Shown: positions 1-62,704 of the stretch, piece by piece
How positions within the stretch are numbered: position 1 is the stretch's first letter
Layout: every line of letters starts with the position of its first letter
From: a virus
Taxonomy: Duplodnaviria; Caudoviricetes
DNA length: 62,704 nt
IMG/VR virus record: IMGVR_UViG_3300005837_000598
Location: 1-62,704 of that record
Reading direction: 5' to 3' (one strand)
The notes under the pieces: model-generated
The model's input: the letters and a program-made list of their open reading frames with translations, nothing else
Told to the model about the DNA's origin: nothing
Database searches by the model: none
Made by a program: the position numbers and the translations under genes

Positions 1-26
1 GTCTTAGACGTACAAAACGAAGAGGA
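1..26. repeat. Terminal overlap copy 1 (circular contig junction)
   Basis: GTCTTAGACGTACAAAACGAAGAGGA at 1-26 is identical to 62679-62704, and the MCP reading frame continues across the join. Confidence 0.97.
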
Positions 27-1233
27 CTCGTTCCTTGACGTTATGCAGGCATTAGGAAAACTAAAGCCATGTTCACAGCCTGTATACCATGCATTCGTAA
101 ACGAGGCATTATACAAGGACAATACAGTAACAATTTCTGAGGCAGGATCAGGTACAGGCAAGCAGTCTGACATTACTTGCTCTTCAACAGGAAATGCAAG
201 AGTTGGTGACTTGATGATGGGTGTTTCAGGAAACATCTATTTGATTACAGCAATTGATGCTACAGCAGGTATCACTTTTGTACCAGTTGATGGTGCAGGT
301 GTTGCAACTGACTATGATGCAAGTGGAGACAAATTTGTTGTTTTCTCTAACGCACAAGGTGAAGGTTCTGGTTCTCCAGATCCAATCAAGTACGGATTGA
401 CTAAGCAGTCAAACAGAGTACAAATCTTTAAAAACAAATACAGAATCTCTGATGTTGCTAAAGCATCTAAAGTGACTGTTGAGTATAAAGGTAAGCCTTA
501 TTTCATGTACAAAGGAACTTACGAGGCACTACAAAGATTTAGAGGTGATATCTCTAACGCTTTAATGTTTGGTAAAGGATCAGGTGATTTCTACGCAGGA
601 GCATCTGTAGGTGACATGAACATTGGTGGAAACGCTGTTCAGACTACTAATGGTCTTAGAGAAGAGTTGAAGGCAGGTGGTATCCTAACATCAGGATCTC
701 CTTACGGATACGCTACATCAGTATTGGCTACACTATCTAATCTTACTGCTGCTTTAAACAAAGCAAGAGCACCAAAAGATTACTGGATGTGGGTTGGTAC
801 TAGTGCTAATATCAAAATTGATGATGCTTTAAACAACCTAAATGGTGGTTTAACTGGAGCAAGATTCAATGTAGATGGTAAGGAAATTGACTTAGGTATT
901 GACAAGTTTAGCCTATACGGAAGAACTTGGAACAAGAAACAAATGTCAATTCTTGATCACAATGAATTAGGTTCTACAGTTACTGGATCTGGTGAAATTT
1001 ACCTTGTACCAACTGGTCAAGTTAAAACAGCAGGTGGTGGTGGATCGCAAGACTACTTACAAGTACGTTACTTAGAAGGAGATGGAAACAACTTTTCTTT
1101 CAGAGAAACTCTTACAGGTGGTTTAGCACCAACTCCAACTAGTGCTGATGCAATTCTAGACGTAAACTATCAAGCCATTATGGGACTTGAAGTTTTAGGT
1201 AAAGAGCATTGTGCACTTGTTACAGGATTCTAA
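1..1233 (+). CDS. Major capsid protein, 3' part (full gene 62601..62678 joined to 1..1233, about 436 aa)
   Basis: Frame is open from ATG 62601 through the junction into the 396-aa ORF. It follows portal and scaffold genes, has capsid-like segments (NRVQIFKNKYRIS, ALMFGKG, TTNGLRE) and is followed by a strong terminator. Confidence 0.85.
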   Translation, partial: VLDVQNEEDSFLDVMQALGKLKPCSQPVYHAFVNEALYKDNTVTISEAGSGTGKQSDITCSSTGNARVGDLMMGVSGNIYLITAIDATAGITFVPVDGAGVATDYDASGDKFVVFSNAQGEGSGSPDPIKYGLTKQSNRVQIFKNKYRISDVAKASKVTVEYKGKPYFMYKGTYEALQRFRGDISNALMFGKGSGDFYAGASVGDMNIGGNAVQTTNGLREELKAGGILTSGSPYGYATSVLATLSNLTAALNKARAPKDYWMWVGTSANIKIDDALNNLNGGLTGARFNVDGKEIDLGIDKFSLYGRTWNKKQMSILDHNELGSTVTGSGEIYLVPTGQVKTAGGGGSQDYLQVRYLEGDGNNFSFRETLTGGLAPTPTSADAILDVNYQAIMGLEVLGKEHCALVTGF

Positions 1234-1252
1234 GAATCTTTTATAAACCTTA

Positions 1253-1285
1253 GAAGGGGGGAGTTAACCCTCCCCTCTTTTTTTT
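1253..1285 (+). terminator. Rho-independent terminator after MCP
   Basis: GGGGAG-loop-CTCCCC stem followed by a T-tract. Confidence 0.85.
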
Positions 1286-1300
1286 AAAAAACAACTTATT

Positions 1301-2122
1301 ATGATTAAAACAAAAGAATATAACAATTACAAAAACCCTCCACAACTCAAAAGAGATGAAGTGAAGGTTTTTCAATACTTAAACGTAAAACCAGATCCTA
1401 ATAACAAAGGACAGGTAATCATGCCTTCAATGGCTTTTATGCCTGAAGTAGACAGGGTTTACGATCAACAAAATGACGAGTATATAGATATAGCAAATAT
1501 TAAAGCACTAGGCGTTGGTGGTAAGCCAATTATTGAACCTGTTGCTTTTAGTAAAAGAACTCAAGGTAAAATGTTACTAAGAGGGAATAAAACAGGAGAT
1601 AGAGAAATCTTTCAATACTTAATGTTATCTAACTATAACAAGTCAAATCCAAACAGGGATACATCAGTAGTTCCTTTGTTTGAACTTATAGAACCTGCTA
1701 AGACAGCAAAAGAATCCAGAGATCAAAGAACACTTAGAAGAGATGCAATGAATGTTGCAGCAGAATTAAGTGCAGCAGAAGTGAGAGAATTTATTTCATC
1801 AATGAATAAAGATGCTACAAGAGATATGTCTATTCTTAGAGATGAAATTGAGGTGATGGCTGAAAAAGATCCTAAAGGATTTATAAAACTTAGTAAGGAT
1901 AAAAATAAATCTATTCAGGCCAATTGTAAATTAGCAATTGATAAAAAGATTATTGAGTTCGATAAGAAAACTAGTTCCTTCTTATGGGTAGGAACAGGCG
2001 AGACAATCGTAACAGTACCAAGATCTTCCAAATCAAGTTATTTGCAGGGGTTCACCAACTTTGTTTTGAGTAACAAAAATGGGGAATCAGTTTACCAAGA
2101 AGTCGTAAAATTGCTTAAATAA
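1301..2122 (+). CDS. Hypothetical protein downstream of MCP (head assembly?)
   Basis: 273-aa ORF with A-rich leader, in the position directly after MCP. Confidence 0.7.
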   Translation: MIKTKEYNNYKNPPQLKRDEVKVFQYLNVKPDPNNKGQVIMPSMAFMPEVDRVYDQQNDEYIDIANIKALGVGGKPIIEPVAFSKRTQGKMLLRGNKTGDREIFQYLMLSNYNKSNPNRDTSVVPLFELIEPAKTAKESRDQRTLRRDAMNVAAELSAAEVREFISSMNKDATRDMSILRDEIEVMAEKDPKGFIKLSKDKNKSIQANCKLAIDKKIIEFDKKTSSFLWVGTGETIVTVPRSSKSSYLQGFTNFVLSNKNGESVYQEVVKLLK

Positions 2123-2142
2123 TTTGTTGTTGGTTTGTTTTG

Positions 2143-2185
2143 AAAGTCGGCCAAGGTAATTATTGCTAAGGTCGACTTTTTTTTT
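2143..2185 (+). terminator. Rho-independent terminator
   Basis: AAAGTCGGCC...GGTCGACTTT stem plus T-tract. Confidence 0.75.
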
Positions 2186-2193
2186 CTAGAAAT

Positions 2194-3399
2194 ATGGGCA
2201 CATTCAAAAATGGGACAACAGAAGTCTCGATAGATTATAGCGTACAATTTGACCTTACCTCATCTCCTAAAATGTTGGTAACGGATAACTCTACCTATAC
2301 AGGAAGTAATGCAGGTTTAGAGATAAGAATTAAAATAACCAGGCCAGATGGAATTATTAGAGATTATGATGAAGGCGTAGATATTGACAATTCACTCAAT
2401 ACGTTTGAGTGGTTATTGCCTTTATCTCCTAATGATGGTAAAGTATCTGAAGGTTCTTATAAAATAGAATACGCTTTATCTGTGGGCACAGGTACAACTC
2501 CAGTAGTTGTAACAAAAACAATTGATTTTGATTTTAGTTACATAACACTAACCACTAGTCAGGAGATTAATGAATTTACTCCAGAAGTAAAAATAATAGA
2601 TACTACCCCAAATTATACTGTGACAAACTACAATGCCACAAAAATAACAAGAACTTTCTCTACTAGTAATTCTATATCTGAATCAACAATACCTAATAAG
2701 AGTTCTACAGATAATGAACTTGTAGACAGAACTCATAATATAGTAGATAGCAATGGTAATTATTATGACACCCAATATTCTAACACATTAGAGGTTGAGG
2801 TTGATCATGTACACGCAACTTATTCTTGGTTTACAGTAAAAGTAAAGGCATTAAAAACAGAAACAATTCATGTGTATACTGTTCCTACTCGAATAGAGAT
2901 GTTGTCTTATTTTGATACATTAAGAAATTTAATGGAAACCTATGAGGGTTACAATTCAAACCTTTACAATGGTTATAAAAAAGATTATGAGTTTGTTATA
3001 TCAAGCCATAAACACCTTGTTGATAGAATTAATAACTCTAAACTTGGTCAAGACACAACAGAAATATTAAGAGACATCCTTGATATTATAAGAAAAAACG
3101 TACCAAGAGAACACACTAATTCTGTAATAGGATCAGTAGATATTAAAATATACGCACCACCAGTAGATTATGCATCTATTAGTAATATTCCACGATACAA
3201 TCCCTTTGAGACTTATGAGAAAACTTTTCCAACTCCAGGGTTAGAATGGGAGATAGTTCATAGTTTAAATAAGAAACCAACTGTTACACTTGTTGACGAC
3301 TATGAAAATATTGTGTATGGTGCTGTAGAATATGTAAATTTGAACATTATTAAAATAACATTCACAAGTACAACCTCTGGGAAGGTTTACTTAAATTAA
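2194..3399 (+). CDS. Virion structural protein, probable fibre-docking protein
   Basis: Beta-rich 401 aa. Its C-terminal WEIVHSLNKKPTV small beta domain resembles the C-terminus of the next ORF. Confidence 0.6.
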   Translation: MGTFKNGTTEVSIDYSVQFDLTSSPKMLVTDNSTYTGSNAGLEIRIKITRPDGIIRDYDEGVDIDNSLNTFEWLLPLSPNDGKVSEGSYKIEYALSVGTGTTPVVVTKTIDFDFSYITLTTSQEINEFTPEVKIIDTTPNYTVTNYNATKITRTFSTSNSISESTIPNKSSTDNELVDRTHNIVDSNGNYYDTQYSNTLEVEVDHVHATYSWFTVKVKALKTETIHVYTVPTRIEMLSYFDTLRNLMETYEGYNSNLYNGYKKDYEFVISSHKHLVDRINNSKLGQDTTEILRDILDIIRKNVPREHTNSVIGSVDIKIYAPPVDYASISNIPRYNPFETYEKTFPTPGLEWEIVHSLNKKPTVTLVDDYENIVYGAVEYVNLNIIKITFTSTTSGKVYLN

Positions 3400-3408
3400 A
3401 AAAAAATT

Positions 3409-4545
3409 ATGGCTATAGATTTTTTACATCATATTAACCTGAATGAGAACCAGATTAAAAGTGTTGTTCTTGACAATATGTCGAAAACAAACTTTGATAA
3501 GTTAACTGGTGTAAAAGGTCAGGTAGTATTTCAATCAACAGACAACAAGTTTAAGTTCTATGATGGTTCTACATGGATTACTTTAGGAGAGTTGTCATCA
3601 ACAGACATTAGAAAAATGTTTTCTGCTACCGATGCAGGTGGCGATGGATCATTTACTTTTGACGATGCTACAGGGGTATTCACATACACAGGCCCAAGTC
3701 AGTCAGAAGTTCTAGCACATCTTTCAGGTGGGACTGGAATTACTCTTAAAACAGATGGAACAATACAATCTGATATTACTCAATATGCAGATTCAGACGT
3801 ACAGTCTTATCTAAGTGGAGGAACTGGTGTTACTATGAGTAGTTCTGGTGAGTTTTCAATTGGACAGGCAGTTGCAACAACTAGCAACGTAAAGTTTGGT
3901 AAAATTGAAGCAACATCAGACGTTACTGTTAAGGGTAATTTATCAGTTGAAGGAACTACAACTACAGTAAATCAAACACAAGTAAATGTCCAAAATGCAT
4001 TTATATTTGAAGGCTCAAAAGTAGATGGCACAACCACTACATTAGAAATTGTAGAACCAACTGCAAACAGAAAGATTTCTTTACCAGATGATGATGGTAC
4101 AATTGCTTTAACTAGTGATGTTCCATCTAATGATGCAATCAAGGCACTTGTAGGTGGAATGGTTTCTAATAATACCGAAAGTGGTATTTCAGTTTCTTAT
4201 GATTCTACTAACAAGAATTTAGATTTCGATGTTGATGATTTTACAATTACATTAACAGGTGACGTTACAGGTTCTGGAACTGTTACTAATGCAGCAGATG
4301 TATCAATCGCACTAGATACAGTAAAGAACAAGGCTTATAACACTACTGGCCCTTCAACAGCAGCAAACACATTTAATGTAGCACATAATTTAAATACCCA
4401 GAATGTGATTGTAATGTGCGTAAGAAGTGGTAAGCAAGTAATGGCAGAAGTTAGTATTATAGACAAGGACACAGTCAAAGTTAGTTTTGCAAAGAATCAA
4501 ACACAGGACAGTATTACAGTAAATATTATATCGGCTGCTGTCTAA
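3409..4545 (+). CDS. Fibre-like virion protein
   Basis: G/T/S-rich repeats (LSGGTG x2, GNLSVEGTTTTVN, LTGDVTGSG) and a C-terminal VAHNLNTQNVIV domain. Confidence 0.7.
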   Translation: MAIDFLHHINLNENQIKSVVLDNMSKTNFDKLTGVKGQVVFQSTDNKFKFYDGSTWITLGELSSTDIRKMFSATDAGGDGSFTFDDATGVFTYTGPSQSEVLAHLSGGTGITLKTDGTIQSDITQYADSDVQSYLSGGTGVTMSSSGEFSIGQAVATTSNVKFGKIEATSDVTVKGNLSVEGTTTTVNQTQVNVQNAFIFEGSKVDGTTTTLEIVEPTANRKISLPDDDGTIALTSDVPSNDAIKALVGGMVSNNTESGISVSYDSTNKNLDFDVDDFTITLTGDVTGSGTVTNAADVSIALDTVKNKAYNTTGPSTAANTFNVAHNLNTQNVIVMCVRSGKQVMAEVSIIDKDTVKVSFAKNQTQDSITVNIISAAV

Positions 4546-4559
4546 TAAAAACATAAGGC

Positions 4560-7553
4560 ATGGCTATAGAATTTCTACACTCACTAGATGTATCAGGTGA
4601 TTTACAGGTAGATGGAGCAATTAAAGACTCAGAGGGAGTTGATAAATCCAGTAACTGGAATAAGGCATATAGTTGGGGTGACCATGCAAGTGCAGGTTAT
4701 TTAACCTCAGCAGAAAATTTTTATACACAAGGTGTTACGTTTGACACAAGTAATGGTGTATTAACTATAAATGTCAAAGGTGCTACAAATCGAACAGTAG
4801 ATTTAGACGGAAGATATTTAGTTAAAACCTGGCAAGGTGGAGATGATTATTTTGCAGGACACCATTCAGAAGGTAGAACAATTGTAAATGCTTACTTAGC
4901 AAACGACCTAGCAAACCTCAGACTTAGAGGTGGATCAGTAACAGCAACTAATACTAGTTTTACAGATGCAGAGGTTGATAAAATGTTTGATGGAACTGCT
5001 GCATTTACAGGTATTCCAACATCAGACTTTGATAAAGCACCTGTAGTAATTGAAGTTGTTATACCAAGAGTATTAAGGTATGGTGCTTATGTGGGTATTG
5101 GTTTTGGTAATTCAACATGGAGATGTAAAAAAGTAAAAATAGAGGCACATAGCAATGGTGCTTGGGTTACTTGTATTGATTTAACTAATAATGCCCATGA
5201 AGATGTTTACACAAACATTCCAGGAAATAGTGCAGGAGGTACTGATAAATTTAGAATTACTCTTGATGATCCAAACAATAATGTAAGAGTTTGCCATATA
5301 TGGGCATACAATTATGATTCTAGGCTTTGGTCAGAAACAATGATGCCAAGAGCAGGTGGAACTATGTATGGTGCTTTAACTGTAAATGGCACACTTAACA
5401 GTCACACAATACCTTCAGGATCTGGCACTATTGCTTTAACAAGCGATATCCCAAGCACACCTACAGATTTTGTATCTAAAGCAAATGGTGGAGCATTTGG
5501 AGGTGATATAAGTGTGGCAGGTAATTTAATTCTTACTGGCTCTTCAAATGAAATAATTAAATCTAATGGATCTATTAGGTTAAATATAGATTCAGATAGC
5601 AATCAAACAGATAGAATATTTATAGTTTCTACTGGTTCTAATTCTGAATTATTTAGAGTAGATGAAAGTGGTAATGGAACATTTCAAGGAATACTTTCAG
5701 CAACTGGATATAATTCTGATAACTGGGACAAAGCATACGGATGGGGTGACCATGCAAGTGCAGGATATGGTTCAAGTTCTTTTGATGGAAAATATACATC
5801 TCTAACAGATGTTCCTACATCTTTTACTCCATCAGTTCATAATCATGATGGCAGGTATTTAAAATTAAATGCTAGACTTAAAGCCAATGCTGATACAATA
5901 AATCAGTCAGGAATTCATATTTGGGATGTTAGTGAGTCTACAGATAAGCCTACAGGAGCATCCGATGGGTTGTTAACCACTAAGTATTGGGATTCAGGAG
6001 ATTGGGCAGTTCAGATGTATGAGGACTTTCATCAAAGAGAAATCCATATAAGAAATAAAAGAAGTGGTGCTTGGCAATCAGACTGGGCACAAGTTCATAC
6101 AACAGATAACTTTTCTACAAGCGATGTTTCTAAGGGTGTTACTGCTCATGGTTGGGGTAACCATGCTAATGGAGGGTATTTAAAATCATACACAGAATCA
6201 TCAACACTAGAAGATGTTCGTAATAGAGGTAATGGTATATCAGGTGTAATTAATTTTACTCCAGATACTGGAGATATATTGCAGGTAGATGGTCAAGTAA
6301 TACTTAAAAGAACCACAGCAAATGGTGGAATAACTATTGGTCATGATGATTCAATAATTATTGCAGGTGGTGATACATCAGGGACATTAAATTCCAATAT
6401 TAATAATGCAAACGAGACTGTATATATAGGTGCTGAAGGTGGTATGGAAGTGTACGCTTTCCCAGATAATTTAACTGGAGGATGGGCTGCAAGAAAGACC
6501 TGGAAATTCTCTAACACAGGTGATACTACATTCCCAGGAAAACTTTATCCGACTGCTCAGTCTACTCATTTTGTAGATAGCACCAGAATACAAAATTGGC
6601 AAACAGCCTATGGTTGGGGTGACCACTCAAGTGCAGGATATATAAAATCTGTTACTAATGTATCAGGATACTCAGGAACTCTACTTAGGTCAGATAACAG
6701 AGTAATCAGTCCTTCTGAAGAAACAGCAGGTAGATTAAAGTTTGGATTCACCTCATGGACTAATGATAACAAAGCACCATACGCAGACTTTTTACATTTA
6801 AGAAGTTATACCGACTCTTCAGGAGGTAATGACAACTTGGTAATGTTTAAGAAAGGTGGTATCGGAATGAGGATCTGGCAGCAAGGTTTTGGTTCAACAG
6901 ATGCTTATTCAAACTATGTAGATGTTTGGACTACAGGAGACTTTAACTCCACTACCAAAAGTAACTGGGATACAGCATACGGATGGGGAGATCACGCAGC
7001 AGCAGGATATGTATCAAGATCAAAACCTACAAAACCTGAAATAACATCTAAAATAGTAAACGACACTATTGAGGTAACAATAACAGCATCAACCACATCA
7101 AACATTGATCAATACTTAGTGTTTAGTTCAGTAGTAGGATCTGATTTTGGATTAATATCTGTTATTCCTCCAGAAGACTTTTCAGCAACTATGTCTATTA
7201 TAGATTCCTCTTTTGATTTAGAAGGTAAAATAGATTATAGGGTTTATGCTGTTAAGAATGGGGTTTACTCTGATGCATCAACTACATCTCAAACTTATGA
7301 TGCAGGAACTCTTGAGCCAACAAATGTTAGTGTAATTCCAATGAACGAGGCATTTTATGTTCAATGGGATGAGCCATCTTCCAATACAAGGTTTGTAAAA
7401 AATTATAAATTATATCATGACAGCCATGATGTAGAAGGCTCTTTAGGTAGAAATAATGCGACATTAATATATTCAGGTAAAAGACTGAGTCATATGATAG
7501 CATCAAGTGATTCTAAGTTTAATAAGTTTTGGGTAGAAATTGAAGTATCGTAA
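4560..7553 (+). CDS. Modular tail fibre protein 1
   Basis: 997 aa with five WG[D/N]H linker repeats and FN3-like C-terminal segments. Confidence 0.8.
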   Translation: MAIEFLHSLDVSGDLQVDGAIKDSEGVDKSSNWNKAYSWGDHASAGYLTSAENFYTQGVTFDTSNGVLTINVKGATNRTVDLDGRYLVKTWQGGDDYFAGHHSEGRTIVNAYLANDLANLRLRGGSVTATNTSFTDAEVDKMFDGTAAFTGIPTSDFDKAPVVIEVVIPRVLRYGAYVGIGFGNSTWRCKKVKIEAHSNGAWVTCIDLTNNAHEDVYTNIPGNSAGGTDKFRITLDDPNNNVRVCHIWAYNYDSRLWSETMMPRAGGTMYGALTVNGTLNSHTIPSGSGTIALTSDIPSTPTDFVSKANGGAFGGDISVAGNLILTGSSNEIIKSNGSIRLNIDSDSNQTDRIFIVSTGSNSELFRVDESGNGTFQGILSATGYNSDNWDKAYGWGDHASAGYGSSSFDGKYTSLTDVPTSFTPSVHNHDGRYLKLNARLKANADTINQSGIHIWDVSESTDKPTGASDGLLTTKYWDSGDWAVQMYEDFHQREIHIRNKRSGAWQSDWAQVHTTDNFSTSDVSKGVTAHGWGNHANGGYLKSYTESSTLEDVRNRGNGISGVINFTPDTGDILQVDGQVILKRTTANGGITIGHDDSIIIAGGDTSGTLNSNINNANETVYIGAEGGMEVYAFPDNLTGGWAARKTWKFSNTGDTTFPGKLYPTAQSTHFVDSTRIQNWQTAYGWGDHSSAGYIKSVTNVSGYSGTLLRSDNRVISPSEETAGRLKFGFTSWTNDNKAPYADFLHLRSYTDSSGGNDNLVMFKKGGIGMRIWQQGFGSTDAYSNYVDVWTTGDFNSTTKSNWDTAYGWGDHAAAGYVSRSKPTKPEITSKIVNDTIEVTITASTTSNIDQYLVFSSVVGSDFGLISVIPPEDFSATMSIIDSSFDLEGKIDYRVYAVKNGVYSDASTTSQTYDAGTLEPTNVSVIPMNEAFYVQWDEPSSNTRFVKNYKLYHDSHDVEGSLGRNNATLIYSGKRLSHMIASSDSKFNKFWVEIEVS

Positions 7554-7714
7554 TGAAAGGAGAAAACTTAACATATTGGAAGTGGGTTTTAGGTCAAAGA
7601 GAAAAAGATTTAGAATTAGAAATAAATAGAGAGTTACCAGACGATTATCATATAAAATTGATAAAATCTGAAATACAAGAGGCAACAGAAAAAATAAAAG
7701 AATTAAGTGTTTAA
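7553..7714 (+). CDS. Small 53-aa protein (MKGENLTYWKWVLGQREK...), not in the ORF track
   Basis: ATG overlaps the upstream TAA (TAATG), the frame is open to TAA at 7712-7714, and it fills the gap. Confidence 0.65.
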   Translation: MKGENLTYWKWVLGQREKDLELEINRELPDDYHIKLIKSEIQEATEKIKELSV

Positions 7715-9425
7715 ATCAGTCAACATAGAAAGAGGAAATATCTTGGACATCCATGGTGCAGGGATGAATGATTATAATGGTCAGAATGCAATACTACCTG
7801 TTTTTAAAGGTGGATATAACAACACCGTTACTAATAGTAGTTCTGGAGAGTATGATGGTGGAGACAGGGTAATTGGTTTCCCTAATGGTTACGAGGTTGA
7901 TGGTGATTTATTATTTACAGCAGGTTGGGGTGATGGATTTGCCGTCAGAAGACTAAATAACGATGGATCTCTTACTAAAATATTTCACGACAATAACTTT
8001 CTTTATAGAGACACAAGCATCACATATAACCATATGCAGTCTGTAGCAATAGACACTATAAACAAGATAGGTGTACAAATGACATACAATGTTGATGGAT
8101 ACACAACATTTGATTATAGTGGTTGTATGAATGGTGGAACAACATTTGTAAAAGATCCTAGACCAACTCACGCTAACCCACAAAGATTTATAAATGAAGG
8201 AGGAATGAACCTTTCTTCAGCAGGTCTTTATTACACAAGTGGTTTAGTATGTGCAGGTGAGTGGTTTTATTTAGGTGAGTATGATGCAAGACATTATCAA
8301 AAATACCCTAGGAGAAATTTAAAAACAGGTGTAGAGCAAATATTGACATGGGAAAACTATGGTAAGCCTGGAACTGCAAATGATGACAGGAATGGATATA
8401 GACATACATTATTTTATGATGAGGTAAATGATAGAGTTTTTTATTGTTCTTATTACAATGCAAACTTTATGATGATAGAAAAAGCATCTACAGATAATCC
8501 ACAGTTAGTTTGGTGTGATTTAGGTGATGCAGGAATGGGTGATGATGGATATGAAATGGGATTACATATTCCTGATATGTCTAAGCCGAATCAATTCTGG
8601 GTAGGCTCTAACACTAAAATTGTGTTTATAGATGTTACGCCATGCCAAACAGGAGGTACACCAACTGTACTTAAAAATATTAGTGTTAATTCATCTGACA
8701 ATGTTGTAACAGATAGTTTGTTTAGGTTTGGATATAAGTATCAAAAAACATCAGGAACTCCTATGAATAAAGATCCTGAGTTTCCAGAGTATCTAGTAAC
8801 TCATCCAGATAGAGGTTGGAATAGAAACCGAGGGTGGGTAGATCAAGAAAACAACAAAACACCATTGTTTGGTAGGCACAACAATATAACCGAAGATACA
8901 GATAATAGAGGAAGATCAATAAGGATGGATTATGGATGTCCTATGGTATTAATGTCATCTGCCAACGGAACTAAGTATTGGGTTAATGTGGGGTATTCTT
9001 ATGATGGGCATAGATTTATGGTTTATCCAGAGTCAACTAAACCTCAGCAGTTAATAGGTAATTGGAATGTAGAGTTTGGAACATATACATTAAACAATGA
9101 TGCAAATATAGATTTAGCATTTTTAGCAAATTCAGGTGAATTCTATATACCTTCAGGGTGCACATTAACATTTTATGTTTCTAACAATAATGGAAGTAGT
9201 TGGGAAACATATAATCAAAACTCTGATACTGCTCATGTGTTTACTACAACTGGAAATAAGTTAAGAGTAAAACTAGTAGCAACAGGACATGGCAACAAAG
9301 CACCTTACTATTTAGGGATGAAGGGTAAGATGATCGCTATGTATGGAACTATGCATAGTGCAGCAAAGGATTCATCAATTAAATTTAAAATACCAAGAAA
9401 GCGTTTAAGAGGAAAAAAGAAATAA
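7707..9425 (+). CDS. Putative receptor-binding / beta-propeller-like virion protein
   Basis: 572 aa, G/D/Y/W-rich beta strands, within the fibre cluster, GTG start. Confidence 0.55.
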   Translation: MFKSVNIERGNILDIHGAGMNDYNGQNAILPVFKGGYNNTVTNSSSGEYDGGDRVIGFPNGYEVDGDLLFTAGWGDGFAVRRLNNDGSLTKIFHDNNFLYRDTSITYNHMQSVAIDTINKIGVQMTYNVDGYTTFDYSGCMNGGTTFVKDPRPTHANPQRFINEGGMNLSSAGLYYTSGLVCAGEWFYLGEYDARHYQKYPRRNLKTGVEQILTWENYGKPGTANDDRNGYRHTLFYDEVNDRVFYCSYYNANFMMIEKASTDNPQLVWCDLGDAGMGDDGYEMGLHIPDMSKPNQFWVGSNTKIVFIDVTPCQTGGTPTVLKNISVNSSDNVVTDSLFRFGYKYQKTSGTPMNKDPEFPEYLVTHPDRGWNRNRGWVDQENNKTPLFGRHNNITEDTDNRGRSIRMDYGCPMVLMSSANGTKYWVNVGYSYDGHRFMVYPESTKPQQLIGNWNVEFGTYTLNNDANIDLAFLANSGEFYIPSGCTLTFYVSNNNGSSWETYNQNSDTAHVFTTTGNKLRVKLVATGHGNKAPYYLGMKGKMIAMYGTMHSAAKDSSIKFKIPRKRLRGKKK

Positions 9426-9426
9426 A

Positions 9427-12400
9427 ATGGCAGAAACTACATCACAAAAAAGGCATTTAGGGATAACATCCTCAACATTGGTTAGTACATCAGATGTTAC
9501 TATCGGTGGTAACCTAACTGTTGAAGGTACTACTGTTACTCTTAATGCAGCAACTCTAGAAGTAGAGGATAAAAATATATTAGTAAACAAAGGTGGAACT
9601 AAAGCAAGTGCTGATGGTGCAGGCTTAACTATTTACAGAGGCACTAGTTCTGCACAAACCTTGGCATGGAACGATGCAAATTCTAGATTTGAATTTAGTC
9701 ATCCTCTAAAAGTAGCCACTAGTTTATATGTAACTGGAGCATTGTATAAAACCGATGCTAATCAAGTTGATATAGAAACACCTCATGGAACGGTTCAGAT
9801 AGGTGCAATGAATGAGCATCATGGTCATATATATACAGATAGACCTAGTTTCTACATAAACAAACCTTTATTGATTCAAGGTAATACTGCTTTAACGACA
9901 GCCAATACTATTGCAACAGATAAGTTACCAGGTGGAGTTTTTCAAACAAGATCAACAACTGTAGGAAAAGATACAGACTGGGATACTTTAACATCACAAG
10001 GAACTTATGGTGTAGCATCTTCAGCAGGAGCACAGTTTGAGGGCAATAATGCACCTAAAACATCAGATTACAGATATGGTCATGTTGTTGTTACAGAAGA
10101 CGAGGGCCAAGGAATTAGACAGACATATTACCCACATAGTGGTAAAAAAATATTTACAAGAACAGGATGGTCTAATGGAAATTGGTATTCAGGTGGATGG
10201 CACGAGCATTGGACAAGTTTAAATCATCCAACCACAATATCTGGCTATGGTATAACAGATACACTTGCACCAAGTGATGCTGAAAAGAATGTACAAGTAG
10301 ATTGGAATGAAACAACTACTACTAGTGATTCATTTATAAAAAACAAACCATCCATTCCTAGTGCTTTTACTGGTGGTGATGTTTCTGATCCAGTTGTAGT
10401 CGCTAATAGATCTGCTAACAGTATATTACATTACGCAGAATCAGGCAACTGGACTGGTGGTATAAAAATTACTTTACCAGGATTCCATAGTAAATCTAAC
10501 TGGTCAATGCTTGTGTTGAGGGTGACTGTATATGAATATAATGGTAAAACCCATACCATGTTTACAGCATCAGGACATGACTGGACAAGTGGTTGGTATA
10601 ATAAGTCTGTCAAAAAATGGGGTAGTTCTGATAAAAACTTAAACTTTGGATATAGTTCAAGTGCTGATGAAGATTATTTATTGTTAGGTGAAGTAGACTC
10701 TACATGGAGTTATGGTCATATTACAGTAGATGTTATAGCACATCCATCTTTTTATTCTGGTTCTATGAACTTAGACTCAGGATGGAAAATAGAAAAAGTT
10801 ACTAGTTATGAAGGAATAACTAGACAAGATGTTACAAATGAGAAAGTTTGGGACTCTGGTAACCTTACTAATAATTCATCAAACTGGGATACTGCGTATG
10901 GTTGGGGTAACCATGCTAACAAATATTTACCATTAGGTGGAGGATCGCTAACAGGTGCAACAACTATAACTGTAGGTAAAGCAGGTGTACACGCATTAAA
11001 TATAAGAAATACTGATAATGGTGGTGGAGCATCAATTTCGTTTAGCGACATGAGTGCTAGTCCTACCACACAACATGGTGTTATAGACTTTAAACACTCT
11101 GATACATCATCATACGGATCAGGAGCAGCATTTATAATTGGATCTGACCAAGCCAATACTACAATACTTGCTGATGGTAAGTTGATGTATAAAGAAGGTA
11201 TATACTCTAAACCTTCAACTGGTACTGGTGCAGGAACTAGAAAAGATTCTAATTGGGATACTGCGTATGGTTGGGGTAATCACGCAAGCGAAGGGTATTT
11301 AAAATCTCTACCTTCTCATAATCACGATGATAGATATTTTACTGAAACTGAAATGAGAACCTTTTTTAATAGAGGTTACATAGATAGACATCATGCGAGT
11401 AATTTAGCAGTAGGTTGGTATACGATTGCTACAAACACAGGAGATAGAGCATTAGGTGAGTTTCAAATATGGGATACAGCAAGTAGTGATCATCAATCAG
11501 TATTGTTTAGTGCAACACATCATTTTGGTCAAGACTTTTCAAATGATATAACCATAACAAATCAGTCAAGATATTCTGGAACAAACTTTAGGTACATAAG
11601 AATAAAAGACCATGATACTTATGCAGGTGCAGCACTACAAGTATATATAGATGGTGCAACTAATAGTTGTTCTGTGGCAATAGTTGGAGCAAATGCTCAA
11701 GAATCAGGTTGGGTTATAAAGGACTGGATTGCAGATGACACAGATCCTGGGGATCTCAGTAATTGGTCATCTTTTGGAGAAAGAACTAAGGTAGACTTAG
11801 ATCTAATGCAAGATGGTGGAATTTTAACTACAGGTAAAATATTTGCAGGTTCTCAAACAGACCAAAAAGAAGTTGTTCTTTCAGATACTAATCTATTTGC
11901 AGCAGCAGGTCACTCACATAGTAATTACATAACTAGTAATGCAAACGACACATTTACTGGTACTATTACAATGGGTACACAAAAAGCACTAGTTGCAAAT
12001 AACTATGGTAGAGGGGTTTATGGATTATATTCAGCATCAAGATTTCAACACGTGTGGTCTATGGGCGTAGCCTATAATGTTAAAGATGATGGAACAACTC
12101 CTGGGAATCTTTATGGACTGGCATTCTCACATACAAATGCAGGTGGTGAAACCAAATCAGGGTTAGCACACCAGTTATTAATAATGGATAATGGAAAAAC
12201 CAAGACTGCATTAGGTCGTGGTATATGGACTGATGGTACAATAACAACCACAGGGCATGGTAACTCATCGCAATGGAACACAGCCTACGGATGGGGTAAT
12301 CATGCAGATGCAGGTTATGTCAAACAAGCAGCAGTCAATTCATCTCATGTTGATCAAGCAAAAGGATTATCAGAACAAGGTTTTGGTACAGACGAATTAA

Positions 12401-13266
12401 CTTTCCAACAAACAGCAAATGGTTTCGCAAACTATAAAAGTGGATGGGCACACTATATTATATCTAATCATGGTAATGGTCAGACGTATTATAATGTAAC
12501 AGATATTAGACCATTCTGGGGTGCACCACAATACTCAAGACAAGAAGGAACAGAAGGGGTTTGGAAAGGGCCATACACATACTGGACAGAAGAGAACTTT
12601 ACTCCAAGTAGTTATTCTAACAAAGCAGCATCGGAAACTTTAACAGGATCAAAAACTTTTTCTAATAGTTATAATGAATTTGGTAATGGTCATGGAAGTG
12701 TAAGTAATAATGGAAGTTGGAATGCTAGGGTAAATATAGCAGGATCTTCACACGCAAGGCTTGATGTTAAATCTGTAAGCGATGGTATTATAACTACAAT
12801 GTTTGCACATATTGGTCAAGCAGCAGGAAAAGTTGGTACATATTCTAATCACAAATTAGACCTATGTATTGCAGGTACTACTAAAGCAAGACTAGAGACT
12901 AGTGGTATATTTAGGACTGCATCAGATATTGTGGCATATTATAGTTTTTCTGATAGAAGACTAAAGACTAATATAGAAAGTACAGAAAATAATTTAGAAA
13001 AAATATTAGCACTAAATCCTGTTAGTTATCAATGGAAAGAGGGTGACCGAAAAGGCAGAACCGAAATTGGACTTATAGCACAAGAGGTAGAAGAAATTAT
13101 ACCAGAAGTAGTAAGAGAACAAGGAAGATTAGAAGATGAGGATATTACTGATTATAAAACAGTTGACTACGAAAAATTAGTATCTACTTTAATTGGTGCA
13201 ATACAAGAGCAACAAAAAGAGATAGATATATTGAAAAATCAAATGAAAGAATGTCATGGCAAATAA
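9427..13266 (+). CDS. Long tail fibre with C-terminal intramolecular chaperone (peptidase S74) domain
   Basis: C-terminal SDRRLKTNI...GLIAQEVEEIIPEVV...VDYEKLVSTLIGAIQEQQ; three WGNHA linkers. Confidence 0.9.
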   Translation: MAETTSQKRHLGITSSTLVSTSDVTIGGNLTVEGTTVTLNAATLEVEDKNILVNKGGTKASADGAGLTIYRGTSSAQTLAWNDANSRFEFSHPLKVATSLYVTGALYKTDANQVDIETPHGTVQIGAMNEHHGHIYTDRPSFYINKPLLIQGNTALTTANTIATDKLPGGVFQTRSTTVGKDTDWDTLTSQGTYGVASSAGAQFEGNNAPKTSDYRYGHVVVTEDEGQGIRQTYYPHSGKKIFTRTGWSNGNWYSGGWHEHWTSLNHPTTISGYGITDTLAPSDAEKNVQVDWNETTTTSDSFIKNKPSIPSAFTGGDVSDPVVVANRSANSILHYAESGNWTGGIKITLPGFHSKSNWSMLVLRVTVYEYNGKTHTMFTASGHDWTSGWYNKSVKKWGSSDKNLNFGYSSSADEDYLLLGEVDSTWSYGHITVDVIAHPSFYSGSMNLDSGWKIEKVTSYEGITRQDVTNEKVWDSGNLTNNSSNWDTAYGWGNHANKYLPLGGGSLTGATTITVGKAGVHALNIRNTDNGGGASISFSDMSASPTTQHGVIDFKHSDTSSYGSGAAFIIGSDQANTTILADGKLMYKEGIYSKPSTGTGAGTRKDSNWDTAYGWGNHASEGYLKSLPSHNHDDRYFTETEMRTFFNRGYIDRHHASNLAVGWYTIATNTGDRALGEFQIWDTASSDHQSVLFSATHHFGQDFSNDITITNQSRYSGTNFRYIRIKDHDTYAGAALQVYIDGATNSCSVAIVGANAQESGWVIKDWIADDTDPGDLSNWSSFGERTKVDLDLMQDGGILTTGKIFAGSQTDQKEVVLSDTNLFAAAGHSHSNYITSNANDTFTGTITMGTQKALVANNYGRGVYGLYSASRFQHVWSMGVAYNVKDDGTTPGNLYGLAFSHTNAGGETKSGLAHQLLIMDNGKTKTALGRGIWTDGTITTTGHGNSSQWNTAYGWGNHADAGYVKQAAVNSSHVDQAKGLSEQGFGTDELTFQQTANGFANYKSGWAHYIISNHGNGQTYYNVTDIRPFWGAPQYSRQEGTEGVWKGPYTYWTEENFTPSSYSNKAASETLTGSKTFSNSYNEFGNGHGSVSNNGSWNARVNIAGSSHARLDVKSVSDGIITTMFAHIGQAAGKVGTYSNHKLDLCIAGTTKARLETSGIFRTASDIVAYYSFSDRRLKTNIESTENNLEKILALNPVSYQWKEGDRKGRTEIGLIAQEVEEIIPEVVREQGRLEDEDITDYKTVDYEKLVSTLIGAIQEQQKEIDILKNQMKECHGK

Positions 13267-13609
13267 TTATAGATTAGAAATAAATAGAATATTCACATCT
13301 CCTAAATATACTGAAGGAGATTTAAATCTTACTGATGTGGTAACGAGAGTTAACTATTCTTGGGTGGCAGAATCTGAAGAGGGTATAACTAAAAAAATTC
13401 CATATACAAAAGACTTAACTCCTGACAATGGTGATTTTACAGAGTTTTCTAAAATACAAGAGGGTGACGTAAAAAACTGGGTAAACGATGATATAGAAAG
13501 AAATACTGCTATATCTATATTAGATGACCAAATAATAAAGGAGCAAAATAAGTTTATAGATACTCCATTTCCATGGAATAAGATATCAGAACCTGATAAA
13601 GATATTTAA
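13256..13609 (+). CDS. Fibre-associated small protein (assembly chaperone?)
   Basis: 117 aa overlapping the fibre gene end; DVVTRVNYSW...DFTEFSKIQEGDVKNWV...FPW pattern seen in post-fibre genes. Confidence 0.55.
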   Translation: MANNYRLEINRIFTSPKYTEGDLNLTDVVTRVNYSWVAESEEGITKKIPYTKDLTPDNGDFTEFSKIQEGDVKNWVNDDIERNTAISILDDQIIKEQNKFIDTPFPWNKISEPDKDI

Positions 13610-13611
13610 TA

Positions 13612-14280
13612 ATGGCAGTACCTACAAGTGGTGAATTAAGTCTTTTTAAACTATCTCAAGAAAAAAGGATAGATGATTACAACTCTTCAGCAGGAGCAGG
13701 TGCTATTCCTGTAATTTCAGTAGAAGACCTTGTATTAGGTCAGAACACTCAAAAAAACAACGGACATAATTGGGATGCTACAAATACTGATAGTGACCAG
13801 TATCCTAATAACTCTAGACCACATTCATTTTCGGAGTGGTATGGTTATGATCATGATGCTGCACCTCCTGTTTATTTAGAAGTCAAGGCATATAATTTAG
13901 CATCTTTTACCACTGGTACAGGTACATGGGAAAGTCAACTTTCAGGACAATCAGATTCCTTGGGTGCATTCAGTAAGCATGGTTATCATAATTATTTAAA
14001 AATCAAACTACTAGATAATACATTTGACCAACTAAGGTTTGATTATAGTGTTGAAGGGTTGGGATTCATGGAAGTTTGGACAGGTGCATCTGATGATACC
14101 TATGCTCCAGAAAACCCAATGAAGGCAGGATGGAATTTCCATGGACAAAATGAGGAACCTTCAGGAACCTATTATTTTACTGGAATGGCAGGTAGTGTTA
14201 TTTATATTCATATGTATAATGCCATGAAACATGAATCATCATTTTCGTTTAGTAATATGTACTGTCAACCTCGTCAATAA
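13612..14280 (+). CDS. Putative fibre-tip adhesin
   Basis: N-terminal MAVPTSGELSL...PHSFSEWYGYDHD attachment-like motif followed by a beta domain. Confidence 0.5.
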   Translation: MAVPTSGELSLFKLSQEKRIDDYNSSAGAGAIPVISVEDLVLGQNTQKNNGHNWDATNTDSDQYPNNSRPHSFSEWYGYDHDAAPPVYLEVKAYNLASFTTGTGTWESQLSGQSDSLGAFSKHGYHNYLKIKLLDNTFDQLRFDYSVEGLGFMEVWTGASDDTYAPENPMKAGWNFHGQNEEPSGTYYFTGMAGSVIYIHMYNAMKHESSFSFSNMYCQPRQ

Positions 14281-14385
14281 AAAGATTAATCAATTCAACA
14301 TCCGAGTATAAATATTAATGAGCCTAATGGGTTTATTTCTTTTATTTGTACAACAAACAAATAGTAACAATAAATTTATTTTAAA

Positions 14386-14670
14386 ATGAAAAAAGTAACA
14401 AAGAAACACCTAGAACAGATTCAGGAATTTAACAAGAAGCAGATCGATATTAAGATTGCTCTTGGTGACACATTGATAATGATTGAAAACATAAATCAAA
14501 GAAAAGACGAACAACTCCAAGCCTTATCGAAGGTATCAGAGGAAATGAAGGGGTTGTCTGAAGTTTTGACAGAGAAATATGGAAACGTACAGATTGATGT
14601 AGTTACTGGAGAAATTCTCGAGCAGCCTTCTACTAATGTAGAAAAAGATGACAATAAAGGAGATTCATGA
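14386..14670 (+). CDS. Small coiled-coil hypothetical protein
   Basis: 94 aa ending with the LTEKYGNVQIDVVTGEI motif; A-rich leader. Confidence 0.7.
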   Translation: MKKVTKKHLEQIQEFNKKQIDIKIALGDTLIMIENINQRKDEQLQALSKVSEEMKGLSEVLTEKYGNVQIDVVTGEILEQPSTNVEKDDNKGDS

Positions 14671-15502
14671 TTTCATAATATTTATACTTAATAAAGAGGC
14701 TACAGGGTATGTTTCTCATTTAGATATTGATAAGGCTATTGATAGAGCACAACTATCTAAGTTTACTGAATTATACAGTAATCCAAAGATGCATCAACCA
14801 GGTAGGTCAATACCTCCTATTGCGTATGGTCAAACACAAAAGATAAGTGATGACCTAAGATATTTTAAGAAAAGAGAACAATTTACTAGCAACTCTTCAG
14901 GGGTAGTTAGCCTAACAACTTTAGCAGGTGAATACTTACATTTATTAGGAATGTATGTATCAAAAACACTTAATAATGTAACTAACAATACTTATACTAA
15001 TACAGAACTTTTTGTAACATTTGATAGAAATACTGCAAGTAAAAATGTAACTAAAAGTGTAAAAATTGTAAGTGAAGATCAACTTGCTGATAGGTTAGTT
15101 TCTCAAGTTGCTGCTCCTTCGGTAACAGCACCTATAGGTATCTTAGGGGACTCTGGTGAAAAAATTCAACTTTTCCCAGAGGAATCCCATTCAGGCTTTG
15201 TAATGTATTTAGAAAGACCTAAAAAACCTTTATTCAGTCATGTGGTTGATGGTAGAAAAATTGTACACAACCCATCGACTACAGCAACATTAACTGCAAC
15301 TGCAACAAGCGACTTGACTCTTGCAGATGGAACTCAAATTTCAGCAGGTAACACATATACTCTTCCTGCTAGTGTAGAACTAAACTGGCCTGAAGATTGT
15401 GTGAACGATATACTCAACAGAACCTTAACATCCCTCGGAGTTCATTTAGAAGATGTGAATGTATATAACTACACAGAGGTTAAAAACAAAGAAGGATTAT
15501 GA
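14648..15502 (+). CDS. Tail ring/adaptor protein
   Basis: MTIKEIHDFIIFILNKE..GYVS..DID.AIDRAQ N-terminus and YLERPKKP...VELNWPE C-terminus resemble podovirus ring proteins. Confidence 0.65.
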   Translation: MTIKEIHDFIIFILNKEATGYVSHLDIDKAIDRAQLSKFTELYSNPKMHQPGRSIPPIAYGQTQKISDDLRYFKKREQFTSNSSGVVSLTTLAGEYLHLLGMYVSKTLNNVTNNTYTNTELFVTFDRNTASKNVTKSVKIVSEDQLADRLVSQVAAPSVTAPIGILGDSGEKIQLFPEESHSGFVMYLERPKKPLFSHVVDGRKIVHNPSTTATLTATATSDLTLADGTQISAGNTYTLPASVELNWPEDCVNDILNRTLTSLGVHLEDVNVYNYTEVKNKEGL

Positions 15503-16152
15503 TTACTAAAGGAAAATTAACTGATCAAATATTAAGATTATATACTGGAGGTAATCCTTCAGATGATAGGGAAATCTCTAGAGCAGACATTGATTTATTG
15601 GTTGGCCAGGTGGTAAACCAAGTATTAAAAAAAGAATATGTTGCATCTAATATATCCCAGGGGGAGATGTTTCCTCCACACACATTAGTAACATCATATA
15701 AGTGTATAGTTGAACAGAATGCCGATATGGATAGACCTTATTGTGTATTGCCTGTGATGCCAATATCAGTACCTAGAAATATGGGTGTATGGAAAGTACA
15801 ACCAATGGTAGGTGGAAAGCAAGTTCTACTTGATGAACTAATACCTATACAAACAGGACAGTATACTGCACTTAGATCTCAAGAACAAACAAAGTTTTTA
15901 GAAAACCAAGTTGGTTATTGGGCAGAAGGAAATAAGATATTTTTTACTAAAGATGTATTAAATGATCCATCATGCCAGTTTCAAAAATGCCTAATATCAT
16001 TACTTATTATAGATCCTACTGTTTTAGGCGAGTATGATTATTTAGCAATCCCTGCTGAACATGAAGATTCTATTATAAAAGAATGTTTAACTATTCTAGG
16101 AGCACTACCTAAAGTGGTAGATAAAGTTTCAGATTCAAATAATCAAATATGA
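15499..16152 (+). CDS. Tail ring/structural protein
   Basis: ATGA-coupled; C-terminal DP..LGEYDYLAIPAEHEDSII resembles crAss-like ring proteins. Confidence 0.6.
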   Translation: MITKGKLTDQILRLYTGGNPSDDREISRADIDLLVGQVVNQVLKKEYVASNISQGEMFPPHTLVTSYKCIVEQNADMDRPYCVLPVMPISVPRNMGVWKVQPMVGGKQVLLDELIPIQTGQYTALRSQEQTKFLENQVGYWAEGNKIFFTKDVLNDPSCQFQKCLISLLIIDPTVLGEYDYLAIPAEHEDSIIKECLTILGALPKVVDKVSDSNNQI

Positions 16153-16907
16153 GAACATACACAGTAAATGAAATAGTTAGATCATCTTTACTTACAACTG
16201 GTAAGCCTATACATTATTATATGCAGTATTTACATTATGCATTAAAAGGTCTTAGGGAAATAAACTATGATTCACCATTTAAAATTAAGTCTACAAAATT
16301 AACTGTAGATGCAAATCTAGAGGTGACCTTACCAGATGATTATGTTGATTATATAAGAGTAGGATATGAGAATGGTCAATATGTAAATAAACTAATTGAA
16401 AAAGACTCATTTAATAGATTAATGAATTTAGATGATGCAGGTAACCAAATACCATATCCAGATGTAGAGTCAGATAATGGAACTGCTTATTCAGATTCGT
16501 ATTATTATGCATCACACGCTAATGATAAAAGCGAACACTTAGGTAGACACTTTGGACATAAATCTACATATAAGGGATCTTTTATGGTTATTCCAGAAAG
16601 GAATAAAATAATGTTAGATCCATCATTACATAAAGCAAAACATATAGTTATAGATTATTTAACTACAGGATTGCCAGGTGACTCAACAAACACTACCCTA
16701 CCTGCATATGCAGCAGAGCCTATTGAAAGATATATTTTATGGAGAATGACAGAACACGATAGAATGTCTCCAATGAATTTAAAACAATTAGCCAAGGAAG
16801 AATTTATTCAGGCACATAAAAGATATAGAAGTAGAAACTATCAGTTAAAAATTGAAGACGTATTAAAATCTCTACGTTCTCATACTTTTGCTGCCATTAA
16901 ATCGTAA
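16149..16907 (+). CDS. Tail tubular/ring protein
   Basis: LPDDYVDYIRVG motif, ATGA-coupled, precedes the stabilisation gene. Confidence 0.7.
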   Translation: MRTYTVNEIVRSSLLTTGKPIHYYMQYLHYALKGLREINYDSPFKIKSTKLTVDANLEVTLPDDYVDYIRVGYENGQYVNKLIEKDSFNRLMNLDDAGNQIPYPDVESDNGTAYSDSYYYASHANDKSEHLGRHFGHKSTYKGSFMVIPERNKIMLDPSLHKAKHIVIDYLTTGLPGDSTNTTLPAYAAEPIERYILWRMTEHDRMSPMNLKQLAKEEFIQAHKRYRSRNYQLKIEDVLKSLRSHTFAAIKS

Positions 16908-16909
16908 GG

Positions 16910-19900
16910 ATGGAGAACAGTAAAAAAACATTTATAGCAGGATTAAATTCTGACGATGCATTTTTTGCACACAAACAAGACGACAATGTAGATGCGTTGA
17001 ACGCTAGAGTTATATCTTCTTCTGAAGGAAAGTCTGGATCATTGTCAAATATTGTAGGTAATAGACTAATACCTAACCCTTCATTGCTAATTGGTGGTGG
17101 TGACGATAAAGTTATAGGCACTCATGAAGATCCTACTACTAATAATGTTTTTTACTTTGTAACTAAGCCTAATGGGTATTCATATATATTTATGTATGAT
17201 GCCTCATCAGAGTCTATATATATGGTATTGTCAGATGCTAATATGGAATCTACATATACTCTTAATTTTCAAGAACTAGAGCCTATTACAGCAATATCTT
17301 TCATAGATGGTTTATTGTATTGGTCTGGTGTTAGAGATAGAGAGCCATGTAAGATTAATGTAGAAAGAGGTATTAAATTAAATCAACCTGGTTACGCTAC
17401 ATTAGAAACAGCATATGAATCACCAATTAAAAAATCAGTAGTAACTGTAATAAGAAAACCTCCTATGATGCCACTTACTATAAAAGTGGAAGAGGATTCA
17501 ACAAGAGATACTAGTTTTTTAAAATCAAGAAGTTTAACATTCTCATATAGATATGTTTATAAAGATGGTGAGATAAGTGTTTTTGCACCTACTACACCAC
17601 ATTATCCAAACCAAGACATGGATGATGACAATCATGAAACAACTAAAAAAATTGTCGTAGGGTTTCCATTAAATGAGGCAACTCCAACTGGTATTGCAGA
17701 TGATGTAGAAAAAATTCAATTCGCTGTAAAGTTTGATAAAGACACATCATATTTTATATGGAAAGAGTTTACTAGAACATCTCACCCAAATGAATTTAAT
17801 TCTCAAACAAACTATGTTCCTAATGTTATAAAAGGTGATTATCATAATGATGTTTTAGGATCTGCTGTTGATGACAGTAATAGTATAAAACTTTATGATA
17901 CAGTTCCTTATGAGGCACAAGCGTTAGAAATAGGTAGAAACAGATTATTTCTAGGGAACATTAAAGAAGGCTTAGTCAATAATAGGAAAATGACCTCAGC
18001 CGATATGGATGTCGATGTAGTTGTAGCACCATTTGATGTTACGATATTTAATCAAGAAGTTAGGGATAGAGGTGGAATAGTAGGTTACTCCTGCTCATCA
18101 GCATATCAAGTAGGGTTAGCATTTTTTGATTTTGCAGGTAGAACAGCAGGTGTTTTAACTGATGACTCTATGAAGGTTATTACAGCAGAAAGAAATCTAG
18201 TATACACAACATATAATAGTTTTATTGATTTTAATTTAAATGCTACTGCCACAAGTCTGATACCAGACTGGGCAACTCACTACGCTATATTAAGAACTAA
18301 AAATCTTACAAAAGATTTTACTATAGGAAACCTTGCAGACAAAATAAGATATTATCAATATGATAGCACAGGTAATTTTACAGTAAGAATTGAAAAGTTA
18401 GATGCAAATGATGATCCAACTGGAAAATTTTCGCTAAACGAATTCACATCATTTGATATTAAACATGAAGGTATTGCTATTGGGTTAGGTGATTTAACAT
18501 CATACAAGCAGGGTTATAGTTACCAGGAGGGTGACCGAATAAAACTTATTACAGATAGTAAAGTTCTTGAGTTTGCCATTACTGGAACTATGGGTAAATA
18601 TGTTCTTTGTAATCTTGTGAATTTAAATTCTGCTGATTACTTAGCACAATCTTCTTTAGCAAATGCAGACTATACTGTAGTTTATGAAATTTACAGTCCT
18701 CATAAAATACAAGAAAATGAGTTTTATTACGAATCAGTAAGGGGAAAAATACAGAACCCAGGAACTGCAAATAAAACATTTGATCAGTTAACTGGGCATC
18801 TTATTGGAGATGTATATATGAAGGCTAGAAAAGCAGATACATCTTCTGTACCAGTTCACTTTGAAGAGGCTACAGCACTATCTAAGAATGACCATGATGA
18901 GCCATTTAAAGGAAATACAGCATACATAGGCTTTCCATATTTTCATGGAACAGGTCTAAATGATATGACTGCTAACACAGGTATAGGAAATTATAACAAT
19001 GGAGTTGATTGTAGGTTTGAAATAAAAATAACAGCAACTGGAACACCTGACAAATTCCAATGGAGAAGAAGACCATTCAACCAAAGGCTAACAAACCACG
19101 CTTGGAGTAGTGATGTTAATATAACAGGAAACGCACAAACCCTACAGAATAATGTTGCAATTACATTTGCAGCGACCACAGGTCATACAGTAGGTGATGA
19201 ATGGGCAGTCTCTGGTAAAACATCAGGAAATCAATTAGGGAATGTAAACAGTAGAACATACTCACATTTTATATCACCTCCTAATGGGGTAATATTTGCA
19301 GGTAGTGAGGTTAAGGTTTATCAAAAAGAGCATAGAGATAGATGGCCAAGTAGTGATCAAAACCACAGTTTTACTGTAACCATGAACCCTAATGAGATAT
19401 TAGAGAACTATGCAACAATAGAGGAATTCTTTTGGAGATCAACTTTTGGGGTTAAATTATGTGGTTATCATCCTGATCATCATATTTTATTTAGAAGAGG
19501 AACAATTGAGCCTGCTGGAGATAATGGGAAAAGCAGAATGTATATACTTGACTCACAGGCAAATAACAATACAGCAAGTCAAGTAAGTAAGTCAGATGGA
19601 ACTTTGGTTCACTTAATTCTAAAATCTAGCCTAGAACAAAGTAGTGACCTTAATGCACCAGTAGATACTAAGTTTAATATAAGAGTTGATCAGCCAGATG
19701 AGTATAGTTATTCTGCTGAGGCAATGAATCCAAGTGATGATTATTTTTTAAACTGGATTCAAATAACAGGTAGACCTAATCTTATACCTGCTGATGTTAG
19801 TGCACAGAATAAGCCAACTGGTATTGTTTTTAGTGAAACAAAAATACCAGGAAGTAAGGTTAATGGATTGTCCAAGTTTAGTGCTTTAGATGAAGATAGA

Positions 19901-22129
19901 TTAGATGATGCTACAGGGCCATTAAGATCTTTAAATATAACATCTAAAACACAGTCTACAGGTACTGTAATGTTAGCAATATCTGAAAATGAAACTACTA
20001 GTATATATCTAGGAGAGTCTCAGTTACAACAAGCCTCTAGTGGTAGTCAGTTTTTATCTGTATCAAAAGGAGTAATTGGAACTAAGAATTCATTACAAGG
20101 ATCTTATGGAACAGTTCATCCTGAATCTATTGCAATAAATGAAGGTAGAGCATATTGGTATGATTTAAAAAATGCAACAGTTGTAAAGTATGACTCTAAT
20201 GGTTTAAAGGCTATAGGTGATGTTAAAATGAAGACTTATTTCAAAGAGAAGTCTGATATAATTGTAAGTGATACGATTGACAGGTTTATACCTTCAACAT
20301 ATGATGCTTATAATAATGAATATATTTTAACTCTTCCTGCAACTGGAGAGGTTGAGGTTACAACACAAGGCCCAGGATTTTATCCTTCAAAACCACAAAT
20401 TTCAGGAACACATAAAGTTCCAAGTGGAGGAAATTATACTGGAGACATTAATGTATTTATAAATGGATTTAAGAATCCTATAAATCAAAGTATAGGACTT
20501 AATAATGGTGTGGGTGTGGTTGGATTTACAGCACCAAATGACTTTAAAATTCCTGCAAATGCAATTACAAGTCCAAATCCTAAAGAGAATATGACAGTTA
20601 AAAATGCTGTTAGTGGAGGATTTGCTGTTGATCCAAATGATGCTACATTGTTCAAAGCAGGCACAGGTGCTTTAGAGTTTGACCAAGTACCTAATGCAGC
20701 AAATAGAATAGATATAACATTAAAAGAAGAGGTTGCAATTTCACCAACTAAAAGTGTATTAGTTAATAACCCATTGAACTATTCAAGTAAATTTGATGGA
20801 TTTAATACAACACCTATAAGATTAGTAACTCCAGAATATTCAGGAATAACCGATGAACAAAAAACCTTAGATGCTACTAATGGTACTTTGGTAATTCCTT
20901 TTACATCTAACTTTAATTTTAGACTGGGTGATATAACACCAACAACAGGCTTCACATATACTAAAAATGGAGTGATATCTAATATTCCACAAAGAGATAT
21001 TTCTACCAATGCAACTGCAATAGGAAATAATAGTTCACTACATTATTATGCAGCAGGTAGTTGGAATCTAACTATTAGTGGAATTGATGCTGAGACATCT
21101 AGGGTTGATATAAATTCAAGAAAACTTATAGATCCTGTAATTTCAACAGTAAATGCAAATGGCATTACGACTACAGGTTTTAATATGATAGGTGAACTTG
21201 AATCTTCAGGAACTGGTACTATACAAGAAAGAGGGTTTGTTTATTCAAGTACAAATCAAAATCCAGATCTAAACGACACTAAATGTGTTGATAGTGCAGT
21301 AACTACAGGAATTTTTGAAAAAGCACTAACTGGTTTAAGTTCTGATACATTATACTATTTTAGAGCATATGCAATAACAGAGTTAGGAACAACTTTTGCT
21401 AATACAAGATCTGTTACTACTGGTAGTGCATCTAATAGTTTAGCAACTGTTATTACCGATGCTTATATAGCAAAAGAAAATAAAGCAGAAGGAACGATTA
21501 GTGCTGATGGTGGAGCAACAATCACAAGGTTTGGTTTTGTTATAGGTAAAAATTCAACACCAGTAGTAGGTCAAATTGGTATAATTGATAAAGCATATGT
21601 AACAGTAATACCTTCATTCCCATATGATTTTGAGTTTGATTTTGACAGCAAGTCAATTACATTAGATGCAGACACAACTTATTATTATAGAGCATATGCT
21701 ATAAATAATGTAGGCACAGCATATGGAGTAATAAGAAACTTTGCCACACCTGTAGCAACATCAGGAGGAATTGGTGATATTCAATTGTTATCTTCAACTG
21801 TTTCTCCAACTGGAGGTAGTGTTAATTTTAGAGTTACGAAAACCTATGATGCTAATACAGTATCAGGATCAATAACAATAGAAGATACTATTGGCAATAG
21901 TGCAACTGTTAATGTAAATATTGGTTCTACGGAAACTACTGATACAGTAAGTTATTCAATACCAAGAAATCAATCCTCTAACTCTAGAAATATTGGGTTT
22001 ACTGTAACAGCGTTTAGCCCTACAAGTCTAAATCAAACTGGTGGATTACCTGTGTTAATTAAAAGCACAGTATCTCAAGGAGGTACAACGTCTAGTGGTG
22101 GAGGTCAAGAATTAGAAGAACAATATTAA
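16910..22129 (+). CDS. Tail stabilisation/nozzle (muzzle) protein, N-terminal part, with inserted FN3-like domains
   Basis: TFIAGLNSDD..DALNAR start, FSYRYVYKDGEISVFAP, NRLFLGNIKEG, YQVGLAFFDFAGR, YGTVHPES, YWYDLKN; two LYYFRAYA/TYYYRAYA FN3 repeats near the end. Confidence 0.75.
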   Translation: MENSKKTFIAGLNSDDAFFAHKQDDNVDALNARVISSSEGKSGSLSNIVGNRLIPNPSLLIGGGDDKVIGTHEDPTTNNVFYFVTKPNGYSYIFMYDASSESIYMVLSDANMESTYTLNFQELEPITAISFIDGLLYWSGVRDREPCKINVERGIKLNQPGYATLETAYESPIKKSVVTVIRKPPMMPLTIKVEEDSTRDTSFLKSRSLTFSYRYVYKDGEISVFAPTTPHYPNQDMDDDNHETTKKIVVGFPLNEATPTGIADDVEKIQFAVKFDKDTSYFIWKEFTRTSHPNEFNSQTNYVPNVIKGDYHNDVLGSAVDDSNSIKLYDTVPYEAQALEIGRNRLFLGNIKEGLVNNRKMTSADMDVDVVVAPFDVTIFNQEVRDRGGIVGYSCSSAYQVGLAFFDFAGRTAGVLTDDSMKVITAERNLVYTTYNSFIDFNLNATATSLIPDWATHYAILRTKNLTKDFTIGNLADKIRYYQYDSTGNFTVRIEKLDANDDPTGKFSLNEFTSFDIKHEGIAIGLGDLTSYKQGYSYQEGDRIKLITDSKVLEFAITGTMGKYVLCNLVNLNSADYLAQSSLANADYTVVYEIYSPHKIQENEFYYESVRGKIQNPGTANKTFDQLTGHLIGDVYMKARKADTSSVPVHFEEATALSKNDHDEPFKGNTAYIGFPYFHGTGLNDMTANTGIGNYNNGVDCRFEIKITATGTPDKFQWRRRPFNQRLTNHAWSSDVNITGNAQTLQNNVAITFAATTGHTVGDEWAVSGKTSGNQLGNVNSRTYSHFISPPNGVIFAGSEVKVYQKEHRDRWPSSDQNHSFTVTMNPNEILENYATIEEFFWRSTFGVKLCGYHPDHHILFRRGTIEPAGDNGKSRMYILDSQANNNTASQVSKSDGTLVHLILKSSLEQSSDLNAPVDTKFNIRVDQPDEYSYSAEAMNPSDDYFLNWIQITGRPNLIPADVSAQNKPTGIVFSETKIPGSKVNGLSKFSALDEDRLDDATGPLRSLNITSKTQSTGTVMLAISENETTSIYLGESQLQQASSGSQFLSVSKGVIGTKNSLQGSYGTVHPESIAINEGRAYWYDLKNATVVKYDSNGLKAIGDVKMKTYFKEKSDIIVSDTIDRFIPSTYDAYNNEYILTLPATGEVEVTTQGPGFYPSKPQISGTHKVPSGGNYTGDINVFINGFKNPINQSIGLNNGVGVVGFTAPNDFKIPANAITSPNPKENMTVKNAVSGGFAVDPNDATLFKAGTGALEFDQVPNAANRIDITLKEEVAISPTKSVLVNNPLNYSSKFDGFNTTPIRLVTPEYSGITDEQKTLDATNGTLVIPFTSNFNFRLGDITPTTGFTYTKNGVISNIPQRDISTNATAIGNNSSLHYYAAGSWNLTISGIDAETSRVDINSRKLIDPVISTVNANGITTTGFNMIGELESSGTGTIQERGFVYSSTNQNPDLNDTKCVDSAVTTGIFEKALTGLSSDTLYYFRAYAITELGTTFANTRSVTTGSASNSLATVITDAYIAKENKAEGTISADGGATITRFGFVIGKNSTPVVGQIGIIDKAYVTVIPSFPYDFEFDFDSKSITLDADTTYYYRAYAINNVGTAYGVIRNFATPVATSGGIGDIQLLSSTVSPTGGSVNFRVTKTYDANTVSGSITIEDTIGNSATVNVNIGSTETTDTVSYSIPRNQSSNSRNIGFTVTAFSPTSLNQTGGLPVLIKSTVSQGGTTSSGGGQELEEQY

Positions 22130-22137
22130 ATTAAGAT

Positions 22138-23595
22138 ATGAGTGATTTTAGTATAAGTACAGATTTAAATATAGGAGATGAGATCAAGATAAGGTTTGAT
22201 ATTTCAAGCGATTACCCTGCACTCTCAGCACCTTCTACTGCTTATATAGTAGACTTATATGAAGGTCAGGATATAGAAAATAATGAAAATGAAATTAATA
22301 ACCTGCCTCAATGGAGTAATATACATACTTATATTGGTGGATTAAATCAAAACTATTCTGGGCAACCTAATACAGTTGCTATACTTGGTCAATCAGGTCA
22401 TGTTGATTCTGCTGCAAAAAGAACATCAGATATTTCAAGGACTGTAAATGGTACTACTTATAATGATTGGTATCTACCATCTGCACCACAACTAAGTGTT
22501 TTATATCAACTAAGAAATATTCTAGATCCTGTTCTTGTTAGTGCAGGAGGTGCAGCACTTACAAAAACACAAACGCATTACCAGAAAAAAGCATATTGGG
22601 CATCAACTGAAGGTGGTAATCCAAATGACAAAACACCTGTTATATCTATATCATTTAACCCTAACTCTGGTGGAGGAGCATGGTTTGGGCGACCAAAGTC
22701 ACAAAGATATAGAACTAGAGCAGTAAGAGAAATGGCAATACCTTCTGGAGTTAACTTGGCTGTAGGTCAGTTATATGGAGGTGGAGTGGTTTATAAAATC
22801 ATAGAGGCTGAAAGTGGAGGAGCACCTGCTAAAGTAGATGTAGATGTTAAAATTGGAAATGGAAGTACAACAATATTTTCACAAAACAATCTACCCAACA
22901 ATAATGTAGCAGAAATTACACATACAGTTACATCTGTTGATGGTGACAATCCAAATATATCATGGTTTTTTACTAATAGTAATACTAGTCCTTACACATG
23001 GGAAACTAACTATCAAATATGGGTACAACAATTTAGCACAATTACTGAATTACAACCAGGATCTCAAGCAACACTAGCCTGGAATGACGATGCAGGTAGA
23101 TGGACATCTAGATATTCTTATATACCAGAATATATGTCAACGTATAAAACTGGCATAATTACATTTGTGAAAGGGAAGTTATATATTCATGATGATGTAA
23201 ATAATAAAAACTATTTTTACAATGGAAATTATCCAACTCAAGTTACTTATATTGATAATGTAGCACCATCGCAGCCTAAAGTGTTTATGACACACTCTGT
23301 TGAAGGTAATTCACAACCAAACATAAGTAGTTTTGAAACAATAGAAAACTGGACAATGAATAGTGATCTTGTGAAAGATGACTATATAAAAAGAGAAGGA
23401 ACTTATTATTCTGAGTTATTCGGAGATGTTAATGATCCTAATGTTGGCGATAACGCATCATATGGTGATAAGTTAATGAGGGGGACAAAACTAAGAGGTC
23501 AATATATAAAAGTATTCATGACCTTCAGAGCAGAAGAATTAGAGATTAAACATTCTAATATCGGATATATAACAAGTAAAGGACATACAACTTAA
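22138..23595 (+). CDS. Nozzle C-terminal part fused to a DUF1566/Lcl-like domain
   Basis: NDWYLPS..QL, YWASTE, YRTRAVR (DUF1566-like), then TLAWNDDAGRWTSRYSYIPE...KREGTYY...KLRGQY typical of nozzle C-termini. Confidence 0.65.
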   Translation: MSDFSISTDLNIGDEIKIRFDISSDYPALSAPSTAYIVDLYEGQDIENNENEINNLPQWSNIHTYIGGLNQNYSGQPNTVAILGQSGHVDSAAKRTSDISRTVNGTTYNDWYLPSAPQLSVLYQLRNILDPVLVSAGGAALTKTQTHYQKKAYWASTEGGNPNDKTPVISISFNPNSGGGAWFGRPKSQRYRTRAVREMAIPSGVNLAVGQLYGGGVVYKIIEAESGGAPAKVDVDVKIGNGSTTIFSQNNLPNNNVAEITHTVTSVDGDNPNISWFFTNSNTSPYTWETNYQIWVQQFSTITELQPGSQATLAWNDDAGRWTSRYSYIPEYMSTYKTGIITFVKGKLYIHDDVNNKNYFYNGNYPTQVTYIDNVAPSQPKVFMTHSVEGNSQPNISSFETIENWTMNSDLVKDDYIKREGTYYSELFGDVNDPNVGDNASYGDKLMRGTKLRGQYIKVFMTFRAEELEIKHSNIGYITSKGHTT

Positions 23596-24084
23596 ATGGA
23601 AGGTTTAGTAGAACAGGTCAACAATAAGGGTGTTAGTAATTTTACTCAACAATTAGAGGAATTACAGAATGTAATGATTGCTAATAATGACAAGGAAGGG
23701 GTATATGGAGATGGAGAAAATTTAGTTGAAAATGATGTCTTTCAAATAAGTCATGATTATTGTGGCCCTTTATATATGAGAAAGATGATTATGCCTAAAG
23801 ATTCTGTTGTGGTTAGTGCGATGCATCATACTAACCATTTTTGGTTTTTATTAAAAGGCAGGATAAGTGTAACGTCTGGTGATGAAACTGTAGAGCATAT
23901 AGCACCATGTTATTCAAGGTCTTTAAAAGGTGCTAAAAGATTTATTGTATGTGTAGAGGAGTGTTTGTTTATTAATGTACACGCCAACCCTACTGAATCA
24001 ACAGATATTAAAGAAATACAAGATGACTTGTATTCAATAACATTAGAAGAATATAATAAAAAAGAAAAGTTATGGCAGGAATAG
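23596..24084 (+). CDS. Cupin-fold protein
   Basis: H..CGPLYMRKMIMPK..VVSAMHHTNHFWFLLKGRISV...FINVH cupin-like pattern. Confidence 0.65.
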   Translation: MEGLVEQVNNKGVSNFTQQLEELQNVMIANNDKEGVYGDGENLVENDVFQISHDYCGPLYMRKMIMPKDSVVVSAMHHTNHFWFLLKGRISVTSGDETVEHIAPCYSRSLKGAKRFIVCVEECLFINVHANPTESTDIKEIQDDLYSITLEEYNKKEKLWQE

Positions 24085-24656
24085 CAACAGGAATGTTAGT
24101 AGCAGGTGCAGGCTTAAAAGCAGTCGGTGGCCTTGCTCAAATGGCATCTGGGATTTTTGGTAAAAAGAAAAGACAAAGAGAAATTGATAATCTAATAGCA
24201 ATGAGGCCTAAGTATGAAATACCAAAAGAAGTAGGTCAGGATGTTGCTATGAATAGAAACTTAGTCAATGCTCGACTAGATGGTCAACAAGAATTGTTAG
24301 ATCAATTAAATACTGATAAACAAAATCAATTAAACACAGTTAGATCTTCCTCTGGTTCTTTAGAGGATTTATTGGCAGTAGGTACAGCATCACAGGCAGG
24401 TATGTCAGATGCTTTAATAAAAGCACAACAAGGTGGAGCAGCACAAAGAGATAAGCGTAGAGCAGATTTTTCACAATCACTAAGTAACCTATCATCTTTT
24501 AGAGATCAGGCTTTTAAACTAAATGAACTAGATCCATACAATCAAAAAGTAGAAATGACAATGGCTAATAATGCAGCATCAAGACAGATGACTTTTGGAG
24601 GATTAAACCAAGCAGCATCAGGTATTGCTGATGTTGGATCAGCGTTAGCATCATAA
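24072..24656 (+). CDS. Internal virion/ejection (pilot) protein 1
   Basis: G/A-rich hydrophobic N-terminus, Q/A-rich helical body, first of three genes of increasing size. Confidence 0.65.
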   Translation: MAGIATGMLVAGAGLKAVGGLAQMASGIFGKKKRQREIDNLIAMRPKYEIPKEVGQDVAMNRNLVNARLDGQQELLDQLNTDKQNQLNTVRSSSGSLEDLLAVGTASQAGMSDALIKAQQGGAAQRDKRRADFSQSLSNLSSFRDQAFKLNELDPYNQKVEMTMANNAASRQMTFGGLNQAASGIADVGSALAS

Positions 24657-24666
24657 AAGAATAACT

Positions 24667-26463
24667 ATGGCAAAATTTACACCAGGCTTAATGGGAGTTA
24701 AATCAACTCCAACACTACAAAAAAATTCTATACCAGGATTTATAAATGATGGTGCAGAATCTAGGGATGCATCATTCAGAACAACCCTGGGAATCATAGC
24801 CAAAAACAAAGCGACCAAATTTGCTCAAGCACAAAAACTTAGAGATGGTATTGTTTCAGGACATTTCTCTGATGATATGGTTGTGCAGGTAGAGGCTGCA
24901 ATTGATAGAATGTCAAAATTAAATCCAAACAAAGCGAATTACTCTAAGGTTTTAAATGAGGCTAGTGCTGAATTAGGAATGGCTGTACAGAAACAAGCAC
25001 AAGTTACTAAACTACTAGAAAGAACTAGTGCAGCGTTTGAGGGTGATGAAGATAAAAAATATTACAGCAAGGATGGTTTCTTTGCAATGTTAGAAGATAA
25101 CACTAATATGGATTTAGATAACGCACAAATGCAGAATCTATATCAGAGTTATTTAAAAAACACAGACAACATAAATGAGGATACTGTAAGAGAAGACTTT
25201 GTAGGTCTTTTAGGTTCTTACAAGTTTGGAGGAAACTTAGCAACAAAAGAAGGTGAGATAGGTGGTTTATCCACAATGAAGACTGGTAACTACCAAGGAG
25301 AGAAGACACAGTTTTACAAATTAAGCAATGGTGTTTCTGTTCCTGTATTTAAAAATGCCTCTGAAGTACCTGCTGATTTAGTGGAGAAATGGGGAACATC
25401 AAGCAAGGCACATACTGCCATGTTAGATAATTTTGTAAATCAAAAACTAGCAGGACAAACATTTGCATCTGAAGAGGATAAAGAAAAAGCAGAAATATCA
25501 GCAGGTCAAGAATTTGTTTTAGATCAAATGAAAAAAGTAATACCAGATTACGCAAGTGTATCTAGTGCTACTGAGAAGTTCCAACCAGGACAAGGTGATG
25601 GAGGTTCAGGAAACAAACCAAATCCTTCAGCATTAATTGCAACACAATTGAGTAGATCAATGATGGGTAGCGATGCTATTATAGGCAAGACTCCAGTAAC
25701 TAAAATGAATTTTGAAAACACTACTCTTTCTGGATATGATATTACAGATCAGTTCAAGGATATAAAATTAATTCCAGGAATAGGTAAATCACCAGGTAGA
25801 CCTGCTAAGAAAATATTTAGAGCAGAAAACGAAGATGCTCTATATATTGATACAGGTAATGGTATTCAGAGATATGATGAAAGTCAATTTAATGACTTAA
25901 TGATTATGGCATCAAGTTCAGGTAATGGATTTACAATGAAGGATGCTAACTCATTGCCAGAATATGACAACAGTAGAAAAGCATTTAACATACGTCAAAC
26001 ATATACTGATGGTAAGACTGTTAAAAGCAGAAGTGATATGACTGATGCTGAATTGCAAAGTGGTAATTGGAAACCTAGTAACCAATCATTGACAGGTACA
26101 GATTTCAATCCATACCAAAACACTCTAACTGCCGAAGAAAGAGAGGCACAGAATGTAAGGTATCAACAAGCCACAGCAGGTAGTGCTGTTTCAGATATTG
26201 AGAATGTATATGAAAGAATGAGAAACGACTCACAAGAGTATGATTTGTTTACAGAAATAGCAGGTAAACTAAATACTGCATGGGAAGGTAAGGTTGTAAA
26301 GTCTATTCATCCAACAGCATCAATTGATATGATTGAAAGAGGTGCAGTTTGGCCAGGATATGGTAGAGACAATTATAAAGTAACGCTATCCAATGGTGAT
26401 GTGGTTTCAGTAACTCAAGAGGAAATGAAGTCTTACATACAAGGCCAGAACGTAACAGAATAA
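24667..26463 (+). CDS. Internal virion/ejection protein 2
   Basis: 598 aa, helical N-half, lies between the pilot gene and the giant protein. Confidence 0.55.
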   Translation: MAKFTPGLMGVKSTPTLQKNSIPGFINDGAESRDASFRTTLGIIAKNKATKFAQAQKLRDGIVSGHFSDDMVVQVEAAIDRMSKLNPNKANYSKVLNEASAELGMAVQKQAQVTKLLERTSAAFEGDEDKKYYSKDGFFAMLEDNTNMDLDNAQMQNLYQSYLKNTDNINEDTVREDFVGLLGSYKFGGNLATKEGEIGGLSTMKTGNYQGEKTQFYKLSNGVSVPVFKNASEVPADLVEKWGTSSKAHTAMLDNFVNQKLAGQTFASEEDKEKAEISAGQEFVLDQMKKVIPDYASVSSATEKFQPGQGDGGSGNKPNPSALIATQLSRSMMGSDAIIGKTPVTKMNFENTTLSGYDITDQFKDIKLIPGIGKSPGRPAKKIFRAENEDALYIDTGNGIQRYDESQFNDLMIMASSSGNGFTMKDANSLPEYDNSRKAFNIRQTYTDGKTVKSRSDMTDAELQSGNWKPSNQSLTGTDFNPYQNTLTAEEREAQNVRYQQATAGSAVSDIENVYERMRNDSQEYDLFTEIAGKLNTAWEGKVVKSIHPTASIDMIERGAVWPGYGRDNYKVTLSNGDVVSVTQEEMKSYIQGQNVTE

Positions 26464-26473
26464 AAAAACCTAA

Positions 26474-29400
26474 ATGGAGGAAAAAGAACTACTCGCAGCG
26501 TGGGAAAGAATACAAAGTATGTATGGCCCTCAAAAGAAAACATTTGATGAATTCAAGTTTCAAATGCAATCTAATGAGTACCGAAACAAAGTATTTAAGA
26601 ATGTAGGTAAAAATGCAAAAGATATATTTGGTTATGATAATTATGACCAGTTCAATGCAGATAAATTCTTACCTGCACCTGCATTAGAAATAACTAATAC
26701 TCCAGAGTCAGCAGAAAATCTACCAAGATTTCAAGGTTCTTCAGCCTCATTTGTAGATCAACAAGTAGAGGCAAAAAGAAATCAATCTAATTACTATGCA
26801 GATGGTTCAGCAGGTAGAATGCCTACCCTATATGATAGAATGTCTGAACAAGAAAAAAAAGATCTTGATTTAAAGAATAAAAAAGCAAAAGCATTTAAGC
26901 AAGCAGAAAGAGCAAAGAAAGCATTAGGTACTACCTCACAAATTGTTACAGATGGTGGAGATTTTTATGATGTTATAAAAAACTATTCACTATCTACAGG
27001 TGAAAATTTACTTGCAAGTCAACTTGAATATAATGATGGCAAGTTAGATGGTATTGCTAAAGGACAGTTCGAACAAAAAGCACTTAATGTCATGTCTGAA
27101 GATATGTTTCAAGTGGTTGATGAAGTAGAAAAAAGTCAAGTCTGGGAAAATTATGGAGAAGAGTATGGTTTCTTAATTAACCAACTTAACTCTCAAGGTA
27201 AAGAAATAAGAACCTTACAAGACCAGTTAGCAACAGTAAAAGATCCACAAAAGAAAGAATTAATTATTGAGCAGATTAATAATATTCGTGAGGAAGGTGC
27301 AGAGTATTCTTATGACAAACCAAATCAGTATGGTGGTACAGATTCAAAAAGATTTCTGTTTACTAGTTATGATGAAATGAAGAAAAGGTTTTCTAAATTA
27401 AATAGTTTACCAGAATTCAAAAACTATCAAAGAGCAATAAATGTATTAGGTCATTTAAGAGATGTAAGTGATAATTTTGACACAAGAAACCCTGAGTTTA
27501 TACAGAATCAAAAAGATTTAAAAGCAGCACAAGGTTTAGTTGATACAATAGAAAAATATGATCTACCTGACTTAACATCTTTAGGAACACCAGGAGGTTA
27601 TCAACCTAAGTGGTTTAAGAATAATATCACAAAACCTATATTATCTTCTTTGGCCAAAGCAGCAAATGACTTAGCAAGTTTACCAAGAACATTAGCGTTT
27701 AACGATGACTATGGTTGGACAGATGCATTTGCCGAAGGAGCAGAAAGAATATTAAGTAAAGAATTAAATCCTGGCATGGTTGCATCTTTAGGACAGGCTA
27801 GTAATAAAGACAGGGGTTTATCTGAGAGAGTTGCTATGGTTGATGATTATCAATTAGTAGTATCAGATGATTTGTTTGAAGGTAGAAGAACCCCTAAAAC
27901 AGTAAGGGATAAAGATGGTTTCTTAATACAAGATGAGAAGATTGTTAAAGAAGTTATAGATAAATACGAAGAAGATCCTACAAAGTACGAAGACGAACAG
28001 CAATATAACTTTGAAGGTGCATTGCCAAAATTTGTTGGAGTAATGGCTGACTTAGGAATCTTAATGTTTGGTACTAAGGGATTAGGTACAGGAGTAAAAG
28101 CAACAGGAACTCTTGCAAAAGCAGGAGGTTTAACAAGAACAGGTAATTATTTATCCAAGTCTAATGTTGCAAATAGAATAGGTTTAACTGGTGCAGTAAC
28201 TGGACAAACACATAATCAATTATATGCCGAGGCAATCAAACAAGGATTATCACCTTCAGAGGCATCAGCGTTTGCAGTAACTGGATCATTGGCTGTTGCA
28301 GGTGTTGCACAGTTCAATCCACAGTTTTATTTAATTGGTGAGAAAAAAGCAGCACAAGCATTAACAAGTAGATATATAAATTACCTAGCAGCAGGTGGAA
28401 AGGAGTCTAAAAAGAAAGCCTTTGGTTATGCAATGCGTGAAGTATTTGGTCAAGGTAAAAGAGAAATGCTCGAGGAGTTGGCAGAAGTTCCTGCACTTAA
28501 TGCTGTAAGAGGAGGGTTTAATCAATTCCTTACTCCAGATAAAGACTTTGAGGTTAAGTGGTCAAGAGGAGAGTTAGAAGAGTCTGCTATATTTGGATTT
28601 GCAGCAGGTTTTGCAACAGGCCCAATGGCTATTACAAATCAATCTGCACTACAACAACAGGCGACATATGCTGCATATAAAGCAAAAGACAAATTCTTTA
28701 AAAGAACTGATGAGTTAGTAGGTAAAGAGTATTTAGATCCTGAGACTGGGAATATGCTAAACTACACTCAAGAACAAGCAGATGCTACAAAGGCTAAATT
28801 TAGCAATCTGTTTAAGCAATTAGATGCTGCTAAAGTAGGTACAGGAAAACTGTCTGAAGAATCAGAAACAAAACTATTAAGTTTATTACAAAGGTCTGAT
28901 GCAATAAAAAGCAATATGGATCTTGCTAAAGACCAACCTGCATTATTAGAAGTATTACAAGCACAATATGCAATTGTTAATGATGCAATCGCTAAAGAGT
29001 TACAAGACAACAGAACACCTGTTAAACCAAAAAAGAGTGATACAAAAGAAAATGTAACACCTGAAGTAACTCCAGAAGTTAATGAAGAAGTAGATAGTGC
29101 AATTGATGAGGCATTAAATAATGATCCAGAAAATGTATTAGATGGTAGAGTTAAGCCAGAGGTTAAACCAGAGGAAGATGTAGCACCAGAAGTTAAAGTA
29201 GAGGAGGATGCAAAACCAGAAGTTAAAAGTGAGGGTGACCAAAATGTGGAATCAGAACCTAACCCTGAAACCAAAGTTGATCCAAAGCCTGACGAAAAAG
29301 TCTATGATGCAGAAATAGTTCCTGGTCATTTTGTTATGCTATATAATGATGCTTTTGGATTAAAAGTTTATGGCCCAAAAGATAAAAATGGTACTAAGGA

Positions 29401-32400
29401 TTTAGACAAGGCAGTTAACAAAGCCATGAAAGAATCTAAAACCTATCAAGAGGCTTTAGGAAAATTAAAAACAATGGTGGAAAATGAAGGGGGTAAGAAG
29501 AATATCTTCAAACCTAAACCTGCACCAAAACCTTTGTTTACTAAAGATGAATTGGCTACTGCAAAAGCAGATCAAAACTTTTTAGAACCATTAGTTAAAA
29601 GATTACAAGAAAACTTTCCTGGTGTAAACATAGAGATGGATGCTGAGGCTGTAGAGCAGTTAGCATTAAGTCAAGGTGTATCACCAGAGATGGCAAAGCA
29701 AGCAAGGGGAGTTTATGATGTCAAAAATAATAGAGTTTTAATAAACCCTAAGACAGCAAGTCAAGATACTCCTGTTCATGAGTTTGCTCATGTATGGACA
29801 AGAATTGCTCAAGAAGAAAGACCAGAACTTTGGAAAAAAGGGATGGACTTAATGAAAGATAGTCCTATCTATAAAAGATTAAAAGAGCAGATAGCACAAA
29901 ATCCTGATTTACAAAAAGTATATACTGAAGATAAAATTTTAGATGAGGCACTTGCAGTCGCAATAGGACAGCGAGGTGCTAAAATATTTGAAGATCAACA
30001 GCAGGAAACTATGTGGAAGAACTGGATACAAGAGTTCTTCGATTTCATTAAAGATAAATTTAATGTAAAAAGTGAGGGTGAAATTCAGAACCTTACATTA
30101 AGAGAGTTTATAGAACTAGCAAGTACAGAAATACTTACTGGTCAAAAGGTTGTTCCTGTTAGACAAAAACTCAAAACACTAAATAAAAATGTTGAGGTTA
30201 AATATAATAACGATGGAAACCTTGAGATTATAAATAAAAAAACAGGTAAGCCTGTATCTAAACCTACAAGAAGAAAGGTAGAACAGGAAATTATAGAAAT
30301 GAATGAGTTGCCTGCTGAATGGGTTGATGCAGGAATGAGATTGAATCAGGCTATAGAAATGGATAAGTTTGATAGAGGTCAATTCTATGATCCAATACTT
30401 GCAGAGTTTATTGGTTATAAAATTAAGAGACAATCATTTATTGATAACGGAGATGTAAATTCTATTACAAATACATTAGCAAGAGGATGGTTTAGTAAGG
30501 ATGGTATGGCTCTAGATGAGGCTGCGATGAATCTGGAATATGAATATTACGGAGACTATAACGCAAATCAACCAAGAGTAACAGAGGATATGTTAGTTGA
30601 AATGATGACTGACAATCCAGGCAATTACTTACCTGTACCTCAAGAACTTAAAGATGCTAAGGAAAACTTTATGACTGTTACTGGTATGAACCCATCAGCC
30701 AGAAACTCTCAGGCAATAATGGATAAGACTGTTGATCCAAATTCTAAACTAGAAGAGTCTTATGATCAAGAGATGGATGATGTACCATTCCAGTTATCAT
30801 TCCAAGCAGACTTTAAAGATCCTATGACTGGTTTAAACTATTCATATGATAAAAACTCAGACAACTTTAAAGCGTTAGAGGCATCAGGCTTTATAACTAA
30901 GAATAAAACTTTAAGAGATTTCTCAGACAAGAATATGGTTTTACATACTCCAGACTTTGCATTCTCTGGTAGTATAAGTAAAGATGGAGATTTAATTGTA
31001 GAAGGAAAAGGTGGTATGTACTACCCTATTAAATTTCATCAAGCAGGATTTTTCTGGGCATCAACTGAAGATGGTGCAAGTTCATTAGTTAGAACCCTTA
31101 ACCAGTCTTTAGCGAAAAACAAAGATGGTAAGGTATACATGGGATTAGTTACTGCAACACCTAGTAAACTATTATCGTCAACTACAGCAGCGAATGGTGT
31201 GGTCGATGTATTTATGTCTCCTACTTTCCTTAAAGGTTTAGGAATAACAGAAGGTCAAGTTAAAAGATCATTGGTTAACGCAGCCAATGATTCAATGACT
31301 AAGAAAGTAAAAGACCAGAAGACAGGTATTGTAAAAGATGTTGTAACAGGATTAAGAGCAGGTGTAAAAGCAAGAGGTAATTTAGAAGATACATTAAAAA
31401 CAATCAGAACTAAACTTGCAGCAGACAAATCATCGTTTCAAGACAGAAAGGTATTTGTAGAATCTTTCTTAGGTAGAGTTGCAAAGAATATTAATAAGGC
31501 TGCAACTAGCGATAGAACAAATAAAAAAGTTCTAAAGTTTTTTAAAGAAAGTATAGGGTTCAAGCAAATGAAAGCCACAGGTGGTAGAGTTTCACCTGCT
31601 AATTTAAAGGCTGCTGTATCATATATGTTAGGTGAACCACTTTTAAGAAGTGAATCTCAAACAAATAAAATTTATGCTGTATTAGAAATAGATGGTAAAG
31701 TAAAACCTGTAGATTCTGATGCACATGAATCTTATCCTAAAGCAATAGCATCTGAAGGTAATGCTAGAACTAGGTTACACATTCTAAAAGATAGAATGGA
31801 TTGGAGAGATAATGTAACAGATCCAGATACAGATACAAATATTGAAGTTGGGCGACCAAGAAATAAAGATGGTAAGCCAAGATCACATATACAAATACTA
31901 CCTACAACTGTAGGATTAACATACGCACCAGTAAGAGTGTTAAATGAATCAGAGAATCCTGGAATGTCATTTCAGTTAAATACTGATACAAATAAAAAAC
32001 AGATTTCTGAAAGCATAACAAGGCTTAAAGAGCAGGGTAAATTTACAGAACAGCAGTTAGTTGATTACTATCATAGAAGATTCCCTGATTTATCTAGAAA
32101 AGAATTAGGAGAAATGTATAATGGTAAAGTGCCAGAAGATTCTCCAAGATCTGAGAAAAGAAAATATACTAATAGACTTGAAGAGGTATTAAGTGAACAA
32201 ACTTTTGAAGAACTATCTGATGAGGCTAAAACTTATATTCCAAAAAGAAATAACATAACAGAGGCTGAGGCTGATGCTATGTTTGAAGGACTAGGTTTAG
32301 AGGATGCTATTGTTGTAATAAAATCTAATCCTGAATATTTATTACCTGAAGTTAGAATTGCTCTAACCAATAAGGTTATAATGGAGTTAGAGAAGAAGGC

Positions 32401-34636
32401 ACAACAATTAAGAACAGAAGGAAAAGACTCTGAGGCTAATTTAATATCAGCATCTATAAATAATATTGTTGAGGTCATAGCAGCAGAAGGAACAAAAGCA
32501 GGTAGGTTTATTCAAGCATTTAAATTATTAAAAGCATTAAGTGCCGACAGAACAGTTTCTCTAGTAAACAAAAAATTAAAAGAGGCAGGTAAACAACCTT
32601 TAACAAAAGAACAAGAGGCCGAATTAAAAAGATTAAAAGAAGAGTCTGACAACGCAGCAGAAGGGTTACCAAAATCTGAGGCGATGGCAAAACAATTTAA
32701 ATACGTTCAGCAACTTTTAGGATCTTCTTTTAAAGGTGTGTTTGAGGCTTATTTCTATGCTAGTATACTGTCAGGAATGACAACTCAGTTGAGAAACATT
32801 ATGGCTAACGTAATGTCTATTGGTAATGAATTAATTGTTACATCTATAAGAGAGGCTATCCTTGGAAATCCAAAAGCAATATTCCAAGCACCAATAGGAA
32901 TGATTAAAGGACTTAGTAAAGGATGGTTAAATGCTAAAAACATTTTACAAACTGGTATAAAGTCTGATAAGTCAAATAAGTTTGATAACCCTGCTCTACT
33001 TGAGTGGTGGAGATTCAATACTAATGAAACTGTTATAGGTAAACTATTACCTAAAAAAGTAACTGATTCAGCAGACTGGCTTTTAAATTCTAAGTTTTTA
33101 CCATGGTCACCTAACTTTTTGAAATATGTTCAAAGAGCAATGGTCGCAGGTGATCAAATGTTTTTCCATTCTGCAAAAGAAATGCAAGCCAGAGCACTTG
33201 CAAACAGAATTAAAAGAGGTAAAGATGTAACACCTGAAGATATTAAAAGAGCAGAAAGTATATTAGAGCCTTCTCAAGAACTAAAAGACCAAGCAAAAGC
33301 ACAAGCAATTAAAGAAGGTTTTGAGGAAGGAACTACAAGATATAAGATAAGAGTACATGAATTGATTGAGGCACAAAGAGACATGACTATTCAAGGCCAG
33401 TCAGAAGACTTTGCTGCTAAAACAACTTTCAACTATGAACCAGAAGGTGCACTAAGTTACTTATATAACTTTATTGTACAGTCAAGACAGATGCCAGGAA
33501 TTGGGCCAGTTATGACTACGTTTATTCCTTTTGCTAGAGTATTAACAAATGTGTTTAATAGGTTCTTACACTACACACCTGTAGGTGCAGTTACAGCATA
33601 CAGAGGACAGGTAAGAATAGCAAGTGGTAAAATAAGAACTCTTAGCACAGAAGAAAAAGCAGACTTATATATCAAGGCATCAATTGGTATGTCTACAATG
33701 GCAGGACTGGTTGCATACTTAATGTCTCAAGCAGATGATGATGATGCTGTTCTTAAAATTTCAGCAGCAGGCCCTTCTGATTTTAATAAAAAATATGAAT
33801 TACAAAAGGCAGGTTGGAAACCATTTACTATTACAATAGGTGATGTAAGTGTATCTTATCAAGATCACCCATTGTATTTTATTCTTGCAGGTGCAGGTAC
33901 TCTATATGAAAGTGATAAGTATGGTAATTCAATAGATGGTGAAGGTAACGCAGATCTATTCTCTTATGTAGCATTAACAACTGCTATGAGTATGCTACAA
34001 CAATCATGGTTACAAGGACTATCAGATCTTGGTAGAATTTTAAACTCAAATGATCCTGCGAAAGCAATAGCAAATAAAGGGTTTGGTGTTCTTGGCTCGG
34101 TTGCAATGCCTAATTTCCATAAACAATTAGTAAGACAATACATGGAAATAATGGATGATCCAATCAAAGCAAGAAGAACTGGTACACTATCTGGTGCAAT
34201 AGATCAATTATACAGAGATATTCCTATTGCAAACTCTGGACTGTATGATATGGTAGATAATTTTGGTGATCCAATAGTACCAGGACAGGCTCAGAAATTT
34301 GTACCTCTAGATTTAAGGTTTGGAGATCAGGGAGATCCTTTGGTAAAACATCTTGTTGAAGAAGGTGTGTTTGTAGGATCTGCTAAGAATAGAAAAATTG
34401 AAGACTTTGAAACAGGAGAGTCTAGATATTTAGATGGTGATGAGTATCAGGTTTATAAAATGGAATCTGCGAAAGCAGTAGGTAAACTACTTAGAGAAAA
34501 TTATTCCTACTTAAAAACATTAAAAGGAGAAGACTTAGGAGAAACTGTAAGAATGTATAAGCAACAAGCAAGAGAGCAAACATTATATGAGTTATTCTAT
34601 TACGATAAATACAAAAAACTAACCAAGAAAAAATGA
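26474..34636 (+). CDS. Giant internal virion / polyvalent protein with zincin metallopeptidase (HExxH) and LPD38-like C-terminal region
   Basis: ARGVYD...INP....DTPVHEFAHVW...DEALA near 29700-29960; TTFIPFARV and AGWKPFTITIGD.SVSY in the C-terminal part; PEV/KPE acidic linker. Confidence 0.7.
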   Translation: MEEKELLAAWERIQSMYGPQKKTFDEFKFQMQSNEYRNKVFKNVGKNAKDIFGYDNYDQFNADKFLPAPALEITNTPESAENLPRFQGSSASFVDQQVEAKRNQSNYYADGSAGRMPTLYDRMSEQEKKDLDLKNKKAKAFKQAERAKKALGTTSQIVTDGGDFYDVIKNYSLSTGENLLASQLEYNDGKLDGIAKGQFEQKALNVMSEDMFQVVDEVEKSQVWENYGEEYGFLINQLNSQGKEIRTLQDQLATVKDPQKKELIIEQINNIREEGAEYSYDKPNQYGGTDSKRFLFTSYDEMKKRFSKLNSLPEFKNYQRAINVLGHLRDVSDNFDTRNPEFIQNQKDLKAAQGLVDTIEKYDLPDLTSLGTPGGYQPKWFKNNITKPILSSLAKAANDLASLPRTLAFNDDYGWTDAFAEGAERILSKELNPGMVASLGQASNKDRGLSERVAMVDDYQLVVSDDLFEGRRTPKTVRDKDGFLIQDEKIVKEVIDKYEEDPTKYEDEQQYNFEGALPKFVGVMADLGILMFGTKGLGTGVKATGTLAKAGGLTRTGNYLSKSNVANRIGLTGAVTGQTHNQLYAEAIKQGLSPSEASAFAVTGSLAVAGVAQFNPQFYLIGEKKAAQALTSRYINYLAAGGKESKKKAFGYAMREVFGQGKREMLEELAEVPALNAVRGGFNQFLTPDKDFEVKWSRGELEESAIFGFAAGFATGPMAITNQSALQQQATYAAYKAKDKFFKRTDELVGKEYLDPETGNMLNYTQEQADATKAKFSNLFKQLDAAKVGTGKLSEESETKLLSLLQRSDAIKSNMDLAKDQPALLEVLQAQYAIVNDAIAKELQDNRTPVKPKKSDTKENVTPEVTPEVNEEVDSAIDEALNNDPENVLDGRVKPEVKPEEDVAPEVKVEEDAKPEVKSEGDQNVESEPNPETKVDPKPDEKVYDAEIVPGHFVMLYNDAFGLKVYGPKDKNGTKDLDKAVNKAMKESKTYQEALGKLKTMVENEGGKKNIFKPKPAPKPLFTKDELATAKADQNFLEPLVKRLQENFPGVNIEMDAEAVEQLALSQGVSPEMAKQARGVYDVKNNRVLINPKTASQDTPVHEFAHVWTRIAQEERPELWKKGMDLMKDSPIYKRLKEQIAQNPDLQKVYTEDKILDEALAVAIGQRGAKIFEDQQQETMWKNWIQEFFDFIKDKFNVKSEGEIQNLTLREFIELASTEILTGQKVVPVRQKLKTLNKNVEVKYNNDGNLEIINKKTGKPVSKPTRRKVEQEIIEMNELPAEWVDAGMRLNQAIEMDKFDRGQFYDPILAEFIGYKIKRQSFIDNGDVNSITNTLARGWFSKDGMALDEAAMNLEYEYYGDYNANQPRVTEDMLVEMMTDNPGNYLPVPQELKDAKENFMTVTGMNPSARNSQAIMDKTVDPNSKLEESYDQEMDDVPFQLSFQADFKDPMTGLNYSYDKNSDNFKALEASGFITKNKTLRDFSDKNMVLHTPDFAFSGSISKDGDLIVEGKGGMYYPIKFHQAGFFWASTEDGASSLVRTLNQSLAKNKDGKVYMGLVTATPSKLLSSTTAANGVVDVFMSPTFLKGLGITEGQVKRSLVNAANDSMTKKVKDQKTGIVKDVVTGLRAGVKARGNLEDTLKTIRTKLAADKSSFQDRKVFVESFLGRVAKNINKAATSDRTNKKVLKFFKESIGFKQMKATGGRVSPANLKAAVSYMLGEPLLRSESQTNKIYAVLEIDGKVKPVDSDAHESYPKAIASEGNARTRLHILKDRMDWRDNVTDPDTDTNIEVGRPRNKDGKPRSHIQILPTTVGLTYAPVRVLNESENPGMSFQLNTDTNKKQISESITRLKEQGKFTEQQLVDYYHRRFPDLSRKELGEMYNGKVPEDSPRSEKRKYTNRLEEVLSEQTFEELSDEAKTYIPKRNNITEAEADAMFEGLGLEDAIVVIKSNPEYLLPEVRIALTNKVIMELEKKAQQLRTEGKDSEANLISASINNIVEVIAAEGTKAGRFIQAFKLLKALSADRTVSLVNKKLKEAGKQPLTKEQEAELKRLKEESDNAAEGLPKSEAMAKQFKYVQQLLGSSFKGVFEAYFYASILSGMTTQLRNIMANVMSIGNELIVTSIREAILGNPKAIFQAPIGMIKGLSKGWLNAKNILQTGIKSDKSNKFDNPALLEWWRFNTNETVIGKLLPKKVTDSADWLLNSKFLPWSPNFLKYVQRAMVAGDQMFFHSAKEMQARALANRIKRGKDVTPEDIKRAESILEPSQELKDQAKAQAIKEGFEEGTTRYKIRVHELIEAQRDMTIQGQSEDFAAKTTFNYEPEGALSYLYNFIVQSRQMPGIGPVMTTFIPFARVLTNVFNRFLHYTPVGAVTAYRGQVRIASGKIRTLSTEEKADLYIKASIGMSTMAGLVAYLMSQADDDDAVLKISAAGPSDFNKKYELQKAGWKPFTITIGDVSVSYQDHPLYFILAGAGTLYESDKYGNSIDGEGNADLFSYVALTTAMSMLQQSWLQGLSDLGRILNSNDPAKAIANKGFGVLGSVAMPNFHKQLVRQYMEIMDDPIKARRTGTLSGAIDQLYRDIPIANSGLYDMVDNFGDPIVPGQAQKFVPLDLRFGDQGDPLVKHLVEEGVFVGSAKNRKIEDFETGESRYLDGDEYQVYKMESAKAVGKLLRENYSYLKTLKGEDLGETVRMYKQQAREQTLYELFYYDKYKKLTKKK

Positions 34637-35058
34637 GAGAAATAAATGAAATAATTGTGCATTGCACAGCGACACCAGAAGGCAGAAAAGTTTCTGTTGA
34701 AGAAATAGACAGATGGCATAAGGACAGAGGATGGTCAGGTATAGGGTATCATTACTGTGTTCAGTTGGATGGTAAAGTGAGTAAGGGAAGAGATGTAAAG
34801 ATTCCAGGTGCTCATTGTAAGGGAAGAAATAAACGATCAATCGGTATCACATATGTTGGAGGATGTGATTCAGATATGAATGCTAAAGACACAAGAACGG
34901 ATGCACAAAAAGACAGCCTGAAATATCTAATTGGTTATCTTTGTGCAAGTTATCCTGGTGCAAAAGTCTATGGTCACAGGGATTTTTCATCTAAGGCCTG
35001 TCCTAGTTACGATGCCAAAGAAGAATATAAAAATATATCAGAACAATATGGAGGATAA
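34633..35058 (+). CDS. N-acetylmuramoyl-L-alanine amidase endolysin (T7 lysozyme-like)
   Basis: IIVHCTAT, IGYHY, GAHCKG.N..SIGI.YVGG, GHRDF..KACP. Confidence 0.95.
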   Translation: MREINEIIVHCTATPEGRKVSVEEIDRWHKDRGWSGIGYHYCVQLDGKVSKGRDVKIPGAHCKGRNKRSIGITYVGGCDSDMNAKDTRTDAQKDSLKYLIGYLCASYPGAKVYGHRDFSSKACPSYDAKEEYKNISEQYGG

Positions 35059-35212
35059 TAAAGGTTACGAGGTTGCTATATCTGAGAGATTCAGGATTGG
35101 GCCACTAGTTGGTTGGGCATTCTACACACCAGACGAACATGGTGATTGGTATGAATTTAATCTTTATCTATTATTCTTTATGATTCATGTAAAATGGTGG
35201 GAAAATGAGTAA
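35048..35212 (+). CDS. Small lysis-region protein (54 aa, MEDNKGYE...)
   Basis: ATG at 35048 within the listed 34931 ORF; overlaps both neighbours; hydrophobic C-terminus. Confidence 0.55.
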   Translation: MEDNKGYEVAISERFRIGPLVGWAFYTPDEHGDWYEFNLYLLFFMIHVKWWENE

Positions 35213-35669
35213 ACCGAAAAAGAAATTTAAAGACACAAAAGTAGGAAAGTTCTTAACGGACAAAGTTCCATCTATACTTGGTATAGTTGGAGATGTTCTT
35301 CCAGATGCAGGAGTATTAGGTGTAGTCAAAGGATTGATTGAAAAAGAAGATCCTGCTATTTTACCTCCAGAGGATAAAGAAAAAGCAATGAAACTACTTG
35401 AACTTGACATGATAGAACTCCAGGAGGTAAGTAAAAGATGGGAGTCAGACATGAAAAGCGATTCATGGCTTTCAAAGAATACAAGACCTCTGACCTTAGT
35501 CTATTTAACAATTATAACATCACTATATATTGTCTTAGATTCCTTAGACATAGCGTTTGATATAGACGAAAGTTGGGTAGAACTTTTAAAAACTCTACTT
35601 GTTACAATTTATGTTGCCTATTTCGGATCTAGAGGATTTGAAAAGTATAATACAATAAAAAAGAATTAA
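35205..35669 (+). CDS. Holin (3TM / GTA-holin-like)
   Basis: RWESDMKSDSWLSKNTRPLTLVYL...YFGSRGFEK signature, TM segments, near the endolysin. Confidence 0.85.
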   Translation: MSKPKKKFKDTKVGKFLTDKVPSILGIVGDVLPDAGVLGVVKGLIEKEDPAILPPEDKEKAMKLLELDMIELQEVSKRWESDMKSDSWLSKNTRPLTLVYLTIITSLYIVLDSLDIAFDIDESWVELLKTLLVTIYVAYFGSRGFEKYNTIKKN

Positions 35670-35800
35670 CTCTTTTTCATTTCTTTATAAACCTTGTATC
35701 CGTTTGCTTGCAAAAATTTAATTGCTCTTTGAACCTTTCTTTCATTCATTCTGTATTCGTGAAAGATTTGATTTTCAAATGCGTTATGATCATGTTTCAT
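35666..35800 (-). CDS. Small hypothetical protein (44 aa, MKHDHNAFENQIF...)
   Basis: ATG at 35800 immediately after the upstream stop. Confidence 0.55.
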   Translation of the reverse strand: MKHDHNAFENQIFHEYRMNERKVQRAIKFLQANGYKVYKEMKKS

Positions 35801-35801
35801 A

Positions 35802-36125
35802 TTAATATGTATTAGTTGACGTTGAAAACCAACCAGACTTACCATCATTTTCATCTTCTTTACCCTCCTGATCTTTCAACGCTATTATTAAAAGTATTAA
35901 ATATCCTGTTAAATCCTTTATAGAATCTTCAGTCTTATCGTAAATGCCCTTTTGTTTGATTCTAGATATTTTATCATCTATCCTAGCACATAAAGACTTT
36001 ACAGCATCTCCATCACTAAAAATATTAACTGGATTAGTAGCACTATCTCCGTAGTCTTTATTTTTAGAGATGAGAAGGCCGATGATTTCAGCACCAACCC
36101 TCTCTATTTTCTCTCTAGTATCCAT
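35802..36125 (-). CDS. Nucleotide modification-associated domain 1 (Nmad1/DUF1599-like) protein
   Basis: KNKDYGDS...RIDDKISRI...EDSIKDLTGYLIL; start moved to ATG 36125. Confidence 0.7.
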   Translation of the reverse strand: MDTREKIERVGAEIIGLLISKNKDYGDSATNPVNIFSDGDAVKSLCARIDDKISRIKQKGIYDKTEDSIKDLTGYLILLIIALKDQEGKEDENDGKSGWFSTSTNTY

Positions 36126-36126
36126 A

Positions 36127-36489
36127 TTAGAATGGTGCAGTTTCATCTTGATTAACAAAACTTTCTACCTTTTCCTCATGGGATTTAACCGAAGGAATAT
36201 TTCCATCAGCATAGGTAATTTTCCATGCATTTGCGTTTGCAGTTCTTAACTCTCCGTTACGATCTGTGTAACTTCTCAAGTTAACTGAAACCTTTACCTC
36301 ATCATTTTCTTTGTATGCTGTGAAAAGGTTTGCTTTAGCACCAATAGCCTCTACTGGGTAGTCTACTGGATACTCTCCTCCTAACGTAAGTGTAAGAGTT
36401 CTTTTTTCCAGATCTCCATTTTTAGTCTGGATTGTCATCGGATCAGAAATCATTTTGATACGACCTTGTAATTCAATTGAATTGCTCAT
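36127..36489 (-). CDS. DUF3127-family single-stranded DNA-binding protein
   Basis: IELQGRIK...KR.L.L..GGEYP...EVKVSVNLRS...NAWKI and an acidic APF tail. Confidence 0.8.
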   Translation of the reverse strand: MSNSIELQGRIKMISDPMTIQTKNGDLEKRTLTLTLGGEYPVDYPVEAIGAKANLFTAYKENDEVKVSVNLRSYTDRNGELRTANANAWKITYADGNIPSVKSHEEKVESFVNQDETAPF

Positions 36490-36507
36490 AATTATTATTT
36501 AAAAGTG

Positions 36508-36732
36508 TTATATATATTCAGAGGTATCTAAACCTCTCGCCTTGAGATATTCAAGGACTTGTTCTGTTATATAGTTTACATAGGCTAAGTCTTTCTCTAG
36601 TTTCTTATCTAGTTTTTTTAGTTTTAATTTTTCTTTAGGTGTGTTATTTATGCAGACAATATTTACATGATCTGTATTATGCTGTTCTAACAACCTATCC
36701 ACCTCTGGTATTCTTAAATACTTTACTGACAT
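36508..36732 (-). CDS. Hypothetical protein
   Basis: 74-aa ORF fitting the operon. Confidence 0.6.
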   Translation of the reverse strand: MSVKYLRIPEVDRLLEQHNTDHVNIVCINNTPKEKLKLKKLDKKLEKDLAYVNYITEQVLEYLKARGLDTSEYI

Positions 36733-36741
36733 TGTTTAACA

Positions 36742-37089
36742 TTATGGGGTATTAATAATTTTGTTTTGAATCAGCATCTCTATCAACTCCATCATATCCT
36801 CCTTATACAAAATGCAATACTCTTTTCCTCCTGGTGCTTTATGAAATACAATTGGTATGTCTGTAGGTTTTACATCCATCTCTTCTAAAACTTTTTTATA
36901 CTGAGGATTTCTTTTATAACATTTTGCTTGAACAGCAAAGTCACCTGTGTTCATTAGATCAATACCTTTATCATCTAACATTTTAGATCCATATCTGGAT
37001 GTAACACAATCTGTGTATCCTAGTTTCTTAAAGTCTTTAACTAATTGTCTTTCGTAATTATGTCCCTTATTTCTATTTGTGTTTGCCAT
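36742..37089 (-). CDS. Holliday junction resolvase-like PD-(D/E)xK nuclease
   Basis: NRNKGHNYER...SR..SK.LDD.GIDL...VQAK; start at ATG 37089. Confidence 0.75.
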   Translation of the reverse strand: MANTNRNKGHNYERQLVKDFKKLGYTDCVTSRYGSKMLDDKGIDLMNTGDFAVQAKCYKRNPQYKKVLEEMDVKPTDIPIVFHKAPGGKEYCILYKEDMMELIEMLIQNKIINTP

Positions 37090-37411
37090 ATACATTAAAA
37101 TCTTTATAGACATAAACTGATTTGTGCTTTACAAATGCCTTTATATCATCATAGTTAACTTTTTTATCAAACCCTTGATACAGTAAGTAATAACAATTAC
37201 CTGCACCATTTGGTCTGATAAAATATTCCTCTTTATTTGGTACTACCTCATCAAGTTTAGCAAGCCTTAATAGGTCTACACCTTTTTCAAAAGGTTTTTG
37301 TTTTCCTATTTTACCTCCATACCTGTTATTTTCCCAGGTAACCTTATATAGAACTTGTTCAGTCTTGTCCGTTAAACTTTGCATACTGTCCTTGATGTGT
37401 TGTATTTTCAT
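37073..37411 (-). CDS. Hypothetical protein
   Basis: 112-aa ORF overlapping the primase-helicase 3' end. Confidence 0.6.
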   Translation of the reverse strand: MKIQHIKDSMQSLTDKTEQVLYKVTWENNRYGGKIGKQKPFEKGVDLLRLAKLDEVVPNKEEYFIRPNGAGNCYYLLYQGFDKKVNYDDIKAFVKHKSVYVYKDFNVYGKHK

Positions 37412-39077
37412 ACTCGTTATAACAAGTAGTCTCTAAATTATATTTGAATTCCTGCATACCAGTCTTTCCAGTAAACCTCCATCGTACCTTCCAAACATGA
37501 ACCTCGACTAGTTCGTTCTCGAAATCTCGGTACACAGTAATTCCATTATCTACTTTATTAAAGAAATGGGAAGAGCCACTAACGCTATAACCTGAAGCAA
37601 CCTCTACCTTCCCATTCTCTTTCTTTAATTTCTGTGGGTGAGCAACTAGTATCACTCCACAATCATAAGCCTCTTTAAATATTTTAATTTTTGATAATTG
37701 CAATCCAGTATACTGGTGCTCATTCATTCCTCTTTCTATTTTATGCTCAACGAATGCCCAGTTATCTATGATTAAACAATTAATACCCATTTTCTTTACC
37801 AACTCTTTTCCTTTATTCAATATACCCTCTACTGTAAGATCATTGTCTTTAAGGTTTATGAAATAAAAATGTTTGTTGATGAAATCAATAGCAGGATCTA
37901 ATTCTTCTGGCTGTAGGTTTGTTGCAGAGCCTTTACCAAATTTTTTACCAGTATATTTTTCTATAAGTTCGGCAACATGAACCTTGATTGGTTGTTTTTC
38001 AGCAGAGAATATCCCAAACTTCCACCCTTGCCTTGCTAATTCAACTATAACTTGATCAACAAAAGAAGATTTACCATGCCCTGGAACTCCAGTAACTAAA
38101 GTAAATTCACTTGGCCTCCATGACATTAGTTTATCAAACTCTTTATAACCTATCTCATCACCTTTCGGCATTCCATGGTTATATAAATTGTGTATTTCTT
38201 TACGAGAATCTGATGCCTTACTCACACCTTCTAGTGGAAAAGGTTTTGCACTATCTAAACATTTAACTAATTCAATACTTCCATGCTTAAGCAAGACATC
38301 ATTGGCATCTTTACATCCTTCTGGAAAACTTACTAACCAGATCCTGTCTTTACCAATTCTTCTCGATAATTCATCTCTTAATTTTATTCCTGGTGCATCA
38401 TTATCTAATGCTAAATATATTTTTTCTTTATTTTCAAACTCCTCTATACTATTATCTAGGTATGTGAGGTTTTGATTTCCTGTTGATGCTCCGTTTGGTA
38501 CAGAACAAGCAAAGATTAATCTATCCTGCTGTAATCCTGCCTCATAAAAAGCCATAGCATCAAACTCTCCTTCTGTTATTATACACCATGATGCAGGTTT
38601 AATTAAGTCTAAACCATACATAATCATTTCAGATCCTTTATTTAGTTTAAAGTTTTTCTGTGAATCTCTAAACTTAATATTAATCCTTCTACCTTTTCTG
38701 ATGTAATTAAATTGAATGACAGGCTTTTCTTTTTGTACCTGTGGCATATATTCTGTTCCCTCAGTTACCCCAAAGTATTCTATTGTGCTTTCATTTATCC
38801 CTCTGTCCTTGAAAAATTTTAAAACCTTGTCTGATAATGGAGATGCTTTTACAGTTGGCATCTCATATTCTGTTTTATATTCTGCTACAGATCCATTATC
38901 TCCACAATGATGACAATAATATGTACCAGACTCTACCCATACTCTTAGGCATTTCTCATTCTTATTTCTTTTCCTTGTGTGTGAACACTTTGGACATTTA
39001 GTTTTTTGAGGATCTGTTCCTCCACTTGACTTAACTTCAATTCCAAGTGCTTGCAGTTTAGATAAATTGTCTGTCAT
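37359..39077 (-). CDS. Bifunctional DNA primase-helicase (T7 gp4/Twinkle-like)
   Basis: Zn finger CPKC...CHHC, TOPRIM TEGEFD / SVPNGA / DNDAPG / KDAND, Walker A GVPGHGKS, SF4 motifs LVAHP and SGSSHF. Confidence 0.95.
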   Translation of the reverse strand: MTDNLSKLQALGIEVKSSGGTDPQKTKCPKCSHTRKRNKNEKCLRVWVESGTYYCHHCGDNGSVAEYKTEYEMPTVKASPLSDKVLKFFKDRGINESTIEYFGVTEGTEYMPQVQKEKPVIQFNYIRKGRRINIKFRDSQKNFKLNKGSEMIMYGLDLIKPASWCIITEGEFDAMAFYEAGLQQDRLIFACSVPNGASTGNQNLTYLDNSIEEFENKEKIYLALDNDAPGIKLRDELSRRIGKDRIWLVSFPEGCKDANDVLLKHGSIELVKCLDSAKPFPLEGVSKASDSRKEIHNLYNHGMPKGDEIGYKEFDKLMSWRPSEFTLVTGVPGHGKSSFVDQVIVELARQGWKFGIFSAEKQPIKVHVAELIEKYTGKKFGKGSATNLQPEELDPAIDFINKHFYFINLKDNDLTVEGILNKGKELVKKMGINCLIIDNWAFVEHKIERGMNEHQYTGLQLSKIKIFKEAYDCGVILVAHPQKLKKENGKVEVASGYSVSGSSHFFNKVDNGITVYRDFENELVEVHVWKVRWRFTGKTGMQEFKYNLETTCYNEYENTTHQGQYAKFNGQD

Positions 39078-39688
39078 ATTATTGCTACTCTTTTTCTGTT
39101 GGGGGTGACCTTGTTACTAGTCTCCCACTCTTTATATTGTATTAGGTACTTCTCAATAAATTTATTTCCGAAGATAACCTCTGGTGTTACTGAAGATTGA
39201 TACTTCTCACTCCATTGTTCTTTACAGTAATCAAATACATTGACCATCATAGATCCTGTTACTGGTTTACCATCAAACTTTTTAGCCAGAATGCTCTTAA
39301 ATCTTTTTTCGTATGTTCTTGGTTGGTAATTCTTTTTATATCTGTTATTAATATATTCAATTACATCTTTACATACGTTCTGATATTCAAGTGATATAAC
39401 TTGGTCTGTTTCTGCTACTGCGATTCTAAACCATAATGGTGTAGTTCTATATTTTGGATGTGCCTTAGTTCCTATATTGTCTATTAGTCCTTTTTCTGTA
39501 AGTTCTGATATATATCTACTCATAGTTCTGGAAGATGTATTTAGTTCAGAGCCAAGATCTGCTAAGGTTTTATCACAGTAATTGTCTTGCGATGTATACT
39601 TATAGATTAAATCACACAACATATATGACAATGGTGACATATCGTGTTTGCGTAAGACTTCATAAATTACAGTTGTACTTCTTATCAT
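39074..39688 (-). CDS. Putative replication initiator (wHTH N-terminus plus conserved phage C-terminal domain)
   Basis: KTLADLGSELNTSSRTMSRYISELTEKGLI wHTH; VIEYIN...W...TPEVIFGNKF.EKYL; directly upstream of the helicase. Confidence 0.7.
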   Translation of the reverse strand: MIRSTTVIYEVLRKHDMSPLSYMLCDLIYKYTSQDNYCDKTLADLGSELNTSSRTMSRYISELTEKGLIDNIGTKAHPKYRTTPLWFRIAVAETDQVISLEYQNVCKDVIEYINNRYKKNYQPRTYEKRFKSILAKKFDGKPVTGSMMVNVFDYCKEQWSEKYQSSVTPEVIFGNKFIEKYLIQYKEWETSNKVTPNRKRVAII

Positions 39689-39945
39689 TTTAATAATAGT
39701 TTATGATACCAGAGTTCTCTATTCTTTTTATTTCTATGTGATTCAAGCCTACAGTCTACCTCTACAATTTGTCCTACCTTGTAGTCTTTTACTTTTTCTA
39801 TTGACTCATCCCATGCGTGAATCGCTAAGTAAGAATTATCTAGTGTCTCTATAATAAGTATTTTAAATTGGTGACTCCCTTTTTCACCTTTCACCTCTTG
39901 GTCTTCACCGATGTGTCTAATTTTTCCGTTTACGTTTATATTCAT
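39685..39945 (-). CDS. Second DUF3127-like/OB-fold SSB paralog without acidic tail
   Basis: VNGKIRHIGEDQEVKG...YKVGQIVEVDCRLESH...WY. Confidence 0.6.
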   Translation of the reverse strand: MNINVNGKIRHIGEDQEVKGEKGSHQFKILIIETLDNSYLAIHAWDESIEKVKDYKVGQIVEVDCRLESHRNKKNRELWYHKLLLK

Positions 39946-40307
39946 TTGATGTGTTCTTTTATGATTTCAGCAAGTGATACTGCCTTGCCATGTCTATTTT
40001 TAATATAGTTCATTACTAAACTTGTCTTAGTATGAAAACCTTTCGCAGTAACTCCAGGATCTTTTGTGTTGTAAAACTCATCCATGATAGAAAGAAACTT
40101 TCCTTCCATAAACTGGATATTCGCTAAGTCATCTGATAAAAACTCTGCTATATCTTCTTGCGAATAACCATACATTAGTGCTACACCAGTAAAAATGCAT
40201 ACTCCAAAGTAAGAATTACCTTCTATTACTTGGTTTACTTCCAATGTATGAGGATTTTTTACAGCCAAATTTGCTACTATACCTTTCTTTATACTTTCTA
40301 ATTCCAT
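39942..40307 (-). CDS. Hypothetical protein (possible HTH)
   Basis: 121-aa ORF in the operon; GYSQEDIAEFL segment. Confidence 0.6.
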   Translation of the reverse strand: MELESIKKGIVANLAVKNPHTLEVNQVIEGNSYFGVCIFTGVALMYGYSQEDIAEFLSDDLANIQFMEGKFLSIMDEFYNTKDPGVTAKGFHTKTSLVMNYIKNRHGKAVSLAEIIKEHIK

Positions 40308-40312
40308 TGCTT

Positions 40313-41335
40313 TTAAAATTTTGGTTTGATAATATCTTTATACCTCACATTAAATGTCTTTCCCCACACAATCTTTCCTTTATCACCAAAATCTACTTCT
40401 TGTGCTCCTCTATGTAGCATCAATTGTTTTATTAGTTGCTGAGTCCTATTCTTGTTTGCTTTCGCCTCTTTCTCACTTTCCCTATGCATGATGTATGCTT
40501 GAGTTAATCCTTCTAGATCCTCATTACCATCTATCGTTACCCTATCTACCATCGCTTTATGTTTCTCAGAAAGAAACTGGTCAAGATCTATTTTATATTC
40601 TTCTTCTACGCCAGGCTCTAGGTGTGATATTAATCTATAGGTTTCATTTCGGTTTAATGTTTCTCCCTCTATCTCTATAGTTTGTCTTGCCTCTTGAACA
40701 CTATTATAAAATCTTTCTCCTTCTTCTATGATTGTTTCTTGAATGTTTGGATTTGCCTCAATAGTGAAAACATCCATATGTCTTCCATCTTTTAAAAATG
40801 CAAACTGACCATACGCATATTCTAGTACAAGCATATACAATTGTATTTGTGCTATATAGTATGGAGGAATTCCTCCTTCCCATTTATCTGCATTGTATCC
40901 AGAAATAGTTTTTATTTCTAAGATACCTTTACCTTCCATTTCATCATGCTGAACAATTTGTCTATCTATGTTCGCAAACAAAAAAGGATATTTTGGGTTA
41001 ATGAAAATAGAATTTCTTCTAATTGATTTTCTTAATTTATTTTTAGACTGGTAATTGTTAATCATTTCAATAGGATCTCCAGTCCAGTATTGCCATAGAT
41101 CAGCAACATAATCTTCAAGTAGTCTACCATGAAACATGACTTCATTGTCTATGTTTTTAATATTTGCAGTTCCTACTGATTGATTCCATCTGGTGATTTT
41201 AGATGTCCAAGGATTTAATCCTAATAGTGTTGAGGCATCTGATCCTCCCACCATACCTTTATAGACTAAGGATTTTCTTAATTCTACCCACTCTTCGTAG
41301 GTTAGGTTTGCTGTTGGTATTCTTGTTAACTTCAT
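40313..41335 (-). CDS. YqaJ/lambda-exonuclease-like recombination nuclease
   Basis: EWVELR...VGGSDASTLLGLNPW, HGRLLE, PFLFANIDR, ILEIKT, IPPYYIAQIQLYM. Confidence 0.92.
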   Translation of the reverse strand: MKLTRIPTANLTYEEWVELRKSLVYKGMVGGSDASTLLGLNPWTSKITRWNQSVGTANIKNIDNEVMFHGRLLEDYVADLWQYWTGDPIEMINNYQSKNKLRKSIRRNSIFINPKYPFLFANIDRQIVQHDEMEGKGILEIKTISGYNADKWEGGIPPYYIAQIQLYMLVLEYAYGQFAFLKDGRHMDVFTIEANPNIQETIIEEGERFYNSVQEARQTIEIEGETLNRNETYRLISHLEPGVEEEYKIDLDQFLSEKHKAMVDRVTIDGNEDLEGLTQAYIMHRESEKEAKANKNRTQQLIKQLMLHRGAQEVDFGDKGKIVWGKTFNVRYKDIIKPKF

Positions 41336-41345
41336 ATTTAGTTTT

Positions 41346-41414
41346 AAAAAAAGGGGAGGCTATCAATGAAAACACTAAGTGCCGATTGATTTGTTGTTGG
41401 CTAATACCTCCCCT
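41346..41414 (-). other. Structured intergenic RNA / terminator-like long stem
   Basis: AGGGGAGG...CCTCCCCT outer stem plus U-tract on the minus strand, with an inner ATCAAT/ATTGAT stem. Confidence 0.6.
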
Positions 41415-41424
41415 CTGGGTTAAT

Positions 41425-41961
41425 TTACTTACTCGCTTTACCGATTGCTTTCTGTGACTTCTTCGAGTTGATAGTCTTTCTTAATAAATCAATTTGTTCT
41501 TTTGACAATTGATTTTTATAAGAAGAAAGTTTTTTCTCTACATACGCATGGTCTGTATCAATATGCTTGAGCATATCTTCAAACAATTTGTTTCCAGATT
41601 CTACTTGTACTTGCTCTAATTCTTTAGCCTCATACTCATCCATGATAGTATCCTCTCCTCCATCTGCAATACCGAAAATAAATAATGCTCTGTTCAAAGC
41701 ACCAGACTGGCATTTTTGAGATGCAAAAGGTTCGTTTGCTCTCTTATGAGCAATACCATCTGCGACAATAATATGTTCTGAATTTAATACCGAGCCTCTC
41801 ATCATGATTGTACTTTCGTTCAATTCAATTATCTCGGTTGATGTGTAGAATCCCTCAGTTCTGTAGTAGTCATTAAAATAACTTAATCTCTCTGTCCAAG
41901 GTACTATTTCTTTTCCTCCTCCAATTCTAATTTTTTTCAGTTTTCTTTTTAGTTTCCCCAT
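41425..41961 (-). CDS. Putative ssDNA-annealing protein (Rad52/Sak-like)
   Basis: IVPWTERL..F...ADGIAH...KCQSGALNRAL..FGI; adjacent to the exonuclease. Confidence 0.6.
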   Translation of the reverse strand: MGKLKRKLKKIRIGGGKEIVPWTERLSYFNDYYRTEGFYTSTEIIELNESTIMMRGSVLNSEHIIVADGIAHKRANEPFASQKCQSGALNRALFIFGIADGGEDTIMDEYEAKELEQVQVESGNKLFEDMLKHIDTDHAYVEKKLSSYKNQLSKEQIDLLRKTINSKKSQKAIGKASK

Positions 41962-42175
41962 GATTATTTTTTATTAGGTTGGTTAAATAAATATTTACTA
42001 TATAATACTTTCTTGTATGAAACAAGATTGATTCCCAGTCGAAAGTCCATCCTCTAATTCTTCTCTTCATACATAACTCTTCAAAGTTATCTAGAAGGTA
42101 CAGTTTGAAATCTCTAAGAGAAAAACGCTTACGATCATGAATGATTTCCTTATTTTCGTAGTCAAATCTGACCAT
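41927..42175 (-). CDS. Hypothetical protein, first gene of the replication operon
   Basis: 82-aa ORF downstream of a promoter. Confidence 0.55.
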   Translation of the reverse strand: MVRFDYENKEIIHDRKRFSLRDFKLYLLDNFEELCMKRRIRGWTFDWESILFHTRKYYIVNIYLTNLIKNNHGETKKKTEKN

Positions 42176-42213
42176 GTAATAATTTTATTTATCATGTCGT
42201 GGTGTTATGGATT

Positions 42214-42221
42214 CAAAGTTA
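42214..42221 (-). promoter_or_regulatory. Bacteroidota-type -7 promoter element (TAACTTTG)
   Basis: Matches TAnnTTTG about 40 nt upstream of ATG 42175. Confidence 0.65.
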
Positions 42222-42238
42222 ATAATTAATTCGACTTA

Positions 42239-42252
42239 TTAACGATTGTTCA
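42239..42252. promoter_or_regulatory. Palindromic operator-like site TTAACGATTGTTCA
   Basis: Related copies at 43346-43359, 49277-49290, 49386-49399 and 50633-50646; overlaps the expected -33 region. Confidence 0.5.
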
Positions 42253-42262
42253 TAATTAAGTC

Positions 42263-43240
42263 TTAAATACTTATTAACATTTCGTTAGTTAATCGGTGTG
42301 CCATCTGTTTTTGTTTCTCTATACTACTGGTGTTTGTAAACTTCACATATCTGTAGAAAGCCTCAGATCCATTTGCATGACCACTTATCTCTCTTACTTC
42401 CATTTCCGTTAGTCCTTTACCTAAGTAATATGTTATTCCACTACTCCTAAGTTTATGTGGAGTGTAGAGTTCCCATAATTTATTAGTCTCTTTTTTGGGA
42501 TTACCTTCATGATCATACGAATAGGTTACCTTATCAATACAGAATGCAGTATACTGTTGTAGTAATTTCTTTAGACTCCTTCTGAATGTTACTATATCAA
42601 AGTTCCATTTTGTTCTTACAATAAAGTCCTTCACATCTTGTGGAAGATAAAAATTACTAATTGATCCAGAACCTTTCTTTGTAATTATAGTAACACAGTC
42701 ACTATTTACATCACATTCAAAACCAACCAGATCACTTATCCTCATGCAAGAGTATAACATAAGCCTGGTGTAGTACCATGTTGTATGCAAGTCTTTATCA
42801 ATTGGCATTGCTGTATGAATCAATTCTACTTCCTCTGGACTCATTGCAATTACCTCAGTCTGTAATTCTTTTACTGATTGTAATTTAGGAAACCAATATC
42901 CATACTCTTCTTCTCCTTTTTTAAGAGTTGCTCTTATTGTTTTTAGGTGAGACTTTCTGGTGTTTGGGTGTTTGCAATCCTCTGTCAGTAAGTTGAGGTA
43001 TTTGTTAACCTTCTGCTGTAAAGATTTCTTTACCCTGATTCTTTTTCTTCTTTCTATTACAGAGTTTAGATCAAGGCTTTCAATATTAAAATCAAACTTA
43101 TATCTTTTCATAGTGTTGTATACACCTTTATAAGATTTGATTGTGGAGTAATTTAATTTCTTTCCGTTGTTTAAAATTTCTCCGTTTTCCAGTTTATTTA
43201 TAATGTCCTTTAGTAAAGAGACAAACGTATGTTCTTTCAT
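42263..43240 (-). CDS. int: Tyrosine recombinase / integrase
   Basis: Catalytic R (YSCMRISD), K (TKKG), HxxR (HKLR), GH (ISGH) and Y (FYRYV). Confidence 0.92.
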   Translation of the reverse strand: MKEHTFVSLLKDIINKLENGEILNNGKKLNYSTIKSYKGVYNTMKRYKFDFNIESLDLNSVIERRKRIRVKKSLQQKVNKYLNLLTEDCKHPNTRKSHLKTIRATLKKGEEEYGYWFPKLQSVKELQTEVIAMSPEEVELIHTAMPIDKDLHTTWYYTRLMLYSCMRISDLVGFECDVNSDCVTIITKKGSGSISNFYLPQDVKDFIVRTKWNFDIVTFRRSLKKLLQQYTAFCIDKVTYSYDHEGNPKKETNKLWELYTPHKLRSSGITYYLGKGLTEMEVREISGHANGSEAFYRYVKFTNTSSIEKQKQMAHRLTNEMLISI

Positions 43241-43290
43241 ATGTATGATTTAAAAAGTTAAAAAGAGATAGTTTGAATAATTGAGATTGA

Positions 43291-43320
43291 AAATACCCCT
43301 CCATTGAAAGGAGAGGCACA
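43291..43320 (-). terminator. Terminator-like hairpin following the tRNA 3' fragment
   Basis: Minus strand TGCCTCTCC-TTTCAAT-GGAGGGGTA-TTTT. Confidence 0.6.
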
Positions 43321-43325
43321 TTGTC

Positions 43326-43344
43326 GCAGTCCCTAGGGGAATCG
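43326..43344 (-). mobile_element. Candidate attP core (3' end of a host tRNA, tRNA-Glu-like)
   Basis: Minus strand CGATTCCCCTAGGGACTGC reads as T-loop half, T-stem and acceptor 3' strand, directly upstream of int. Confidence 0.6.
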
Positions 43345-43370
43345 TTTTACAATCGTTCAATTTTCCAGAT

Positions 43371-43595
43371 CTATCTAGCAATGATATCATCAATTTCTTG
43401 TGCTAAATTCGAGTAGTATTCTATAATGCGTGATGATTCTTGAAACATTAACTGGGTTTTACCAGTTTTCTTTTGGTTCAATCTACTCTTCCTCGTTTTA
43501 CTTCCATATACATATTCGCATACATCAGTTGCAGTTACTCCTTTTATATTTAAAAGTCGTAAAGCCTTCTTCTTATATATTGTTTGAGATTTCAT
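43371..43595 (-). CDS. Small Cro/XRE-like HTH regulator
   Basis: 74 aa: VTATDVCEYVYG...SRLNQKKTG..QL...E..RI. Confidence 0.55.
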   Translation of the reverse strand: MKSQTIYKKKALRLLNIKGVTATDVCEYVYGSKTRKSRLNQKKTGKTQLMFQESSRIIEYYSNLAQEIDDIIAR

Positions 43596-43621
43596 TTATC
43601 TAGTCTGTTTGTTTTAAAGTT

Positions 43622-44191
43622 TTATATAGGTACTTTTGATTTCCAATCTACTGAAGGATTTCTATTTATCAAAGTTTGAGTGACAGATCTTTTTATTCTA
43701 TCCGTTACTTCTAGTGATTCAGAAATCTCCATCAATGTCTTGATTGGAAGGTGTTCTAATTCTATCATCAATTGAGAATTTAATTCAGTCTCAAAATTCT
43801 CGACCAAACTATCATACTTGTCTTGTAGATCAGTATTCCTTTTTACAAGACTAACATAATCCTCTAATAAATCTTTATTATCAGTTCTCTCAACATCAAA
43901 GTCAAAGTCTGATAATAGATCTATTGTGTTGTGATATTTTCTTCTTAATTCTTTATCGGTATCAAAATAATTTTTGAATTGCTTTAATGCATGAATACCA
44001 GTAGCATGGTTTTTACCGATGTAGTGTGCAGAATGAGATATTGGTACTCTCAAATGATCATGCACTATTTTAAAATATATTTGTCTGGCATCTACATTGT
44101 GTCTCTCTCTGTTTCCATGTACTCTACCCATTGTTGCAGTATCTACTACCTTTATGATAGCATCTAGTTTTAGTTTTAATTGATTTGTCAT
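43622..44191 (-). CDS. DnaA domain IV-like HTH protein
   Basis: RERHNVDARQIYF...S..IGKNHATGIHALK matches the DnaA C-terminal DNA-binding motif; coiled-coil tail. Confidence 0.75.
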   Translation of the reverse strand: MTNQLKLKLDAIIKVVDTATMGRVHGNRERHNVDARQIYFKIVHDHLRVPISHSAHYIGKNHATGIHALKQFKNYFDTDKELRRKYHNTIDLLSDFDFDVERTDNKDLLEDYVSLVKRNTDLQDKYDSLVENFETELNSQLMIELEHLPIKTLMEISESLEVTDRIKRSVTQTLINRNPSVDWKSKVPI

Positions 44192-44208
44192 TTTATGTTT
44201 TTAAGTTA

Positions 44209-44273
44209 AAGAGAGTACACTTCCCTAGTCTGGCGACGACCAAGTTTTTTCAGACTATGAGTATACTCTCTCT
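44209..44273. other. Long imperfect intergenic hairpin
   Basis: AGAGAGTA/TACTCTCT outer and TAGTCTG/CAGACTA inner inverted repeats. Confidence 0.65.
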
Positions 44274-44279
44274 TATGTT

Positions 44280-44588
44280 TTATTGTAATTCTCTAACTAT
44301 AGATTCTCCTATATGTTTTGATACATTCCATGCATCAGACCAGTATTTTTTTGAAGCCTCTACTGATCCTTTGTCTCCTCTTTGTACTTGATACCTAGAT
44401 GGAACAGATGTGAAAATATTTACTTTGTGAGATCTGTATGCTAAGAAACAAGCACCAGAATTGAGAGCCTCCTTACACTTTTGTGTAGTCTCTCCTCCAA
44501 TTTTCCAAGCCTCACCAGAGTCAATTAAATCTTGATAAATCTTGAAACCATACTGCTTTTGCAGTTCTCTAATTTTACTTTCGTTCAT
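44280..44588 (-). CDS. Hypothetical protein, paralog of 47093..47371
   Basis: Shared IDSG..W..G......LNSGAC.L...PSRY.V.RG..GS motifs. Confidence 0.75.
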   Translation of the reverse strand: MNESKIRELQKQYGFKIYQDLIDSGEAWKIGGETTQKCKEALNSGACFLAYRSHKVNIFTSVPSRYQVQRGDKGSVEASKKYWSDAWNVSKHIGESIVRELQ

Positions 44589-44662
44589 AATATCAGTTTT
44601 TTTTCGGAGTTTAAATATTGAATATTGAATGCTAAATTAACAATTTCTGTTAATAAAACAAA

Positions 44663-44812
44663 TTATTCTGTATTCGTAATTGAATTATTGTTCAATGTTT
44701 CTTTCCAGAGATATTGTTTTCCTTTAATATTGTGATACATAGAATTAACAAATTGATCTGGTGCATCTGGGAACATCTCTTTTACTTTAATGTATATAGG
44801 ATCTTTTTCCAT
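44663..44812 (-). CDS. Small hypothetical protein (49 aa, MEKDPIYIKVKEMFPDAPDQF...)
   Basis: Hand-translated; TAATG coupling with the upstream ORF. Confidence 0.5.
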   Translation of the reverse strand: MEKDPIYIKVKEMFPDAPDQFVNSMYHNIKGKQYLWKETLNNNSITNTE

Positions 44813-44919
44813 TAGTGAGTTATTATAATTATTAAAATTGTTATACCAAGTCCGATCATGCTAAAGAACGCACCTTTGTAATTAGTTTCCATTTGTTGGG
44901 GTGACCTTCCTTGATTCAT
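44812..44919 (-). CDS. Small single-TM protein (35 aa, MNQGRSPQQMETNYKGAFFSMIGLGITILIIIITH)
   Basis: Hand-translated; ATGA overlap with the 44916 ORF stop; hydrophobic C-terminus. Confidence 0.5.
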   Translation of the reverse strand: MNQGRSPQQMETNYKGAFFSMIGLGITILIIIITH

Positions 44920-45281
44920 AGTTGCATCTTTTTAAGTCCTTCCTTAGCAGAATCTTCTGACATATAATAAACTGTGTCTGGATTCTCTCTATACATCTCT
45001 TCACTTACATAGTCCCAACAAGAATATACTACTTCACCATCTTCAATAGTCCAGTAGTCATCTCCTTCATCAAAAGGATATATAATACCATTACGTTTAT
45101 CTTTAATCTTTTTGATATTAATCATGTAATCAATAGTCTCATCGACTGTCTTCATTACATTACCTAGTTGTGCTTTTATATTCATAAGATAATCTAGTGA
45201 TTCTGGATCATACTGATATTTTTCAGATACTACATCCAGAATATTTTTCTTTATGAAATCTTCCATTTTAATTTCTGACAT
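44916..45281 (-). CDS. Hypothetical protein
   Basis: 121-aa ORF; YPFDEGDDYWTIE...SCWD segment. Confidence 0.7.
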   Translation of the reverse strand: MSEIKMEDFIKKNILDVVSEKYQYDPESLDYLMNIKAQLGNVMKTVDETIDYMINIKKIKDKRNGIIYPFDEGDDYWTIEDGEVVYSCWDYVSEEMYRENPDTVYYMSEDSAKEGLKKMQL

Positions 45282-45282
45282 A

Positions 45283-45639
45283 TTATTTAAGTTTAGTGAA
45301 TTGTATTGTTAAGTTCTTCTTCCAATTGTCTGCATCCTTTTCATACTCTTCAAGGATTGCGTTTACTAGTGGCAGTTCATCAATTCCCAGTTTACAAAGT
45401 CTGGTCATTAATTGATCTGTATGCTTTTGCAGGTTGACTAGAAATTCTTCATCCTCTCCATACATTTGATCTAAGAGTTTGTTTGTTGCTTTTTCTAGTT
45501 CCTTTTCGGCTTGATTCACTTTAAATTTAAGTGAGTGCCTAAATATTGGAGTGTGTGCTACTTCATCTAGCGACTCCAATAATAATTGTGCGTAGAAAGT
45601 TGCCTTTACTACACTATAACGTATATCATTTTCTTCCAT
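45283..45639 (-). CDS. Hypothetical protein (start MEENDIRY)
   Basis: Start moved to ATG 45639 to avoid a long overlap. Confidence 0.65.
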   Translation of the reverse strand: MEENDIRYSVVKATFYAQLLLESLDEVAHTPIFRHSLKFKVNQAEKELEKATNKLLDQMYGEDEEFLVNLQKHTDQLMTRLCKLGIDELPLVNAILEEYEKDADNWKKNLTIQFTKLK

Positions 45640-45790
45640 ATCTATTTTTAATTTTAATTTTAGTTTCCATTTCGTTCCAGACTTCAGCCATGAATTCCAT
45701 TTTCTGCATTTCATTGTCTGCATACATAGGATATGTTGTCCAGTATGCTTTTCTCTTTGTCTTTAAAAGTGATTTAAAAAATTTTACCAT
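45626..45790 (-). CDS. Small hypothetical protein (MVKFFKSLLK...)
   Basis: ATG 45790 within the listed ORF. Confidence 0.5.
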   Translation of the reverse strand: MVKFFKSLLKTKRKAYWTTYPMYADNEMQKMEFMAEVWNEMETKIKIKNRYGRK

Positions 45791-45864
45791 AGGTTCTTTA
45801 TTATCATACACAAGACAAAAAATATCCACACTATGATTAGTAGCGTGAATATTCCTTCTCCCAT
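45784..45864 (-). CDS. Tiny single-TM peptide (26 aa, MGEGIFTLLIIVWIFFVLCMIIKNLW)
   Basis: Hand-translated; fills the gap with an A-rich leader. Confidence 0.4.
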   Translation of the reverse strand: MGEGIFTLLIIVWIFFVLCMIIKNLW

Positions 45865-45871
45865 GTTTTGT

Positions 45872-46105
45872 TTAAACTTCTCCTTCATCTAACGATTCAA
45901 TTTCATTTTGTACTTCATCAATCTTATCTAAGATTGGCTGAATTAGGTTAATAGTTTCGTGATCATTTTCATCTTTAACAATGCTCAAAACATTTGCATA
46001 CACTTTATCTAATTGTTTAATTAAATTGGGTATAGCGTTTTCTTTAGCATATAATCTTCTGTTAATTTCTTGCTGATCTAAAATTGCTTGTCTTGTAGTT
46101 TTCAT
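45872..46105 (-). CDS. Hypothetical protein
   Basis: 77-aa ORF, ATGA coupled. Confidence 0.6.
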   Translation of the reverse strand: MKTTRQAILDQQEINRRLYAKENAIPNLIKQLDKVYANVLSIVKDENDHETINLIQPILDKIDEVQNEIESLDEGEV

Positions 46106-46584
46106 CTTTCCAAATCATTTAGGTTAGCACATTCAATCCAGTCTGTATCTGTATAAGATTTATAAGGTTCTTCCTCGTAGTCTGGATTGCCAGTATTCAA
46201 GTAATATTCCTTAATCTCTTCGGCAGTTAGTCCATTTTCCGACAATTCCTCTTTGTTGGCATAATCACAAGCCTCATTATATAGGTTTGGATTCACCTCT
46301 TGAACATAATCGACAAACAGATCATACCATTCCATCTTCTCCAGATTACTCTTGTTAATCGCAAGAGCAATTTTTAGACTGGCATGGTTGTCTGTTTCTC
46401 TAACTATGATATCATGTTCATGTCTGATACCTTCTTGAAAGTAAACAGAATACTTACCTTTATCTATGTGGTCACAGATTTCTTGTATCTGGGAAACATC
46501 ATCCTCAGCCTCCCAGTTTTTTCCTAAGACTTTATCAGCCACCTCTTCTAATTTGAGGTGACCGACAAATCCGTATGTTGACAT
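46102..46584 (-). CDS. Acidic hypothetical protein (start MSTYGFVG)
   Basis: ATG 46584 just after the upstream stop. Confidence 0.65.
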   Translation of the reverse strand: MSTYGFVGHLKLEEVADKVLGKNWEAEDDVSQIQEICDHIDKGKYSVYFQEGIRHEHDIIVRETDNHASLKIALAINKSNLEKMEWYDLFVDYVQEVNPNLYNEACDYANKEELSENGLTAEEIKEYYLNTGNPDYEEEPYKSYTDTDWIECANLNDLER

Positions 46585-46592
46585 ATATTCTC

Positions 46593-47090
46593 CTACCATG
46601 ATGCGTGATATGTATAGTAATCTCCCCATCCTTTTTCTGGTTTGATTTGTTTAAGATTGCTTATAGTTTCTTTCAAAGAATCCATATAGTATTCTATATC
46701 TTCCTTCTGTCTCAGTTCTGATTGTCCAAAAAAGAATCCTTCAGTTGTAGGTAGCATATCATCAATGATATCTATTTGTGCGTTGATTGATTTTTCTGCT
46801 CTCAATCTTTTTAGCACCTCTCTACATAGTTTTACAAGAGTCTGGATTTGTTCTGGTGTAACATCATAAGTTCCACAATCATCAACACCTTCTTGTACAT
46901 TCTCTACAAACCATTGGTGAATCCAGTTAACTTTTCTCCAGTACATTTCTCCAAATACCAGATACTTTACTTTCTTTAAATCCATTGGTTTGTTTTTGTG
47001 AGTTCCAAATAAGTGATGCTTTTCGGAGTCCTTCATATGTGACCAATTCTGCACATACTTTCTTCTGTCTAAGTACATATCTAATCCCAT
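46593..47090 (-). CDS. Conserved phage early protein (MGLDMYL...YWRK.NWIH.WF...Y.ASW family)
   Basis: Recognisable widespread phage motif set; function unknown. Confidence 0.75.
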   Translation of the reverse strand: MGLDMYLDRRKYVQNWSHMKDSEKHHLFGTHKNKPMDLKKVKYLVFGEMYWRKVNWIHQWFVENVQEGVDDCGTYDVTPEQIQTLVKLCREVLKRLRAEKSINAQIDIIDDMLPTTEGFFFGQSELRQKEDIEYYMDSLKETISNLKQIKPEKGWGDYYTYHASW

Positions 47091-47092
47091 AA

Positions 47093-47371
47093 TTACCAGT
47101 TTAAAATTGTTTCTGGATCAGAATAATATCTTACAGAATTTTGGTATGATCCAGTCGTACCTCTTTTCACCTCATACCTTGATGGTATCTTGTTTCCGTA
47201 ATAATCTAATTTACTTTCTTTTGGTAGCATACAAGCACCAGAGTTCAATAGAGACATTGCCTCTCTTCCGATTGTACCTTCCATTTGCCATACAATACCA
47301 GAGTCTATCATGGATTGCATTCTTGAGTATCCCATTTCTAACTGGAATCTCTTTAACTTTTTATAATTCAT
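47093..47371 (-). CDS. Hypothetical protein, paralog of 44280..44588
   Basis: Shared motifs with 44280..44588. Confidence 0.75.
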   Translation of the reverse strand: MNYKKLKRFQLEMGYSRMQSMIDSGIVWQMEGTIGREAMSLLNSGACMLPKESKLDYYGNKIPSRYEVKRGTTGSYQNSVRYYSDPETILNW

Positions 47372-47422
47372 ATTATATAGTTTAAATGTTGCCTACTATT
47401 AAGGAGTTCGGCTGTTCCTTTG

Positions 47423-47496
47423 TGACTCAGATAGGATTCGAACCTATAACCTACACCTTAGAAGGGTGTTGCACTATCCAGTTGTGCTACTGAGCC
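47423..47496 (-). tRNA. tRNA-Arg(UCU)
   Basis: GGCTCAG/CTGAGTC acceptor stem, GCAC/GTGC D-arm, ACACC-CTTCTAA-GGTGT anticodon arm, ATAGG-TTCGAAT-CCTAT T-arm; CCA not encoded. Confidence 0.95.
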
Positions 47497-47503
47497 TCTT
47501 GAC

Positions 47504-48061
47504 TTACGCCAAGTAGGTATTTTGAATGTGCTGTATCATGGTAGTAATATTGCTACCAGTACAAGCCATTGTTGGATTGTCATCCTCATCTACTTTTACA
47601 CCATCTTCAACATCATCCAGAACAACACATTCATGGGTGCATTCTAAATCATCTCTCCAGAGACTTGTTGTGTTCTCATCCATGTACTTGATTAATCTCT
47701 GGACATCTGCTTTCAAAGATTCGTAGTCTGATTCTGGGGTGACCTCATCCTTATTCCATGAGTGGGTAAAGTGCTTATCAAATTCTGGTTCACCTTCCTC
47801 ATACATTTTACCATCTACCTCAACGTACTGGATATCATCTGGACATTCCCAATCAGTATAGTAGTAGTAATCATTATTGTAGGCATCTTCTAATAATTTA
47901 TCATCAGATGATTTAGAATTACCAGTTACCTCTCTAAGATGTTTAATCATATCAGATTCATGTTTGATATACATTGCACCTTCTCCGATACAATATCCAG
48001 ATGACATACCTTCTCCAGTAATGTCACATTTGCGAGGGTGTAAAATTGCTTTCTGTTTCAT
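47504..48061 (-). CDS. Acidic hypothetical early protein
   Basis: 185 aa; PRKCDITGEGMSSGY...YYYTDWE motif. Confidence 0.7.
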   Translation of the reverse strand: MKQKAILHPRKCDITGEGMSSGYCIGEGAMYIKHESDMIKHLREVTGNSKSSDDKLLEDAYNNDYYYYTDWECPDDIQYVEVDGKMYEEGEPEFDKHFTHSWNKDEVTPESDYESLKADVQRLIKYMDENTTSLWRDDLECTHECVVLDDVEDGVKVDEDDNPTMACTGSNITTMIQHIQNTYLA

Positions 48062-48072
48062 ATTATATAGTT

Positions 48073-48207
48073 TTAGTAAAGTCCAAATGATGCATTGGCA
48101 TCAAGACCTTGAGTTAATAAATGAAACACTAACATTGTCCAAGTAACTGCCACCAATGTTGTCATGGCATAAATGATTGCGTTTTCGATAAAAGATTTTG
48201 TTTTCAT
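48073..48207 (-). CDS. Small single-TM protein (44 aa, MKTKSFIENAIIY...)
   Basis: ATG 48207 preceded by the repeated leader. Confidence 0.6.
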   Translation of the reverse strand: MKTKSFIENAIIYAMTTLVAVTWTMLVFHLLTQGLDANASFGLY

Positions 48208-48223
48208 ATTATATAGTTTAAAT

Positions 48224-48244
48224 AAAAGGGCAATATTGCCTTTG
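48224..48244 (-). terminator. Hairpin/terminator after the tRNA-like element
   Basis: GGCAATATTGCC palindrome followed by a T-rich run on the minus strand. Confidence 0.5.
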
Positions 48245-48287
48245 ATACTGGAGGAGGAATCGAACCTCCTTACATCCAATCCAGTAT
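48245..48287 (-). ncRNA. tRNA-like minihelix (acceptor stem plus T-arm only)
   Basis: ATACTGGA-10 nt-GGAGG TTCGATT CCTCC-TCCAGTAT; perfect stems, no D or anticodon arm. Confidence 0.65.
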
Positions 48288-48295
48288 GCGTTGCT

Positions 48296-49231
48296 TTACG
48301 CAACAAGAGTGCTTAATGAATTAAACACTTTCTGGTCAAGTCGTTGAAGACCTCCAACGTACTTAGACTCTTCTCTAGTTCTATCTGAACCACCTTTGTG
48401 AGTTGTGTAATGAGTTACACCAGAAAACAATCCCCAAAGCGTTTGACCTTTGTAAGACATTTCTTTAACTACAGACTGTACTAAATCTTGAGTCTGGTTT
48501 AACTTTCTGGTTGAGTATTGCTCTTTTGCACTAGCCTCTCCCATTGATACATCCACACCAGTAACAAGATTAATTGTCTGGTTCACTAATTTTTGGGTGA
48601 CCTTCTCATTAGCCATTCTAGAGAAAATCTCAAACAAAGTCTTGTCTGCTTGTTCCATATTCTCTATAATGCGTAAAGACCTTTGAACAGCATCTCTCAT
48701 ATTAGCAGTATGTCTAACAGAGTTCTGTAATTCTTTACTAAGTGCAGAGAATTGATTAGCACATGAAACAGTAGTTCCAGTTGTTCCCCATCTTAATGAG
48801 CATGAACCATCATGAGAATTGATAGCAGTTGCTTTTCTGGTAATTGTATCATCTCCAACAAATTTGTCTTCGAGATTAACTTGAAGCATTACTTTTCTGC
48901 CTCCTTTGAATTCTTGACCATTTGAAATTGGCTGTCCGATTACATCAGCAATCTCCAGTACAAGTTCAGCAAGTTCTGAATTCTGGAAAGTTTCATATTG
49001 ATTAGTAAATGCACCAAAGCAATCGTTGTTGTCAGTTCTAACTACTCCAAAGAAATCTGTAGCAGTTGTGATTGTTTTACCTTGATGAATATTTGAGGGA
49101 GACTCAAATGTTAGGGGGTACTTCTTAACATTCCAGTTAAGATTGAATTTGTGTAGCAGTTCTTCTGCTTGTGTTAGGTTTACACTTTTTAAGTTTGTGT
49201 CGATTAAGCGACCTTCTGAATTTAAATACAT
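48296..49231 (-). CDS. DUF932/DUF945-family protein
   Basis: LNWNV...VVRTDN...YETFQN, GGRKV, NSHDGS, VSCANQ, RHTAN, TLWGLFSGVTHYTTH. Confidence 0.88.
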   Translation of the reverse strand: MYLNSEGRLIDTNLKSVNLTQAEELLHKFNLNWNVKKYPLTFESPSNIHQGKTITTATDFFGVVRTDNNDCFGAFTNQYETFQNSELAELVLEIADVIGQPISNGQEFKGGRKVMLQVNLEDKFVGDDTITRKATAINSHDGSCSLRWGTTGTTVSCANQFSALSKELQNSVRHTANMRDAVQRSLRIIENMEQADKTLFEIFSRMANEKVTQKLVNQTINLVTGVDVSMGEASAKEQYSTRKLNQTQDLVQSVVKEMSYKGQTLWGLFSGVTHYTTHKGGSDRTREESKYVGGLQRLDQKVFNSLSTLVA

Positions 49232-49276
49232 AGTTTAAATATTTAGTTTAAATCCCTAGAGACTATCTCAAGGGCA

Positions 49277-49290
49277 TGAACCATCGTTCA
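49277..49290. promoter_or_regulatory. Palindromic operator TGAAC-CATC-GTTCA beside a minus-strand -7-like element (TATTATTG, 49296-49303)
   Basis: Perfect 5-bp arms upstream of DUF932. Confidence 0.55.
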
Positions 49291-49614
49291 CATTGCAATA
49301 ATACAATAATATTTTGAATTAACAATAATGTTGATAAAATAATTTAAAATAAAGTTTTTAGACCTCTGGTGTGGGGGGTAAACAATTAACGATTGTAGAT
49401 TTTAAAAGTTTGAGTCTTGTACTTTATAGAACCTTTGGCCTTTGTTAATTTTACCAGAAACTGGAAAGTAGTTGTCCAGATCCTTTGATTGTTGTTTCCA
49501 TATCTGGTGGAGGTGTTGTTTTTGTTTGAGTTCAGCGATTATCTGGATTGTCGTTTTTTTCATGTCTGGGGGGTATTTGATTAATGATTTTGGGGTGACC
49601 TTAGTCTTATATTA

Positions 49615-50001
49615 CTATAGAGAGAGATAACATTCCCGTATAAGGTAATTATAAATCCTACGGAGTTGTGTACGACCATAGATAGAGACATTGAATTGTT
49701 GTTTGGTGTACTTCTCTCGTTTTGTCTGGCGTTCAATAAAACCTTCGTTCAATAGTCTTTTGTGTTCTCTATAGAATTGATGAGGGGATGAAATCTTTAC
49801 CAGTTCCATTTTATCCAGTAGTTGAAGAACCTTTTTTATTTCGTAGTATGTGAAATCTGATTTACATTCTGATTCTACTATACTACATCCAAGAAAGATA
49901 TAAATTGTTTTAGGTGTAAAGTCATTGTCCAGACTTCGCAAGTATTTTTGTATGGCTTTATTGTGGCTAAATAGTTCTCTTAATTTGTTGGCTACTTTCA
50001 T
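49615..50001 (-). CDS. Winged-HTH (MarR-like) DNA-binding protein
   Basis: FYREHKRLLNEGFIER...FNVSIYGRTQL wing motif. Confidence 0.6.
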   Translation of the reverse strand: MKVANKLRELFSHNKAIQKYLRSLDNDFTPKTIYIFLGCSIVESECKSDFTYYEIKKVLQLLDKMELVKISSPHQFYREHKRLLNEGFIERQTKREKYTKQQFNVSIYGRTQLRRIYNYLIRECYLSL

Positions 50002-50354
50002 TTAGTTTTATGTTGGTTTTGTTTTGTGGTTAAATTGTTCAAAGCATTACTCCATCTTTATAAAGAGGAGGAAAAAATTCCAAAACTTCATCGGAGTTAC
50101 ATTTTTTTGTTGTTGGTTTCCCATTTTGCATAGTAAATGAAGAAAAAACAACACAAATCGTGATAGTCTGGCTTGTAAAGTGCTGACAACCAGTAGTGTA
50201 TGAGTATTTGTTCGATTCCTATTGAGAATCGGTTTTGATTTTAGAATGCATTTAATCACACCTACCCAGTTCGCCAAATCCACTTCCACTCTCGGACAAA
50301 AGCCACCATATATATACTATTACCACATCTTGATGCCTACAATGAGTTTCTGAG

Positions 50355-50362
50355 CAAATATA
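50355..50362 (-). promoter_or_regulatory. Bacteroidota-type -7 element (TATATTTG), leftward
   Basis: TAnnTTTG match in the non-coding region. Confidence 0.4.
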
Positions 50363-50460
50363 AGAAACTTAAATTAAATTTTAATGCTACCATATCATAG
50401 CGATTTAGATCGTTTCTTAGACGAAAGATTTGGGGTGAAAGATCGTTACTCGGTAAATAT

Positions 50461-50591
50461 GTAATATATTAATATGATATAGTATACTAGTATATAATAT
50501 ACTTATATATATATAATATACTAATATATAACAAACTTCCAAATTTATTTTGGCTAGACAATTTGGCTACCTATGCTAGACATAATGGCTA
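50461..50591. other. Candidate replication origin or genome terminus: AT-rich tract plus two 17-bp iteron-like repeats
   Basis: About 70 nt almost purely A/T (50461-50531); GCTAGACAnnnTGGCTA at 50553 and 50575 (22-bp period); at the strand switch. Confidence 0.55.
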
Positions 50592-50665
50592 TCAGTTCAA
50601 AACTATGTTAATAACGTCTTGATAAACAGGCATTAACAATCGTTCAATTTATATAATTTTATGCT

Positions 50666-51271
50666 ATGAATATGATTGGATCAAAGATAGCAGTTCGAGT
50701 TACCAAAAAATATAACGATGAGGTTACTTTTGGAAACGGAGATAAGTTATACTTAGATGTTACGTTTAATCCTGAACACCATGTAACGATATGTGGAGAG
50801 GTCGTGGCTTTACCTAGAGGTGAGTGGTGCAGGAATACACATGGTGATTTTATTGCACAAGAATTAAAAGTAGGTGACAAAGTCTATTTTAATTACTTAA
50901 CAGTTGATAAGGATAATTTAATCTTCGGAGAGAACGACATATATACTTGTGATTTAGAAGATTGTTTTTGTAAAGTCGATGGTGATGGTATAACTGCTAT
51001 CTCCAATCATGTTTTAATAGAGCCATTAATGACTGATGAAATGCATGGATCTATTTATTTAGGAGAGCCTAAGATGTCAGAAACTGAAGGATATGTAAGA
51101 TTTTTAAGTACCCCATTGAAAGATAAAGAAGATTTAGGATTAACACCAGGGGATCTAGTTAAGTTTCATGAGAGGTATGCTTTTCTAAACACTATAGAAG
51201 ACATAAAATTTTATATAATGAGACAGACTGATGTGATGGGAAAAATAGAACATTCTGGAAGGGCCATTTGA
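50666..51271 (+). CDS. GroES-like co-chaperonin (tandem domains)
   Basis: GEVVALP...LKVGDKVYF and NHVLIEP...GSIYL...GYV...PGDLVKF...FYIMRQTDVMG. Confidence 0.75.
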   Translation: MNMIGSKIAVRVTKKYNDEVTFGNGDKLYLDVTFNPEHHVTICGEVVALPRGEWCRNTHGDFIAQELKVGDKVYFNYLTVDKDNLIFGENDIYTCDLEDCFCKVDGDGITAISNHVLIEPLMTDEMHGSIYLGEPKMSETEGYVRFLSTPLKDKEDLGLTPGDLVKFHERYAFLNTIEDIKFYIMRQTDVMGKIEHSGRAI

Positions 51272-51323
51272 TATACCTCAATGCATAAGCGATCATGCTC
51301 GACTTTATGTCGATTCAAGAGTC

Positions 51324-51809
51324 ATGGCTAATCGTGACCATTACAAAAAACTTTATTGGAAATCAAGATCATATCAATATAAAAACCCTGTATTGTTTGA
51401 CCACCCAGTTGACAATGAATTTTATACAGACTTTAAAGGCATACTTGCCGAGTTACTAGTACGTCATCACTTTGATTTAAAAGGGACAAATTATACAACC
51501 TCAGCCTTTGTAAAAGAAAAAGGGGTTAGTGATCCTGACTTAATAGCCAATAATTATAAGATAGATGTAAAGGGATGTGAGAGATCCTTGAAAGTAAATA
51601 TGTTTACTATAGATAAGTTAGAGGTTGACTATATCATCTTTGTGTTATTTCTAACAGGTCAAAGGTATGTGATACTTAATTTTAAAAAGGAAGATATAAA
51701 GGAATGGAATCTAGTAACTGTTAATGAAAGAAATAAGTATTACGAGTTTAAGGTAGATAAACGCAAGTGGAGATATTCTGACACCCCAAATTCTGATACC
51801 CCCAAATAA
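51324..51809 (+). CDS. PD-(D/E)xK nuclease-like protein (start may extend to about 51252)
   Basis: GILAELLV...DPDL....IDVKG. Confidence 0.6.
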   Translation: MANRDHYKKLYWKSRSYQYKNPVLFDHPVDNEFYTDFKGILAELLVRHHFDLKGTNYTTSAFVKEKGVSDPDLIANNYKIDVKGCERSLKVNMFTIDKLEVDYIIFVLFLTGQRYVILNFKKEDIKEWNLVTVNERNKYYEFKVDKRKWRYSDTPNSDTPK

Positions 51810-51822
51810 AAAATTTTTAAAA

Positions 51823-52149
51823 ATGAGTCGTAAAAAATCTAACCATCACGATGGACACCCCCAATTAAAATTCCTAAAAAAAATTCCCTGGTATAATAAA
51901 TTATTAAGGTACGCAGTAAAACAAAGAAAACTAACCCCCATAGAAAGAATTTCGAATCGACTAGGATACATGGGTACATCATTTATTATGGTATCCCCCT
52001 ATTTACTAAAATATGACAACATAGGTGCTGTAACTTATGTGATCGGTGGATTGTTATCTATACCCCAGGTTTTTGTAGCAAAGCAATGGAATATTGTTGC
52101 TGTTAACTTGAATGTGACTTTGGGTTATTTAATTTATCTACTGTTTTGA
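51823..52149 (+). CDS. Small membrane protein (about 3 TM)
   Basis: Hydrophobic segments with LSIPQV..KQWN. Confidence 0.65.
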   Translation: MSRKKSNHHDGHPQLKFLKKIPWYNKLLRYAVKQRKLTPIERISNRLGYMGTSFIMVSPYLLKYDNIGAVTYVIGGLLSIPQVFVAKQWNIVAVNLNVTLGYLIYLLF

Positions 52150-52415
52150 AAAAACATACTAAATTATATCACGAACACTTTATGTACGAACCAGGGGACT
52201 GGATTGGTTGTGAGGTCTGTGATAAAACAGCAGTTGATATTCATCACATAGATGCAAGAGGATTAGGAGGATCAAAAGATAAAGACACCCCAGAAAACCT
52301 TATGGCACTTTGTAGAGAATGTCATTCGTATTTTGGAGATAAGAAACAGTTTAAACGAATGCTAAAAACTATGCACCATGCAAACATTAAGAAAATCATC
52401 ACCAGAAACTCCTAA
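52146..52415 (+). CDS. HNH endonuclease
   Basis: CEVC...DIHHI...NLMALCRECH; TTG start. Confidence 0.9.
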   Translation: MKKHTKLYHEHFMYEPGDWIGCEVCDKTAVDIHHIDARGLGGSKDKDTPENLMALCRECHSYFGDKKQFKRMLKTMHHANIKKIITRNS

Positions 52416-52527
52416 AGAAATCTTAGAAAGAATATTAAGATTAAAGTTAGAACACCCCTATCACCCCAAAATAAAGCATCTTCAGGTTTTATATGATCTA
52501 ATGACTAAGGAAGATTTTAAAGCCTAG
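52378..52527 (+). CDS. Possible small protein (49 aa, MQTLRKSSPETPKEILERILRLK...)
   Basis: Hand-translated ORF filling the gap. Confidence 0.35.
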   Translation: MQTLRKSSPETPKEILERILRLKLEHPYHPKIKHLQVLYDLMTKEDFKA

Positions 52528-52711
52528 ATACGAGTCTATCTATTTTATCAATAATATTTAACTTAACCCCATACAAATCTGCTGAGTTTGCACTTTCTAG
52601 AGTTTGTAATACATCAATTAATAATTCTAACTTTCTCATATTAAGCACCTCTTCTTTATCTTCTAAAGTAACTTGAAAGGTGTGATTGTCATTAGGCAAA
52701 GGGTTGTCCAT
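52517..52711 (-). CDS. Small hypothetical protein (MDNPLPND...)
   Basis: ATG 52711 with A-rich leader. Confidence 0.55.
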   Translation of the reverse strand: MDNPLPNDNHTFQVTLEDKEEVLNMRKLELLIDVLQTLESANSADLYGVKLNIIDKIDRLVSRL

Positions 52712-52780
52712 AGTTATATATTTTTTTAAGTTATAAAATAGTAAGCGTAATCGTAATGTAATAGTCAAGCGATTGAGGTC

Positions 52781-52811
52781 AAAAAAATAAGCACCTCACA
52801 GAATAAGGTGC
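52781..52811 (-). terminator. Terminator of the leftward 52.8-56.3 kb operon
   Basis: GCACCT...AGGTGC stem followed by a T-tract on the minus strand. Confidence 0.6.
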
Positions 52812-52844
52812 GAATTAAATAAAAAAACCTCTATTATCCTAAAA

Positions 52845-53189
52845 CTAAAACCATTTATTGAAACCAGACACTTTATTATTAAAACCATTATTTATATCAG
52901 GTGCTGATGTATCGGTGTTACCTATTCCATCAGATTTGGTTTTATCGTCTTGAAGTTTCTTCAATGTTTTCTTTAATTTCTTTTTTCTCTTGCCTGTATC
53001 AAGATTAACTTTTTTCAATTCAGGCATTTCAGATTTAACCTCTATAGGTTGTATAGGTTTTGGTTGAATCTTAGAAACAGCCTCAACTTTTTTAATTGTT
53101 TTTGCAGTCTTCGCTGCCTTTGCTGCTTTTGCTATTTTTGCTGCCTTTGCTGCTTTCGCTGCTGTGGCTGCTGCTGCTATACCTGCCAT
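52845..53189 (-). CDS. Ala/Lys-rich basic protein (AAK repeats, histone-H1-tail-like)
   Basis: AAKAAKAAKIAKAAKAAKTAK. Confidence 0.6.
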   Translation of the reverse strand: MAGIAAAATAAKAAKAAKIAKAAKAAKTAKTIKKVEAVSKIQPKPIQPIEVKSEMPELKKVNLDTGKRKKKLKKTLKKLQDDKTKSDGIGNTDTSAPDINNGFNNKVSGFNKWF

Positions 53190-53191
53190 AA

Positions 53192-53332
53192 TTATTTCTT
53201 TTTAATTTTTTTTACCTTACCATTATGAGTTCTCGCAAATATGTGAGTCTCTGTTTCACGAATCTTTGTTCCGTAGTATTTTTTACCACCAAACATCCAT
53301 GATACTTTCTTTGCTATTTTCTTTTCTGCCAT
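53192..53332 (-). CDS. Small basic protein (46 aa, MAEKKIAKKVSWMFGGKKYYGTKIRETETHIFART...)
   Basis: Hand-translated; tight coupling; SH3/Tudor-like beta pattern. Confidence 0.6.
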   Translation of the reverse strand: MAEKKIAKKVSWMFGGKKYYGTKIRETETHIFARTHNGKVKKIKKK

Positions 53333-53478
53333 TATTGGTTTCTTTTAATAATGAGGTCTTCAATGGAATGAACCCAGTCTTCGCTATTTCTGTTTCTATT
53401 ATACTGATCTATAAGCCACTCGTCTGACCTAGTATCACTTTTTATAACATCCTTTACACTTACTGTAGTCTTTTCCAC
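53332..53478 (-). CDS. Small protein (...SDEWLIDQYNRNRNSEDWVHSIEDL...), GTG start
   Basis: Hand-translated; stop overlaps the next ATG. Confidence 0.45.
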   Translation of the reverse strand: MEKTTVSVKDVIKSDTRSDEWLIDQYNRNRNSEDWVHSIEDLIIKRNQ

Positions 53479-53512
53479 ACTTACATTTCTTTTTAATTTT
53501 TGAATACGCCAT
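53435..53512 (-). CDS. Tiny Cys/Lys-rich peptide (25 aa, MAYSKIKKKCKCGKDYSKCKGCYKK)
   Basis: ATG 4 nt after the upstream stop; four Cys. Confidence 0.45.
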   Translation of the reverse strand: MAYSKIKKKCKCGKDYSKCKGCYKK

Positions 53513-53516
53513 AATA

Positions 53517-53876
53517 TTATTTTTTTGAATCACTAAATTTAAAGTTCTCACCTGTTACAGATAATTTTTCAATTATCTCACTTTGTAGATCTCTTAATAA
53601 AGCCTCTAATTTATCTTTTTCAACTACCATTGCAGCAACCTTATCTTCTAGTGCCTCATTCTTTGCTTTAAGAGATTCTACCTCTTCAGGATTTTTACCG
53701 ATAAAAGTATATATAACAACACTTAAAGAACCAACAAGCATACCGACAATAACTTTAAATATATCATTGTTTGTATCTGGTATTTCTTTAAATGCTAAGA
53801 AAAGCAATAACCCCATCACCATAGCGAATACAGTTGCAGCACCTATATATCCTCTTAACTCTTTGTTTGTAAACAT
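53517..53876 (-). CDS. Two-TM plus coiled-coil membrane protein
   Basis: TM-EIPDTNNDIF-TM then a heptad region; start at ATG 53876. Confidence 0.7.
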   Translation of the reverse strand: MFTNKELRGYIGAATVFAMVMGLLLFLAFKEIPDTNNDIFKVIVGMLVGSLSVVIYTFIGKNPEEVESLKAKNEALEDKVAAMVVEKDKLEALLRDLQSEIIEKLSVTGENFKFSDSKK

Positions 53877-53886
53877 ATCAATTGTA

Positions 53887-54057
53887 TTATGAGCCACACC
53901 CAACACATTCTATATAAGAATCTTCAGGCTTAACTCCATTAATTTTCATTTTAATATTATGGATCTGATCAGCCAGTTCCATTTGAATACCAAAATCATC
54001 AGTACGTTTCTTCTGTAATTCTAGTTCTTCTATTTTTTTTTCTAACTCAGTCATCAT
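53887..54057 (-). CDS. 56-aa protein ending ECVGCGS, not in the ORF track
   Basis: Hand translation MMTELEKKIEELELQKKRTDDFGIQMELADQIHNIKMKINGVKPEDSYIECVGCGS; ATGA coupling. Confidence 0.75.
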   Translation of the reverse strand: MMTELEKKIEELELQKKRTDDFGIQMELADQIHNIKMKINGVKPEDSYIECVGCGS

Positions 54058-54359
54058 TTTGCTTTCTCTAACATCTTCTTAGTCTTATTAACATGATATT
54101 TTTTACCATCAGCAGTATCCTCCATATATTCTTTTTTGACTGGAGTAACCTCGGTATTCATATTTAATTTTTCTTTGACTTTCTTTTTTATAGACTGAAT
54201 CTTTTCACCAGTTTTAGTTCTAGTTTTATTTTGTTTAAAGTCTTTTTTAATTGCTTTATTCTTTAATTTTCTTTCAAGGTTCATTGCTCTATTCTCCTTA
54301 CCTAATTTTCTAAGTTGAGCAATTTTTTCTTTTAACCTTTTAATTTTTTCTTCATCCAT
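54054..54359 (-). CDS. Lys-rich basic hypothetical protein
   Basis: 101-aa ORF. Confidence 0.6.
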   Translation of the reverse strand: MDEEKIKRLKEKIAQLRKLGKENRAMNLERKLKNKAIKKDFKQNKTRTKTGEKIQSIKKKVKEKLNMNTEVTPVKKEYMEDTADGKKYHVNKTKKMLEKAK

Positions 54360-54361
54360 AA

Positions 54362-55465
54362 CTATAATCTTATGTTTATTCCTGCTTTTAAACTAGAGAT
54401 ATTTCTATCCCAAAACTTAGTAATTTCGTACTCGGTAAATATACCAATACGTTTCCATAACCTCACTCCAAAATTCAATCCAACATTATAATCAAGGTAG
54501 TTTGTGTTCTCTCCTCTCTGTTCTAATAGATAGGTATATGAATAATCTGAGTCACCAATTACATGGTCATGAACTCCAGGATATACTGATGCCCAACCAT
54601 GAAACCAGAAGTCTGGTCTGTAGTAATAGTAATCAGCACCGACTACTAAAGAAAGAGTACCTAATGTTCCTATTTTATTAAATTCAGTTTTATTATAATC
54701 ATTAACTATATCTCCATATATATTGGTTCTAAAATCACGATCCGTATCTGCAACTAAGTCTCCATTCTCATCTACCCAAAACCAGTCGTAGTTGTCTAAA
54801 ACATTGTCATTATCATAATCAATACCATAGTATATATCTTGATATCCATACTCATATGCTAAATCCCACCATGGATTATCAGCAAGGTATGCCTCTATAG
54901 GATTGAAACCATATGCTTGATGTGTTCTTAATACAGCACCTGTACTAAACGCTAGTCTTTTACTAACTGGAACTCTAAACCTTAAATCAACAGATTTAAA
55001 ATCTAAATCTCTTTGATCGTTCTTTAACGACTCTCCTTTTATCATCCACCACTTAGATATGTATCTAACTAAATATTTATGGTTATCATAATCTCTGTTT
55101 TGAATTCTACCTTTATCAAGTTGAAAAACATATTCTAATCCTCTTACTGGTGAATAGTTAGAATTTAAAGATGATGGTTCGTCTCCAACATAAAACTCTC
55201 CTTGTTTTTTCTGATATCCTAAACGAGATACTTTACGAATGCCTAAAGTAAAATTATAGTTGTTATCCCATACTGGTGTGATGTCTTGTACCTCACCTCC
55301 TTGTGTTACAAAATATTCGGTTGGTGCATCAAACCCATTTTCTTCATGATATGAAGTATACACAGTTGCGTACTTAAATAGGTAATCATATGCTTTTTTT
55401 GCTTTTGTTTGAGCCTGGAGATTAGCACTAATAAATAGTGCACACAATAAAATTATTTTTTTCAT
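54362..55465 (-). CDS. Exported, probable outer-membrane beta-barrel protein
   Basis: Sec signal MKKIILLCALFISANLQAQ, alternating aromatic beta strands, C-terminal KAGINIRL. Confidence 0.65.
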   Translation of the reverse strand: MKKIILLCALFISANLQAQTKAKKAYDYLFKYATVYTSYHEENGFDAPTEYFVTQGGEVQDITPVWDNNYNFTLGIRKVSRLGYQKKQGEFYVGDEPSSLNSNYSPVRGLEYVFQLDKGRIQNRDYDNHKYLVRYISKWWMIKGESLKNDQRDLDFKSVDLRFRVPVSKRLAFSTGAVLRTHQAYGFNPIEAYLADNPWWDLAYEYGYQDIYYGIDYDNDNVLDNYDWFWVDENGDLVADTDRDFRTNIYGDIVNDYNKTEFNKIGTLGTLSLVVGADYYYYRPDFWFHGWASVYPGVHDHVIGDSDYSYTYLLEQRGENTNYLDYNVGLNFGVRLWKRIGIFTEYEITKFWDRNISSLKAGINIRL

Positions 55466-55467
55466 TA

Positions 55468-55824
55468 CTAGAATTTTGATTCAACCACCTCGTCTATAAC
55501 TTTTTGTATGTCGGTGATTTTGACATCTAATTCAAAAAGTATGTTAGCCTCCCATCGTCTTACCACTCGACCATTATCATATATAACTATAGTGGGAACA
55601 ACGGATATTTCTTCGTCTTTCATAGCATCAACATCCTTCTCAATATCTACTCTATGCTTAGATGCACTAGAGAGGTCACCCCAATCTTTTAATTCGTTTT
55701 GTTCAACAAAGGATGCTGTAAAGCAAACAACTGATATACCATCTTTATACTCTTGAGAATAAGAACTCATACTAAAGAATAGTAGGAATAGTACAACAAA
55801 AAGTTTTTTACTTAGAGAGTTCAT
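55468..55824 (-). CDS. Exported thioredoxin-fold protein lacking CxxC
   Basis: Signal peptide, VVCFTASF, RVDI, ISVVPTIVIYDNG...RW. Confidence 0.7.
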   Translation of the reverse strand: MNSLSKKLFVVLFLLFFSMSSYSQEYKDGISVVCFTASFVEQNELKDWGDLSSASKHRVDIEKDVDAMKDEEISVVPTIVIYDNGRVVRRWEANILFELDVKITDIQKVIDEVVESKF

Positions 55825-56095
55825 ACAATCTTTCTTCCATTTTACTTAGTTGTTCTTGGATAGCCTTTACATTGTCGTCAATATTGTTTATTTGGTTTCT
55901 AACCATTTTATCTTTTATATCAAACTCAACCCTACTAATTGGAGGATCAGGGATTATATAATCCTTTTTATCGAGTTTTCCATCTATTTGTGCTTGTACA
56001 GTAAACCAGAAACTTACTAGTGTGAAGATCAAAAATCCAATTCCTACTAAGGATTGAATTGACAATGTAAATTCTGTTTCTTTAGATAATTTCAT
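55808..56095 (-). CDS. Single-TM plus coiled-coil protein
   Basis: TM, then PDPPISRVEFDIKD, then a heptad tail. Confidence 0.65.
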   Translation of the reverse strand: MKLSKETEFTLSIQSLVGIGFLIFTLVSFWFTVQAQIDGKLDKKDYIIPDPPISRVEFDIKDKMVRNQINNIDDNVKAIQEQLSKMEERLYELSK

Positions 56096-56101
56096 TTTAT
56101 A

Positions 56102-56347
56102 CTACCATGTTTTACAGGCCCAGTATCTCGCTTTCCATCTTGGGCCAGGGTTATCACAATTATGTCTTGCACGAAATGATTTTCTTCTTGATGGAATGTT
56201 TTTCTTAATCTTCATGTTAGGATCTCCAAAATGCACAACAGTAACCTTACCATTGGGTTTCTTCACATAGACCTTGCTTTTTTTAGCAGGCCGTTCTGAT
56301 TTCATGATTTTATTAAGAGTTACATTCTTTCCTTGATGCAAAGCCAT
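56102..56347 (-). CDS. DUF5754-like small basic protein
   Basis: KK.KVYV...VHFGD...RRKSFRARH.C...ARYWACKTW. Confidence 0.7.
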   Translation of the reverse strand: MALHQGKNVTLNKIMKSERPAKKSKVYVKKPNGKVTVVHFGDPNMKIKKNIPSRRKSFRARHNCDNPGPRWKARYWACKTW

Positions 56348-56363
56348 TATCGTAATTTTGCTC

Positions 56364-56371
56364 CAAATATA
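56364..56371 (-). promoter_or_regulatory. Bacteroidota-type -7 element (TATATTTG) for the leftward operon
   Basis: TAnnTTTG 16 nt upstream of ATG 56347. Confidence 0.6.
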
Positions 56372-56476
56372 GTATTTGACTTTCTGGCCACTACAAATAT
56401 TTAATAGTCAGAATAATGTATAGTACCCTGTTAGAGACATAAAACTGGTTATTGAATTTTAGAACATAAATTTTAA

Positions 56477-56506
56477 TTGGTCATTAATAGTAAAAACATA
56501 CTTTTG
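56477..56506 (+). promoter_or_regulatory. Bacteroidota-type promoter TTG-19 nt-TACTTTTG for the packaging/structural operon
   Basis: -33/-7 elements at canonical spacing upstream of ATG 56522. Confidence 0.65.
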
Positions 56507-56521
56507 CTTAAAACCAACAAT

Positions 56522-57115
56522 ATGTCTTTAACTGAAATCTTCAATAAAGAAGACTTTGATAAGATGATATTTAATCCCTATAGGATTAAGTCATTAAAAA
56601 GAAAGTACCCAAAACTAAAAATGTTTAAGACCTTTCAGAAGGCTGATGATCAAATGATCAGTTATGTATTATATATGTACGATCAAAACACGCCTATGAA
56701 AGAGCAGTTCCCTGATTTAAAAGTCAGGAAGGAACAATGTGCTGTGTTGTCTGGATATGATTTAGTAAAAGACAATGAAGTGTTACATGATATGTTTTTC
56801 TTTTTATCAGAGAAACTTATAGTAATGGTTGATGAGTTTTTAAGAAAACAAAACAATAGGATATGGTCAATGATTGTTTCTAATGAGCAAACCTTCTTTG
56901 AATATCAAACTAAACTATTAAGTCCAGTTGAGGGTGACCGAGACAAAGACATATTACAAGCATTACAAATTAAGTCTAAAATCATGGATGATTTAAATAC
57001 AATCAATGATAGACTAGACTCTTATTATATGAAACTATATGGTGAAGATCAAGAACTTTTAAAAGTAATTAAAGCAGATAAAAGGTTGACACCAGAGTTT
57101 ATTGCCAATCTATGA
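56522..57115 (+). CDS. Protein upstream of TerL (possible small terminase)
   Basis: ATGA-coupled to TerL; start moved to ATG 56522 after the promoter. Confidence 0.55.
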   Translation: MSLTEIFNKEDFDKMIFNPYRIKSLKRKYPKLKMFKTFQKADDQMISYVLYMYDQNTPMKEQFPDLKVRKEQCAVLSGYDLVKDNEVLHDMFFFLSEKLIVMVDEFLRKQNNRIWSMIVSNEQTFFEYQTKLLSPVEGDRDKDILQALQIKSKIMDDLNTINDRLDSYYMKLYGEDQELLKVIKADKRLTPEFIANL

Positions 57116-59100
57116 CAACAGTAAATATTCAGGGTATAGATTTTGATATACCAAAAAAAGGATATGTAAACAATATCATAACAGGTGAAGAAGAAAAAAG
57201 ACCTGTAATTACTAGTTCATCAATTAGTAAAGAACAGGTTTGGACAAGAACTGAGTTGCCAGAAAACTATCAATATAAAAGAAATGAAGAACTGGCTAAA
57301 CAAGAAGAGGATAAAGATTATTTTGACGTAGAACTAGAAAATTTTAGATCTCAAGAATGGGATAGAAGATTGAATGGTGTATGGTTTATGAATAATGGCA
57401 AAGCAGAATATATAACTGGTATGCATTATTTGTTTTTGAACTGGTGGAAAATAGATATAGGTTATCCAAGATTTAGAAAAGTAGATCAAGAATATTTTTA
57501 TTTCTTACAAGCGTGTGTTGACAATCCTAATTGTTTAGGAATGATTGAGTTAACTAAACGTAGACAAGGAAAAACTGTTAGAGCAGGTGTATTTATGTTT
57601 GACCTAATATCTAGATCAAAAAATAAAAACGGAGGTATACAATCTAAGACAGCAGGCGATGCTAAAAACAATGTGTTTCAAAAATCAATTGTTAGTCCAT
57701 TTAAAAAACTACCTGATTTTTTTAGACCTGTATATGATCAGTCTAAAGGAGTTACACCAACCTCAGAGTTAAGATTTTATAGAACAACTAAGCGTGGGAG
57801 AAAGTCTCTCGAAGATTTAGGTAAACCAGAACTTGAAAGCCAGATAGACTGGAAGAGTTCAGATAAATATGCATATGATGGTACAAAATTACATAGATAC
57901 CTTGGTGACGAGGTTGGTAAAACAATGGAAGTGGATGTCTGGGAAAGGCACAATGTTGTTCGATTCTGTTCGGAATTGGATGGTGAGTATATTGGAAAAT
58001 TACTTTATACAACCACAGTTGAGGAGATGGAATCAGGTGGTGAGTCTTTTAAAAGATTATGGGACAATAGTGACCAAGAAAATAGAAATGCTCAAGGTAG
58101 AACTGCCAGTGGTCTATTCAGATTTTTCACTCCCTCTTACAAAACCCTTTACTTTGATGACTATGGTTACGCTGATGAAGATCGTGCTAAGGAATATTAT
58201 TTGGCTGAACGGGCAAATCTTGTTAACGATGATCGTGCTTTGTCGAGCATTATACGAAGGAATCCGTTTACTATTGAAGAGGCTTTTAGGATAGATGGCG
58301 AAAGATCCTTATTTAATGCAATGAAGATAAATAACCAACTAGATAGAATATCTTGGAATGACAACATATATACTGTTGGTAATTTTGAATGGGTTGGTGA
58401 TAGAGAAACTGGCCATGTAGAATTTAAACCTATGTCTAATGGAAGATTTAAAGTAGCATATTTATTTGATAATAATGATGATGCTAATAGGGTAATTAAG
58501 CGTGGAAAAAACTATTTGCCAACAAGAAAAAACGAGTTTGTTATGGGGTGTGATCCATATGACCATGATAGCACAGTAGATAATAGAAGGTCTAACGGAG
58601 CATTCTACGTTTATAAGAAACACAACTCAGTATCAAATTCTTATGATAGTTCATTTATAGTTGAATATATTTACCGACCAAGTACAGCACGACAATTTTA
58701 TGAAGATGTTTTGAAGTGTTGTCACTATTATTCTTGTGAATTATTATTTGAGGATAATAAAGTAGGTATAAAAAGTTATTTTGAAGACAGAGGATATACT
58801 GCCTTCTTAATGTACTTACCTGGAAGTATGAAGCCTGGATTAAGTGGATCTGTTAGAACGCATCAGCAAATAGCAGAAGTGACTGAAGACTATATTGAAA
58901 ATCATGTAGATAATGTGTGCTTTTCTGAATTATTAAAAGATTGGTTAGAATTTGATATTAGTAAAACAACAAAGTTCGATGCAGCAATGGCAGCAGGTTA
59001 TACTCTCATCGCAGACAAACATATTCTGTTAAAAAATCAATTTGCAAAAAATAATTTAGTTGAGGCAAAAAATATATTTAAAAGACATAAGGTAGGATGA
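57112..59100 (+). CDS. terL: Terminase large subunit
   Basis: ITGMHY, KRRQGKT Walker A, DEVGK Walker B, GCDPYD nuclease motif, YIYRP, KFDAAMA. Confidence 0.93.
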   Translation: MTTVNIQGIDFDIPKKGYVNNIITGEEEKRPVITSSSISKEQVWTRTELPENYQYKRNEELAKQEEDKDYFDVELENFRSQEWDRRLNGVWFMNNGKAEYITGMHYLFLNWWKIDIGYPRFRKVDQEYFYFLQACVDNPNCLGMIELTKRRQGKTVRAGVFMFDLISRSKNKNGGIQSKTAGDAKNNVFQKSIVSPFKKLPDFFRPVYDQSKGVTPTSELRFYRTTKRGRKSLEDLGKPELESQIDWKSSDKYAYDGTKLHRYLGDEVGKTMEVDVWERHNVVRFCSELDGEYIGKLLYTTTVEEMESGGESFKRLWDNSDQENRNAQGRTASGLFRFFTPSYKTLYFDDYGYADEDRAKEYYLAERANLVNDDRALSSIIRRNPFTIEEAFRIDGERSLFNAMKINNQLDRISWNDNIYTVGNFEWVGDRETGHVEFKPMSNGRFKVAYLFDNNDDANRVIKRGKNYLPTRKNEFVMGCDPYDHDSTVDNRRSNGAFYVYKKHNSVSNSYDSSFIVEYIYRPSTARQFYEDVLKCCHYYSCELLFEDNKVGIKSYFEDRGYTAFLMYLPGSMKPGLSGSVRTHQQIAEVTEDYIENHVDNVCFSELLKDWLEFDISKTTKFDAAMAAGYTLIADKHILLKNQFAKNNLVEAKNIFKRHKVG

Positions 59101-61382
59101 TAAAATCGGAAACCAAAGCAAACTATCCAGATCATATAGTTGATCCTCGAGAAAAGGGCAAAGACTGGTGTTTGTCATACGCAAAAGCAGCATGGTCTGA
59201 CTATAGTAATCATGGCACTCAATCGTTCCATAACAATAGAGGATCTTATCCTAGGATAAAAGATTACGCACAAGGAAATCAATCTGTAAATAAATACAAG
59301 AGTTTATTAAATGTAGACGAGACAGATAATGAATCTTGGTTTGCAATAGATTGGAGTGTGTTGCCTATCGTTCCAAAATTTAGAAGAATAGCATTAGGGA
59401 AGTTAAATAAAACAGAATACAATATTACTGTAAGTCCAATTGATGCTATTGCACAATCAGAAACTGAAGACTATTATGCTAAGACCAAAGCAAAAATGGA
59501 TCTTAGAAACAATGTTGCTAAGTCTATTCCAGGAATGGAAGAGTTTTCAGCACTAAAACATAAGAAGGGCGAGCCAGTTGATGATGAAGAATTAGAAATG
59601 CATATGGCTTATACCTACAAGCATAATGCAGCCATTGAAATGGAACAAGGCATTGACCTTGTATTTCATACTAATGGTATGGATGAAAAAAGAAAACAAG
59701 TTATGGAATACTTGTTTGATTATGGTGTAGCAGGATATAAAGAATATATAGATAGCAATGGTGCTGTAAAGGTTAGGGTTATAGATCCTCAAAAACTTTT
59801 AATATCTCATTGTAATAAAAGAGACTTTAGTGATAAAATTCATATCGGTGAAGTTCAAACTATGAGTATTACTGATTTGAAACAATTAGCAGGAAATCAG
59901 TTAAATGAAAAAGAATATCAGGATATAGCAGAAAGATATTCTGGAAGACAGGGAGATACAAAAATGTTTCCTTCTAATAAAAAATATTACAAAAACTATG
60001 ACGACAGAAAGGTCATGGTATTAGATCTTGAGTTTTTCTCTGTTGATGAAATGGTTCATGAAACTAGAGTAGACAAAAGAGGAAATAAAAGATTTGGTAG
60101 AGCCTCATACAATTACAAGGCTAAAAAGAAAAACAAGTTTACTAGATCATCATATAAAACAGTTTATAAAATTAAGTGGGTTATAGACTCACCTTACTGT
60201 TTTGATTATGGGTTGTGTAACAACATGAAAAGAGTTAAGTCTAAACTAATGGATACAGATTTGTCTTTCCATTTGTTTGCACCAGACTTTCATAACATGA
60301 AACCCTTGGGTATTATGGAGCAATTAATTCCAATTGCAGACCAGATACAAATATCATGGTATAGACTACAGAATACAATCAATCAAGCAAGACCAAAAGG
60401 TATTATGATTGAACTAGGTGCATTAGAAGATATTCCTTTAGGTTCTGGAGGAAATCAAATGAAACCTACAGATGTTATTGACTTGTTTAACAAAACAGGA
60501 ACATTGGTATATAGAAGAAACGATATTGGTGGAAAGCCAACAAACTATAGACCTATTGAAGAATTAGAAAATGGATTAGGTAGAGATGCTGTATCGTATT
60601 ATACTGTTATTCAGAATAATATAGAAATGATACGTCAGATAACAGGACTAAATGAGTTTACTGATGGTTCAACTCCTGATGCAAGATCTTTAACCACAAC
60701 TGCTAAGTTAGCAGCACAAGCAACTAACAACGCACTTGCACACATCGAACAAGGAGAAAGATATCTTCTTGAACAATTGGCAGCCTCATGTATTGTAAGA
60801 CTGCAAGATAGTGTTAAAATTAATCCAATAGAGGGTTATATAAGATCACTCGGAAATAAAAGTATGAAGTTTTTCAAAATGTCACCCTCTGTAGGAAAAC
60901 ATGAGTTTGGTGTTAAAATTGAAGACAGACCTACTGAGGAACAAAAACAAAGACTTATGCAAATACTACAGGCTAGTGTTGCACAAGGTCAAGTTGATTT
61001 TGAAGATGCTGTTTATATAGAACAAATAACTAATCTAAAACAAGCACAGCAAGTTTTAGCATATAGAATTAAAAAGAAGAGAGAAGAGGCAGAGCAAAAA
61101 GCAATTCGTCAACAAGAGATGAATGGTAAAATACAGCAACAATCTGCACAAGCAGCAGAACAATCAAAACAACAAACTCTGCAAATGAGTGCACAGATGG
61201 AGATGGAAATGGAGAAATTAAAAAATCAATTGGCATCACAGTTGCAGAAAGAAAAATATAAATACGAACTAGAAATAGAAGAAATTAGACAAGCATCAAA
61301 ACTAGAACAAAACGCTATAAACAACTTACCTACAAAAGAAATGGGTATGAAAGTTATAGATCAACCTGGAACAGAATTGTAA
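59097..61382 (+). CDS. Portal protein
   Basis: 761 aa after TerL; IDWSVLPIVPKF, PIADQIQ, ARPKGIMIE, TGTLVYR, ITGLNE..DGSTP. Confidence 0.88.
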   Translation: MIKSETKANYPDHIVDPREKGKDWCLSYAKAAWSDYSNHGTQSFHNNRGSYPRIKDYAQGNQSVNKYKSLLNVDETDNESWFAIDWSVLPIVPKFRRIALGKLNKTEYNITVSPIDAIAQSETEDYYAKTKAKMDLRNNVAKSIPGMEEFSALKHKKGEPVDDEELEMHMAYTYKHNAAIEMEQGIDLVFHTNGMDEKRKQVMEYLFDYGVAGYKEYIDSNGAVKVRVIDPQKLLISHCNKRDFSDKIHIGEVQTMSITDLKQLAGNQLNEKEYQDIAERYSGRQGDTKMFPSNKKYYKNYDDRKVMVLDLEFFSVDEMVHETRVDKRGNKRFGRASYNYKAKKKNKFTRSSYKTVYKIKWVIDSPYCFDYGLCNNMKRVKSKLMDTDLSFHLFAPDFHNMKPLGIMEQLIPIADQIQISWYRLQNTINQARPKGIMIELGALEDIPLGSGGNQMKPTDVIDLFNKTGTLVYRRNDIGGKPTNYRPIEELENGLGRDAVSYYTVIQNNIEMIRQITGLNEFTDGSTPDARSLTTTAKLAAQATNNALAHIEQGERYLLEQLAASCIVRLQDSVKINPIEGYIRSLGNKSMKFFKMSPSVGKHEFGVKIEDRPTEEQKQRLMQILQASVAQGQVDFEDAVYIEQITNLKQAQQVLAYRIKKKREEAEQKAIRQQEMNGKIQQQSAQAAEQSKQQTLQMSAQMEMEMEKLKNQLASQLQKEKYKYELEIEEIRQASKLEQNAINNLPTKEMGMKVIDQPGTEL

Positions 61383-61406
61383 AAAATAATAAACAACAAA
61401 TAAATT

Positions 61407-62579
61407 ATGGCAGAACAAATTGAAGAAAACTTTGATCTATCTGAACTTAAAGTGGTAGATGAAAGTGGTGAGGCTCAAGACATTGTTCTTGAGAAACCAA
61501 CAGAAGAAAAACCTGAAACTGAAACAGAAGTAACAGATACTCCTGAAGAAGAAACAAAGGTAGAAGAAACTAAAGAAGAACCTGTAGCAGAAGAAGAGGT
61601 TGCAGAAGAAATAATTCCAGACTCTGAAGAGGCAGTAGAAGAGAAAACTGAAGAAGGAGAGGAAGAAAAGATTGGAAAACCAGATGAGTTGTTCAATCAA
61701 TTAGACAGCATTTCTAAAGAATTAAGCGAAGGTAGAGCCGAAACTTTAGAAGATTTTTTTGAGGACTATAAACGAATGAGAGATTCGAAAGGAACTCAAT
61801 TTAAAGACGACTACATTAAGAGTGCAGTCGAGTATTATAATAAGAACGGAAGTCTTACACCCTATCTAGAGGCGACATCTGTTAACTATGAGGAGATGAG
61901 TGACGAACAAATTATGAGACGTAATTTGATTGCAGAGCATCCTACACTTTCTGAGAAGGCAATTGAAAGATTGTATCAAAGAGACATAGTAAACAAATAT
62001 TCTTTAGACGAGGACAAGTTTGACGAAGAGGAAGTAGAACTTGGAAAAGAACTACTTAAAGCAGATGCTAGTAAATTAAGAAAAACTTATGTTGACGAAC
62101 AAAAGAATTTCACAGCACCTGCTAAAACAGAAGAAACTGAAGTAGATCAAAACGCTATAAATGAAGAGTGGTTTAAAACTGTTGCATCCAATGAGAACAC
62201 TAAAGATATTCTTGAGAGCAAGCGTATCTTAGTTGAACACAATGGTGAAAAATTTTCTTATGAAGTTGATGATCCTAAGAAATTAGAGGAGATGACAAAA
62301 GACAATAATAAATTCTTTGAGTTATTCAAAGATGGCGATGGTAATATTGATTTTTCTAAATGGTATAGAGTTTTGGCATATGCTACAGATCCTGATGTTT
62401 ATGACTCATCCCTAATATCTCATGGGCAGGAGTTAGGTCAAGAGAAGGTTGTTAAAGATTTAAAGAACCCATCTAAACCAACTAAGGCATCACAGGGGTA
62501 TAAAGCACCTAGCAGTCCATTAGAAGGACTAATAGGAGCATTGAGTAGAGGGGACTCAGATGTTAAAATCATTCGTTAA
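61407..62579 (+). CDS. Scaffold-like acidic protein
   Basis: E-rich N-terminus; between portal and MCP. Confidence 0.65.
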   Translation: MAEQIEENFDLSELKVVDESGEAQDIVLEKPTEEKPETETEVTDTPEEETKVEETKEEPVAEEEVAEEIIPDSEEAVEEKTEEGEEEKIGKPDELFNQLDSISKELSEGRAETLEDFFEDYKRMRDSKGTQFKDDYIKSAVEYYNKNGSLTPYLEATSVNYEEMSDEQIMRRNLIAEHPTLSEKAIERLYQRDIVNKYSLDEDKFDEEEVELGKELLKADASKLRKTYVDEQKNFTAPAKTEETEVDQNAINEEWFKTVASNENTKDILESKRILVEHNGEKFSYEVDDPKKLEEMTKDNNKFFELFKDGDGNIDFSKWYRVLAYATDPDVYDSSLISHGQELGQEKVVKDLKNPSKPTKASQGYKAPSSPLEGLIGALSRGDSDVKIIR

Positions 62580-62600
62580 ATAAATTAAAAGTTAAAAAAA

Positions 62601-62704
62601 ATGGAAAATTCTAGTTATATAAGTTCTCTATCATTCTTACAGCACTCTTTCGTGCAAGGAAGAGAGATCTTATCAAGCGTCTTAGACGTACAAAACGAAG
62701 AGGA
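62601..62704 (+). CDS. Major capsid protein, 5' part (MENSSYISSLSFLQHSFVQGREILSS|VLDVQNEE)
   Basis: In frame with 43..1233 across the circular junction. Confidence 0.85.
   Translation, partial: MENSSYISSLSFLQHSFVQGREILSSVLDVQNEE
62679..62704. repeat. Terminal overlap copy 2
   Basis: Identical to 1-26. Confidence 0.97.

Follow-up and report, generated by a model that had tools for sequence, protein, structure and literature searches.

The word GGGTGACC is a real and selected element of the phage genome analysed here (the window, i.e. the whole stretch of 62,704 nucleotides): it lies close to entirely on one strand, with one reversed copy, is private to one phage clade and needs all eight of its letters. 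It is most likely a signal of the DNA molecule itself, marking nick or priming sites. By analogy with known phages we lean, at a probability of roughly one in three, towards the reading that GGGTGACC with its flanks is recognised strand-specifically by a protein of this phage lineage and that programmed single-strand nicks would be set at each copy, an HNH endonuclease being the most plausible enzyme; priming is nearly as likely.

Over the complete 62.7-kb genome, GGGTGACC occurs 12 times on the plus strand and once on the minus strand, and all of these coordinates, as given in an earlier note on this DNA, were exact on recount. The chance expectation for both strands summed was 0.52 copies in 100 dinucleotide shuffles, the largest of which gave 2 and none 13. 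A first-order Markov model gives 0.26 copies per strand, slightly higher than the earlier estimate of 0.15. Ranked by over-representation, the word is first among the 8-mers of the genome (z 23). Variants with one mismatch are not enriched (15 observed versus about 15 expected, compared with 13 versus 0.5 for the exact word), and consequently all eight letters are needed. Among the flanking letters, T-K-R is preferred ahead of the word and W behind it. A search of the published literature for GGGTGACC itself returned text matches only in unrelated work, mostly DNA-barcoding studies.

The fibre gene at 4560-7553 carries three sense copies, each in a WGDH repeat as claimed earlier, at 4676..4683, at 5744..5751 (a lineage-specific position) and at 6617..6624 (a position common to the genomes G001 and G002). 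Three further sense copies read GAGGGTGACCGA and lie at 13041..13048 in gene 9427-13266 (common to G002, with GGGTGAAC in G001), at 18529..18536 in gene 16910-22129 (common to G001 and G502) and at 56932..56939 in gene 56477-57115 just upstream of TerL (common to G011), a putative small terminase gene judging by its position. The copy at 29233..29240 is likewise sense and sits in the gene of a 2720-aa virion protein, where the compared relatives have no homologous DNA. Antisense copies on the plus strand were found at 39103..39110 in the 3' end of an initiator-like minus-strand gene (39074-39688), at 47737..47744 in minus-strand gene 47504-48061 (lineage-specific) and at 48595..48602 in the minus-strand DUF932 gene 48296-49231 (common to G011 and G502). 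The first of these precedes the start of the primase-helicase gene on the minus strand by 26 nt and is common to G001 and G002, with GGGCGACC in G006. The copy at 44899..44906 (+) lies just 3' of minus-strand gene 44916-45281, either intergenic or in a 35-aa ORF, and is lineage-specific, and the copy at 49593..49600 (+) is non-coding, is followed 12-14 nt later by ATTACTATAG and occupies the most widely shared single-locus position of the word (five of seven genomes). The single reversed copy at 55674..55681 (-) is sense in minus-strand gene 55468-55824.

Evidently, the polarity of GGGTGACC is independent of gene direction: plus-strand gene blocks hold 1.59 sense and 0 antisense copies per 10 kb, and minus-strand blocks 0.54 sense and 2.68 antisense copies, so that the plus orientation is indeed kept inside minus-strand genes and in non-coding DNA, as had been reported. 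These densities bear on the notion that the word is a by-product of coding or composition, generated by Gly-Asp and Val-Thr codon pairs, the fibre repeats and G-rich coding strands. Three copies do fall in WGDH repeats, and the coding copies are all in RNY phase, reading G GGT GAC C or G GTC ACC C. However, when synonymous codons were permuted within genes the plus strand carried 2.64 copies on average and 6 at most, and when whole codons were permuted 2.13 on average and 5 at most (1000 shuffles each), and both figures contain two intergenic copies left untouched; 12 plus-strand copies were reached in 0 of 1000 shuffles of either kind. A control word with the letters reversed occurred 0-1 times in every viral record. 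The antisense and non-coding copies also speak against a by-product, as do the rare codons and linked synonymous changes in TerL described below. With shuffles, TerL codons and block densities taken together, this explanation is already refuted.

In the relatives, the word keeps to one strand, also in non-homologous DNA, and together with the codon shuffles this upholds the proposal of a directional signal carried by the DNA itself. Plus-to-minus counts were 11:1, 11:1, 9:1, 6:1, 5:0 and 9:3 (the relatives at 11:1, 11:1, 9:1 and 9:3 being 65-79% identical in nucleotides), and further records gave counts such as 0:9 and 0:7. Sorted by position, the 71 copies of seven genomes make up 40 classes, 35 plus and 5 minus, of which 13 are shared and 27 private. 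Distant relatives have 0-1 copies, and no comparable polar 8-mer emerged from a de novo search of G007, G008 and G009, which are distant TerL relatives.

In 35 of 52 related loci the reversed copy lies inside TerL, written GGG GTC ACC CCA with rare codons for the invariant peptide KGVTPT. In the window the corresponding site (57750..57757, minus strand) reads AGTTACAC and the copy is lost; such losses involve joint changes at two or three synonymous sites. In four lineages that have lost the TerL copy, a new one in reversed orientation lies 1.0-1.6 kb upstream, and the copy at 55674, 1438 nt before the TerL start, stands in for the TerL-internal copy of most relatives. A second reversed copy was found in none of the 23 loci that keep the one in TerL. 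Exactly one is kept, its place varying between -1.6 and +0.64 kb relative to the TerL start, loss having been followed by four independent replacements, and the reversed copy looks to be under selection. The near-uniform orientation could otherwise suggest evasion of Type III or Type ISP restriction enzymes, which need head-to-head sites, as in the case of phage T7 and EcoP15I. We consider such evasion very improbable, as it explains the orientation and neither the 25- to 50-fold excess nor the restoration of a reversed copy after loss; evasion is marked by strand bias without over-representation, whereas 13 copies stand here against 0.52 expected.

A short core of the word, TTGGGGT, changes strand in a 6-kb zone (50.4-56.4 kb) adjoining an AT-rich palindrome. 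The left array of the core GGGGT on the plus strand (49115..50436) comprises 49115, 49375, 49570, 49592 and 50432. The strand switches at AT-rich palindromes and tandem 19-mers between divergent gene blocks (50460..50530), and the right array (51110..52570, minus strand, ACCCC on the plus strand) comprises 51110, 51783, 51798, 51857, 51934, 52062, 52287, 52454, 52463 and 52566. The earlier lists of GGGGT, including the exception at 51522, and of ACCCC from 51110 to 55678 were reproduced exactly. In the right array, GGGGT is preceded by T-rich sequence and several copies are one letter off the full word, e.g. GGGTGTCC at 51853; of the 12 minus-strand short-core copies of the zone, nine are crowded into 0.8 kb (51783-52566). 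A test for a strand flip covered 212 words of 4-6 nt, stratifying genes by direction, and gave the lowest p to seven words, CCCC, ACCCC, CCCCA, CACCC, CCCA, ACCC and ACCCCA. The flip of polarity previously placed near 50.5 kb was found in modified form, at 50.4 kb and mainly in GGGGT/ACCCC. It is not a single flip: the strand changes again at 56-58 kb, where plus polarity resumes, and an inverted zone of 6-7 kb therefore describes it better. By our own reading of the general GC skew, a clean reversal in this zone was not seen.

The closest precedent for such one-strand words comes from nicked phage genomes. In the description of phage tf, whose 46-kb genome has two gene sets converging on each other, the 14 copies of TACTRTGMC are all on the top strand and all nicked; our recount gave 14:0, and the nicks are annotated in the record. 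For phage Rembedalsseter, the published description gives 13 one-strand copies of WACTRTGAC, and at every one of them Nanopore depth falls in a strand-specific way; the word is likewise described as enriched in 60 of its relatives. GGGTGACC resembles these and the LUZ24-like systems as an asymmetric word of 8-9 letters that has 13-14 one-strand copies irrespective of gene direction and is kept in relatives at partly shared positions, and GTGAC is common to both words. Of the traits of the nick-motif group (tf, LUZ24-like, T5 and phiKMV), GGGTGACC shows the many copies on one strand in genes of any direction (12:1, and not strictly so, given the reversed copy) as well as retention across the group with partly conserved positions. 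In T5 and BF23, strand-specific interruptions of unexplained function, on the minus strand only, follow the short consensus R/GCGCRGG as quoted in PMC3517423. T5 differs in having few major and many minor nicks and a consensus that also occurs un-nicked on the other strand, while GGGTGACC is sharply defined. Nicks are proven in the tf group, whereas those at GGGTGACC are predicted. Unlike tf, which has no opposite-strand copy, this genome has a selected reversed copy and a short core that flips in a 6-kb zone. The hosts differ as well, being Pseudomonas for the tf group and probably marine Bacteroidota here. No protein similarity to tf was found: tblastn of 60 proteins of this genome against the tf genome gave no match at E up to 0.01, a negative result of little weight since the nickase of tf is not named in the literature consulted.

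In the preferred reading, each GGGTGACC copy would receive a single-strand nick, whether in virion DNA or in late intracellular DNA, following the pattern of tf, Rembedalsseter and T5. The candidate nickase is a small HNH endonuclease of 89 aa with two CxxC pairs (52146..52415, plus strand), which each of the seven close relatives compared also encodes at 72-80% identity; we infer both the nick event and its enzyme. Small phage HNH proteins with [CxxC]2 beside terminase genes are described as site- and strand-specific nickases (PMC3592412). The protein here resembles N.phiGamma and others of that account in its small size, its two CxxC pairs and its place near packaging genes, but the nickases characterised there read 3-7 bp against 8-11 here, and an accessory minus-strand gene block lies between the HNH gene and TerL. 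We count in favour of nicking the sharp recognition, like that of restriction-type enzymes, with exact copies enriched and one-mismatch copies not, the lack of a host excess of GGGTGACC and the mere five copies in G003. Against it, an HNH of 53% identity also occurs in G007, a relative that lacks the motif. Furthermore, a plain nick system predicts neither a kept reversed copy near TerL nor an inverted short-core zone; both are left unexplained and argue against nicking.

Priming is the other possible reading, and we hold it to be nearly as likely as nicking. Here the gp4-type primase-helicase (37359..39077, minus strand), moving along one strand, would start primers at GGGTGACC. The roughly 12 plus copies would then mark the lagging-strand template of a fork copying about 90% of the genome, the single reversed copy near TerL, then obligatory, would start the opposite strand (the leading strand, or a short arm), and the short-core arrays, as weak sites facing each other across the AT-rich palindrome (50.46-50.53 kb), would indicate either an origin or where a linear replicating form ends. 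The phage does encode such an enzyme, with a Cys4 zinc ribbon (CPKC...CHHC) and Toprim_2 and DnaB_C domains, matching PHROG 239 at E 8.5e-92 and T7 gp4 with 24.6% identity (E 2e-18). Polarised GGGTGACC was found in 11 of 11 records with a primase at least 76% identical, while TerL relatives without this replication module have 0-1 copies. Polarity depends on position, the top seven flipping words all being sub-words of the CACCCCA family, and one reversed copy that is kept and replaced when lost fits the need for one start on the other strand. T7 gp4 primase sites contain GTC, the full sites being GGGTC, TGGTC and GTGTC; the GGGT core of GGGTGACC followed by a purine recalls GGGTC, and its complement holds GGTC.

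Recognition, however, is of another kind. Known gp4-type primases read three letters, and gp4 sites are short (3-5 nt), degenerate and frequent on both strands, whereas GGGTGACC is exact, rare and polar, with 8-11 letters and no enrichment of its one-mismatch variants. The full sites are neither polar nor rare in the T7 genome (GGGTC 39 top versus 55 bottom, TGGTC 79 versus 62). The primase of G003 is 89% identical, yet this genome has only five GGGTGACC copies and weak short-core polarity (36:23), and a group with 41-42% identical primases is without the word. In G498, a phage with a 42% identical primase, the polar word GGTGAAGTT at 9:0 proved uninformative, as nearly all genes share one strand, most copies of the word are in frame and the record contains a duplicated stretch. 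With 7-10 kb from copy to copy, GGGTGACC is widely spaced for Okazaki starts, and the contig ends of relatives scatter over 49.4-50.5 kb without a common nucleotide.

Nor do the contigs define a physical genome end. Twelve related contigs start 5.0-6.0 kb before TerL, scattered over the window-equivalent 49.4-50.5 kb, which looks like a break-prone or variable region rather than a mapped end. A long terminal repeat corresponding to the inverted zone is not supported, since contigs of runs X1 and X2 cross both borders and those of X2 have about equal depth inside and outside. Ends formed by staggered nicks at the reversed copy and a neighbour were rejected, the order being minus then plus here and plus then minus in G011, and G001 having no near neighbour. 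All 23 sequencing runs found were available as assembled contigs; in X1, X2, X4 and X9 over 44000-62704, where assembly leaves read ends invisible, there were no pile-ups of beginnings or ends, no listed variant in the copies and no usable depth step.

A word read by the host was also considered, with a RecBCD/AddAB-type nuclease or FtsK reading GGGTGACC from one side; the plus copies would then protect rolling-circle tails or one genome end and the reversed copy the other end. In form GGGTGACC is Chi-like, as Chi and KOPS are orientation-dependent eight-letter words that change orientation at defined points of a replicon, and its spacing is about 5 kb. A lone opposite copy near the packaging genes would be well placed to protect the other end of the DNA, and the phage has no recognised DNA polymerase or nuclease inhibitor but does encode a YqaJ/RecE-type exonuclease and a RusA-like protein. 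Host words, however, are over-represented in host chromosomes. In 493 Bacteroidia-class genomes (five Bacteroidota holding TerL relatives, 87 of one order and 401 of the class, the latter including the unpublished G201 and G285, on which the claim does not depend) GGGTGACC counts were near those of the backwards control, the highest density being about 68 per Mb versus 207 per Mb in the phage; the host may lie outside this set. Strand domains were absent from G400, the one genome inspected in full, where an apparent run of plus sites was an artefact of list order. The KOPS/Chi option raised in the earlier note is unsupported among the genomes searched, and we regard it as improbable.

Comparable one-strand words have been described as nick sites in a few cultured phages, their purpose unexplained for decades. 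GGGTGACC is carried by an abundant uncultured marine phage clade (more than 60 contigs in many samples) and has two features beyond plain nick motifs, the restored reversed copy and the flip zone of the short core, both of which tie it to place and direction on the chromosome, e.g. to replication or packaging. The 40 positional classes and the natural events of loss and replacement provide a test set at hand. If priming were true, primers would be preferred on single-stranded GGGTGACC or GGTCACCC, and the enzyme would be the first of primase type with a recognition word of 8-11 letters. With priming or another fork-coupled reader, the strand map would show directly how the genome replicates, and priming could link the enigmatic 'nicks' of phages to discontinuous synthesis.

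The positions that the earlier note had claimed for the 8-mer GGGTGACC (hereafter the word) were exact in every case, with 12 copies on the + strand and one on the - strand (55674). This total of 13, against 0.52 expected on both strands combined, was reached in 0 of 100 shuffles, and the word was the top over-represented 8-mer of the window genome. The excess on the + strand also survived a codon-preserving control, bearing out the view that codon content alone does not explain it: 12 copies were attained in 0 of 1000 shuffles under both schemes, the + mean being 2.64 (largest 6) when synonymous codons were permuted within each gene and 2.13 (largest 5) when whole codons were permuted, in both cases including two intergenic copies that were left untouched. 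The word is sense in + genes and antisense or non-coding in the - block at 35.8-50.3 kb. A codon artefact was rejected, as the codon shuffles, a rare-codon copy in TerL and the antisense copies in - genes argue against it; restriction evasion was rejected as well because the word is over-represented. One-mismatch variants of GGGTGACC occurred 15 times (~15 expected, strand split 10:5), and each of the word's eight letters counts. Flanks were analyzed with one representative per independent position (n = 40, from seven genomes), revealing T at -3 in 24/40, T or G at -2 in 36/40 (A there once), a purine at -1 in 30/40 and A or T at +1 in 33/40. Since positions -3 to +1 show these preferences, the recognised unit is probably 10-11 letters long.

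Two coding and non-coding contexts of the word may be recorded here. The fibre genes at 4560-7553 and 9427-13266 carry Y-x-W-G-(D/N)-H repeats, the Asp form of which is written with GGGTGACC and the Asn form with GGGTAACC or GGGTAATC. Of the single-locus positions of the word, that of the non-coding copy at 49593 is shared by the largest number of genomes (5/7), and within 49593-49625 a conserved ATTACTATAG comes 12-14 nt after this copy, with homologues in the related viral records G001, G006, G011 and G502.

The window, of 62,704 bases, is classified by IMG/VR as a complete viral record with direct terminal repeats at its ends (completeness 100); at just 26 bases, this repeat is no larger than an assembly overlap. 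A structural and lysis block on the + strand (43-35669; fibres, virion proteins of 1739 and 2720 aa, amidase, holin) is followed by an early and replication block on the - strand (35802-50289) encoding two DUF3127 SSB-like proteins, a gp4-type primase-helicase (37359-39077, -) and RusA-like, winged-helix initiator-like, YqaJ/RecE-type exonuclease, tyrosine recombinase and DUF932 proteins. The two DUF3127 paralogues lie at 36127-36489 and 39685-39945, one being a single-strand DNA binding protein according to PHROGs, and no DNA polymerase was recognised among the window genes. A short + block (50666-52415), whose last gene encodes an HNH endonuclease of 89 aa, a variable - block (52517-56347) and the packaging genes TerL (57112-59100, +) and portal (59097-61382, +) complete the arrangement. 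Among named phages, those of Flavobacterium and Cellulophaga come nearest, with a TerL identity of only ~30%, and the genomes containing TerL relatives are Bacteroidota MAGs and one Flavisolibacter chromosome; because both point there, the host probably belongs to the marine Bacteroidota.

A Chi-like word read by the host would be expected to stand out in host genomes. In 5 + 87 + 401 Bacteroidia-class genomes, among which the true host is possibly unsampled, no excess was found and the counts were near those of the backwards control, which makes this reading improbable. The top density in these genomes was ~68 per Mb vs 207 per Mb in the phage, and the one bacterial genome examined in full had no strand domains of the word. 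The negative result does not hinge on the two unpublished genomes among the 401 (G201 and G285).

TerL relatives were encoded in 75 viral contigs, and the word was counted in 18 whole records with the orientation set by TerL. The close clade (TerL 83-94% identical) kept the same strand, with + to - counts of 11:1 in G001 and G002, 9:1 in G011, 7:1 in G014, 6:1 in G015 and G006, 5:0 in G003, 4:0 in G016 and 3:0 in G012, vs 0 or 1 copy in each of seven more distant relatives (TerL 40-54%); the backwards control gave 0-1 throughout the viral records counted. In a second set of 15 records, reached by way of their primase genes, the word was polarised in each of the 11 whose primase had an identity of 76% or more (0:9, 0:7, 0:7, 0:6, 0:5, 0:5, 0:4, 0:4, 5:0, 3:1 and 9:3), and it was absent from the four with a primase 41-42% identical. 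The outlier of the close clade is G003 (56,075-bp record, locus L031; TerL 88%, primase 89%), in which none of the five copies is reversed, the polarity of the short core is weak (GGGGT 36:23) and the GC content is higher (37%). The record G498 (35,483 bp; L200-L201), listed as 100% complete, has an apparent duplicated stretch; as its motif positions repeat about 27.4-27.5 kb apart, the record is probably a concatemeric assembly exceeding one genome length.

Nucleotide identity among the compared genomes was 65-79% across about half of their length. The 71 copies in seven genomes fell into 40 positional classes, 13 shared and 27 private to a single genome, with 35 classes on the + and 5 on the - strand. 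Many private copies sit in DNA without a homologue in the other genomes and still have the same orientation, and this strongest piece of evidence argues for selection on both the orientation and the number of the word.

The lists of GGGGT and ACCCC positions in the earlier note were likewise exact. The zone at 50.4-56.4 kb was compared with the rest of the genome in its content of 212 words (4-6 nt), treating + and - genes separately; the seven words of lowest p were CCCC, ACCCC, CCCCA, CACCC, CCCA, ACCC and ACCCCA (7e-8 to 2e-3, n = 212 words). The ACCCC:GGGGT ratio was 2:25 outside and 8:2 inside the zone in + genes, and 2:8 outside and 4:0 inside in - genes. Nine of the 12 - copies of the zone are packed into 0.8 kb (51783-52566), spanning the HNH gene and the small ORF after it; their left flanks are T-rich (TTTGGGGTGT), and several differ from the full word by one letter. 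As five + copies (49115-50432) lie to the left and the - copies to the right of an AT-rich palindromic spacer (50460-50530), the two arrays face each other. The same layout was found in six relatives (G001, G002, G004, G005, G006 and G011), which are homologous DNA and not independent cases. Turnover was observed here as well, the window having gained two copies via synonymous C changes (CAC CCC TAT CAC CCC vs CAT CCA TAT CAT CCT in relatives).

The spacer lies between divergent gene blocks and holds, besides its palindromes, two tandem 19-mers (TATATAATATACTTATATA). Twelve related contigs begin 5.0-6.0 kb before TerL, equivalent to 49.4-50.5 kb of the window, and the region may be break-prone or variable, an origin, or the genome ends. 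The small ORF after the HNH gene (within 52146-52520) is conserved (...LEHPYHP...). The - block at 52517-56347, standing between these genes and terS/TerL, varies from relative to relative and has the look of an accessory insertion; its gene 52845-53189 (-) holds 6-8 head-to-tail 9-nt units (GCTGCCTTT-like) at 53096-53175, probably a coding tri-peptide repeat.

The reversed copy was surveyed at 52 close loci oriented by TerL. It lies 638 nt into TerL at 35/52 loci, where the rare codons GGG GTC ACC CCA encode part of the invariant peptide KGVTPT. At 9/52 loci the TerL copy is missing and a reversed copy is found upstream instead (1045, 1199 or 1589 nt), the copy of the window lying 1438 nt upstream, and 8/52 have neither, L023 and L048 of these having insufficient upstream DNA for judgement. 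Both copies together occurred at 0/52 loci, and among loci that retain the TerL copy and extend 1.6 kb or more upstream (n = 23), none has an upstream copy. Where the TerL copy is missing, usually two or three synonymous sites are changed together (e.g. GGA GTT ACA). On the TerL tree this character must have changed six times or more, and replacements at four different upstream places are present in four separate lineages that lack the TerL copy. The complete 64,043-bp record G502 (L140) is an exception to the rule of one reversed copy, as it has three, two of them in structural genes and the third in TerL. Since four lineages replaced the lost copy vs a chance expectation of ~0.008 reversed copies per 2 kb (calculated from the genome's 8-mer statistics), we conclude from these comparisons that one reversed copy between about -1.6 and +0.64 kb around the TerL start is itself functional.

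Fork-linked signals would be expected to show a position-dependent strand, one obligatory opposite-strand copy and arrays that face an AT-rich spacer, and the word may be read by the replication machinery, for instance in priming. The gp4-type primase-helicase of the phage has a zinc ribbon and belongs to the sole family encoded there that is known to scan a single strand directionally. However, known primases read three letters, unlike the word, the primase sites of the T7 genome are neither polar nor rare, and five copies suffice in G003. This main rival is judged only a little less likely than nicking. Slightly less weight still is left for an explanation of some other kind.

The closest known phenomenon is the nick-associated one-strand motif. 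According to the published reports, all 14 copies of TACTRTGMC in phage tf lie on the top strand and are nicked, the 13 copies of WACTRTGAC in Rembedalsseter coincide with strand-specific drops in Nanopore depth and the motif is enriched in 60 relatives, and the nicks of T5 and BF23 are confined to one strand; no function is known for the nicks in any of these four phages. Our recount for tf gave 14:0, the nicks being annotated in its record. These motifs resemble the word in copy number, length, sharp specificity, indifference to gene direction and clade-wide conservation with turnover. They differ in that the selected reversed copy and the inverted zone are both left unexplained, and in that tf nick sites lie partly at gene starts, whereas the window's copies do not. 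In the tf record (NC_017971, L208), the genes tf_04, tf_15 and tf_41 take the RTG of TACT/RTGMC as their start codon. No protein similarity between the window and tf was found, and the related HNH of a motif-less relative counts against nicking. Phage HNH proteins that are small, carry two CxxC pairs and are encoded near terminase genes are reported to be site- and strand-specific nickases (PMC3592412), and the window HNH, of this two-CxxC type, is conserved in 7/7 close relatives compared. We give a probability of about 35% to the word being a nick-associated one-strand motif, in which case a programmed nick would be introduced at its copies, with the small HNH protein (52146-52415) as the candidate enzyme and a plausible nickase for the word.
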